DNA of 53,033 nt from Girardia tigrina (lineage: Eukaryota), in the NCBI GenBank assembly GCA_001938485.1, contig MQRK01239354.1, positions 1 through 53,033 on the forward strand, read 5' to 3'. The notes below the pieces were generated by a model. It worked only from the letters and a program-made list of their open reading frames with translations. It had not been told where the DNA came from and ran no database searches. This document shows, one piece after another, positions 1 through 53,033 of the stretch. A program made the position numbers and the translations under genes. Positions within the stretch are counted from its first letter, which is position 1, and each line of letters starts with the position of its first letter.

Positions 1-249
1 ATATATATATATATATATATACCTTTCCTCAAAAGACAGTCAAATTCAAATTGAGAACATTAATCTTGAATGACATTCTAGGATAATTTTATTTCTGTGA
101 TTCGTCTATTGCTTGCGCTTGTAGATATATAAATATAAAAATAATAATATGATTAAAGGAAATTTAAAATTAAAAAAGATTAAATAAAAAGAATTAAAAG
201 TAATTATTTATTATATTTTAAATATAAGTTTAATCTTTTAAGAACTACT

Positions 250-2340
250 CCAAGCTCTACGAAATTTTTGTCTTAAATCCTCTTTCTTTCTCAACCACTT
301 TTCATCTTCTATAGTCGACTTCGACTTGCAAAACTCTCGCATCGCTAAGGAACTTGCATCACACACTAACCGATACTCCATGTACCTCTACACGGATTAC
401 TCTTTTCAACTCTTTGAAGAGCCTCTTTAATATTACCAATTATAGATTTATCGATCAGTTTATCTCAATCCTCGGTAGTTATTCTTCTAAGGTACGACCA
501 AATTGGCCTTAACCGCGACGTGACATAAATCCGGATAAATCTTTAACTCATATTCGATTGACTCACCTCCACGTAATTTTTTCGATGATGTTACCAACAT
601 CTACTCCAAAAACTCTTACATTTTCGTGGTTGTTTACATTCCAATCGTAGTCTCACGAACAACTGTATTACCTCCTTGGCATCAAATCTAGATTTGTCGA
701 CAAATATCTCATCAATATAGGATCCTGTAGTAGCGTCCTTGAAACTAATGGCAATACCAATCCTACAATATCTGCCATGATTATGGGGCCTTTTTAAGTT
801 CAAATCTCATGTAAGTAAAAGCAAATTATTTAACATTAATCATGTATGATTGAACCAACCGTAGAGAGGGATCGACGCTCATTGGCATGTACATACTTGA
901 TAAATCTACTATTCAATTTAATTTTACCTTTTCTTCTTCACTCATTTAATTTTTCCGTGCACCAATTTGATGTACACAAAAAATACTAGTAAAAATCTCG
1001 AAAATTAAATATCGGTCTAATTGTTTCTTTCTTTACTTGCACTATATTATATATCGGAATCGATTTCATCGACTTAAGTATTTTTTGTTGGTTTTATTCT
1101 ACCAACCACATTTTATGATCCATTCATCCAAATATTAGTAATAGTTTATTTTGTGATTTTGAATCATTCAAACGTGTTTATCTATTTGTTAAAAAATTGA
1201 ATCATATAATTATGTTTTTCTATGTACACATAATCTTTACTGGTCTTAATCAAATTTCTATTCATACCAGAACTACAAACATTCAAAAGTTCTGACGTCA
1301 CACCCAATTTAACGTGTTCATTATTAAATGTCATAACTCGTAGCTTTCAATCACATCCACTTCTAGAAGTAAATCCAAAACTTCAGACAAAGCTTTCAAG
1401 ACCATACAATCCAGTTTTATCTGTTTAGCTTTACAGTATGGATCATTCTCTCAAGATTCCGTTTTTACCTCTAACCTATTGGACAGTTTAAATTTGTAGT
1501 TACTTTCTCCAAGAGAAAATAGACTCTTCTAATTTGCTTCGTCCGACAACCGATTGAGCGCATACCGTGTCCACGAAACCACTACTATATTCCCTATTTA
1601 CTATAGACTGCACCACAAGAAGGTCTTACCCATTTGTTAAACCCATTTAAAATGCTGCTATCGCTGAAGATTTTTCTCTTAAAGTTCGTGCAAGGAAAAG
1701 AACCTGGTGATGTGTCCTTTTTAAAACATTTGAAACATACAAAATTCCTTAGGTTCTTTCACATTGTTTTTATCTTTAGACTTTTGAAGCTTTTTATAGA
1801 TATTAACATTATTGTAATACTACAACAGCGTCCTCTTAAGATGATATGTCGTTTGTGATCACTTAAACTCACAATCGATATTCCATCTGCACTTTTGTTC
1901 ATCTTGATATACGAGATACTGATTTAAATCATTTCTTTCACACTTCGGACACTTCTTCTTTCGATTTTTAAGTAAGATAAATATTCTGAACTTTCTTATC
2001 TAATTTTGAAACTACAGTAGCGTATTTATCGATTGTATTGAAATTGTATAATTTTAAATCCTTTAGTTTACGATGCTCTTAACGAAATCTCACACCGTAA
2101 GCACCATCTGAAGCTGGAAATACTTAATTCTTTGTTTTTTCAAAGTTCATTGTGAATACTGAGAGCCGTTCCATTTTAGCACAAATGGAAATGACATAAA
2201 TACATCCTTCACCTGCTGAAGTATTGCATTCATTTCGAATTATTTTCACCATTACTCCTATAAATTATTTTTATTAAATATTTCTAGACACTTAAATATT
2301 AGTTTTATGCTTTACGTGCACGGAGAGCTTGTACTATCAG
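250..2340 (-). mobile_element. Degenerate Gypsy-like LTR retrotransposon gag-pol remnant
   Basis: Minus-strand reading gives a zinc-knuckle remnant (CFKCFKK.HITRF, ~1700-1745), a protease-like GFVDTVCAQSVV (~1545-1590) and an RT core GSYIDEIFV (~700-725). Many stops and frameshifts; boundaries approximate. Confidence 0.7.
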
Positions 2341-2667
2341 AAAAAATTAATTTAATTAAATTTTATTTCAAATATAAAAAATAATGAATCATTTGAAACA
2401 AATATTCTTTAATAGAAATATTTTAAAACATTTCAACATAAAGTAATCGAATTTTGAAAGATTTTACCGTAAAAATGTACGAAAAATGTAACGAATTTTG
2501 TTTAATATTGTTTTACATCTTTTGTTACTAATAAATCCAATAATTATTCATGAATAGCAATAATTCTACCAAATACGTTTTTACAAAAAAAATACAAAAA
2601 TAGATATATTCAATTTAATGAAACATAAGAGAAGTTATGAATTTAAAAAAAAGTGTCGAAGATCTGT

Positions 2668-3056
2668 TCAGATCGCAGCTCTGTGGTATCGATGTGAAGA
2701 ATTTCTTTTGCACACGCAACATATTACAACAGTAATAGTCAACACTAGTAAAACAACCATAATTGTTATAATAATAATACTGAGAACGGTTAATTCATAG
2801 CAACATTTGCTTGTTAAATTACTTTCCAAACAGCACTTTGGAGTTATGAATTTTTCAATAACTGAATTAAAATCATTACAATAAAAAATTATTAAAATAT
2901 AATATTACGTTTATTATCCAAATTACAATTTGTTTTTCCACATGACTCGGATATACCTTCTTTAACATATTTTTCTGCAATCTTTCCTGCAATATCTAGT
3001 AGAGAATGAATAGAACCAAATATGAGTGCTAAGAGAACGAGAGCACTTTTCAACAT
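2668..3056 (-). CDS. Small single-pass membrane protein with six-Cys ectodomain (Shisa-like/WBP1-VOPP1-TMEM92 type), 113 aa, exons 3056-2909 and 2861-2668
   Basis: ATG at 3056, a 47-nt GT..CAG intron (2908-2862) that joins in frame, and TGA at 2670-2668. Protein: MLKSALVLLALIFGSIHS (signal peptide) ...CGKTNC..KCCLESNLTSKCCYE, TM (LTVLSIIIITIMVVLLVLTITVVI), CCVC, KRNSSHRYHRAAI. Confidence 0.8.
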
Positions 3057-5323
3057 TTGAATATATTGCTGAAAAATAATAAACTTTACGTTAATCAAGA
3101 TATACCATACGTAAATATGATACGTTTGTACGTTAAGTTGCTGCAAATATTACGTATTTATGATATAAAAACAAATATAGCACATCTGTAATGTGAGAGG
3201 CTGTAGTGAGACTCCAATTTGATAAGCGTGTTGGCGGTTTAACTAAGTATATAAAACTAATTTTTTATTTACACAACATTTTAGTTTTAAAAATTTAAAT
3301 AAGCACACTACTTTTAAATGTTCTTAGTATATTTCTAGAGTAGAAAATTAAAGTGTTGAGGAATTTACATTGAGTTATTATTTATTTTATTATAATTTTG
3401 TCAAAAGTTACATTAATCACTCCCTTAAATAACAATTTTTATATAAAAACTACAAAAGTAATATTGGAAGGATTTAGAAAACTGAATAAATAATCTAAAT
3501 ATTAATATTATTTAGAAAAAAATACATATAAGTAAAATGCAGAATTATTCAAATTGAAAAACTACAAGACGTTTTGGAGAACGCAAAAATGATTTTTATC
3601 AATTTTTTAATATAGTGCTACATGGTAAACAATTTGCTATTTTCGGCCGTAGAGAAATACCATTTTCTAAAAGATGAAACAACTGTTTAATCCTAACCAA
3701 ATTATATAAAAACTACTTACTTTATTGCGTAATTTAACATTATGAACAGTAATTTTAACTTTACATGTAATTTAAGATGAGTAAGCTAATAAGGGTGCTT
3801 TTCCAACCTAACGGACGTCATATTTTTAGCGTGTTGCTGTTCTACGTTTACGAAATACTTCACTTTTTCAGATAACGGACATTCATATTGCATCCATCAA
3901 AAGGTTTTTTGAGTGAAAGTATTTGATTTCAAAGATACCATAGACTAGGTAAATTTTGTACAACTGACGTAATGCTTTCCAAAACCAACATTTTCGTGAG
4001 ATCTTCAAGGACTGAGAGGACTAAGATGTTTTGTACCAAGTTTTTATTTATTGGTTATTTCATGGTGAGTCGATGACAAGAAATCTTAACATTTTATTCT
4101 ACATAAATACGCTGTGTTCTTAAAACATTATGAAATTTTTGGTACTCTGGACATTATTGGTCAAAATACTATTTTAATTGATTTTTTTAATTTCACTAAA
4201 ATAACAGATCTATTTTGTTTTTAAGGAAATGTTCTTCGTGTCACTCAAGTTTAGCACAAGATTCATGACGTTATTGAACTAATGAGATTATATTTCAACA
4301 ATATTAATAAACATCTAATAATAATGTTAGTAATAATAATTTTATTATTAATTATATAAATTATATATATTAATTATATAATTATATAAATAATAATAAA
4401 GATAATAATAGAAAACTTTTTAAAAAGTTAAGAATACCGTTTAAATGTTTTGAGTTCTTTTGGATTACGAGGTCTAATTAATGCAAACTTTCATTAATTT
4501 TCCTGTCAAAATAACTAAAAATGCTTACTCAGAATTTGGAATTATTGATATTCATGTTACACTCATTCTTTTTGTTATGTTCAGCAATATTACTTATAAT
4601 CTAACTTGTCTCTTTGGACTTATTTGTAGAAGTTTAAAGTAAACTATTTTATTTATCCATTACATACATTTTGATAAACAATGGCCGAACATAAGTTGAG
4701 AGTTTTCGATTAATTTGAATTAAATTAGAAAAAAAATAATTTTTCATAATAACTTAGTATTTTCTGTATCTCAAATTCACCTCAATCTTCCACAATAATA
4801 AATTTCTTTAATAAATAATCGTTGACAAATAACAGAATACTCAAGAAATAGGACATTAAAATTATATTGTTTAAGTTCAATGAAAGTTTGCATGACAAAT
4901 TTTCTACAATTAATACGAAGGAATATGATTTTTATAACCTATAATTATAGTTGAAATTATAAGTAATTCTAATTTTTCTCTTTATAGAAACATAAAGAAA
5001 AATATTTAGAAAGCACATCATTTACATAAGTTAAATTATGAATACGTATCATGAAAAATGAACCACGGTTTTTCAAAACCTGTTCTGTATGGACTCATTC
5101 AAATAGTGACATTGTTTGATATTTCTTGTTGACGATTTGAATATTGATTGGTTAATTTTTGTTAGTGCTACTCTATACATTGACATATCGATTTACATTA
5201 CTTTTCTGAAAAACACAGTAGTTACCATTTTTTTCAAAAATATTTAAAAAAACGTTAAAGTGACTAGATATAAATAATTATTAAATTTGGAAATATTGCG
5301 ACAATTTCTGTACTATTTTCAAA

Positions 5324-5421
5324 ATGGTAGACGAACCAATTGAAGTTAAAACGCTAGATCCGGATTTTGAAGTAATTGAGTTTGAAGATATAATGTGCAG
5401 TTTTCCACATGAAGATAAATG
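5324..5421 (+). CDS. PICK1: PICK1 exon 1 (acidic N-terminus MVDEPIEV...HEDK)
   Basis: ATG at 5324, open frame to EDK, then a 46-nt intron 5422-5467 (GT..CAG). Confidence 0.85.
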
Positions 5422-8400
5422 GTTTTTTTTCAACTTTTAAATTAAATAATACAATTAAATAATACAGTGGAATGAGAGTAACCAGTGGATCGGTAAAACT
5501 TACTAAGGATAAAAACAGTCTAATTGGAATAAGTATCGGGGGAGGAATTCCATACTGTCCTTGTATTTATATTGTACAGATTTTCGATAACACAGTTGCT
5601 GCAAAAGAAGGAACTCTTGAAGCTGGTGATGAAATTACTGCAATCAACAGAAAATCAGTAAAGGGAATTAGTCGAGCAGAAGTTGCTAAATGGATTCAAA
5701 AATCCGAGGTGAATTCGAATTTTTATTTTTAAAACTATTTTTAAAATATTACTATTTAACTATATTAACTATTACTATATTACTGCTTTTCATTCCTTTA
5801 CTAGTTTTTAATAGTTCAGTATGACAATATTGTCCTAAAGTTAAACAATAAATAAATAGTAATAACTTTAATAATTTAATTAAATCATGTATGAAAATAT
5901 GATATTAATGACATGTTTCGATCTTTTCCTAAATAACAAAATTAATCAAAATCTTTGTGGTTAATAATAACATTTTTAACATTTAATAAAAGATTTGAAA
6001 CATTGAGGTTGTCCATTTTGAATGTTAATTATTGGCTTGTCTTATCAATAGTGTTTCATATGACTACTTCTCGAAATGTTAATCAAAAACTGTTTATAGA
6101 ACAGAAAACTCATACTTTGAAATCCTTGAGATTCTACTCGTTCAACACAACCAAGTCAAGAACATCATTTAATCCGGGGTTTAAGAAAACGATTTATTTC
6201 TAAAATGTTGCGAGAATAACTAATAATAAGACTATGAAACTCATTAGTTAACATTACAAAACGGACAAACTAAAGCTTCTTCAATACTGAAAATCTTTCA
6301 ATAAAAATTAAAAAATGATTTTGATAACTAAAGAAAGGTTTTCAATGAGCAAAAATATGTTATCAAATTACTCCTCACCTATCTGTTACTATCACAACTA
6401 ATAATCCTGAAACATTTTAGATTGGAAAAAATCCAAAATTAACTTTTAATTCGTATTTCTCTTCAAATAATACTTTGTTTATCTGATCATGTCAGTAAAT
6501 TTTAGTGACAAGGATTGTATTTGGAATCGCTTAAAGTATTATTTTGTTCATTTCCTCTTTAACTATTAAAAGTCAGTTATTACTAACATTCAATATGATT
6601 AAATAATATAACATCAATAATATCTAAGATTCTAGTTAAATATTTTCATTTTAGAGGCAGATTTGTATTGCCCATTTTGACTAATAATTATTAGTGACAT
6701 TTATGTGAATTACTAATGATAATTATAATTATCAATAGTAATTCACATAAATGTCACTGAAAATGTAAATCATAAGCCTTGGAAAAAAACTCATTTTTTG
6801 AAATCGATGAGGTTTTACTCGTGCAACAAAATCAGAGGTCGAGAGTCTTATTCGATGAACTAGATTGTAAATATTCACATAATTCAGGGTTTGAAATATA
6901 AATTTTTCTCTCATATTCAAGTTTTTAAAATTTCGAAAAGAACTACTGCTTTATTTATTCTACGAAAAGAATGTCACCTTCTTCATATTTTTTTCTGTCT
7001 TCGGTAGTAATTATGATTAAATTAATTTACCACATGATCTTAAAACCTCCACACTGTTTTTGATTTATTGGAGAGAATACCATACCCTTTATATGTTATT
7101 GCAAACATCTCAACACAACTAAATTATTTATAAACACTTTTTTTAAAGTTTTAAAACTTTCAGAATATATAGTATTGTTATTATTTGTTAGTTCTCTTTA
7201 ATATTTTCTTCATTTAATCCTTTCAATCTGTTTTTGTGAACATAATTTGTCCAACTTTATTTCACTACTGTTACTCTATTTGTTTGTCCTTGTTCATCTT
7301 GTCACTCATGACAAAGGACTAAGTTTTCTGAATTTTGAATATGTTTTTTGATTTTGATGTCACACATCAAGTTTTAACTATTTCCAGAGAGTGTTAAGCT
7401 CTTACTGATAAGTTAAGAAAACATAACCTTTTGATCTAATTTTCAAAAAATATTTTAAAAAAATAATAAAATGTGTCTTGTTTTGAACAGAATTTCTGAA
7501 TCTTATAAATGAGGGTTTTCAAAGAAAATCCTCAGAAAATACTCAGTTTAAGGAGTCTTATTAAAAAAGTGTCACTCACAATGTGCTTGAGGACATCAAA
7601 GAGGCGATTAGACTTCCATTTACTCAGATAATATTCAAATCTAACTATTAAGAACGCCAACATGGGCTTTCGAACTTTTATTTTCAATACAATTAGTATT
7701 GTCTTTTGGACAACTCTCAGCAAAGCTTTCGTAATTCGACATCGTCCTAAATTGATAAATTTTAGTTAATGTTTTTAATAAACAATTATTGGAACAAATT
7801 TTTCATTATTTTCAGATTTTATTTTTAAAGTTCAAATTTTGTAATTTTAGTAATAATATTTTCTACATATTAATTTTATTTAAAAAATGGTTTTATGTAA
7901 AGAAAGAACATTTATTTAATCTAAAACTTAGTTAAAAGTTATTTACTTTATTTAAATTTTTAATATGAAGATTTGAAACAATTTAATATTTTTAAAGTTT
8001 TTTAAATATCTTATGCTGTACTTTAAAATGCAAATTTTACTCGAAGAATTATTTATCGTGAACATCCAAAATATCAATTTTCCATCTGGGTGGGAGAAAC
8101 ACATTTCCAAATACTAAACTCAACACACAAAATTCAACAAACCAATTTCGACATACCAAATTTAAAATATTCCTCACACTAACAGCTACTGGTTACTGGA
8201 TATTAGTGTAAGAAAGTTAAAGCAGTAGGCCATGAATTTAATCTTCAAAAGGATATATGCTGGTTTTTCAGTCGCAAACATTCCTGACCTGATTCGACTT
8301 CATTTCATGAAGAAACATGTAACCAAGGGCGAAGAAAGTAATGGAAAGAGAATCTCACTATGAAAAAATGTCACATTCAAAATTTATCTATTTTCTTTTT

Positions 8401-11400
8401 ATCTTCTATATTTTTATATAAAATTCAAAAAAAGGAAAATTAAATCTCAAACTATATTTCAATCGGGGAATAAAAAAGAGTAAAACAGGTATTCATTATC
8501 ATTTCATGAAACAGAAAAAAATCTATTGTCATTTTTAACGACATATTCATGTAAAACAGAACTTCAAGCTGTTGTGTTTTTCAAAACAAAATGTCGTAAT
8601 TGGCGCGCGATTGAACGCAATTTAGGTGTTTCTTTCTGATTTATTGAAATAAAATAATTTAAGCATCATACTTTTGAAGAACACAAATTCTGTAATAATA
8701 TTTATTTAATACGATAATGATCGGAATTTAATAACCGAACAACAATTAAACAATTTTTGCCTTTTATATTGAGACTTTGATTATGTCAATTTGGCATTAT
8801 ATGCACTGGGTCAGTTGATGATATCGAATATGACATTGCAATAGCTTATTCAGATGAAGTAATGACATGTAAAATCGCCGGAATTCGAACTCATGAGAAT
8901 TTGAAGTCATGGACGGGATATCATCATAGTACGATATAAGGCAATATGATGAGTTATGACGTCAGCACCAGGCGCGTACGCAGGGGGCGGATTAGGGGGA
9001 TAATTCCGTTCCCGAAAAAAATTGAATTACAATCTTTATTAACCCTAGGTTTTTAACAGCATATTGATAAGAATAATTTAAAATTTTGAAGTTTAAAATG
9101 TGAACTTTCCAAAATTTTAGGAAAAGTTTTTAAAAATTTAAGAAAATCCACCCCGAAAAATTTAAGTTGTGATGACTTTAAGTTTTGCAGAACATAGAAA
9201 ATTTTCTTCTTCAAAACATAAAACATGCTGCAGATAAAAAAATCCTCCTATCGATAGAAGCCAGTAATGAACTATGGCCAAGTGATATTAGTTACATTAG
9301 TGGTATTTCGATGTTATTATGTATTTTATTATTTTAACCCTTTGACTACCGGAGACCCGTATGGGTTTACGGTTTATAACTATTGAACGAAGAGGAATTT
9401 TTTAATGCGGTTTTTTTCTAAATATTACTATTAACTTTTCAAAATCCTTTGATGCTGTGGAAAGGCCGTTTATCATTCAAGCAATACATACCATCAAAAA
9501 GAAGTAGATTTGGTATAAAGTTATTTGAATTAGTCGACTGTTACTCGAAAGCAATATTAGATTTCATTATCTACAACGGCTCCGAAACTGACATTAATTA
9601 TTTACAGAATCACGGCGTTAGCGGATCTATCGTCATGTCTTTGCTACAACCTTATCTGAACAAAGGACATGTTTTGTATTGTGATAACTGGTACTCTAGT
9701 CCAACTCTATTCAATTTATTGCATCAGAACAAAACTGGAGCATGTGAAACAGTGAGAAAAAATTGTAAAGGATTGCTAAAATTCACTGGAAAATAGCGAA
9801 AAGGAGATGTTCAATGGTTTTTGTCTTCAGCTCTTCTAGCAATGAAATGGAAAGACAAGCGAGATGTCTACATGTTATCGACTGTAAATAGTACAAATCT
9901 CTTGAACAGTGGAAAAATTGATAGATCAAACGGAACAGAAATTATGAAGCCCGCTCTAGTCATGGAATATTCGCAAAAAATGGGAGCTATTGATGAAACT
10001 GACATGCAGATATCATTCTCTGCTTCAATTAGGAAAACTTTGAAGTGGTATAAAAAGTTATTCTTTCATATGATGGATATGGTGATATTCAATTCATATA
10101 TAGCATACAGAATGAAGCAGAATGCTAAAGACTTACAGCTTGCTCAGTTCAAATTGCTTTTGGTTAGAGAAATACTTCAGAGATATGGTCCTTCAGAGAG
10201 AAATAGAGTTGGTAGACCTTCTAATGCTCCTACACCTTTGAGATTAGTTGCTCGTCACTTTCCTGACAATGTTCCACAAGATCCAAAGAGTAGAGAACGA
10301 AGTAGAAGAAATTTTATTGTTTGTAGTGCGAAACAAATTCAACAACAAAGTTATTTCATGTGCCTTGACTGTAATATGCCATTATGCGTACCAAATTGTT
10401 TCCGAATTTACCACACTAAGCTTCATTTTTATGTAGATGAGTGATAAAAACCAATTCTAATCAGTCAAATATAATAATACTGCAATATTCATTGAAAACT
10501 CTTGTTTGTAGCTCAACAAACTCATTTTTGTAACTATTATGTAATAAATATTTCTATGTCTTTTTAAAATTTTTTCATGCTTAATTACCTTTGTTACGTC
10601 TAAAACTTCAATAAAATTACCATATCTCCAAAAAAAAATTTGGTAGTCAACGGGTTAATAATTAATTATTAATTTTTTTAACTTTAAAAATAAAAACTCG
10701 AATACGAAAACAAATATTGCATAATAATATATCCCCTCGAAACATTTTTCTACGTATACGCCTGGTTATCACAATTTTTTGTTGTCCTAATTATTTAAAA
10801 TTTGTCTACTCCTCAATGTGAGATACACGACATTATTTAACCATGGACATTTATTCGTTTTATACATTTTTTATTTTATTATATAGTGAACAATTCATCG
10901 TTGATTTTTCTTTTTTAGAACGAGGTTACTATAAATTATAACAAATTACATGTGGATAACAATAGCGGCCGTTCAGTTGATATGGGTAAGTTATTTTTAT
11001 ATAATAGTTAAATCGAGTAAAAATCAATTGAAAAAATTCAAGAGAAATAAAAATGAACATTTTTTGCTAGAACTAAATAAATAATCAAATAATTTGCTTG
11101 GGCATTACAAAATACCAGTTTTATTTGTTTACATAAGCTTTATTAAGAACATTAGCAGTATTAACAAACCTGTTGAAATTGTCTTAATGGAAAATTCAAA
11201 ACAAGACTAATCTATAACAATCATACTAAATTGATAATATAATAATGTCTTCGAAACTTCTAATTATTCGAACAAATATTCATTTCATTAATATCAATAA
11301 ACATTAAATATTAAGGGTGTGAGGGCGATTTAAAAGAAGTGAAAAATTTTGAAGTCAGAATTATTAATTATCAGGATAAGAATGATCATCAAAATTGAAA

Positions 11401-14400
11401 TTCAAAATTTATAAATTATAGAGTAATAATTGAATTTAATGTTAAACGTTAAATTATTCAAGATTAAAGTTAAGTTTATTTAATTTAAGTTAATATAAAG
11501 TATAAGATACTTTAAAATTATAGTACAGTCAAAGTTCGGTTTAACGAAAATCAATTTACACGGATTTTGGTCTTTCGTAAAAAAAAATAACGAAAATTCA
11601 GAAATTTATTGAATTTTTTTATTAAAATAATCCGTGATTTTCATACCTTTTNTTTTTTTTGTTTTCATAATATCTTCTTTAACTTTTCCAAGATTAATAA
11701 AATCGGTACAACTGTTTTGCAGCATATAAGCTTCCACTAAATTAATATATGAGATCACCTCATTATAACTAACTAGTTTTTCTTTCTCTTCCTCTTCCTC
11801 TGAGACTTTTTCTTCGGTTGGTAGTATTTCATCTATACAAATTTCTTCACTGTTTAAATCATCATGTTCGATGTATTCATTGCAAGTTGGAAAGTCAACA
11901 TCAAGTTGATTTTCTTGAGTATCTTCAATATCATCATCTATTATGTCAACTGTATTTTTTGACCAATTGTTAAATGCTTTATTAAAACAGTTTGTGATTG
12001 TCTCGGCACTCATACAATTCCATGCTTCAATAATCAACGATAAAATATCTTTAAGTTTTGTGTTTTTAAGCAAATTTGCATAGCATGTACCATCTTTTTC
12101 ATCATTCAATGTTAAATTTCGCATGAAAAACTTACGATAGTTGGCCTTCAAAGATCGAATTATACCTTGAATCTGTGAGGTGGTTATTGGTGGCAAAAAG
12201 TATAGTTGAACATTAGAGAAAGTACTATTGATATTATGAACTGGTGCATTGTCCAGTATTAATAAAATTTTCCTATTTTCTTTTTGCATTCTGTCATTAA
12301 GTTGATTCATCCAGTTAAAGAAAATAGTGCTTGTCATCCAAGCCTTTTTGCTGTTTTTATAATCCAACCCAAGGTCATTCAAATTCAAGTGTTTAAACCC
12401 GTGTGGTCTCTGTGCCTTTCCAATTAGTAATGATATTTCTTTTTGACCAGATAAATTTGCACAAAAAAGCAAAGTTATGCGGTCTTTGGCAAATTTACCA
12501 TGCCCTGTCGTCTTTTGATAAAACAAGTGTTTTTTTGGACGGGCATTTAAAAAACAAAGATGTCTCGTCACAATTGTATATGTTCTTTGATTCGAATTCT
12601 GCTTTCATGTGTTCAAAATCACTCCAACTGTTCTTTAAGTCATCCACTTTGACCAATCCTGCTTCTCCTCAAACGGTTTTATTGATTATTAGAAAGTGCT
12701 GTTTAAATTTTCTCAGCCATGTATTTGATGCTTTAAATGATTGAAAATTATAAGCATTGGCGATTGACAGTGCTTTTTCGGTCAATAAATCATNNNNNNN
12801 NNNNNNNNNNNNNNNNNNNNNNNNNNNNNNNNNNNNNAATAATACATTGAATAATTTTTGGTTAATTTCTTTTGTTTGTGTAATATTTTTTGCATTTCTT
12901 TTGTTTTCACATATTTTCCGTAGATCTTTCTCTTTTTTTAATATTGAATTGATTGTTCCAAGAGAAATATTAATTTTTTTTGTCATTTCAAGTTGTGTAA
13001 CATCGGGATTCAGTAACTTGTAATCTAGAATTTTAATTTTTTCATCAATACTTACATGTCTTCTTGTTTGCTTTTGATTATTCACTCGGCTAGTCATGGG
13101 TTTTAGTCTTTCGTTAAAAAAATTTGGTTAAACTGTATATTAAAACAAAATTTCATGGACCTTTAAAATTATATTTTCGTAATATAGTTTTTTTCGTTAA
13201 TTAAAATTTCGTAAAATAAAACTTTGAATGTATAATAAATTATAAGTATTTATAATATTAAATGGGTTTACAACTGATATCCTCATGAGAAAGTATTTAT
13301 GAATTTATAGACTTATTTTATGTATCAATAATGAAACAAACAATTTTAATTATTAATACAAAATGTTTGTTTAAATGTTCACAAATTTGAAGACTTGAAT
13401 TTTGAATAATTGATTGTGTACAAAAATTTTGATAAAAAAATATATTTTTCAAATGGAAGTGAATTTTTGATGATTGAAGAACCTAAGAAGAGGCACCAAA
13501 ATGTAATCAAACTTTTTAAGTAACTAAGTCAACTTAAGCTGCCAAATATATAATATTAGTTCTTTGCGAGATCATGACTGGGTCGTTGCCGAACAACACA
13601 AACTTATTCCATCAGTATATACCGGAATCATAATCAAGGAAAACGGATATGGATCTCAGGATACAGCTACATATTCCGCACCACCGTTTACTACTATTTG
13701 ACCAAGAAAACACTCATCTTCGACGGCAAAAACTCATGTTAAGGACTTTAAGCTCCTGGTGAAACTTAAAGAGTTCAAATGAATCACAAAAACTTCAGAA
13801 AATATCTCAAACCCGATTTTCTTTTACTTTCTGATGGGGGACCCGATGAAAATCCTTGTTATCCTAAGACCATAAGAAGTGTAATTAATCATTTTATCGA
13901 TTTCGATTTAGACGCTTTTTTCATCGCCACAAACACTCCAGGAATAAGTGTATTTAACATTGTCGATAGAAGAATAACTGCATTAAGCCAAGAACGGAGT
14001 CGTCATACTTCCACATGATCATGTTGGGGTTATGTAAATATTATTGATTTATTGCGTGAATTTTATTATTTATGCTTTTGTTTTTATTATTTATATTTGG
14101 TTTGTGAATTTTCAATTTTATTATTTATGTTTTTTTTGTAAATTTTATTATTTATATTTGTTATTTATAATTTTATTTAAAATAAATTTAAATTTTATAT
14201 ATGTTATTTATTTATAATCTTATTTAAATATAATTAAACTTATTATTATATTTCGTTACGCACTATGCGCTCTTGTCACGCATAGTGCGTCCTTTTGTGG
14301 TGGCCGCGCGTCTTCATTTTTGCGGTGGTCGAACGTCTTATTAGTGTCCAACGCGTTCTTATTTTATTTTTGCGACGCGTTCTTATTTTGTGACTAAGCC

Positions 14401-17400
14401 GTACGTTTCAACCTTAAGTCACGCGTTTTTAATAAGAATTATAAAACGACCACAGAAGAACAATAAACGTTAGATCTTTTCATTTCTTACAGATCCTTTC
14501 GTTCCTCACAGTCGAGATTTTGATTCCGAATTACTGAGAAAATTGCTATTATCGATCCCGAATTATTGAAAGGATTGATTTTGAATTATTGAGAAAATTC
14601 CTATTATCAATCCAGAATTATTGAGAAAATTCCTACTGATTTTTAAAGAAAATTTTTCTGAGATTAAATTGTTTCCCTCTGATAAAGGAGTTGATATATC
14701 AACGCATCGGTGAGACCCTTCGCTTATAGTTTCCTTTAAATTTTTCTTCTTTTAAATTAACATATTTTAAATTTTATAAATTCCATAATCGTTTATATAT
14801 TAAAATAATAATATATATTTATTAAACTGAACTGCTACTTTAGAACTGTGCTTTCTTGAAGTATTCTAAATCCTTATATTACACAAAATGATATTTTTAT
14901 ATTTTTCTTGACTATAACAATAATTGTAAATGAGTTATTTTATATATTGCAATAAAGTTTTTATAAATAATTGTCTTGCGTTATTGATAATTAATCATTT
15001 AATTCAAAGTTCATTATTGACTTTTATTTTCACAATTTGTTATTGATTTTTAATTTAATAAAAAAGTTTAAATAAAATTTTAAGTTCAAGTGAAGATTGT
15101 TAATCTTCTTTGTTAACTCACAGTTGGGTAAAGGAAAGCCAATTCTCTTTTACCCAGTGTCTTAAGAATCATTACGGATCACATTTAGACAACGATTGAA
15201 AAACTATTGACATAGAATTAGAAAGAGAAAATTTTGATTATGCTAGGAAAGCCCTTGCTAATATTTTCAGCCATGCTATAATAGATGACATTCCAGTCAG
15301 TTCTGAATATGTCAATCTGGAAAATGATGAAATTTCCTCAAATAGTGAAGTAACAGAAGCTTGGAAGATGACGCACATAAAAAGATCACAATATTTACTC
15401 CAAATAGTAAAATATCAAAACATCAAAAATATAGCCCCGAGAAGTTGATATTTCACCTTTATTCCTCAAAGATTCCTTCCCAGACTTATCACTCTAAAGT
15501 ATGATACAAATTTGAAGATTGCAAAATCAAAAGATGCACACAAAATTCGCCACGTTATTTCAGAATTAAGCGATTACTTGAACTGATCAAAATCCTCATG
15601 GTTTTAATTGTCCATTTGTTGCAAACATTATGCAGGAAAGAGTGTGCATAGATTGTTGACTTTATTTTGCTTGAATTGAGTAAATGTTGAAAAATGTTGG
15701 GTCTCCAGGGAAGTATATAAAACTTTCGGAAACCAAACAAAAATTATTTTTTCTTTCTCTGGTTCTCATTTCTAGGTGGTTTTCCTAGAAAGGTAAGGTC
15801 CTTAGATTAAGATATTGATTTCAGGTCAAAACCAAAAATTTGATTGTAGGCATTTAATTATTTAGAGAAATTTTATTATGAATTAAATTCAATAATTAAA
15901 AGGCAACAGATCTATTTTCAATAAGATTTATTTTATTATTACAATTTTTACAATAATAGAAAATATAAATAAATAAAGATGAAAGATTACCTATATCGAT
16001 TGATTTTTCACTAATCAGAGTTCTCCTATTAGTAAATTCAGTTTAATGAGAATTTTAATATGTAAATATGAAATATGATTTAATTTGGAAAATTAAATAT
16101 TAAATTTTAGTTATATGATTATATTACATGACGTCCCAATTCCAGAAACAAATCTTTGAAAGCATCGTTTTGTAATTTAGCAATTGAAGTATCTGCTTTC
16201 AGAAATGCTTTTACCATTATATCGGAAAAAGAATTATTGTCAAAGATGATGAACTTCTGCTTCTGGTTCTCTTGAGAAATTTTATTTGAGTCCATAACGA
16301 TTTTCGATGCACATGAACATTGAACATTGAACTCTTTCTTTTGCACAATTTGCAGAAACGATACCCAGACGGAGATCCAATGAATTCCATTGGATATTTC
16401 ATCATATAAATGTCATTTTTTAAAATTTTTATTTCGTATTTTTCGGCATTTTATGATTTTAATTTAAATAAACAAAGAAATATATTTTTTATTTTTTTTA
16501 AATTTTCAAAATATTTTTAATTTTTTTCTGATAAATTGATTATTGTTAATTAATTAAATTCAAATTTTTCAGTTTTTACAAATATTCTAATTCACTTTCT
16601 CAAATAAAATTGAGTTTGTAACCCAAAAATTGACGTAAAATCTAAAAATTGACCTAATAGACCTGACCAGTATGTTTAGCACATCAATTTTTATTTTTAT
16701 GCATTTTCATTAGAAATAAAAAAATGACATTTTTGACTTTNNNNNNNNNNNNNNNNNNNNNNNNNNNNNNNNNNNNNNNNNNNNNNNNNNNNNNNNNNNN
16801 NNNNNNNNNNNNNNNNNNNNNNNNNNNNNNNNNNNNNNNNNNNNNNNNNNNNNNNNNNNNNNNNNNNNGATTGAAACACCGAATCGTTGAAAATATCGAT
16901 TCTTCGACTGCTGATTTTCTGGGTCTGAGTAGAGCAATTTTAGTGAATGGTAATTAATGTTTACATTATAAAGGTTCCATTTAAAAAAATATAATTATCT
17001 TTATAAATTAAAAAAAATAAATATTTACATTTAAAGTTGTTTTCAATAAATTATGAAATTTATTTATCAATCCAAAAAAAACCTTAATTTGTATTTGAAA
17101 GCAATTACGAAATCAATTAAAAAATAAATAAATTGCTTGATATATTTCATATGTGAAGGAAGTCTGTCATTTTATGTTGATTTCATTTGGTTATTCATTT
17201 TCCTGTTACATGAAGTTTTTATTAAACTCTAATTTTGAATATTTATTTAAATTGTAAATTGATATAAATATATTGAAAAGCACTGATTTACACAAACTTG
17301 TTTCTCTGTTACGAGAATTTTTTTAGGTGTTCAGCGTAAATTAGGTTTGCTTGTTTCGAAAATGGAAAGTGCTTATTTTATCTCATCCAATTATTATAGA

Positions 17401-20400
17401 TTTACTTAATTGATATTATAGTAATTAAGAAATTATCTAAGTTCGTTTATCTCCTTTTGGAGTTGTAGAATAAAAGAACAAATTATGATTCCTTCTATAA
17501 TTTACATATTTTTTAAAAAAAGCAGTTCCTAAAAAAAAGCAGTTCAATTCACTAAGCAAAGACAATATAAAGGATTATTCGATTTTTTATAATATAAAAG
17601 AAAATAAATTAAAGAAAATAAATAAGCATATTTTTGTATTTAAAACCTAGAATTTATTTGGTTAGAATTTCATGATAAAGATTGAGGATTGAAAAAATCA
17701 TTATAAAAACAGTAGAAATGATAATTCATTTCTACTGTTTTTTACTGTAGTATTTTTTTTGTTACTGTAGTATTGGAAAACGGTGATGCCTTTAGTGAAG
17801 TCAACCTTAATTATTTCTTTGGCGTCACAAAACATACTAATTATACATTTTCAATGAGATTGTCTGTCAATTTCCCTTCGGTAATTTCTTTATGCATTCG
17901 CTAATCCAATTGTAGATAGTACCCCTACATGTTACTTTACTTCCATATGTTTCTTGAAGTTGATCAACAGTCTAGATATTCTCAGTCTTTTTCAAAAGAA
18001 AAATAAACTAATAATGCTCCTAAATCAGACTAACTGTTAAAATTAAAAAAAGCTGCAAAAGATACGGAAACAAACTTTCAAAAGTTACAAATTCGATATT
18101 ATTAAAATCTCTGTATAATGTACACCTCTTTTATGAGCATAAAGTGTACCTTATATAGTAGACGAAGCTTTTAGTGATTTCTATTATTATTTACAAAAAA
18201 ATAAATAAAAACAACAAAGTTAAAATGACTTAAATGACCTAAAAGAGTTGATTTAAGATTATGGATAATGAGTGCTTGTCGCTGTTGTTTGAAACATAGG
18301 ACGGCGCTGTAGAGGCGAGCCATAGAGATCTGGTGATCGAGATAAGCGAGTCACGGAGCGAGGGTAATGGAAGTGAGTTGTGTTTCTCACCCCTGCCACG
18401 GAAGCACTGATTTTCCAACCCTTTTTCCAACGAATAAATATAATATTGTTTTTTATCATATTGAACGTTTTTGTGGTTCAAAAATAAAACTATAATAAAA
18501 AACTGTAATACAAACCATCAACATCAATTACCAAAAAATGCTAAAACTTTTAAGCTAAATATTTTAAGAAAAATAGGGAAATCTTTGTTTTAGCATTTAT
18601 TTTTTATTATAAAATTCGTTGATTGTTGTTTGTCGCATTCTAAGTTTTAGTTTTCTTTCCACATCAAATTTAAAGTTCAAAAGATATGTCTCGTAAGAGT
18701 TAAATTCATTTCCAGAGCAAAAAGGTATCAGTTTTTCAATATGCATTTCTACTTCTGCACAACTCAGAGTTCGAGTTATTTTGACTTGATCAACAATTTC
18801 TTCGTTTTTTAATTGATTCTTCTTTATTATAAAACTCCCCGATTAATTTTTATTATATATCGTCTTCATGATCTAGAACTCGTGTAAGTTTTCCCTCAAA
18901 ACTACAGACTCTTCTGCAATTAAAATTTCTTTACTTATTTGCCTTGGTTCAGCTATATTTTTTCGATTTATAAAAATTCATATATGCCTAAAGTAATGTC
19001 TAAAAGCATCTTTGTATTGTTTGTGTACAGAGCTCCAAGCATAAGATATTGATTTTACAGAATCCAACATTCTAGGCTTCTGGCCAATCCAGAAGCATGT
19101 TTTCAAGTGTCCTTACATTTTAACAATTGTAAGACTTGGGATGCATTTATACAGCAGATAACATCAACAGATCTTTTCTCTTTTTTATTGAAAAACATTA
19201 TATAAAAAAATTAATAGAAAAAGGATCCAATTCTTTCAGGTATTAATTGAAAATTAATACTGTTGCCCATACCGTATAACTGTGTTTATAAATAAAAAAA
19301 TTAACCAATGCCTTTGAGAGCTCGAGGTGTTTGCAATTTTAATTATCAAAAGAGAAAAATTCTCATCAATTTTTCTTCAGGAAATTCTTCAGCAATACTG
19401 TGCAAATGTTTATTTTGTGCATATTTTTAATGTTTTCTGTCTTTGTGTCTTTTTTAATTGTGTGGCTGAAAGAACAGCCGCTCTGATAAATGTCTCGGCT
19501 CCGATGTGATCTCTTCTCATGTTTGTTCAGTTCCTTGATATCTGCAAAGGACTTCAAACATAGATCGATTTGGCAGTTTTGCGATCTCAATCTTGGTAAA
19601 ATAAGCCTAGCATCTCAGCATTCGTCCCCTCTCTGTTCAGTTTGAGTATTCAGATGATCTTCTCGATTCTTGCATCTGTTGTCAGAAGGTCCCCATTTTG
19701 ATCTCATTGATAAAGTTCTCAAGATTAAATTGTTCTCTAAATAGCCAATTCATATCAAATTTGAAGTATTACATTAGATGTTTTTTTGTCACTGACTTTC
19801 TTTTTTCCTCGTAGATATCTTTGAATTGCTTTCTTTACCCCTTCTGGACAGTCACCTAGCTTGATCTTTACATCATGGATGACTCTTAATTTCGCCAGTA
19901 TATCAATCAGATATGTTAATATAATGTCCATTGTATTCATTCTTCTTCTTTCTATCTTTAGTACACCTATGACTCGTCTGGTACACATTTTGGGAAATAT
20001 TTCTAACCTTTTGACACGCTCTACATTTGTCCTCTAATTTTTGCAGCCGTAAGAAGCCACTGGGACTATAAAACTGGAAATTATATTTTTCTTATTCACG
20101 ATGGATAAAAAAGTCACAGTTTGTTATTTATTATTAATGGTCTCAGAGTCTTTAGTTTTATGACCCCTTTCTAAATTCTTGATTTGATTTCCTTTCCTGA
20201 TGAACATCCGCATTCGATTACGGATCCGAGATAACTGAACTCATTCACTCATTCGACTCGTATTTTGATTTTGTTTCCTGCAGTTGTATATCGCGGTCCG
20301 TTGATGTTCATTATCTTCGTTTTGACAATGTTTATCTTGAGCTCCATTTTTAAGAATAAAGAGTTCAAAATATACGGATTTTTATATATTAGGTTGGTCG

Positions 20401-21784
20401 AAAAATAATGGCGGTTTTTGGACACAAATTTCAAAGACGTGCAAATTCACAGAAACAAAAGTTTATTAATCAAAGTATAAACCGTTGGCATCAATACATT
20501 TTTGCCAACGAGAAACAAGTTGTTTTATTCCATCAGCATAAAATGCATCGGTTCTCTAAACAACGAATTCTTGGAAGGCATTTTGAGCATCATTTTGGTT
20601 TTTGTAAATTTTTTCACGTAGGAAGTTGTACAAATGTCTGAAAAAGTAGAAATCCGTTGGCGAGAGGTCTGGTGAATATGGTGGATGAAGCAGGGTTTCA
20701 TAGCCCAACTCATTAAGCTTTTGAAGAGTCACTTTTGAAATATGAGGTCTAGCGTTATCATGAAGAAGGATGNGACTTTTTCGATTGACCAATCCCGGAC
20801 AAAGGGTTTTCAATTTTTTATGCATTTCTTCAATTTCATGACAGTACCTCTCCGCTGTGATTGTTTCACCTGGATTCAAGAAACTATAGTGGATGATTCC
20901 AGCATCACACCACCAAACTGTCACCATAACCGTATGGGGTGTTATTTTCGGTTTTGGAAAGTGTTTTGGTACTTCATCTTTGTCCAACCACTGTGTAGAT
21001 TGACGTCGGTTATCATACAGGATCCATTTCTCATCACAGGTAACAATATGATCAAGAAATGGATTGTTTTTATTGCGAAGATGATTGGCAGAACAAATTT
21101 CATAGCGTCGGTTCTTTTGATTTTCATTCAAATCACGTGAAACCCATTTATCAAGTTTCTTGATTTTTCCAAGTTGTTTTAAATGATCCAGGACTGTTGA
21201 ATGACTAATGCCCAACCCATCTGCAAGTTCTCTCATTGTTGTACGGGGATCTGTTTCCANNNNNNNNNNNNNNNNNNNNNNNNNNNNNNNNNNNNNNNNN
21301 NNNNNNNNNNNNNNNNNNNNNNNNNNNNNNNNNNNNNNNNNNNNNNNNNNNNNNNNNNNNNNNNNNNNNNNNNNNNNNNNNNNNNNNNNNNNNNNNNNNN
21401 NNNNNNNNNNNNNNNNNNNNNNNNNNNNNNNNNNNNNNNNNNNNNNNNNNNNNNNNNNNNNNNNNNNNNNNNNNNNNNNNNNNNNNNNNNNNNNNNNNNN
21501 NNNNNNNNNNNNNNNNNNNNNNNNNNNNNNNNNNNNNNNNNNNNNNNNNNNNNNNNNNNNNNNNNNNNNNNNNNNNNNNNNNNNNNNNNNNNNNNNNNNN
21601 NNNNNNNNNNNNNNNNNNNNNNNNNNNNNNNNNNNNNNNNNNNNNNNNNNNNNNNNNNNNNNNNNNNNNNNNNNNNNNNNNNNNNNNNNNNNNNNNNNNN
21701 NNNNNNNNNNNNNNNNNNNNNNNNNNNNNNNNNNNNNNNNNNNNNNNNNNNNNNNNNNNNNNNNNNNNNNNNNNNNNNNNNNNN

Positions 21785-21827
<43 letters not shown>

Positions 21828-23935
21828 ATCATCGTTTTTTGTTCACCTGCACTTGTGATGTGAACTCCCTCTGATAGTCCCTCTTTCATTGCTATCTTTA
21901 CTGCGAAGTTGAATACCAGATTGAATAGGTGAGGTCTACCCACACTGACTTATCTCACTTCTTTTTCCATCGTGAATTTCCTTTGGTTAATATGAATTAA
22001 CCTATGAATTCTTCTTATAAACTTGTGATCAACTGGGATTTGTGCCCCAGAATTTCGATTCTTCGAAGACAGTCCCTAAGAACTTGTCTTTGGATAGTGT
22101 CAAAAGCATTTTCGAGGTTAATAAATATTGCAAAAAATTTCTTTTTTCCAGTGTATGGTTTCTTCTCGAATCCTTCGCTTGATTGAAATCGTTGGAGATG
22201 TTCCTCACTTTGGTCTCAACTCAAACTCTGCCAGTATCGATTCGAGATGTGGAATTAGTCGGTTTGATATACCTCATGCCATAATTTTCCTCCAACACAC
22301 AAGAGGAAGATTCCTCGGTATTTTTTTTGGAATAGTTTTGAATAGTATTACTACCTTCAGGGTTTTCCATCCGTCCGATAAATCTTCCATTCCCTCCCAT
22401 GCCTGCTTAAAACAGTGTAAAAACTTGAAAAGAAACTAGTGTCGATTCTTTAATAGTTCGATATCATGCCATTTGAACCAGTAGCTGTATTATTCTTGAG
22501 ATGCCTTACAGAAGCTTTCACTTCTTCCAATTTCGGAAATTTATTAATGTCCAGAGTTATGTCGTTATTATACATGATCTCATAGTTCTTTTCTTCTTTT
22601 TTGAATAATTTTGGGAAGTGTTCCGCCTACTCTTCATTAGTAAGCTTGTTCTATACTGATCAGAGTGTTGATTCCTTTGTTTTGCTATTGCACAGTGTTA
22701 AGAGCTCGGCGTATAACTCGGAGAATTTTTCAAAACAATCTCTGATCAATACTCCATTGACTTTTGTTCCGATCTACTCTAATCTATCTGTCTCCCACTT
22801 CCGACGATTTCTTAAGATGTTTAATCTTGCTACTTTTACTTTATCTGCTGATTTCTATTTTGGAAGTATTTTTTTCTTATTGACCATTTTTCCTGAAGTA
22901 GCTATTTAAGCCCATCAAGTTGTGGATGTAACCATCTGTTCTTGAGCAAGACTGTTTTCTTACGTCTGTATCTTTGCATCCAGTTCTGCACTGTCACTTC
23001 AAGATCTCCTGAATTGTTAATTGTAAGACACGTAAATATTCTATCCACAAAGGTGTCAAAAATGATATCTATTGAACGTTTAGAACGCACCATACCTCTT
23101 TCTCATGCCACCCTATATATATATATATGGATAAAAATAAGACGACGCGTTTCGAGATAATAAAAATCCCATCATCAGGTCACAAATTACACTACGCAAG
23201 TACACTATATGGTAGCTTGCCGAAAATAAATTAAATTTATCCAATAAATTATTGGATGAAAATAACTTTATTTCACTTTTGCTTAAAATTAAGAAAAATG
23301 CACTAAATGCAATCAATCTCATTCTCGCAAACCAACCATTGGCAGNNNNNNNNNNNNNNNNNNNNNNNNNNNNNNNNNNNNNNNNNNNNNNNNNNNNNNN
23401 NNNNNNNNNNNNNNNNNNNNNNNNNNNNNNNNNNNNNNNNNNNNNNNNNNNNNNNNNNNNNNNNNNNNNNNNNNNNNNNNNNNNNNNNNNNNNNNNNNNN
23501 NNNNNNNNNNNNNNNNNNNNNNNNNNNNNNNNNNNNNNNNNNNNNNNNNNNNNNNNNNNNNNNNNNNNNNNNNNNNNNNNNNNNNNNNNNNNNNNNNNNN
23601 NNNNNNNNNNNNNNNNNNNNNNNNNNNNNNNNNNNNNNNNNNNNNNNNNNNNNNNNNNCACATTGCAAAGTAAAATCCATATAATAGGGATAAAAATAAG
23701 ACGACGCGTTTCGAGATAATAAAAATCCCATCATCAGGTCACAAATTACACTACGCAAGTACACTATATGGTAGCTTTTTCTTCGTTACCTTTTAAAGTA
23801 AATTATATTTATTAAAATTGTGAAAAATTGTAGTATTCAAACAATTCAATAGAAAATTGCTGATGATGATGTATATAAACATCGAAACATGTCCAATAGT
23901 TGTATAAAAAAAGCTTTAACCAAATTATATTTTCG

Positions 23936-23983
<48 letters not shown>

Positions 23984-26900
23984 CTTTGATTTAAATGTGC
24001 GTTGTTTAAACGTATCAGATCAGTTTTTTAATTTTTCGAATCTTCTGTTTAATTTCGTAATTAAACGTGACCAGTTTTGTAGCAAGATTTGACTAGTGTA
24101 AATCTAGTGAATGTAAATTGAAGTTTGTTTTTCTATGATTTGTATTTTTTCAGTTTAGTGTTTTTTGATGGCTAACAATCGTCCTATCTCTGCTTAATTC
24201 ATTAAACTTAAGCAGCCTTCTTCCAAATCTACTCAGGAGCAGCCAAATGAACAATTGACTCCCTCATCTCAATCGCCATCTACTCCTGAAATTGTGTTCC
24301 AAAATCATCAATCCTCGTCGTCTCCACCAATGAAGAAGCGAAAACTATTGTCTTTACTTCAAAACATACTATTTCAATCGCAACAATACGGAAGGCTTAG
24401 ATAGAACCTTCATAAATAAACATTTTCAGAATTTCGAGAAAAGCACTGATTGTCCAGCAAAGCAAAATAAGCTTCTGAAGCATGCGGATTCGGAAAGCCA
24501 CAGGAAATTAAAAGCTTTCTTTTCGACTAGAGAAGAAAGTCTCCGTCAAAGAACTTTGTTTAACCAATTACACATAACTAGTGATGCCGAGAAAAAAGAA
24601 AATATGCAACGGCTCATAAATTATGCTAAATCAATATGCTGGCTTACAAAAGAGGAAATTCCTTATTTAAAAGCAGTCTCCTGAATTCGTGCAAAGAATT
24701 GAATTGACGTTTTGGATGGGTTGGGAAAAGGGGATGTTCACTTCAATGATGTATTATGATTGTCCTTAGATGATGCCACCAACTTGGTTGGTAAGAAAAT
24801 GGCACGCAAGCTCTGGTGATTAAAAATCACACTAAAGAGACAGTCTATATTCATTATCGTAGCCATGCCTTACAATTAGTGTTCGTAAATGCCGTGCAAA
24901 AGTATCCGGAAATTAAAAGGATTTTCTCCACTCTAAACAGCCTGTTGCAGCACCTTTACAACAGTTTGAAAAACCTCAGAAAATTAAAAGCAATTTAAGA
25001 CTTGCTTGATTGACCAGATATGGATCTTCTCGGGTCTGACAACACAAGATGGACATCCCACAATCACTGCATTGCATAAACTATCAAATTTTTGGAATCA
25101 ATATTAGTCATTTTGCAAGAAATTTATGCAGATGGTGGAGACTTATCATCAGAAGCTGGTGATCTGCTGTTGACACTTCAGACATCAAAGGGGGATTACT
25201 CTATTCTTTGAATTGAAGCGTATTCTCCAACCTCTCTCCATTTTATCGAAGCAGATGCAGTCTCCAAATTCTACTCTTGTGAGAATGGATGAGTTCATAT
25301 CAACTGCCAAATGCACTTTGAATGAATTAATGGAGAATCATATCCTTTATCAAGATTAAGCACAGAACTTCATTCAATCAACATCAACAGCTCTTGTTAA
25401 CGAGATTATTTAGAAAACAGTTATTCTTATTCTCTTTTACCGGAACAGTTCGATTGTGGAAAGAACTCACTGAGCAATTTACTCATGATAATTTTAATTT
25501 TTGTTATCTCGATTTCCGATGATCCGCGTGCAGGGTCTGAAAGAAGCATTATCTTAATCACGCTAATAGTTTTTTAAAGCGTGATTCGAAAATCAAATGC
25601 AAATTAAATTAAGATCAAAAAAGATCAATAATTAAATTGATTAAAAATTTGGATATAAATACTTACTTACCGTTGACTTATAAGCCGTTGGCGTGTGTCT
25701 TGATAGTGGATGTTAATTTTTTTGTTTGATTTTTTTTAGAATTATCGTTAACTAGTTGTTAATATTTTTACTTTCTATAATTTATTTGTAGTAAAAATAG
25801 ACTCATTTTGTTGACTACTTGAGTCTATTTTTACAGCATGAATAGGATCCTCACGCATTTAAGGCAACGCATGTCCCATGAAAACTTTGAAGCATGTATG
25901 CTGGTTACGATTGAGGACCCAGAAAAGATGACAGATGAGGAAGCACTAAAAATTGGCACAAACAAAAAAAGAAGAATTCGCACTCCATTATTCCCTTGTC
26001 ATGATGCACATGATATTTTGAATCAGCTACACCATTATAGTTTTACTCTATTCTGATATTAATTAGTGTGTTTATTTCTTGCATTCTAGTAAAATGGTGT
26101 TTCCATTTCTTTTTGTGCTTTTCTGATGGTCATTTACTTTTTGGTCAATAACAGAATTATGAAGATACAGAAAAAAATTTTCCACGAGTAAAATAATTTC
26201 TTTCTTAATCAATTTGAAACACTTAATTTTTACTTTATGATAAATTACTAGAATATCACTTACTTCTTCATCAACATCCGCTCAGATTTAGAGTGGAAAA
26301 AAGTGCATGCACATCGCAGTTCCCCCAATATTTTCCTGTCCCCCCCAAAGAAAAGTTCTGGTGGGAACATTGGTATCCATGAAATTTAGAAACCTATTTC
26401 TAAAGGCTTTTTACCCAATCAATTTTCTTCAAACTTTGCACACTTACTAATTTTCGATGACAATAAATTATAATGTGAAAATGTGATCGAAAAAAACTTT
26501 TTAAGCTCCCAAATAAAGAGAAAAGGAAAACTCGTAGTTCCTGGACAAAATTAGTAAAAAAAAAATCTACTTATAAATTATAATTATATTAAATTATTAT
26601 TATAAATTATTATTATATTATATTACGTAAAAAAGTAAATATAAAAAAGTATTAATAAATTAATAAATATTAATAAATGTAATAGTAATTTTCCGTTCTA
26701 AAAAAGATAACAAAACAATTATCTTGGCGAAATAGAGTTTTGCTAGCATAAAGAATGGATATAAAACTTTTTTTGATTTACTAGTTATTTTCATATGAAC
26801 ACCTTGAGCGGTGATTTTTTATGAGATGTAATCGATCCGCTCAGTTTCTTTGCTTCTGTTAAATTATTCTATACGATAGAAATCATAGATTTTTGTTTTC

Positions 26901-27628
26901 TTTTTTTATTTTAAATTTGATACGTTATTATATTGCTTTATTAAAAGTACTTAAATAAAAAAAAGAAAAAAATGCAATGACATTTAATAAAATACATTAA
27001 AATAATTGTTGCTTTGTATTCTGATATTTTGAAAGATAAGTTTATTTTGTAACTTGTGTTTAATATATTTTCTTTAGATTCCCTGATTAAAAGATTAGAA
27101 TTCTTGAATCAAACGTCTCATTTATTCGAAGACCTTGCAAATTTAATTACTAAGTTTAATGAAGCCAGCAAGGAGACTGCTCTCATTCATAAAAGTAATT
27201 TTTATTGATTTTGATTGACTAAAAGTAGGGTATTGAAATTTAACAGAAAATTTGACTGGGTTTCTTTTTGTTATTATACAAATTAAAACACATCATGCAT
27301 AAATTTCATGACAATATAATGAAATTTAAATATTAAATAAAAACCAGATAGTAATTTGGGTTGCCGGACAATTCAACACATATTGTTTTATTCCACACAA
27401 TGAAATGAGATATTTTCATTGTAACTATACATTTTTTAAAACTCAACATTTTTAATAACTATATTTTTAATGTGATTTTAGATTTTTTAATATTTTTGAA
27501 AAAATCAACGTTTGACATGTTTCGATCACGATCTCTGACCGTCTTCAACAACTTTATTTGTGATATATCCTTATTGTATGTATTTTAATAATTTATTTGA
27601 TTTTTAAAGCATAAATAAATAAAGCGTA

Positions 27629-27664
<36 letters not shown>

Positions 27665-30600
27665 TACGAAAAGACCAGTCATGTATGACGGGGGAGTTAA
27701 ACCTTAACCCTAACACTAACCCTTACCCTAAGTATTAAAGTATTAAAGTACTAATTACCCAATAATACTTTAATAAATAATAATATTTAATTCTGAATAT
27801 TCCTTTTAAAGTTAATAAACCTTTTAAAATTATATTATTAAAAAAATTAATATTCATATACTAAATTTCCGAAAATTGCTGATGATGATGTATATAAAAC
27901 ATCGAAACATGTTCAATAATTATATAAAAAAACTTTAATCAAATTATATTTTCAAAATATTAAACTTATATATATATTTAAATTAATTTAATTTATTTAA
28001 AGATAATATTGAGGTTGCTTTACTTTTTCAATTTCGGATATTGATCGATGGGTTATAGTGTCTTATTAGTAATTATTCATAATACAACCTCTCATAATGT
28101 GAATCAAAATTCTTCTGAAGAATAGAAAATTTATCTTTAGAAATAGATGAAATTCTTTCGTTGTAACATCTGCGTGAGGAATATTTTAAATTGTTTGAAT
28201 GTGTAAATGTATTTATGCTGTATGTTGATTTAAGTATGTTGAATTTAGAATTGTGATTCTCCTACCCAGATGGAAATTGGTATTTTTTTATTTAATTTAA
28301 AGTGATTGATTATTTGAACATAATTAAAATATAAATATTTTAAAAAATGATTTAGAAAAATTGTTTGAATAATCATGAATAAAAATAGAAATAAGTAAAC
28401 CAAATAGAATGATGACAGACAATGAAAGACTTTCTGAGAGTCATAAAGACTCTAAATGTAATTGTAATAAAAATTCAAACGAGACTTGTCTAAATGTTCT
28501 TAATATGGCGACACACGACTCTGTGACACCAATTATCAAGGGACCAGAGACATTCGTTGGGTCAGAAGCAAAATTAGAAGAATTCCTAATAAGCTTTGAG
28601 AGATATTCAAAGATTCTTTGATTTAAGGAAGAAAGAAAAGCAATATTAGTTACAGCATTCATGACCCTAGAAGCGATAAACAAATATGAGAAAACACAAG
28701 GAGGTAGTTGGGTAACAAGAATGAGAAGTGCATTCTCGAAAGAGAAAAATATTTTGGAAATAATGAAGGAGCTTATTTATTAGAATCGGGGATAAAAATC
28801 CATCAGAAGTATTTAAAAAGATTGATGAACTAATGGAGAAACTATTTGAGAAAAAAATAGGAAAAAAAGAACTTTCAGATCTAGCATACGCCAACGCCAT
28901 CGAAGATAGAGAAGTAAGAAGAAAAATGTATCTGAGAAATATCACAAAAGCAGAAGATATAAAGAATATCCAGGAGAAAGTTTACGAATTTGAGATGAAA
29001 GACTAGAATATAAGAGTGGACGCGTACACGACGAAGCAAAATAAAGAATGGAAGAAAGTATAATATAGAACAAGAAGACCGAGACCAAGATACGAGGAGA
29101 GAATGATCGAAGAACCAAGAAGAAATTTTAAAGCGAGAATGATCATACATCGGACCTGCCATGAAGAAGGACATGTGAGACGGGAATGCCCAACCATTGT
29201 AATGCAACCATCGTAATAAGAAAGGACATGTAAGAACACAATGTTATGATAATCCGAACAGATTTAGAGAGCACGAACAATCTGGAAGAGAAGATACAAG
29301 GAATAGATGATATGACCGAAAAGAATACACAAACACACATTACAGAGGTCGGATGGGATATACGAATAGAAGAGACCAAGTAGCAGAATTAGAATACTTC
29401 GATGACGACTGGGAAAGAATGTCGGAAAGATCGATTCTCCCACCTAGATGGAAATTGGTATTTTTTTTATTTAATTTTAAAATGATTGACTATTCGAACA
29501 TAATTAAAATAATCATTTTATAAGCTCATATTTTTAATTTAACAATTAAAATTAAGTTTAATATTTTTTGGTAAAATTTAAATAAAATGCATTTTTAATA
29601 ATTTTTAATAAGAAATTTAAAAAATAATGGCAAAATTTTATAATTAAGAACGCCATTAAAATCAAATTTTATTGCAATATATTTTATTGCAATATATATC
29701 CACCGAAATATATTGCAATAAAATTTGATTTTAATGGCGTTCTTAATTTTAATAATTTGATGACATTTTTATTATTTGTGGATTTATTGAGAAATGTTAA
29801 AAATTATTATTTTTAATTAATATTTTTTAGAAGTTAAATATTTTAAAAAATGACTTAGAAAAATTGTTCGAATAATCATGAATCAAAATACAAATAAAAA
29901 ACTAATTAGAATGATGACAGACGATGAAAGACTTTCTGAGAGTCATAATGACTCTAAATGTGTTAGTAATAAAAATTCAAACGAGACTTGTCTAATAATC
30001 TGCATTAATCAAGAACCTTACTTGATATACTTGACTGTTAGTGTTTACTAATACGTGTTTTGAAATAACGATTTTGCTCTCCAATGTGGGCCTCCCATAT
30101 TTTTCAAATTGTATTGAGCCTGATAGTCGTTGGGCGGATTATTATGTTGGGGGAAACGTTTAATATTACCTTAGCAACTTCAAAACAACTCCGATAAGTC
30201 TCACAATCATCGTAAAGATTCAAAATCAATTGTGCCGTCCTCTGAGATCGACTCAAATCCGCATATAATTCATCAATGTCGATATTTTCTTTAATTTCAA
30301 AATTTATCGATAAATCCTTCATTTTTCCCATCACATCCGCGGTACATTGCCCACTTTCCCAATTACTGTCCAAATATCTTTTAAAAATTTCATTATTAGT
30401 TTTCATCATTTATCAGTTGTCACTCTTCAACCAAAGTTACAGAAAAATAGTCAAAAACGCAATTAAAATCCGATACAAAGCTTTAAATTAAAAAACAATT
30501 AATGGTGTCTTCTCCAAATCAAAACGAAAGATTTTCGCGCCAGAAAAAAATTATGAATTCATTAAAACAACACAAATTCATTAGCATAAAAATTCTTTTT

Positions 30601-33600
30601 CCATAATGTTATTAATCCTTTTTTTAAATAGTTTTTTATTTTAATTTTCACCATTTTCATCAAAACAGAACCTCTAGGCTCTTTAGAGGGTCCACCAAAA
30701 ATAAAGAGTCACTAGCAGTCCTCGATAGGCCCCCTACGAGGTCGGATAGTTTTTGTCTCCGAGATCTTTTTGACTTCCCTGTAAGAAATGACCACCCATG
30801 GGTTGTATATCCATGATTCTGCATACCTTTGTCACTATTCGTGGACTTCATAAAACCGCGAAAGGGACATCTGCACTATCCCCCTGCAGTGAGATTTGCA
30901 ATTCTAAAAGTCAGATGTATTTCTTTAGCGTGTCCTGACATCTTAACACATGTCAACTCATCATGTCATTTCATCACATCCAAATCAACACACGACTTCT
31001 TCATCTCCTGACATCTCATCACATCGTCATTTCACCACGCAATTATTATCTAATCAATGCACACAAATAAATTTTTAAAAAAATTAAAATAAAAATTAAA
31101 TAAAAAATTAAAACATTATTAGTAAATATTAAATAATTAGAAATTAATAAAAAATGTACAAAAAATTAAGAAATATCGAAATAAAATTCATCATGTGACA
31201 CTTAATCATGTGAGACATCACCACATCACATTTAATCACATTGTTAATTTTAACACTATATTTTTAACACTCCTTTAAATTTAAAAATTATCTTGCACTT
31301 TAGTTAAAGTCTGTCTTCTTTAAATTATATTTTTAAAAACTTCATAAAATTATTTAAATTCCGTAATTTAAGGTCGTACATAAACAATAACTTTTATTAT
31401 ATTTTCAATTTAAAAAATGGAAAGAAGAGAAATTTCCAAAGAAATACAGTACGGAAAAACGATTAGAAATGCACCATCTCTTATCGGTCGCATGAATATT
31501 TGAAACACCGCATTACATTCGAAGAAGTTATTCATTGGGGATGTAATAAGTTTCAAAATGCAAAAGGCAGATCAATTATTCATATGAAAGGAGATGTCTT
31601 TGTCAAAAAACCTCAAGATCACAACCATGATATCATTCCATTTAGGCCTCTTGCAAATCAAGCTGTTGCCAAAATGAAAGAGGTGATGAAGCATCGGGAC
31701 GCAACTCCTAGACTGGCAGCTTCACAAATTATCGAGAATTTATCAGTTGGAATCAAGATATCTTTATCACGCACTTTGCACAGAGCAAGACAATCAGTTA
31801 AGAATATGGTAGCAATTCCCAATACATTCATTTTGAAATTCCAGAAAAGTATGCTCCTTTTATACTATATGATTCAGGTATCGAAGATAATGAACGAGTC
31901 TTTATATTTGGTAAAAGTGAGTTGTGATGTCTGCTAGGGAATAAAGTAAACTGGGTAGTTGATAGAACATTTAAAGTTTTACCTAACCTGTTTTTTCAAT
32001 TGTACACAATAGATGTGCAAAAAGAAAGTCATAAATGGCCTTCCGTATTAGTATTATTACTCGGAAAAACGGTACAATGTTATATAAAAAGAAACAATTC
32101 TGAATCATCAAATTTGAAACATTGTTTTCGTCAAACAATATTTGGTGCGAGCGAAATGGTTCAGCTTCAAGGAAATACCATTGATCGTAATGAATAATGC
32201 AACCAATATGATGTTCTTTTAAGGTCATTCCAATTAGAACGGTGACGCGCTATATTAGTCCTTGAGTATATCTGCTCGTGCCGTCCAGAGGATTAATCCC
32301 AGCAACGATATCGTCCAATCTAATTATTTTATTATCTGCCATTTACGTGTCATCATTTTCCATACATAGTCAAAATAAAATTGTAATTTGTAAGATTTGT
32401 AATCAAGAAGGAAAGTATATTTAGATACAAAAATATATTTTATTTTAAAATGGTAAAGTGACTTTTCCCCCCTTATGTACAAGATTCGTATTTTGCACAA
32501 ATGAAAATTTTGTTCTTTTAAGATACTAATAGATGTTCTATAATGTAATTTTTTGACTTAGTATAAATATAAGCCGTAATATTTTCTTTTGTTTCAACTG
32601 AGATATTTAGTCTACCGGAACGAGGTTTGTCCGGGAAATCAAAAAATCCCTACCTTTCTTTATAAATTAAACTTTTAAACCATATTCACAACCATGGTAA
32701 ATCCATGTGAAATCGTATTTGGTTGACGTGCATTAAATTTATGTATCTTTTAATTTACCATTCATCATGTAAATTTGAATTCTTTCTCCTTTCAATAAAA
32801 ACATATTTATTATGTGGGTGATGAATAAAATGTAAAAATACATTATGCTTTATATTTATTACGCTTAAATATTGTAATACTTCTTTTGTCACATTCTTTT
32901 TGGTGTGAGATTTTTTTTGTTTTCTTTCCTTATTTATGTGACTTTTTCTTACAGATTGATCTATGTCTTTCCTTGTTACTTTCTTTGAAATGTTGTGGAG
33001 GATTTTGTTATTCGTGTGTGTCTTGTTGGATGCAATTTGGGTTTTTTTTATTTTTATCATTTTTTTATTGTTGTATGAGAGGGGGTTTGTATAATTTCTG
33101 AGAACAATCGAGAAAGTGAAAGTGATTAAAAACAGAAATGTATGAAAGACAGAGAATTTTGGGTTATATGTTTTCCCCCCATTTCAGTATTTTTCCTGAA
33201 TGAATAGATAGAATGTTTTGGGATAACTGAGTTTATTTGGTTTACCAAGTTTCATTAAAGTATTACTAACTAGGTTCACCAAAGTCGATAAATTCTACAT
33301 TTTGGTTAGCCTAGTTTGTCTATTTATTATGTTTATCACTATAAAATAGCCAATTTATCTATCTAAAATAATAGGGGTTAAATTTGCTATTTTTATAAAT
33401 ATTAATATTATTATTTGGATTATTTTTACTTTCTATTATTTTCAGAATTTATTAATCTAAAAGATTTAGAAGAATGTTTGTAAAAAAATTATTTTAAAAA
33501 TCTAAATATTAGAGCATTAATAATAAAAAAGCTTTGAATTCTTTTTTGACAAATTTTATTAGATTTAACCAATCCATTTTTGGAATACATAACTGCGATT

Positions 33601-36600
33601 GTTATTGTTTCGCAAGCTGATAACTTTATTTACATTTCATATCATTCGTTTCTATTGTAAATCTACTTTTAAAAAGTAATTTATTTATTTCAGAAATGGC
33701 CGAGGTATTTGATAATATCGCTGTCAAAGAGCCACAAGCAAACGCAAGTGAAGCATTTATGATATTTGCTAAAGGACAACGATGTATGCAGAAATATTTG
33801 GATTTTGCATTCGATGAAATAAATAAAGTTTGATATTAAAGGCAGTTTACAAAAATTATTCACATATTTAAAAAGATAGTTGAAAATCTCAAAATATTCT
33901 TGAAAAAGGTAATTCCTGACACAAGACTCACTATAAAGAAGTATCTAAATGCAAAATTCGAATATTTGGTAAATCTTTTTTTTAATTTAAATACAGTCAT
34001 TTTGATAAGTTTGAAAATCAAATTTTCAAATAAAAATTTTTTAAACTCGTTATATAAAATTTTTTATATTCGTTATTGCAATATCCAAACGTTTTTGTTT
34101 CATTAGACGATTTTCGCATTTAATAAAGAAATTTTAATTTTTTTTATTCGAGTTTCCGGCAATTTATATAGATTAGACACTAAACACCATTAATTAACAG
34201 TTAGAAGCCACTTAAATCAATAAATCTTTACCTAAATTTTTGCATTTTTGGCCATTAATATTTTTTCATAAATTCTACTTTTACCAATTCACAATTCATT
34301 TAATATTTTTATAAATTTGTATAAATCTTTTAAAATGGGTCATGATAATGTAAACAATTATGACAATATTTCCAAAAGCATAATTAAATGCAAAAACAAA
34401 ATTAGGAAATTGACTTATTTCAATTTACATGTTTAAAATAAAATTATTCTAGTCGTACTGCCTTAAAGTAAAAGAAATGGATGATGAAGAATCTTGTTAC
34501 GTTGCAATGCATGAAACTCTGTACAGAATTGAAACCGGAAATTATGAATATCGGTATATTTTATATTAAATATCTTTAATTAAAGTAGAGATGATTAATA
34601 CTCATTTTTATTTTTATTTTAAAATTTATTGTTCAAATGTTATTGTATTAGGGGTACCCAAATGTTATGTCGATTTTTATTGATTTTTAGAAACAAAAAT
34701 AAAACCATATAAAACATTTATTTAATCAGAAAAATAGTCCCCATCGCAATCGATGACCTTTTCCCAACGTGATATAAGTTTTTCTATGCCATTAGAAAAA
34801 AAGGATTCGTCCTTGGATTCGAAAAACTTCACCAGTCCATTTTGGACATCATCCATTGATAGGAATTTGTTACCCTGAAGATAATGTTGCAAAGATCTAA
34901 AGAGATGGTAATCCGAAGGGGCCAAGTCAGGAGAGTATGCCGGATGAGGTAGAACTTCCCATCCCAATTCTTTCAATTTTTGCTGTGTNNNNNNNNNNNN
35001 NNNNNNNNNNNNNNNNNNNNNNNNNNNNNNNNNNNNNNNNNNNNNNNNNNNNNNNNNNNNNNNNNNNNNNNNNNNNNNNNNNNNNNNNNNNNNNNNNNNN
35101 NNNNNNNNNNNNNNNNNNNNNNNNNNNNNNNNNNNNNNNNNNNNNNNNNNNNNNNNNNNNNNNNNNNNNNNNNNNNNNNNNNNNNNNNNNNNNNNNNNNN
35201 NNNNNNNNNNNNNNNNNNNNNNNNNNNNNNNNNNNNNNNNNNNNNNNNNNNNNNNNNNNNNNNNNNNNNNNNNNNNNNNNNNNNNNNNNNNNNNNNNNNN
35301 NNNNNNNNNNNNNNNNNNNNNNNNNNNNNNNNNNNNNNNNNNNNNNNNNNNNNNNNNNNNNNNNNNNNNNNNNNNNNNNNNNNNNNNNNNNNNNNNNNNN
35401 NNNNNNNNNNNNNNNNNNNNNNNNNNNNNNNNNNNNNNNNNNNNNNNNNNNNNNNNNNNNNNNNNNNNNNNNNNNNNNNNNNNNNNNNNNNNNNNNNNNN
35501 NNNNNNNNNNNNNNNNNNNNNNNNNNNNNNNNNNNNNNNNNNNNNNNNNNNNNNNNNNNNNNNNNNNNNNNNNNNNNNNNNNNNNNNNNNNNNNNNNNNN
35601 NNNNNNNNNNNNNNNNNNNNNNNNNNNNNNNNNNNNNNNNNNNNNNNNNNNNNNNNNNNNNNNNNNNNNNNNNNNNNNNNNNNNNNNCTAACTGAAATTA
35701 ATAAATAAAAATGGTAGAGTCAAAATAATGTAGGCGGCAGTTAAACGATTTAGAAAAATATATCAAAAAAAACGACATAACATTTGGGTACCCCTAATAC
35801 ATAAAAAGTAATAATAACGACTCTTTGATCTTGTATTTAAATGAATTTCTGATTTTACATTCAATGAATTTAAACAAATGAATTATATTTCATCCTAATT
35901 CATATCACACACCCCCTTGTCATAAGGGCACACAGATATGCCGAGTCTGAAAAAAACAGGGATTATGTCTCAATTCTGATTCCTCAAACCGCTTTTGTTG
36001 TTGAACCGTTCTGATGGATCTGTTTCCCTCAGATTGGATCTACTGTGGTTCACAGGTTCATTATTCTCAGTTTTATCTTCATCGTCTCGTTCACAATGCA
36101 CTGTTCTCTCTGTCTCGGTTGCTTCATTCTCACCAACTTTTATTTTGGGATCCACTGTTGTTGACGAATTCAACCGGCAAATGTGACTAACATGATACTG
36201 TGTTCCGTCCACTTCGACTTGCTGTGACGATAACATCTCTGGTACCTATAAGCAACATCACAATTTGAGTGTGAACATTTATTAACAACACAAACAGATT
36301 ATTTACAACTATTATCAGTGAGCTTCTTTCTTTGATTGATATAGTTTTGGTTTATGTATTCCAATCTAAAAATCAATTAATGGGAATATTTTAATATTAA
36401 CTTTTAATTTTTCAAAATTTTATTGGATAAAAATGCATTAAGTAATTTTTAAAATAAACATTAGTTTTTTTTAAAATATATATTATAATATAATATATCG
36501 TTTATTAATATCATTTATTAAAAATATTATTAAAATTTATAATTATAAAACTTTTAATTAATTAGTATTTAAAAATTTATCTCATTAAATTAATTTCATT

Positions 36601-39180
36601 AGATTCAAATAATTAATCAATAATATATCAATCCCATCTGAGTAAGAGAGTCACAAATCTAAACAGCATACAAACAACAAACTTACGCCATTCCGAATTT
36701 TCCCTCACAGCACTGACGCACGTTTCCACTTGGTCATGTGATTATATGGCGGAGCTGGTTTAACGAAAACTTTATCTGTGATCGCTAGCTTCTGATTTAT
36801 TTCAGTTTGCTGATGTTCTGGCCTCGGGTAAATGTTTGTGGCAACAGGAGCCTCATCTTTTGTCTGAAAACTATCGATGCCGGAATTACGCCTTCTGAAT
36901 TCGGTTTGACAGTACCTCACCAATGCTCCGGTAAACGGATCAGTGCATCCGCTTTGTTCCTCTCTAATAAGACGAGAATAATCTTTAGGATGAGCTGTTC
37001 CTCCTCGACCACCTGTTTAAAAAGCTCAACGCTGCGCCTAATTAAAAACTTACTGGGTGCCTGGAATCTGATAAGTCGCGCTCCGAATACCGTCGTCGTG
37101 AGCCACTTGTACACTGCCGGTAATTCCTTTAATAGCTCGATTTCTCTGAGTCCCATTTGAATCGTTGAGTTGTGCCAGATTTATGAGGCTGCAACAAGCA
37201 AGCGTCCTCAAAGACTGCCCCTCTAATCTCAATACACACTCCGATTGATTAAGAGCTGGCATCACAGCAGACTATGACCTTCTCAGTTTTTGAGATTTCC
37301 CAAGGGTCTTCTTCTGTGACTCTCTTTGCCAAACGTTTTGCCATTGTGGATACTTTTGGTTTGACTTCTATGTCCCAGTTCTCTCCTCCGACAACCTGCT
37401 TAATGATACTGAATGCTGGCCTCAACCATGCGCACACTGAAAAATGGCTTACCAGCCGCCCAGTCCACGTAAAGAGACTACAGAGAGTCAGTTCATCTGG
37501 GAGTTCCGGGACACCACGATCGAGCTGCTATTGAAGTGTCTAGTTAGCTTCCTCTTTGCCTGCCAATCCTAAAAAGTGACCACCATCTTGTTTCCACTGG
37601 TCAAATCACTAAAATACAGCCATCATACTCTCTATTGGAATCTTGGAAGTGTACACTACGATGTATTCATAGTGCCTGTCTGTGCTCGACTGACCTGCCA
37701 GATCTGATCCGAGCACAAATTGTAAGTTCTTCTGCATTGTAAGTTCTCCTCATCGATTTAAATGGCTTTAGCCATTCTACATTTCTAATCAAAGTTCTAC
37801 CATATTCGAATTGTAACTCTTAACTTCTATCGTGATTTAGTTTCAACACAATTTCCGGACCCGTGTAATGGTCATCTTCTTTTGATACATTTTCTTTTTT
37901 ATCAATACTCTGTCTCTGAATTCAAAAACTCTTCTTGTCTCTCCATTTTGTTCAACATTAACATGGCTTCCGTTAGTTTCTTTATTGTTCTTTCACAAAT
38001 GTCTTAATCGTCTCCAAAATATTATTTCAGTCGGTAAAACACCTGTCGTAGCTTGAACTGTACTATTCAACATACATTCTATTTCCGACAAAGCTTCTGT
38101 CCAATCTCTGTGGTCTCCGTCCTTCATTCTAATATTTATAGCATCTCTGATTGTCCGAAATAGTCTTTCCACTATCCCATTTGCATTATGATATGGTCTT
38201 GACTAGATTATCTGAACTTTGAACCTTTTAACTGTATCTTTGAACAAAGCCGATTCAAATGTTTTTCCTCTATCAACATGAATTTCTTTTGGAGGTCCAA
38301 ACTTCCATATCCATCTGTCCAATATCACTCTACGCACTGTCTTTTCATATTGACTAGCAACTGCATTCATGTTAATATATCTACTGAATTGGTCTACTAT
38401 TGTAAGTACGTATTGACATCCTTTTATGTTTCTTTTGAATTGTTCACAGAAGTCCATGTATATTTTCTGGAAAGGTTCATCTGCCGTCAACTTTATATGC
38501 TATTCTTTCTTTTTTGACAACGTAAACAACTTTGGACTATTTCTTTAATAAAATTTCTCATATTTTCCATGTCGAAATCTTCTCGAAGATAGTTATAGAC
38601 CTTTTTACTACCAGCATGGCACATTAGTTTGTGCCTCTCTTCAATAAAATCTGTTCGTTTTGTTTTTGAGATCCAGTATTTATTATCCTGAGTTTTCACG
38701 ATATCATTTTTAGTGTCCATTTTCTCATTTAAAAAATAAAAGTAACAAAAGCTTGACAAATCTACTGGCTGTTTTATGTTATCAAAAACAATATGTACCA
38801 TGTTTCTAACATTTTTAGATTGCTTTTGAGATTCCGGCAAATCAGTAGAAAGAATTTTTCTAAGAAACGTAATGATGTTTTAGAAAAAATGGAATTACTT
38901 GACAATAAACATGGTTAAAAATTAATTAATTTATTTTAAATTTAACTAAAAATTATATTTAGTACAAGACATAGTGAAGCATTTAGGTACATTCATGAAC
39001 ATTTTAAAACAATATTACAGTGATAATTATTCTGCCTGGAAGGGTGCTCAGATTTTTCCAATAGAAATAGATATCAGTAGTTTGACACATATTAATGAAG
39101 ATTTTAATGAAAGACTCGGAATGATGATCAATCATAAAAACATGGACGAAGACGATGAACTACTTAATTCAGATGATTAA
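5324..39180 (+). CDS. PICK1: PICK1 (PRKCA-binding protein; PDZ + BAR domain), 10 exons
   Basis: Exons join in phase at GT-AG junctions and reproduce PICK1 motifs in order: [131 protein letters not shown], acidic tail. Confidence 0.96.
5468..5708 (+). CDS. PICK1: PICK1 exon 2 (PDZ domain)
   Basis: [42 protein letters not shown]...KWIQKSE; donor GTGAAT at 5709. Confidence 0.95.
6693..6758. repeat. 66-bp near-perfect palindrome
   Basis: AGTGACATTTATGTGAATTACTAATGATAATTA followed directly by its reverse complement, with one mismatch. Confidence 0.9.
7500..7760 (-). mobile_element. Highly degenerate LINE (CR1/L2-like) RT fragment
   Basis: Weak remnants resembling DLxKAFDxVxH...YLS and GVPQG on the minus strand. 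Confidence 0.35.
8969..10764. mobile_element. Non-autonomous hAT-like element (host of the piggyBac insertion)
   Basis: Imperfect TIRs CAGGCGCGTACGCAG / CTACGTATACGCCTG; flanks GTCAGCAC and GTTATCAC match at 6 of 8 positions, consistent with a decayed 8-bp TSD. Confidence 0.6.
9338..10654 (+). mobile_element. piggyBac transposon, internally deleted; transposase pseudogene (PGBD4-like) 9449-10444
   Basis: TTAA TSDs (9334-9337, 10655-10658) and TIRs CCCTTTGACTACC / GGTAGTCAACGGG. Motifs [54 protein letters not shown], and a C-terminal Cys-rich domain. Internal stop at 9794-9796. Confidence 0.95.
10919..10985 (+). CDS. PICK1: PICK1 exon 3
   Basis: Acceptor TTTTAG; [22 protein letters not shown]; donor GTAAGT. 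Confidence 0.93.
11526..13230 (-). mobile_element. pogo/Tigger (Tc1-mariner superfamily) transposon with frameshifted transposase
   Basis: TA-flanked TIRs CAGTCAAAGTT / AACTTTGAATG; HTH-psq/CENP-B N-terminus ([13 protein letters not shown]); DDE motifs [26 protein letters not shown]. Confidence 0.92.
13550..15640 (+). mobile_element. Decayed DDE transposase (Zator-like), split by a solo LTR
   Basis: [51 protein letters not shown]. The frame PHDH|YGSHLD resumes after the insertion. Superfamily assignment is from memory of these motifs. Confidence 0.65.
14022..15167. mobile_element. Probable solo LTR (~1.15 kb) with 4-bp TSD ATCA
   Basis: ATCA at 14018-14021 and 15168-15171. Starts TGTTGG and ends CTTAAGA (CA mutated). 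Removing it restores the host transposase frame. Internal short tandem repeats at ~14525-14635. Confidence 0.7.
16110..16430 (-). mobile_element. CGGBP1-like/hAT transposase N-terminal fragment (BED-like zinc finger)
   Basis: [19 protein letters not shown] and [26 protein letters not shown] in two frames. Confidence 0.55.
16869..16949 (+). CDS. PICK1: PICK1 exon 4 (5' part hidden in N gap)
   Basis: [26 protein letters not shown]; donor GTAATT at 16950. Confidence 0.92.
18600..19170 (-). mobile_element. Degenerate pogo/Tigger transposase C-terminal fragment
   Basis: [15 protein letters not shown]...TIQRCF resembles the pogo AWxxVxxxTIxxCF motif. Confidence 0.4.
19240..23110 (-). mobile_element. 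Non-LTR retrotransposon (RTE-like LINE), degenerate, interrupted by a mariner and a gap
   Basis: RT remnants [10 protein letters not shown] (~22100), GVRQG-like/HLFNL (~21930) and [11 protein letters not shown] (~20330), plus a C-terminal C2H2-like [10 protein letters not shown]...HEKRSH (~19500-19580). Confidence 0.75.
20389..21259 (-). mobile_element. mariner transposon (DD34D), other end in gap
   Basis: TA plus TIR TTAGGTTGGTCGAAAAATAATGGCGGTTTTT. ORF 20556-21236 carries [14 protein letters not shown] and [13 protein letters not shown]. Confidence 0.95.
23141..23181 (-). ncRNA. Minimal type I hammerhead ribozyme, family A copy 1
   Basis: Minus strand GAC-CUGAUGA-U-GGGAU..AUCUC-GAAAC-GC-GUC-GUC: both core boxes, stem II, palindromic stem III ACGCGU, GUC triplet. 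Confidence 0.85.
23700..23740 (-). ncRNA. Minimal hammerhead ribozyme, family A copy 2
   Basis: Core identical to copy 1, 559 nt away across a gap. Confidence 0.85.
23856..23897 (+). ncRNA. Minimal hammerhead ribozyme, family B copy 1
   Basis: AUUG-CUGAUGA-U-GAUGU(AUAUAA)ACAUC-GAAAC-AU-GUC-CAAU: stem I AUUG/CAAU, 5-bp stem II, palindromic ACAUGU. Confidence 0.88.
24160..26375 (+). mobile_element. Decayed hAT transposase (ZMYM1/ZNF862-like)
   Basis: [12 protein letters not shown] (CxxH-type motif), NTRW, and dimerization domain [22 protein letters not shown]. Terminal-like sequence GGGAACATTG at ~26370. Confidence 0.75.
27078..27194 (+). CDS. PICK1: PICK1 exon 5 (BAR domain, 117 nt, phase 1-1)
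   Basis: [39 protein letters not shown] between a TTTAG acceptor and a GTAATT donor. Confidence 0.9.
27510..27552 (-). ncRNA. Degenerate hammerhead ribozyme (family E)
   Basis: Minus strand UUGAAGA-C-GGUCA..UGAUC-GAAAC-AU-GUC; the first core C is mutated. Confidence 0.55.
27633..27663. repeat. (TA)n microsatellite; others at 1-21, 21784-21824, 23114-23128, 23938-23978, 49772-49800
   Basis: Directly visible dinucleotide runs. Confidence 0.95.
27702..27731. repeat. Degenerate (CCCTAA)5 telomere-like repeat
   Basis: CCTTAA CCCTAA CACTAA CCCTTA CCCTAA. Confidence 0.7.
27875..27917 (+). ncRNA. Minimal hammerhead ribozyme, family B copy 2 (GUU triplet)
   Basis: AUUG-CUGAUGA-U-GAUGU..ACAUC-GAAAC-AU-GUU-CAAU. 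Confidence 0.8.
28255..29995 (+). mobile_element. Gag-only retroelement remnant flanked by ~240-bp diverged direct repeats
   Basis: Repeats at 28255-28493 and 29433-29995 (the second carries a ~325-bp insertion). Between them: gag-like [21 protein letters not shown] and two zinc knuckles ([13 protein letters not shown]; [10 protein letters not shown]). Confidence 0.65.
29642..29748. repeat. 43-bp inverted repeat derived from a Penelope terminus
   Basis: Arms 29642-29684 and 29706-29748; the sequence matches the PLE terminus at ~45442-45525. Confidence 0.85.
30100..30410 (-). mobile_element. Possible hAT dimerization-domain fragment
   Basis: [10 protein letters not shown]...[16 protein letters not shown] resembles the region preceding the hAT ERxFS motif. 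Confidence 0.35.
31415..32200 (+). mobile_element. MULE (Mutator-like) transposase pseudogene with FLYWCH-type finger
   Basis: IHWGCNK...HNH; [18 protein letters not shown]; [20 protein letters not shown]. Confidence 0.8.
33694..33827 (+). CDS. PICK1: PICK1 exon 6
   Basis: [45 protein letters not shown]; a 48-nt intron follows. Confidence 0.9.
33876..33968 (+). CDS. PICK1: PICK1 exon 7
   Basis: [31 protein letters not shown]; AAG acceptor, GTAAAT donor. Confidence 0.9.
34453..34553 (+). CDS. PICK1: PICK1 exon 8
   Basis: [34 protein letters not shown]. Confidence 0.95.
34648..35797 (-). mobile_element. mariner transposon with both TIRs (centre in gap)
   Basis: TA-flanked TIRs TTAGGGGTACCCAAATGTTATGTCG at both ends; [18 protein letters not shown]...[12 protein letters not shown]. 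Confidence 0.95.
35800..37740 (-). mobile_element. Degenerate Gypsy-like LTR retrotransposon (RT/RNase H/integrase tail)
   Basis: VIVCCDASS (RNase H), INLAQL, NKADAL, VEVDG..YHVSH. Purine tract followed by TGTGA at ~35920-35900 suggests the PPT/3' LTR junction. Confidence 0.75.
37740..38730 (-). mobile_element. Gypsy-type integrase fragment (second family)
   Basis: [13 protein letters not shown] zinc finger; [43 protein letters not shown]. Confidence 0.88.
38819..38913 (+). CDS. PICK1: PICK1 exon 9
   Basis: [31 protein letters not shown]; a 49-nt intron follows. Confidence 0.93.
38963..39180 (+). CDS. PICK1: PICK1 exon 10 (terminal)
   Basis: [38 protein letters not shown]...[14 protein letters not shown]. 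Confidence 0.92.
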
Positions 39181-40373
39181 TTTAAAAACTTTGAAAGTTG
39201 CATGTGAAATCAATCAGTATTTTTATCAGTTATTTTTTTATTATTTTTCAGAACTGGTCTTTATTTTATTAGTTGTAATTTATTTATTCAATCTAACATT
39301 TGTTTATAGTTATTAATATTCAGAATATAAATTATTTTTGTATATATTTTAATTTATCCATTATATTATTATGTAAACATATTAAGATCATTTATCAATG
39401 TGAATTAAATTACCTTAGATGGTTTGCAGTTCTATTTTGCAATAGATATTTCCTAACTCAACGCAAAATGGATAAACTAAAATTCATCATAAGCATTGTT
39501 TAAAAAACAAGGATAAATCAATTTATATTGAAACGTTTTATTATTGAATCTAATTTAATAATAGCACATTTAAAAGCATGACAAAAATGTAATGCATATT
39601 TTTACGAGATACAACCAAACAATAGTATTTAGCAGCAATTTACATTTTTCTGATTGATTATTGAGTTTGTATGTTTTTTTGTAAATATTATATTATTTTC
39701 AAGTGACTCTCATAACTCTTAAAGTTAATTAATCTAAAAGATTATTTATTAAATTTAAATTTTGTATATTAAATGTAATTGAAACTAAAAGTAGATCGTA
39801 TTAAAATATATTTTGAAAAAGGTATTTTATTTTATATTAATAAAACTATTGTTTAAATAATAACAGCCTTTAAACGACCGACATGTAGCATCCTAACAGG
39901 GGTCTTGAGGTCCCCAATAGTATTTTACCTTTTTATGTCATGAATAGCTAAATAATTAATAGTTTGTGATAATAACTGAATATTTTTACATTATGTTGTA
40001 AAAATTAAAAAAACACTAAATTTTCTTTACTAAAAATATAAATATAAATTATAATTCAAATGTTTCTAAAATATATATTTCATTCGTAGTACAACGTAAT
40101 TAGACATAAAGATGATTTTACTTAGTAATTATCTATATTTATTTCTTGTAAAGACAATTCAATATATTTTGATTATATTGATTATATGTTTTATGTTTTA
40201 TGATGTACTTTCATACTTTATAATTTTTAATGTGATTTTTTTATTCTATATCTGTTATTTTTATATTAATATTAGTATAAACTAGTCTTAAGTTGTATGT
40301 TATAGTTAGGGAAATGTTAGTAAGGAAACCAACTAATCCAATAGGAATTAATGTAAGTTTCTTTGTTTTAAAT

Positions 40374-41480
40374 CAGGGGTGGCTAACTCAAATGACCTTA
40401 CGGATCACTTTAGAAAACTATCTGAACTCTGCGGGCCGCATTTAAAATTATATATGTTCATATTAAATTTTAACCCGGTGGTGCTGTTATTAAAATAACA
40501 AAAAATCAATTTGTAAAACAAATTTCATCTGTTTAAAATTGCATCTCTAAAGTCGGTTCATTCAAAAATAAAATTTGACTTTTTTCGATTTTGAGTTTAT
40601 TTATTTCTCAATGCAAGGATTATCAACATTGTATCGATCTAATACAAAATTAACACCGTTTTTATAGAGTCTGTATACATAGATAATAAACGATGTCGAA
40701 AAGAAATGTCAACGTTCAACAGATTAGATCGGTCCGATCAAGTCCGATTCCACAGCACTCGACCAGATGACGCACTGCTGATCAACGCGACCCAGCCAGT
40801 TTGGCTCAACGGTATCGTGCGTGTGGATTGACTGAACCATCACTATCTGAGCTGGTGGTACTTGCCGTCACATGGGTGATAATTTTCTACTGAGAGTTGT
40901 TGCCAATCGATCGTAGTGCCGGCATATACTAGCGCACCGACCGGTGACCGACGAGCTCTATGAGGCTTCGAGCGTTATCGGCACTTCCGATCACTGCTCG
41001 ATCCAGTGGCCGGCACCTCAAACCCACTAATAAATATTTTTTCGGTGTGAAAATATGAAACATAATGAGTTAATATTATTGTGTTTGCTAACATTCTTAC
41101 ATATTAACATATAATATAATAATAATAATATAATATAAAAATAATGACACTAAATGCGCATTGTAAACAAGTAATAAATATAAATAAAATTAAATGTCAT
41201 TAAAACATATTTATTTAACTAGTGCGATATTTGTTTCTCCATTATTTCACTTAACTCTTGCAAATCGATTTCTTTTAGGCTCAGCGCTATGTTTGACCCT
41301 GTTTTATGTTTAATCAATTTCATCTTCGAAAAAAACCATTCGCAGGTGTAAGTTGAACCTAAAACCCTAACAACATTTGGTGCCAGATTTCTCAAATTCG
41401 AAAATTTCTCTTTTTGTGACGTAAGTATTGTAAAAATCTATTTTTGATTCTGATGTTTCAAAAATGTGTTTTAATTCAAT
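40374..41480 (-). mobile_element. hAT (Charlie/Buster-type) remnant
   Basis: TIR-like CAGGGGTGGCTAAC...GCGGGCCGCA; dimerization motif GSTYTCEWFFSKMKLIK at ~41310-41365. Confidence 0.7.
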
Positions 41481-43340
41481 ATTGTATTGTACATCAACCA
41501 GTTACATTTGAAGATATCATGGAAGCGACTCAATTTCAACTCGAGGGAGATGAATATATTTCAAAAATGTTGTGTTTGTTTAATTCTAAATTACGGAATT
41601 GGAGTTCATTGGATTTGTGTTTTTAAAGGCCACCCGAGGACTTTTGGTACAGACTAAGTATAATAGTCACATAAAAACATGAATAACTTTTGACTAAGCC
41701 TGGTACAATAATAAAGAAAAATTCACCGAGAAAACAACAACTTACTGTTACAATTACACAAAATTCGTGGATAAAGCCTTTTATTGAACTGCGCCAAGCA
41801 ATTACACAAAATCTAAGCCAAACAAAAACAGTCACCTGGTTCATTATCTTACCCAAGTGACAATTTTAATATATTTACGGTGCAACCAAAATAGTTTCGT
41901 TATAGTTTTTTAGTTGATTCCGTTTCTGTTGTTTCTGTTTTCCATAGATTCATCACACCAAATTCTTTCAATGACAAAAACACTAAGCTTAAAGCAGCTA
42001 ATGGAACTGCAATCAAAACATTTGGCACAAGAAATTTTAACATTGAATTTAAATTACACAAATAATACTTTGAATTTCATTATCGTCCCAAGAGCCATTA
42101 CATGAGCATATTTCTTAAGCAAATTTGATTAACTAGTAGATTCCAAGAACCAAAAGATCATCAGTCGCAACAATAATTCAGCTAACAACAATTTACACAA
42201 CACAAACTAAAAGTCAAATTACCAAAATATTAACTTCATACCAAAAACCAAACATTTTTTCCAATTAAATTTATAATCACATTGAACAATATATCACTAG
42301 TAAACCATTACATCACAATACTTACAAACCAAAAACTTTAGAAACATAGCTAACCAACAAGCACTACAGGAAACAAGCATACAATACAAGTATAATCAAA
42401 TAGATTCTAGTCCTACAAAAAATGAACATTCAACAAGCTAAAAGAATTTCTAGACAAAAAATTCTTGAATTAGATTGATATAAAACAGTAAATTACAATT
42501 AACGATAAAACTAAAGAAAAACAGTTGAATAACAAATATTTTCTTCAAAAATGCATGAATAAATCAAAAATAATCGACGAAAATATTACGAAATTTTCAA
42601 CAATTGACCAAATAATCGCACATGGACTACCAGTCCTTTCAAAAGGCAGAATGCTGTCAATTGATAAATTTGTTAAAGGAAAAATTATATTTGAAGAACT
42701 GTTAGACATAAACATTTATAAGACATTACTCTTCTAATTGGTCCTTACTTTTACTAATGAAAAATAAAAAGACGATTATTGGCGTTGTTGCAGTGATTAC
42801 CAACGCCTCAATGCAATATCCATCAAAGACGAATACGCAATTCCTCTGAATAGTGATGTTACAATCAGACGTGGGTCAGAGGAAATCTTTAGTAAAATTG
42901 ATTTAGAAAAAGCCTATGACCAAATACCCGTGGCGGAAGACAATATTAAAAAGACGGCAATTCTTACTCCATTCGAGCTATATGAATATATAAAGAAGCC
43001 ATTTGGTTACAAAATGCAACATCTACATTCCAAAGACTGATTAATATTTTATTTGGTAAATTGAATTATTTAGTTGTTTACTTAGCAGACATTTTAATTG
43101 CTAGTGCAAATATCGAAGACCCCAAATCATATAGCACTGCATTAATAAACATACTCAACACAAACGGTTTCATCAATTAAATGGAAATATTCGAATTCAA
43201 CAAACAAAAAATTAATATTTTTAGGTTATCTCATTGAACAAGGTAATACTTCATCAATTTCTGAAAAATTAAGCATCATTCAACATTTAAAACCACGTAA
43301 GACAGTTCAAGAAATTAGACTTTTTGTGGTATGGCGAACC
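41480..43340 (+). mobile_element. Degenerate Ty3/Gypsy gag-pol
   Basis: RT: WRCCSDYQRLNAISIKDEYAIP, FSKIDLEKAYDQIPV, KTAILTPFELYEY, TFQRLI, VYLADILIAS. Confidence 0.85.
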
Positions 43341-43799
43341 ATTTATTTTAATAATATTATATAACTTTTAAATTATAAAAATGTGCAATGAATTCTTTAA
43401 ACATTTAATATTTTATAAATAAATAATTTTCAGTAAGTAATAAATACTCTAAAATATGAGCCTCCTTATTTATTCAATGTAGTTAAACACTCTTAAATTT
43501 TTGTGATATTTGTTATGTAATCACATAATTCAGTTTTTTATCAATTAAGTTGCAAGAAATTTTCATTTAGTTAATTAAGACATCTAAATTTTAAATTTAA
43601 TTTTAAAAATATTTATTTAATGCCAATCGTTTCAAAATAAAGTTTTCTTTCTAAAAAACATTACAATATTGAATTGATCATTTTCAAAATATATTCCGTT
43701 ATATTTAATAATTATTTATCGTTATCATTTGTTTTAATAATTAATAATTTATTATGCTAACTTGAATTATCATATCTATCGATATATTTATATGTATAT

Positions 43800-46700
43800 A
43801 TGGAAACGGATAACATGTCATTAAATGATTTAAAACTTTTGGACCATGGAGGTCAAAGCAGAATCTTTTTTGGTCGAATGAATAGTATACATTTTGATGA
43901 AGAAAAAGAAGTTGTAGCTAAAGAAATTAATGATGCAAATGAATTGTTAATTGATAGAGAAGTTGAATGAAAAATTTATTTTAAACCAACTTAACAAAAC
44001 GATTTAGTTACGAATCAAAAGCTTACAACATCCTAACATCGTTCAAGTTTATGGTTACGTTGAATCTCCGAAACGTTTTATTCTTTTCGAATACATCAAA
44101 GACGGAGATTTAGAGAAATGTATAAATGATAATTATGAATTGTTAAAAGAAAACGTCTTGACGAAAATAAAAGGATTAATTGAAGGTACGTTTCCATGGT
44201 GACTGGGAAATTTGCTTTTAATGGAGTGTTCTAGGTATCAATTTTGTGCATAACTCAGGCATTCTTCATTTAGATCTTCATCCGAGAAATGGTAATGTTT
44301 ATAGCAAATAATGTGACTTATTTTAATCCATTAAGTACTCGTTTCTTGCAACCATCCCAGTCCGATCTTGAAAGTTAAATTTTACTAATGAGAAATATTT
44401 ATATTATTTAATTTTGATGCTAGATTTGTGATTTTGGATTGTCGGAAGTTGAGCAACCCGATACAGTTTTCGATTCCGTTGTTGGACGTCCCGGTTATGT
44501 TTCTCCTGAGGTTTTTTCTTTAATTATTCACTGGTTCTCGTTTAAATATGTCATTTAGTAACTCTTATTAGAGTTCTATATGAAAGTTAATATGTTAAAA
44601 TGAATTTAAAATCGACTAACCATTCAGAATGGATTTTATATGCATTTAAATAGATCCTTAATCATTAATATGTCTACATCCGTTTTCTTTTTATAGGGCG
44701 TTGTGCCGAGGGCTTCAATGTTTTTCCCTTTCCCGAAAATCCAGGAAATTGCGGGAATGGGGATAAAAATTTTACAATTTTGTATTCCCGGGAATGGGAT
44801 TGGAAATTTGAGATTGATTTTGAATAGATTATAAATGACACCTTATCCTTTTTTACACACCTTGATATTGCCGCACGAATTCTTTTTTAACGTTTTTTTT
44901 TATTTTACGCGATTTCAGTATAAAAAAATTTTTTAAATCAGCTTTAAGCAGTGATTGTGTCATCAATGGATTGTTGTGTCATCTAAACACGCTCAATAGG
45001 GTTTTTTGAAAGACCCATTTGCACATTAATCTTAGGCTCTAAAGATCTGATATAAAGTGCTTCACAGTCCACCCTCTCCCAATAATTCTTAAACCGAGAA
45101 CACAGAATTTTAAAGTTATTTATGTTTATATTTTCGTTTGAATTACAACCCTTTCTGTGCTCTGCTATATTACTCCCACCTACATTCCGACCGTGTTCTT
45201 GAATTCTCCTACATAGATGACGGGACGTCTCTCCAATGTATGTGGCATTACACCCATAACATGTAAATTTTTATACGAGATCCTTCATAAAGATTTATTG
45301 GGACGAAAATTGTACATACAGCTGCGCATTACAGAATATATTGTTCAAAATAAGAGACCGTTAGTGCATCAACCAACACAAGATAATACAAACTGTGAGA
45401 TATTATGATGAAATTGCGAAAATATTATAAATATAATTTATTAATAAGAAATTTAAAAAATAATGGCAAAATTTTATAATCCAGAACGCCATTAAACTCA
45501 AATTTTATTGTCGCAATATATTTCGGTGGATTTTCCACCATCTTCAGGCTGAATTAACATCAATTTTGTTGTCTTATATATAGCAAATTGATGATTATGC
45601 AAACATCTTGCCTAATAACTAATTAAATATTTTCAACAAATTGGATGAGAGACTTGTTTGTACATTAATGGACGGATTAAGTGATTTAATCAATAATGCC
45701 TCACAAGTAACTCTTTCCCAATAATTTTTAAAATGACTACACAATATTTTAAAATTAGTTGTTTTCACCTCCGACTTACAACCCTTCATGTATCCAGCAA
45801 TATTACTCCCATTACCCAATCGTCCATGCTCCTGAATCCGTTTACAGAGATGACGAGACGTCTCTCCAATGTATGTAGCGTTGCACCCATTACACNNNNN
45901 NNNNNNNNNNNNNNNNNNNNNNNNNNNNNNNNNNNNNNNNNNNNNNNNNNNNNNNNNNNNNNNNNNNNNNNNNNNNNNNNNNNNNNNNNNNNNNNNNNNN
46001 NNNNNNNNNNNNATTGATTTTAAAATAGACGATTTAAATTTTTTGTAACCTTCTGAATAAGGAACGATTAGCGTATATCCAATATTAGAATTTTCATTAG
46101 ATAATTTATCGGGTTTTAATTCGCCTTTACCCTCATATTCTTTATTCATTAATTTATCTATCGTCTCATTAGTTAGTTTCTCTAAAAAGGATTTTGAATA
46201 TCCATTTTTCAGCAATAGTTCTGTTAGTTTATCTATGCTTGCATCTGCCTTTTCATATGTCGATGATAGAGACCAACACCTAAATAACAGACCCTTTATC
46301 ATACTTCTATTATACTTAGGTTCACAGAAGCTTTTAGTAGTAGTATATAACCCTGTATCTGTTTTCTTTCTATAAATCTGTCTCGTAACGACTCCCTTTT
46401 CTCTCAATTAATAAATCTAAAAATGGTAAAACACCATTCTTCTCAAGCTCAACCGTGAAAACAATATTAGAATGAAGGGAATCCATTAATGTCCAAACAA
46501 GTCTCTCTTCCAATTTGTTGAAAATATTTAATTAGTTATTACGCAAGATGTTTGCATAATCATCATTTCGCTACATATAAGACAGCGAAATTGTTGTTAA
46601 TTCAGCCTGAAGATGGTGGAAAATCCACCGAAATATATATTGCGACAATAAAATTTGAGTTTAATGGCGTTCTGGATTAAATAATTTATTGTATATTTTT

Positions 46701-49700
46701 TTAATATTCAGATATTATTGTATTTGTATTTGAATTTAATAAAGCATATTGTTGCAGTTTTATTTATCTTAGTATAACAAGCTATCGCCGCATTGGAGAA
46801 AATGGAGAATTTAAAAATTACCGAGGTGGTGACAAAATTCTGTGGACAAGAAGATGTCGAAAACTGGATTGATCGGTTAGAAACAGCCTCAAGAATATTC
46901 GAGAGTGAGTCGAAATGAGCCTCACTCATTCCGCCGTTCCTGACCAGTGACGCATATTCTACCTGGAAGCTACTCGATGAAAGCGCAAAACAAGATCTTG
47001 GCATAATAAAAGGCGCCCTGAGGAGAGTATATGGCAAGTCAAAAGCACAAGCATGGATGGAGTTGAAGAACCTGTCGTTATTGCGGGGTGAGTCACCGGA
47101 TGTACTTGCAGAAAAAATATCCACGCTGTTGGCGGTGGCCTGTGGAGGAAAGGCGGTGCCAGAGGAGGCAATTTCCTTGTTTTTTCTTGACTCTATTCCC
47201 GTAAATGGGAGAAATCAAGTGCTGGTGCTTCACGGTGAAGATATGATAAAAAATAAGATAATAAAAGCGTATTGTCCCAAGCAAACGGGTCGCCACAATA
47301 TATCATGGCAGAAGTTGAAACAGAATTAGGCAACAGATCAAACATGGCGAGAACCCCAGTGATACGGTGCTATATCTGCAAAAAATTGGGCCATAATCGA
47401 AGTAAGTGTCCAGTAAAGTGCTTCAACTGTGGGAAAAATGGTCATCGTAAGTCTGAATGGTCTAGTCTTTCGGGAAACGGGAAGACGGAGGTTGTGAATT
47501 CGCAGAATTAGATGGCAGTTTCCGTGCGGCTTCTGTGATGTTGACTTCAGTCTTAATTTCTAATATTAGAAGAGTAACGATGATTGATACCGGCTGCAGC
47601 ATATCTCTAATGGCGCAGCATTGTGTGGTCGGATTAATGGTGAAAAAAGAGTTAGTTAAATTTAGACTGATCAATGGTGACGCAGTACACAGTGACAGTT
47701 ATGTGAGTCTGGTACATGTAGTTTGTGAGGGGGTGGCTGCAGATGAGTAATCTAAAAGTATTTATAATGAATGTGCTTCCATTGGGGGTTGAAATGATTC
47801 TAGGACTTGATGTTATAGCCAAACGAAAGATGCTCGGGATAAACCCTGATATAACGTTAAAAGTGGTCTCGACTGACAAATCCTGCGGAGTTATAAAAGA
47901 AACAAGCAATGGTCAGAAGAGGGAATCTATAGTTATCGATGATATCGACTTTCTCGTGGAGTGGAATTGTGCCAAGTGGAAAGTCAAGTGGAAATGGAAC
48001 CCTGATAGTGGTGGGGCAAAAGAGTGTCTGGCACCCCGACAATTCGTGAACGATGGAGATAAAGAAGAATTCGACATGGAAATTAAATCATGAAGATGTG
48101 CTAGTCGACTATGACGAAATCAAACACGGCCCAATCAGACTCCAATGTGATCTGCGATTTCATCAATTGAATGTCTGCCACCTTTAAAAAGAGCAAGAAT
48201 AGCAGTCTATTGGGACTCTGTAGTATCTTTCTTCTTTCCAATTTCAGAAACAAGTAAATAAACGAAATATGATTATGTTTCTTAGGATTAATATGAAAAT
48301 GACCTGTTTCACACCCAGTAACAGGTTATTTCCATGTGACAATAGCTTAAAGCATACTTTTATAAAACTAAGTTCATAATCTTTTTTGAAATTAATTGTA
48401 AAATGAAATTTATATTGAAAAAATAATTTATAATTGAATGTTTTAAAAAATTAAAGTAGGAATAAAAATTATTTACTAATTTAATTTTAACAGTAGATTT
48501 TCCATTCAAATATTTTTAAATATCGAAAATCATATTTAAGTTAATAAACTTTGTAAAAATAAAAAAAACAAAATATGATTTATACAAAACTTAATAACAT
48601 AACATTTACATATATCGATATTTATATTTAGAACTTTAAAATCTGGTTTATGCAAACTGAAATATTGTTTCTCATAAATTTTTTTGTATAATGAAAGTTG
48701 AAATGGAAATAAAATTTAATCATGAACATTGATCTTAATCACAAAACCAATACCAGTCATATTTTCAAAGTTTTTAAATATTCAGTTTATTATATTTTAC
48801 ACGTTACAACATTAAAACAAACGTCAAAAATGGTTGACCAAATAATTCGGTACCGATTTCTGAATTGGATAGCCTGGTCTTTGGAGGCCTGTTTCCGAAC
48901 TTTAAACTACCGAAAAAGTTGTTAACACGAGAAAATTATAGAAAAGATTGAAATACCCCGAGTCGAGAAAACCAATGTTATTTTAATTCTTCATGACAGA
49001 CATAACAAAATAAAATATAATTTTTAAGGAATCCAAAATGTATTTATTAAGAAAAGATACCAAAAAATCATGAAGTTATGACAATTAATAAATAACTAAA
49101 TAATAAATAAAAAACTAATAATAAATAAATAAATACAAATTTGAATTAAATTGTTTTCTATTTAATTTATAAATATCTATAATTAGGGGTAATCACAAAT
49201 TTAATTTAATTAATCATTCAGATAATAAATTTTTTAATTGATTTATGTATTGTCATCGATATCACAATTTTGGGCAGAATTTCAGCTCAATCGAATTACG
49301 GTAAGTGGGGGAAAAATCGATTGCAAAATGAGGAAAAAATCGTGGACAAACCAAAATGAAAGCAAGTTAATAAAAACGTGTTTGGAAGTTTAAATAACTC
49401 AATAAATGTTAAAATATTGATAAATTACATGTTATATTGTTTACCAATTTCGAACATTAATTAGTAGATCATAGCGTCTTATAACGAGTCTTTGGTTGAA
49501 GAATTGAAATGTCGTAAATTTTGAAAAACAGGTGCATACTAATTTATTAAAAATTAATAACGTAAATTCAATTTTTAAGCCCATAACATGACATCTATAG
49601 TTTATTTTTATTATTGGTTTTGTGTGGATCACAAAAGTTTTGGTATCAAAAAAATTATTCAAGAATTTTATAAAAACTAATAAAAAATTTAAACTTTAAT

Positions 49701-49768
49701 CTTTGCTCATTGATTATTTTATCCGTTATAAACTATAATATACATTGATCTATAAAAACATTTAACGT

Positions 49769-49803
<35 letters not shown>

Positions 49804-52037
49804 AAAAGAGTTTGTCGTTCTTAAAATTCCTGCAGTTGCAGCCTTGTGCTGATTCCACTGTTCAACTTTAAAGAGTGATGATTTAAATGGATAAAGCTGA
49901 AAACCACTATGGGTGCAAGTGCAAAGTTTCCATCAGCCATCCAGGTCTTCGGAATAGTGACATCGGGATTAAATATCCGAGATTAAGTACCTCAAGAATA
50001 AGTGTCGTGGATTCATATATATAAAACTGGATTGATCGGTTAGAAACAGCCTCAAGAATATTCGGGAGTGAGTCGAAATTAGCCTCACTCATTCCGCTGT
50101 TCCTGACCAGTGACGCATATTCTACCTGGAAAAATAAAGTAAAATGTATATAATAGGGATAAAAATAAGATGACGCGTTTCGAGATAACAATAATTTTGT
50201 GACCTGATGATGGGATTATTATTATCTCGAAACGCGTCGTTTTATTTTTATCCCTATTATATATATATAAAGGTTTAAAATAAGACGACAAGTTTCGAGA
50301 AAACCATATCATCATCCGGTCAATCCACACCATGTACTAATCTAGTACACTATACGAAAACATACAATAATTAAAAGATATTTAATCAATAAATTATTGG
50401 ATTAAAATAAATTTATTTCATTTTTCTAAAACAAATAAGCAAAATACACTAAACACGATCAATTCCATTCTCGTAAACCAACCATTGGCAACTATCAATT
50501 CCCATTTGAGAAAACGATATGTTTACAATCCACTCAATTTTAGCCTTCACATCAAACCCAAAACAATCCGAAATCGCATTGATGTTTTTGACTGAAATGT
50601 CTGACAAAATGGAAATCTGAGAGAACAGTGTGTTTTCTCAACTGTATCAGGTTTGAAACTGGTGACATTCAGTTTAATAATAAATTCGGTCAATGCAAGA
50701 CAATCAAATACTGGCAAAATACATTTCGTTTTGAATTTCTTCGTTCTTTCCAATTGTCTTGCACTAATCAAATGGGTTATCATCGATTTTATTGGTGAGA
50801 AAGTACAATATTTTGACTTCTATGTTAAAGTGTCATTGAATCATTCAAATCGTTTCTATAAATGCACTGAGTTGAATAGTGTATGTGTTAAAAAATATGA
50901 TTTTGATATTTGTATATTCATTAAATAAAAGTTTTTATCAATAATATTCTTAATAATAGTTTTTTAGTAAATTACATATTAAATAAAATTTAGATCATCC
51001 TGTTGAAAGTATAAGATTTTCTGATGATCATCAATATCGAAGATTTTAAGAGATGTATAATGATTTTCTAATACCAAAGATTGAAATCTATTCTCACTAA
51101 ACAACTGAATAGATTAGTCTAATTGACAGAGAAGTTCAATTGTAAAATGGCAACTATTTACCGACACAATACTATCGGATTGATGAAATAGTCATGAATA
51201 AGAGATCAATAATAGGGGAAAGAAAAAAGAAAAACAAATAAATAAACAAAACCAATAACTGTTAATCAATTTTGAAAATAGAGGAAAACTACATTATTTT
51301 ACTCTTGAAATTTGTCACTAAAAGCAACAAAAAAGGATGTGTTAGAAAAAGAAAATTGAAGTTTAATGCATTTTAGTTAGCTCATGAACTGCAACAGGGA
51401 ATATTCTGGCGGAGTTAAACGATGGCATTTAAATTTACATATCGAAAATACTATATAATAGATGATAAGTATATTGAATAGATCATCTTCAATTATCAAA
51501 ATACAACGCTGATCAATAACGTAAAAACTATTTAAAATAATACTTTTATATATTTTTGGAATTAATAAATTTTGATTCATAGATGTCGAAATAACTGTGG
51601 CGTTCTTTGATTTTTATTTCGATAATGGCATTAGAAAGTTGATACAGAGATGGGAAAAGTGTGTGAAACTGAATGGTGATTATATTGAAAAGTTTGATAG
51701 TGATTCTGATGAGGATTGATCAATTTTGTTAACTGGAATAAACTTTTACTTATCAGTCCACGAACTTTTGGGATACTCCTCGTATTAAATCATAAGAAAT
51801 GTTGTGTATCATATGATAAGTAACATTTTCAAACATCATTTGACTCTAATATGTTCTAATCTATTTTACATTGTAATTTTCATCTTTTAATTATTTTAGA
51901 AAGTTAGACAAGAAAGGAAAACAAAAGACTCGGATATTTGGTCATTGGGCTGCATATTTTGGAAAATATTCACTAAAAATGAAGCATATGATTTTGATAA
52001 TAACAATGCAATGTATTATAAAATTGGACAAAATTTG
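43800..52037 (+). CDS. Divergent protein kinase (TKL/MAP3K-like, non-RD); exons 43800-43961, 44008-44185, 44235-44291, 44336-44373, 44424-44510, 51900-52037; 3' end not found
   Basis: In-phase GT-AG joins give LDHGGQSRIF, VVAK, IDRE, LQHPNIVQVYG, FEYIKDGDL, GINFVHNSGILHLDLHPRNVLV, LKICDFGLS, GRPGYVSPE|KVRQERKTKDSDIWSLGCIFW. Confidence 0.88.
45010..45270 (-). mobile_element. Penelope-like element GIY-YIG endonuclease fragment
   Basis: CNATYIGETSRHLCRRIQEH...NFKILC..YWERVDCEALYIRSLEPKIN; paralogous to the adjacent PLE. Confidence 0.85.
45513..45549 (-). ncRNA. Minimal hammerhead ribozyme, family C (PLE 3' pLTR)
   Basis: GC-CUGAAGA-U-GGUGG(AAAAU)CCACC-GAAAU-AU-AUU-GC. Confidence 0.8.
46605..46643 (+). 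ncRNA. Minimal hammerhead ribozyme, family C (inverted pLTR copy)
   Basis: GC-CUGAAGA-U-GGUGG..CCACC-GAAAUAUAUAUU-GC. Confidence 0.8.
46790..48150 (+). mobile_element. Gypsy-like gag-protease region, frameshifted
   Basis: KFCGQEDVENWIDRLE; two CCHC knuckles (CYICKKLGHNRSKC, CFNCGKNGHRKSEW); protease MIDTGCSISL, ILGLDVI. Confidence 0.88.
50201..50241 (+). ncRNA. Minimal hammerhead ribozyme, family A copy 3
   Basis: GAC-CUGAUGA-U-GGGAU..AUCUC-GAAAC-GC-GUC-GUU, inside an inverted repeat at ~50149-50261. Confidence 0.85.
50284..50321 (-). ncRNA. Degenerate family-A-related hammerhead
   Basis: GAC-CGGAUGA..UCUC-GAAAC-UU-GUC-GUC, with a core U>G change. Downstream flank is homologous to 23220-23345. 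Confidence 0.55.
51590..51785 (+). mobile_element. mariner 3' end fragment
   Basis: FYFDNGIRKLIQRWEKCVKLNGDYIEK followed by TIR-like ACTTTTGGGATACTCCTCG-TA. Confidence 0.8.
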
Positions 52038-52917
52038 GTTGGTTTCATTAAAATTCATGGCTTCTATTTGAGAAACTTTAATTAATTAAAAATTATCTTA
52101 TTTAATTACATTTCTTAAGATTTCATATTAATGAAAAGTCAATGTTCAAACGTTACTATCAACTACTTTATTAAGAGTTTCAGACTAATTTAACGAAATA
52201 AATTACGTAATAATACATTATTAATTTATTCCACACCCAAAATGTTTTAAAAAGATTTTTTATTAATTTTTTTACACTAAATAATTTTTAGCGCAATTTC
52301 CATACTGACAATTGCGATTATTAATTGGTTATTTCTGTGTGGATGGATGGATGTGTGTCCGCAGCTTTAAGTCGTATCTCCTCCTCAACGAAGCAATATC
52401 GAGGGCTAGTTCCAAAAGCAAATATGTTAAGCAAGTTCGGAGGATGATTGTGGGCCAAAAAAATTCCCGGAATTCCTTCATGGATTTCCCGGAAAAGCCA
52501 AAAAACCTCGAAAAAATGCTGTTTTTGGCTTATATCTCGGCAACCAGACCACTTAGCGACTTGAAACATTTACCAATCGATTCCTGCAATAATTTAGAAC
52601 AATATTGCCGAAGAAAGTTTTCAAAAATATCCTTTCGTTCGGTAACAAAAAATTAATCATAGTCAAATACTGATATTAACGTTTTAATATTTGGGCACCG
52701 AATAACATAAGGAAATTGCGCTTAAATTGTCACTAGACTTTTTATTAACTTGTTTACTAAATACCTGCTTTTATTTTAAAACTTTCAAATTGTTTAGTTC
52801 CTAACTCGATTTTTTTTGTTCTAAAAATGATCAATACAAAATTTTGCTCAATGGGACAACTGTAAATCGACCCTCATTTATCCACGACGTTTTGAAATTT
52901 TCGCTGAGTGCCAGTTT

Positions 52918-53033
52918 TTAACCTTCACTCTGTGCATTGGGGTCAAATGGACCCCAGTCTATTTAAAAAGCGATTTAAAAAAAATTGAGCCAAGTAAATT
53001 AAACTGCCAACTCGGATTGCCTCAACTAATATC
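52918..53033. mobile_element. Possible piggyBac-type terminus
   Basis: TTAA-CC followed by the subterminal palindrome TGGGGTCAAATGGACCCCA. Confidence 0.45.

Follow-up and report, generated by a model that had tools for sequence, protein, structure and literature searches.

An expressed two-exon gene beside PICK1 encodes a small six-cysteine protein that is likely a DUF2650-like member of the STMC6 kind

Shisa-like (STMC6) proteins have been described previously (PMC6125347, PMC11399591), and WBP1L, which carries the C*C*CC*CC cysteine pattern, has been shown by measurement to be palmitoylated (PMC6991692). PICK1 is reported to favour class II C-terminal ends, with a preference of Val>Ile>Leu at P0, and to have more than 40 ligands of several classes (PMC4704001). 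Mouse Shisa9 is described as binding PICK1 via its last four residues (PMC3911953), and the AMPA-receptor Shisas are classed as an innovation of vertebrates (PMC7653359). Bidirectional gene pairs are defined by less than 1 kb between starts and were found to be co-expressed but not functionally linked (PMC3403606).

The window considered here, the whole analysed stretch of 53,033 nucleotides, contains a small gene on the minus strand (2593-3153) that diverges from a PICK1 gene on the plus strand. The preferred reading, to which a probability of about 0.75 is given, is that the small gene, expressed and made up of two exons, encodes a single-pass six-cysteine protein of 113 aa, likely a DUF2650-like STMC6 member that would serve as a small palmitoylated accessory subunit, and that its adjacency to PICK1 is likely due to chance. 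This reading is built on a transcript, its intron, the cysteine pattern, a five-copy family and a sequence link to a DUF2650 protein.

Gene model and transcript

The coding sequence of the small gene begins with a minus-strand ATG at 3056, is interrupted by a GT-AG intron of 47 nt (2908-2862) and ends with a stop at 2670-2668, giving a product of 113 aa. Position 2862 is the sole AG acceptor between 2946 and exon 2. Eleven open GT/GC-AG spliced models are possible from the DNA, three of which join this same acceptor to donors at 2956, 2941 and 2926 and would yield products of 97, 102 or 107 aa that are poorer in cysteines; DNA by itself is therefore insufficient to fix the model.

Contigs were taken from four runs, representing four studies, out of nine runs that contain the stretch; for three of the four, RNA is a guess, the fourth is of unspecified kind, and none of the nine is on record as RNA. 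The contigs of all four carry the joint 2861/2909 and no other skips, and those of X1 and X9 have a poly(A) end at 2593. Because exact intron loss together with poly(A) is what mRNA gives, these contigs are regarded as mRNA. The small gene is real and expressed, and its two exons are spliced. The original prediction of a two-exon gene with a 47-nt intron, missed by the ORF track, is thus confirmed by an exact skip in 4/4 runs, with poly(A) in two. The alternative donors are absent from every contig examined, and no second near-identical copy of the small gene was found in a genome search.

In transcript order on the minus strand, the 5′ UTR (3057..3153) measures at least 97 nt, 3148 and 3153 being the ends of the X1 and X9 contigs, which show no loose letters there, although contigs cannot fix the start. 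Coding exon 1 (2909..3056) specifies a predicted signal peptide (approximately residues 1-18), a short polar segment and C-x4-C. The phase-1 intron (2862..2908) interrupts the six-cysteine domain. Coding exon 2 (2668..2861) continues with CC-x8-CC, a predicted transmembrane helix, CCVC, a 13-residue tail and the stop, and the 3′ UTR (2593..2667), drawn from contigs and sequence, contains ATTAAA at 2619 and the poly(A) site at 2593. An Rfam scan of window 1-4200 gave no matches. Directly downstream of the small gene, at window 240-2300, lies an old dispersed repeat with broken reading frames and 64-81% identity to many places in the genome. For annotation the locus is of value as a short two-exon gene overlooked by ORF tracks and Pfam.

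The six-cysteine protein and its paralogues

The six ectodomain cysteines of the product lie at residues 39, 44, 59, 60, 69 and 70 and form the pattern C-x4-C-x14-CC-x8-CC. Hydropathy, used here in place of a dedicated signal-peptide or helix predictor, peaks at residues 1-17 and at approximately 74-96. The second peak corresponds to the predicted transmembrane helix (2722..2790, minus strand), where 19-residue hydropathy reaches up to 3.2. It is followed by the juxtamembrane CCVC (residues 97, 98 and 100; 2710..2721, minus strand), whose cysteines are likely palmitoylation sites and which has a counterpart cysteine cluster in all five copies described below and in the nematode protein P0001 (see the final section). 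A tail of 13 residues after the last cysteine ends in RAAI (2671..2682, minus strand), a class II-like candidate PDZ motif with Ala at P-2 that is absent from 4/4 paralogues. The last 30 residues contain no Pro, and the product has no [LP]PxY motif. Compared with X7, a run carrying another organism label, there are nine differences at coding positions, of which five replace a residue and four are silent; the six ectodomain cysteines are the same and the third and last Cys of CCVC is replaced by Arg in X7.

At least four more loci in the genome (C22541, C238788, C202994 and C225780) encode similar proteins, a count that is a lower bound and to which searches with two other copies added none. 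The paralogue models, predicted from DNA only, are 93-96 aa long and share C-x4-C-x14-CC-x(6-7)-CC, a helix and a cysteine run, with a phase-1 intron at the same place in all four. Their identity to the window protein is 29-35%, and C238788 and C202994 are 85% alike. The window copy has 13 residues after the last cysteine, whereas the other four have 0-3. No [LP]PxY motif occurs in the four copies tested, and the fifth ends three residues past its last Cys. The most divergent paralogue, C225780 (L039:5344, near 102,640; L026:120-283), has a predicted intron of approximately 14.8 kb, as against 47 nt in the window gene, and ends YII three residues past its cysteine cluster. Approximately 5 kb upstream of C238788 a broken Hsp90-like fragment was recognised by eye (L028:1187-2067, minus strand).

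Given the signal peptide, the six cysteines would face the lumen or the cell exterior, as in a type I membrane protein, and could pair to form three disulfides. The CCVC cluster would probably be palmitoylated, by analogy with the modification measured for WBP1L (PMC6991692). The product may bind a membrane client through its disulfide domain and helix and so alter the trafficking or activity of that client, its likeliest role being that of an accessory subunit of another membrane protein. Recruitment of NEDD4 ligases, a property of WBP1, VOPP1 and CYYR1, would not be expected of the product, which lacks a PY motif. As the other copies end 0-3 residues past the last cysteine, the function common to the family must reside in the disulfide domain and helix, and with four of the five copies nearly tail-less it cannot depend on a PDZ ligand.

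The PICK1 neighbour and the C-terminal tail

The neighbouring gene has the PDZ domain, the BAR (arfaptin) domain and the CPC loop that identify PICK1. Its ATG lies at 5324 on the plus strand, and the frame of the inferred first coding exon (5324..5421) joins the PDZ exon (5468..5708) across a GT-AG intron of 46 nt (5422-5467). The PDZ exon matches Pfam PDZ with E 8e-10 and the solved PICK1 PDZ in the PDB with E 4e-27. Further plus-strand exons, encoding the end of the PDZ and the BAR domain, were located by tblastn of two homologues between 10919 and 39111 among transposon-filled introns; this search missed at least one BAR exon. Among 39 full-length or partial PICK1 relatives, 38 have Lys at alphaB1 (one was not parsed), in contrast to Arg in the window copy. 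A PICK1 tree of 24 rows places the window copy on a long branch with a fluke sequence (support 84/75), and a PDZ-only tree of 16 rows leaves it without a resolved position. Together with the AT-richness of the DNA and introns of 46-47 nt, this weak pairing with a fluke may point to a flatworm. No literature on PICK1 in planarians was found in the library searched.

The genome contains at least three types of PICK1, the others having 68% and 56% PDZ identity to the window type, and further PICK1-like loci lie at G000:C254810:28741-28974 and on G000:C135190, C221855 and C241018. The alphaB1 residue is Arg in the window copy and the C135190 type and Lys in C254810; the C135190 type is without the CPC lipid-binding loop. 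A pyruvate kinase-like gene, recognised by eye (L010:1-1200, L031:9497 of C254810), precedes the Lys-type PICK1 by approximately 8.5 kb and shares its strand. Within PICK1 introns of the window are a piggyBac-like transposase (PF13843) in two frames (9422-10444, plus strand) and a DDE_1 (pogo-like) transposase (11606-13127, minus strand), with mariner-like and retroelement fragments, read by eye, further along.

PICK1 ligands have hydrophobic residues at P0 and P-2 of a free cytosolic end, and the predicted tail of the small protein shows this in a weak form, with Ile at P0 and Ala at P-2. That mouse Shisa9 binds PICK1 makes an interaction of this tail with PICK1 plausible. Going roughly by 5,198 residues taken from long ORFs, chance would give approximately 9% of proteins a class II-like end and approximately 13% a class I or II end. 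A complex prediction with the PICK1 PDZ exon (80 aa, with the last strand missing and without an alignment) and the last 30 residues of the product reached a score of 0.02, where the mark is 0.34; with no control folded alongside, this counts neither for nor against binding.

One alternative to the preferred reading holds that the tail does function as a PDZ ligand, whether of one of the PICK1 copies or of another PDZ scaffold, and that the gene order is incidental. The hydrophobic P0, the predicted cytosolic position of the tail and the breadth of PICK1 binding, with its more than 40 ligands of several classes (PMC4704001), are consistent with this, as is the YII end of a second paralogue. 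However, YII stands just three residues past the cysteine cluster, and a hydrophobic end (V, I or L) in two of four independent copies has by hand calculation a chance probability of approximately 0.23. X7, the sole comparison available, shows no changes in the last 13 codons where approximately one is expected, and is too close to be informative on conservation. A working PDZ ligand is considered unlikely.

The original prediction raised the possibility that a shared promoter co-transcribes the small gene and PICK1 and that the RAAI tail binds the PDZ of this PICK1 copy as cargo to its adaptor. The two genes are indeed divergent, and the distance between their ATGs, predicted as approximately 2.27 kb, measures 2,268 nt. 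The predicted topology gives a cytosolic tail, PICK1 prefers class II ends with Val>Ile>Leu at P0 (PMC4704001), the last four residues of mouse Shisa9 mediate its binding (PMC3911953) and a tail long enough for a PDZ groove, of 13 residues, is confined among the five copies to the one beside PICK1. The stretch that separates the 5′ end mapped for the small gene from the PICK1 ATG (3154..5323) is nevertheless 2.17 kb (2,171 nt) in length, about twice the usual limit, and starts less than 1 kb apart would require PICK1 transcription to begin 1.17 kb or more upstream of the PICK1 ATG. Room for an unseen non-coding PICK1 exon upstream is left by acceptor-like sites at 5106, 5165 and 5218. A TATAAAT box on the plus strand at 5269 is weak evidence of a promoter because this box occurs approximately three times per kb here, and TATA-like boxes, being near chance level, were set aside as promoter evidence. 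Between the two genes, at window 4492-4602, lies a short fragment that is 73-79% identical to many places.

The pairing is repeated neither in 84,355 nt around the four paralogue loci, where no PICK1 match was found (0/4), nor in 39,759 nt upstream of the four other PICK1-like loci, where no six-cysteine match was found (0/4), although the latter include three almost identical copies and some of the contigs are short, and such paralogue neighbourhoods tell little about orthologous linkage and are no substitute for cross-species synteny. Also against a functional pair are the small residue, Ala, at P-2, the rough expectation of class II-like ends in approximately 9% of proteins, the co-expression of bidirectional pairs without a functional link (PMC3403606) and the placing of AMPA-receptor Shisas as a vertebrate innovation (PMC7653359). 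Counting against chance, the gap of 2.2 kb is short for a genome of 1.43 Gb. With a spacing of approximately 2.2 kb, a linkage unrepeated among in-genome paralogues, a tail in one of five copies and a C-terminal motif frequent by chance, the co-regulated adaptor-cargo pair is unsupported, though not refuted, and is rated very unlikely.

Little credence is likewise given to an evolutionary extension of this idea, in which a nearly tail-less DUF2650-like copy gained a PDZ-binding tail while head-to-head with a duplicated PICK1 (alphaB1 Lys to Arg), the two forming a co-regulated scaffold-cargo module, specific to the lineage, as a parallel of separate origin to Shisa9-PICK1 in vertebrates. Were the link to PICK1 true, it would join a scaffold physically to its cargo, which is rare among animals, and would represent a Shisa-like/PICK1 binding that arose independently. 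The position of the small gene beside PICK1 is likely a chance neighbourhood.

Family assignment and comparison with known systems

The product shows a single helix after an N-terminal signal, as judged by hydropathy, and juxtamembrane cysteines, and in 5/5 copies C*C*CC*CC lies beside the helix; these are features of STMC6 proteins. The proline-rich PY cytosolic region of mammalian STMC6 proteins is missing, as it is in P0001. Shisa proper (PF13908) has the pattern C*C*CC*C*CC*C and a long tail, whereas the product has six cysteines only.

Direct profile searches are silent. Pfam gave no STMC6 family above chance for the separate exons of the window (best CYYR1, E 0.053), the single exons do not reach the PF10853 cut-off, and a PF10853 profile against the genome gave no matches among 52 candidates; the silence on the window exons may be due to the intron splitting the domain. 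A profile of four exon-2 pieces against 1.84 billion proteins retrieved one protein, P0001 (UniRef100_A0A915JL02, 109 aa, from the nematode Romanomermis culicivorax), with E 1.3e-8, and this protein scores 32.8 bits on Pfam DUF2650, for which the cut-off is 22.9 bits. The small protein thus has significant homology to a DUF2650 member. The reciprocal search with P0001 recovered four of the five loci, the window at E 0.0014. With an ectodomain-only profile P0001 scored above 1000/1000 fixed-cysteine shuffles, narrowly (15.6 vs 15.0 bits), and beyond the cysteines P0001 and the copies have in common an F and L-T-x-L-S. Because the window exons and the PF10853 genome scan gave no match, the DUF2650 link is transitive through this one protein.

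Other searches add leads at most. Atlas neighbours are clusters of CYYR1, Shisa-like-2A and DUF2650 at 0.85-0.86, below 0.9. Word-based searches gave no candidate homologue with the exon-2 frame and, with P0001, itself alone among 45 candidates; the only matches in a PDB profile search were weak ones to a TRPM7 helix, with E no better than 0.11. The predicted structure of P0001 with five exon-2 rows has a mean pLDDT of 62.6, with 52-59 in the cysteine domain, too poor for a fold search. Convergence, in which the copies form a lineage-specific family of small cysteine-rich membrane peptides, would fit the lack of a direct Pfam match, the empty word-based search and a spacing unlike that of P0001 (4/14 vs 7/10), but is highly improbable given an E of 1.3e-8 against 1.84 billion proteins, the reciprocal matches, the F and L-T-x-L-S shared beyond the cysteines and the fixed-cysteine shuffle result.

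The product is likely, from its sequence, a DUF2650-like member of the Shisa-like (STMC6) kind. Of the family call made initially, Shisa-like/WBP1/VOPP1/TMEM92, the Shisa-like layout holds and can be narrowed, through P0001, to DUF2650-like in preference to Shisa proper or WBP1/VOPP1/TMEM92. The product has neither a PY motif nor a proline-rich tail, and it is not a Shisa in the narrow sense, since the cysteines of Shisa proper are more numerous and its tail is long and rich in proline. The library searched yielded no literature on DUF2650, and that on planarian shisa contained, by title or start of abstract, nothing on this gene. Pei and Grishin 2012 reportedly count DUF2650 among their STMC6 groups, and relatives of the five-copy family may already be listed in the text or supplements of that paper. 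The family ties this genome to DUF2650, a group without study in the literature searched, and RNAi could provide the first function for the group if the organism is a tractable flatworm.

The closest described relative is P0001, which similarly is approximately 100 aa in length, with C*C*CC*CC immediately ahead of the helix, L-T-x-L-S where the helix begins, a cysteine run past the helix, no PY motif and a very short tail (4 residues, compared with 13 in the window copy). The two proteins are 36% identical over 97 columns, and they differ in cysteine spacing, which is 4/14/8 in the product and 7/10/6 in P0001. WBP1, WBP1L, VOPP1, CYYR1 and TMEM92 likewise have a C*C*CC*CC luminal domain, one helix and palmitoylation cysteines (PMC6991692, PMC11399591), but the product is without their proline-rich tail and [LP]PxY. 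Shisa proper, including Shisa6-9/CKAMPs, resembles the product in its signal peptide (predicted here), cysteine-rich ectodomain and one helix, and some members end in PDZ motifs, with Shisa9 binding PICK1 (PMC3911953); its cysteine pattern, C*C*CC*C*CC*C, and its long tail rich in proline set it apart (PMC10531659). The AMPA-receptor Shisas are vertebrate-only, and their juxtamembrane cysteines are missing in zebrafish (PMC7653359, PMC10531659).

What the first reader, a model, noticed from the sequence alone, without database searches (positions are those of the whole stretch)
23114..50340. Dense population of minimal hammerhead ribozymes from at least four families
Seen: nine CUGANGA...GAAA motifs with stem II and mostly palindromic stem III (ACGCGU, ACAUGU, AUAUAU). 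Families: A (23141-, 23700-, 50201+, degenerate 50284-), B (23856+, 27875+), C (45513-, 46605+) and degenerate E (27510-). Stems differ between families while the core is conserved, which resembles covariation. Known: Penelope-like elements and non-LTR retrozymes carry such minimal type I hammerheads, which cleave as dimers. Inference: the genome hosts several ribozyme-bearing retroelement lineages, most without visible coding capacity here.
Basis: partly seen in the sequence, partly recalled or inferred. Interest (0 to 1): 0.8.

Follow-up and report, generated by a model that had tools for sequence, protein, structure and literature searches.

The report
Penelope-like retroelement minimal hammerhead motifs
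The window holds seven well-formed minimal hammerhead ribozyme motifs in three families that sit in broken tail ends of Penelope-like retrotransposons, a well-described arrangement in invertebrate genomes, so the finding is real but ordinary.

Summary
Seven of the nine reported motifs are complete minimal type I hammerheads. They form three families: A at 23141-23181(-), 23700-23740(-) and 50201-50241(+); B at 23856-23897(+) and 27875-27917(+); C at 45513-45549(-) and 46605-46643(+). A strict descriptor finds these 7 and nothing else, against 0 hits in 300 simulated windows. The eighth motif (50279-50326, -) is a decayed copy of A. The ninth ('E', 27507-27556) scores at noise level. All seven show the published marks of Penelope-like-element (PLE) min-hammerheads: an unpaired base after A9, a G-C pair closing helix II, a palindrome in place of helix III, and a non-G cleavage base. 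Helices co-vary between families and in two metagenomic relatives. Family C lies 71 nt beyond the stop of a 5'-truncated PLE reading frame (reverse-transcriptase tail, linker, GIY-YIG endonuclease), with an inverted truncated copy upstream. That is the textbook PLE insertion shape. Families A and B have no adjacent coding sequence. Rfam's hammerhead models do not detect any of them. Cleavage activity is inferred only. Verdict: known kind, new instances, low interest.

The parts
23141..23181 (-). Hammerhead A1: helix I 3 bp, CUGAUGA, unpaired U, helix II GGGAU/AUCUC with a 7-nt loop, GAAA, palindrome ACGCGU, C17 at 23144
   Evidence: 59.6 bits
23111..23345 (-). Family A unit carrying A1. Its 3' end abuts (TA)n at 23111-23130 and its 5' side runs into the N gap. 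No coding similarity.
23700..23740 (-). Hammerhead A2, identical to A1, C17 at 23703
23659..23777 (-). 5'-truncated family A copy carrying A2 plus a tail. It lies upstream (minus sense) of the A1 unit, giving a partial tandem across the N gap.
   Evidence: (D5, 99%)
50201..50241 (+). Hammerhead A, third intact copy. It differs from A1 by a loop II change and a G-C to G-U change in helix I. C17 at 50238.
   Evidence: 58 bits
50136..50195 (-). Inverted half copy of A (3' strand of helix II, GAAA, palindrome, tail). It forms a hairpin-like junction with the + copy.
   Evidence: (I7)
50252..50490 (-). Decayed family A unit. Its hammerhead relic is at 50279-50326, with a mutated core box and a lost palindrome. 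The motif is no better conserved than the flanks (76% in both).
   Evidence: (26.8 bits)
23856..23897 (+). Hammerhead B1: helix I AUUG/CAAU, CUGAUGA, unpaired U, helix II GAUGU/ACAUC, GAAA, palindrome ACAUGU, C17 at 23893
23789..23983 (+). Family B unit 1, about 200 nt, non-coding, ending in (TA)n
27875..27917 (+). Hammerhead B2. Same as B1 apart from one extra loop base and U17 (at 27913).
27802..28000 (+). Family B unit 2, 78% identical to unit 1. The hammerhead is 41/43 identical against 80/112 in the flanks.
45513..45549 (-). Hammerhead C1: CUGAAGA, unpaired U, helix II GGUGG(A)/(U)CCACC, GAAA, palindrome AUAUAU, U17 at 45515. It lies 71 nt after the stop of the PLE frame.
46605..46643 (+). 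Hammerhead C2, in the inverted upstream copy. Palindrome lengthened to AUAUAUAU, U17 at 46641.
45622..46531 (-). PLE reading-frame remnant covering the reverse-transcriptase C-terminal part, the linker and the GIY-YIG endonuclease with C..C..H..H. It aligns to residues 528-810 of an 810-aa RT+GIY-YIG relative. It is 5'-truncated, has one frameshift, and contains one N gap.
45438..45621 (-). 3' untranslated tail of the C element, which contains C1
   Evidence: I1, I3, D9
46482..46705 (+). Inverted 5'-truncated copy of the C tail, placed at the 5' side of the truncated frame (arms 94% and 87% complementary)
   Evidence: I1, I3
29602..29777 (.). Third family C remnant: an inverted pair of tail fragments. 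The right arm keeps only the 3' half of the hammerhead. It is nested in a repeat of another element.
   Evidence: (D9, D14, I4)
44992..45348 (-). Second PLE endonuclease remnant. A 95-codon open piece holds the GIY-YIG core. It is 5'-truncated and interrupted upstream. No hammerhead is detectable downstream.
27992..30133 (-). Third PLE endonuclease remnant. It is split by one nested insertion of about 1.77 kb and carries at least two in-frame stops.
4484..4700 (-). Weak fourth PLE endonuclease-like remnant (E 1e-4, at least one frameshift)
27507..27556 (-). Not supported as a hammerhead: it shares only a GAAACAUGUC decamer with B.
   Evidence: 13.6 bits, E 0.27

Best explanation
The motifs are minimal type I hammerhead ribozymes of the kind carried in the terminal repeats (pLTRs) of Penelope-like retroelements.

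Each copy sits in the 3'-terminal few hundred bases of an element copy that was 5'-truncated on insertion. That is why most have no coding sequence next to them. Helix III is replaced by a 6-8 nt palindrome, so a single motif cannot close its own helix III. Two motifs, in a more-than-unit-length transcript or on two transcripts, are expected to pair through the palindrome into a double hammerhead. Each would then cut after base 17 (C or U).

What is shown here: the motif anatomy, its excess over chance, compensatory changes in the helices, physical linkage of family C to a PLE RT-linker-GIY-YIG frame, and the PLE-typical partial-tandem, inverted and (TA)n-flanked insertion shapes.

What is inferred: that the RNA is made, that it dimerises, and that it cleaves. 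Published work on PLE hammerheads reports weak or protein-assisted cleavage and no proven role in insertion. The likely role is therefore processing of tandem or read-through element transcripts. Most copies in this window are dead relics.
For: - Excess over chance. The strict descriptor finds 7 loci against 0 in 300 simulations. The relaxed descriptor finds 7 against 0.5.
- Published PLE min-hammerhead marks (PMC4209133). All seven copies have the unpaired base between A9 and 10.1, the G10.1-C11.1 pair, the palindromic 15.x-16.x segment and a non-G base 17.
- Covariation. On 9 sequences (7 from the window, 2 metagenomic), 97.7% of cells are paired and 9 of 11 pairs change on both sides. Slid controls give 25-48% paired.
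- Selection on the motif. The B1/B2 hammerhead is 41/43 identical while the flanks are 80/112 identical, Fisher p = 5e-4.
- Linkage to a PLE frame. The frame at 45622-46531(-) matches residues 528-810 of P0006, which has Pfam RVT_1 and GIY-YIG domains. It matches 126 of 126 related proteins. It ends 71 nt before C1.
- Relatives. L001 and L002 have a min-hammerhead about 76 and about 120 nt after the endonuclease stop, with compensatory helix II changes.
- Insertion shapes. The inverted 5'-truncated copy (I1/I3), the partial tandem A2-A1 (D5), the (TA)n flanks and the assembly gaps all match the published description of PLE insertions (PMC8557442).
Against: - No Rfam hammerhead model reports any of the sites, even at E up to 10 on 160-300 nt pieces.
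- The double-hammerhead fold is stable (-10.6 to -20.4 kcal/mol) but is never the predicted minimum-energy dimer (-16.8 to -28.8).
- Families A and B have no PLE coding sequence next to them in the sense orientation.
- The only same-strand pair close enough to act in cis (A2-A1) is separated by an unread gap.
- Published PLE min-hammerheads cleave poorly in vitro. In the one PLE studied biochemically, ribozyme mutants did not change insertion, and no natural RNA ends mapped to the cut site (PMC11167929).
- The cross-family covariation is partly built in, because the motifs were picked for having stems.
Confidence: 0.85

Rival explanations
1. Families A and B are not tails of coding PLEs. They are short non-coding hammerhead elements (retrozyme-like or SINE-like), copied in trans by PLE enzymes, possibly through small linear or circular RNAs.
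For: No coding similarity lies next to A or B. Both B units start at the same position and are about 200 nt long. A occurs as a same-strand partial tandem with nominal 559-nt spacing. The B hammerhead is much better conserved than its flanks. A 2026 preprint argues that animal retrozymes derive from PLE pLTRs.
Against: Only two or three copies of each family are visible. Extreme 5' truncation of ordinary PLEs gives the same picture (PMC8557442). Retrozymes carry canonical, not minimal, type I hammerheads and form arrays of 170-400 bp units (PMC7229834). The A spacing crosses an unread gap.
Confidence: 0.25
2. The motifs are homologous to PLE hammerheads but do not cleave in vivo. They persist as a structural or protein-binding part of the element's terminal repeat, or as passengers.
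For: Cleavage is weak in vitro. In the anole element cleavage is protein-assisted, insertion is unaffected by ribozyme mutants, and no RNA ends map to the cut site. Whole PLE clades thrive without the motif. The active dimer is not the predicted minimum-energy fold.
Against: The catalytic boxes are invariant across three otherwise unrelated families and two relatives, while the helices change by compensation. That pattern is expected for a working ribozyme fold rather than a simple binding site.
Confidence: 0.3
3. The motifs are chance matches of a short pattern in AT-rich, hairpin-rich repeats.
For: The bare CUGANGA...GAAA pattern has about 4 chance hits per window. The window is 29% G+C with many (TA)n runs.
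Against: The full descriptor gives 0 hits in 300 simulations. There are three independent families. The same motif follows the endonuclease stop in unrelated metagenomic contigs.
Confidence: 0.01
4. Family B belongs to a telomere-attaching, endonuclease-less PLE (Athena/Terminon type).
For: A degenerate C-rich telomere-like run (27698-27735) lies 66 nt upstream of unit B2 on the same strand. Telomeric PLE copies are reported as 5'-capped by telomeric repeats (PMC6431247).
Against: [quoted passage not shown] B1 has no telomere-like run. The locus is interstitial and full of other transposons.
Confidence: 0.04

Closest known systems
Minimal hammerheads of metazoan Penelope-like elements (Cervera & de la Pena 2014, PMC4209133)
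   Same: Conserved core boxes, an unpaired base between A9 and 10.1, a G10.1-C11.1 pair, a palindrome instead of helix III, a short and ill-defined helix I, several families per genome with compensatory changes, mostly solo or truncated copies, and pairs on opposite strands 100-700 bp apart. Family C is located beside a PLE frame.
   Different: Helix II here is 5-6 bp rather than the 7-8 bp reported for the main Schistosoma families. The family sequences are specific to this genome. Activity was not tested.
Poseidon element of the green anole (PAc; PMC11167929)
   Same: [quoted passage not shown]
   Different: In PAc the reading frame starts inside the hammerhead. Here the motif is 71 nt after the stop, and a conserved AATGGCG box follows the cut site. 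Whether that box is the start codon was not tested.
Non-LTR retrozymes of animals (PMC7229834; bioRxiv 10.64898/2026.07.22.740005)
   Same: Short AT-rich non-coding units with type I hammerheads, tandem copies, and a proposed dependence on PLE enzymes.
   Different: Retrozymes carry canonical hammerheads with loop-loop contacts and form multimeric arrays of 170-400 bp units. Here the hammerheads are minimal, and only one two-copy partial tandem is seen, across a gap.
Terminons / Athena telomeric PLEs (PMC6431247)
   Same: A minimal hammerhead at the element's 3' end.
   Different: They have no endonuclease, carry a telomere-complement run directly after the hammerhead, and sit at chromosome ends. 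None of this is seen here.

Membership tests
PLE minimal hammerhead (min-HHR) | Catalytic boxes CUGANGA and GAAA in order, with a non-G base 17 | tested here: met
   7 loci, with base 17 = C or U
PLE minimal hammerhead (min-HHR) | One unpaired nucleotide between A9 and 10.1 | tested here: met
   A U is present in all 7 window copies and in L001 and L002
PLE minimal hammerhead (min-HHR) | G10.1-C11.1 pair closing helix II | tested here: met
   G-C in 7 of 7 window copies, G-U in the two metagenomic relatives
PLE minimal hammerhead (min-HHR) | Palindromic 15.x-16.x segment in place of a closed helix III | tested here: met
   ACGCGU, ACAUGU, AUAUAU/AUAUAUAU
PLE minimal hammerhead (min-HHR) | Families within a genome related by compensatory helix changes | tested here: met
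   9 of 11 pairs change on both sides and 97.7% of cells are paired. Caveat: the motifs were picked for having stems, and there are few sequences.
PLE minimal hammerhead (min-HHR) | Location in the terminal repeat of a PLE, next to its RT-EN frame | tested here: inconclusive
   Met for C and for L001 and L002. Not shown for A and B, which have no adjacent coding sequence.
PLE minimal hammerhead (min-HHR) | Self-cleavage, as a dimer | not testable with these tools
   Only energies could be computed. The double hammerhead is stable but is not the minimum-energy fold.
Rfam hammerhead families (curated covariance models) | Score at or above the gathering threshold of any hammerhead model | tested here: not met
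   No hammerhead hit at gathering threshold or at E up to 10, on the whole window or on short pieces. These models expect a closed helix III.
Penelope-like element, canonical C-terminal EN+ type | Single frame with a reverse transcriptase followed by a GIY-YIG endonuclease | tested here: inconclusive
   The window holds only the last third (RT tail, linker, EN). The full-length relative P0006 has RVT_1 and GIY-YIG. Pfam on the window pieces alone gave only a weak match to a GIY-YIG-type restriction enzyme family.
Penelope-like element, canonical C-terminal EN+ type | CCHH motif with two cysteines between GIY and YIG | tested here: met
   C-x2-C directly before YIGETSRH...EH in both endonuclease pieces, by direct reading. 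The criterion is from PMC8557442.
Penelope-like element, canonical C-terminal EN+ type | 5' truncation, partial tandem (pLTR), inverted upstream copy, microsatellite flanks | tested here: met
.
Non-LTR retrozyme | Multimeric tandem arrays of 170-400 bp units | tested here: inconclusive
   Only A2-A1, two copies, with a nominal 559 nt spacing that spans an N gap
Non-LTR retrozyme | Canonical type I hammerhead with a closed helix III and loop 1-loop 2 contacts | tested here: not met
   The motifs are of the minimal type and get no Rfam Hammerhead hit
Telomeric EN-less PLE (Athena/Terminon) | [quoted passage not shown] | tested here: not met
   Absent downstream of all copies. There is only one upstream telomere-like run, near B2.

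The most novel reading that the evidence does not exclude
Families A and B may be a class of short, non-coding elements built around a minimal (dimer-only) hammerhead. They would be kept functional by selection on the ribozyme and copied in trans by PLE enzymes, making them a 'mini-retrozyme' with a PLE-type rather than a canonical hammerhead. The B hammerhead is an island of 95% identity in 71% flanks, and the two B units share a 5' end.
Probability: 0.2. Interest if true: 0.4.

Novelty: new member of a known kind. Interest (0 to 1): 0.15.

Why it matters
It matters little beyond annotation. The motifs mark PLE-derived sequence that protein-based repeat masking misses, because most copies have no coding part and Rfam's hammerhead models do not see them. 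The locus is a compact example of the published PLE insertion shapes: partial tandem, inverted truncated copy, (TA)n targets, and assembly gaps at the repeats. The biological role of PLE hammerheads is still open in the literature. Three families in one region, one of them visibly under constraint (B), would be useful material for a genome-wide covariation and RNA-end survey.

Tried and rejected
- **Rfam.** I searched at gathering threshold, and at E up to 10 on the whole window and on 160-300 nt pieces. There was no hammerhead hit, and the few hits (microRNA-like models) only reflect the inverted A junction.
- **Pfam on the window's ORF pieces.** There was no significant family, only a weak hit to a GIY-YIG-type restriction enzyme family. 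The PLE identity came from the word search and a full-length cluster member instead.
- **The look-up of encoding contigs.** As a result I could identify neither the source organism nor the genomic context of the protein relatives.
- **Big representative-protein search and structure prediction.** I did not use them, because the word search settled the protein's identity.
- **Thermodynamic folding of monomers and dimers.** It was uninformative. Helix II forms, but the double hammerhead is not the minimum-energy fold.
- **'Family E'.** Rejected.
- **Possible decayed motif after the second endonuclease remnant (about 44900-44945, minus strand).** It was seen by eye but was not detected by the model at E up to 10, so I did not count it.
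- **L003.** This more distant endonuclease relative has no hammerhead within about 550 nt downstream.
- **Cleavage-defined copy ends.** None of the copies' 5' ends falls exactly at the predicted cut site, so the insertion ends give no footprint of cleavage (reading).
- **B1 and B2 as the two pLTRs of one 4-kb PLE.** Rejected. The interval holds hAT-like fragments by eye, with no Pfam support, and no PLE similarity.
- **The 109-nt repeat 46860-46968 / 50023-50131.** It is a fragment of a gag gene of an LTR element, not part of family A.
- **Human origin.** Not considered likely, given 29% G+C and invertebrate-type transposons.
- My scripts printed coordinates of stop-free pieces and alignment bounds inside the PLE frame remnants. 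These implicitly bound the breaks. The covariance model R1 is a search profile, and no consensus line from it was printed or used.


Full report
**1. What the window is.**
The window is 53 kb at 29% G+C, with eight runs of N, and it is crowded with transposon remnants. Pfam confirms a piggyBac-type transposase piece, a pogo/Tigger-type DDE_1 piece, a mariner transposase, and the integrase and gag zinc knuckle of LTR retrotransposons. It also confirms one host-like PDZ exon. By eye there are also LINE reverse-transcriptase fragments at about 22000-23100(-) and hAT-like fragments at 24200-26050(+), but Pfam did not support these. The window does not look human. From my own knowledge, the composition and transposon mix would fit a cnidarian such as Hydra. 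That was not tested.

**2. The observation.**
The bare pattern CUGANGA-N(4-30)-GAAA has 12 hits against 3.9 expected. Seven of them are complete motifs. I wrote a descriptor after Cervera & de la Pena 2014 (PMC4209133). It requires:
- the core box, then 0-1 extra base;
- a helix II of at least 4 bp closed by G-C, with a loop of 3-12 nt;
- GAAA;
- a perfect palindrome of 4-8 nt starting at A15.1;
- a non-G base 17.

The descriptor finds exactly those seven loci, and none in 300 first-order Markov simulations of the window. A relaxed version also allows the U3-A8 core variant, any closing pair and a 3-bp helix II. It again finds only these seven, against a mean of 0.5.

The three families:

| Family | Copies | Helix I | Core | Helix II | Palindrome | Base 17 |
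|---|---|---|---|---|---|---|
| A | 23141-23181(-), 23700-23740(-), 50201-50241(+) | 3 bp | CUGAUGA, unpaired U | GGGAU/AUCUC | ACGCGU | C |
| B | 23856-23897(+), 27875-27917(+) | 4 bp | CUGAUGA, unpaired U | GAUGU/ACAUC | ACAUGU | C or U |
| C | 45513-45549(-), 46605-46643(+) | 2 bp next to the core; by direct reading, extendable by 7-8 pairs beyond a 6-nt bulge | CUGAAGA, unpaired U | GGUGG(A)/(U)CCACC | AUAUAU or AUAUAUAU | U |

I built a covariance model from the seven copies plus two relatives. The degenerate A lies in a unit 75% identical to the A1 unit over 243 nt, so it is a true decayed copy. 'E' has no flank similarity to anything and no core box, so I reject it.
- a half copy of A in inverted orientation (50136-50195);
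- an inverted pair of C tails, one with half a hammerhead (29602-29777);
- the coding remnants described in section 5.

**3. The gaps.**
- Gap 23346-23658 separates the body of the A1 unit from the tail of the upstream A2 copy. Both flanks are family A on the same strand (D5). The arrangement is therefore a partial tandem, but the 559-nt spacing is only nominal, and the gap could hide anything from a short spacer to a reading frame. The long 'ORFs' listed across it are runs of X.
- Gap 45896-46012 lies inside the PLE frame. The two flanks align to consecutive parts of one relative in a single frame (P0006 residues 569-810). Relatives have about 40 residues between the flanking motifs, close to the nominal 39 codons. 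This is consistent with one continuous frame but not provable, since the gap length is an estimate.
- Gap 34989-35687 has no motif near it.
- I filled no gap and used no relative's letters for that purpose.

**4. Marks of the known family.**
The 2014 paper lists features that were not in its search descriptor but recur in PLE min-hammerheads:
- the G10.1-C11.1 pair;
- palindromic 15.2-16.2 positions;
- families full of compensatory changes.

It also reports short helix I, mostly solo copies, and pairs on opposite strands about 100-700 bp apart. All seven copies have the extra U, the G-C closing pair and the palindrome. A2(-) and B1(+) are 122 nt apart on opposite strands. C1(-) and C2(+) are 1059 nt apart, counting the gap.

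**5. Link to Penelope-like elements.**
On the minus strand, directly upstream of C1, lies a reading-frame remnant (45622-46531). Pfam alone did not name its pieces. The word search with the 131-residue linker piece found five short relatives. One of their clusters contains an 810-residue protein, P0006, with Pfam RVT_1 (349-521) and GIY-YIG (713-796). tblastn places the window's remnant on P0006 residues 528-810.

The endonuclease pieces show C-x2-C directly before YIGETSRH...EH. This is the CCHH arrangement that distinguishes PLE endonucleases from homing endonucleases (PMC8557442). Its presence also argues against the 'Hydra' PLE clade, which lacks CCHH.

State of this gene: 5'-truncated, missing roughly the first two thirds including the RT catalytic core; one frameshift; one assembly gap. 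The stop codon is 71 nt upstream of C1. At the truncated 5' end sits an inverted copy of the element's own tail with hammerhead C2 (I1/I3, arms 94% and 87% complementary).

Three further endonuclease-proximal remnants exist, all on the minus strand:
- 44992-45348 has an open GIY-YIG core, is interrupted upstream, and has no detectable hammerhead downstream.
- 27992-30133 is split by one nested insertion of about 1.77 kb and has at least two in-frame stops.
- 4484-4700 is weak, with at least one frameshift.

No RT core is present anywhere in the window. Families A and B have no coding similarity beside them.

**6. Relatives elsewhere.**
- L001 is 62% identical to the query in the endonuclease. 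It has a min-hammerhead about 76 nt after the stop, with the family C palindrome and a helix II changed on both sides at two pairs.
- L002 is 45% identical. It has one about 120 nt after the stop, with the ACGCGU palindrome.
- L003 is more distant and has none.

On the 9-sequence alignment, 97.7% of pair cells are standard pairs, 9 of 11 pairs show changes on both sides, and sliding the partners gives 25-48%. Caveats: there are few sequences, the structure was derived from them, and the motifs were recognised partly by their stems.

Within families, every difference between intact copies falls into one of four classes:
- it lies in a loop;
- it keeps pairing (G-C to G-U);
- it keeps base 17 non-G;
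- it lengthens the palindrome by one TA.

B1 and B2 are 41/43 identical in the hammerhead but 80/112 in the flanks (Fisher p = 5e-4). This points to constraint on the motif in the source lineages. The decayed A copy is 76% identical both inside and outside the motif, as expected for neutral decay after insertion.

**7. Insertion shapes.**
The published description of PLE insertions includes heavy 5' truncation, partial tandems forming pLTRs, an inverted 5'-truncated copy at the 5' end, an optional 30-40 bp tail, a bias for microsatellites such as (TA)n, and resulting assembly problems (PMC8557442). This fits the locus:
- A2-A1 is a partial tandem.
- C has the inverted copy.
- The A cluster at 50136-50490 is an inverted half copy, a + copy, and a tail-to-tail decayed copy across a short (TA)n.
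- A and B units end in (TA)n (23111-23130, 23936-23980, 27967-27977, 50262-50270).
- Two of the three gaps named in the finding sit in these repeats.

**8. How it most likely works.**
Shown here: the anatomy, the linkage and the constraint.

Inferred: a transcript that carries two units, or two transcripts, pairs the palindromes into a 6-8 bp helix III and forms two composite active sites. Each cuts after base 17 and trims a more-than-unit or read-through RNA towards unit length.

The computed double-hammerhead structures are stable (-10.6 to -20.4 kcal/mol) but are not the minimum-energy dimers. This agrees with the weak in-vitro activity of PLE min-hammerheads and with protein-assisted cleavage in the anole element. 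In that element, ribozyme mutants did not alter insertion and no natural RNA ends were seen at the cut site (PMC11167929). Most copies in this window are solo relics that could not dimerise in cis.

**9. Comparison and verdict.**
This is the known PLE min-hammerhead in new sequence families. It is not a member of Rfam's curated hammerhead models, which were tested and not met. It is not a typical non-LTR retrozyme, because those carry canonical hammerheads in arrays. It is not a telomeric PLE, because no telomere-complement run follows the motif. Novelty: new member of a known kind. Interest: low.

Noticed in passing
27802-28000 (+) and 27992-28234 (-): Hammerhead B2 lies about 70 nt beyond the stop of a minus-strand PLE endonuclease remnant, but antisense to it. 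The two meet tail-to-tail across a short (TA)n at 27967-27977. The distance mirrors the 71 nt seen in the sense arrangement of family C. I have no explanation beyond two independent insertions into one microsatellite.
   Followed up: partly
27698-27735 (+): A degenerate C-rich telomere-like run (about five CCCTAA-like units) lies 66 nt upstream of unit B2 on the same strand. It is either an interstitial telomere-like sequence or the 5' cap of an old telomere-attached copy.
   Followed up: partly
28255-29995: Nested transposons. An element with 239-nt direct repeats (28255-28493, and 29433-29523 plus 29827-29995) around gag-like ORFs with a zinc knuckle sits inside the PLE endonuclease remnant. 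Its right repeat is itself interrupted by a 303-nt piece holding the inverted family C tail pair.
   Followed up: partly
45485-45491 (-), 46665-46671 (+), 29735-29741 (+); L001 about 2350; L002 about 963: A box AATGGCG (AATGGCC in L002) is conserved 5-31 nt 3' of the predicted cut site in all family C copies and both relatives. It may be the start codon of the element's frame inside the terminal repeat, as the frame start overlaps the hammerhead in the anole element.
   Followed up: no
46803-47330 (+) and 50023-50131 (+): A gag gene of an LTR retrotransposon carries at least one in-frame stop and is followed by a zinc knuckle (47272-47508) and a protease-like ORF. A 109-nt fragment of a second copy, 97% identical, abuts the family A cluster.
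   Followed up: partly
5472-5729 (+): A host-like exon encodes a PDZ domain (Pfam PDZ, E 7.7e-10). From memory it resembles the PICK1 PDZ, which I did not test. It is the only clear non-transposon coding piece I saw.
   Followed up: partly
50144-50266: The inverted family A junction folds as a long hairpin and draws sub-threshold matches to plant and animal microRNA precursor models in Rfam (best 43 bits against a gathering score of 113). This could become a false microRNA call in automated annotation.
   Followed up: yes
9449-10444 (+), 11606-13097 (-), 20556-21236 (-), 38203-38840 (-): Remnants of a piggyBac-type, a pogo/Tigger-type and a mariner transposase, and of an LTR-retrotransposon integrase (Pfam). 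All are fragmentary.
   Followed up: partly
6685-6766: A near-perfect 80-nt AT-rich hairpin draws sub-threshold microRNA-model matches (39 bits against a gathering score of 80). It is probably the terminal inverted repeat or hairpin of a small transposon.
   Followed up: no
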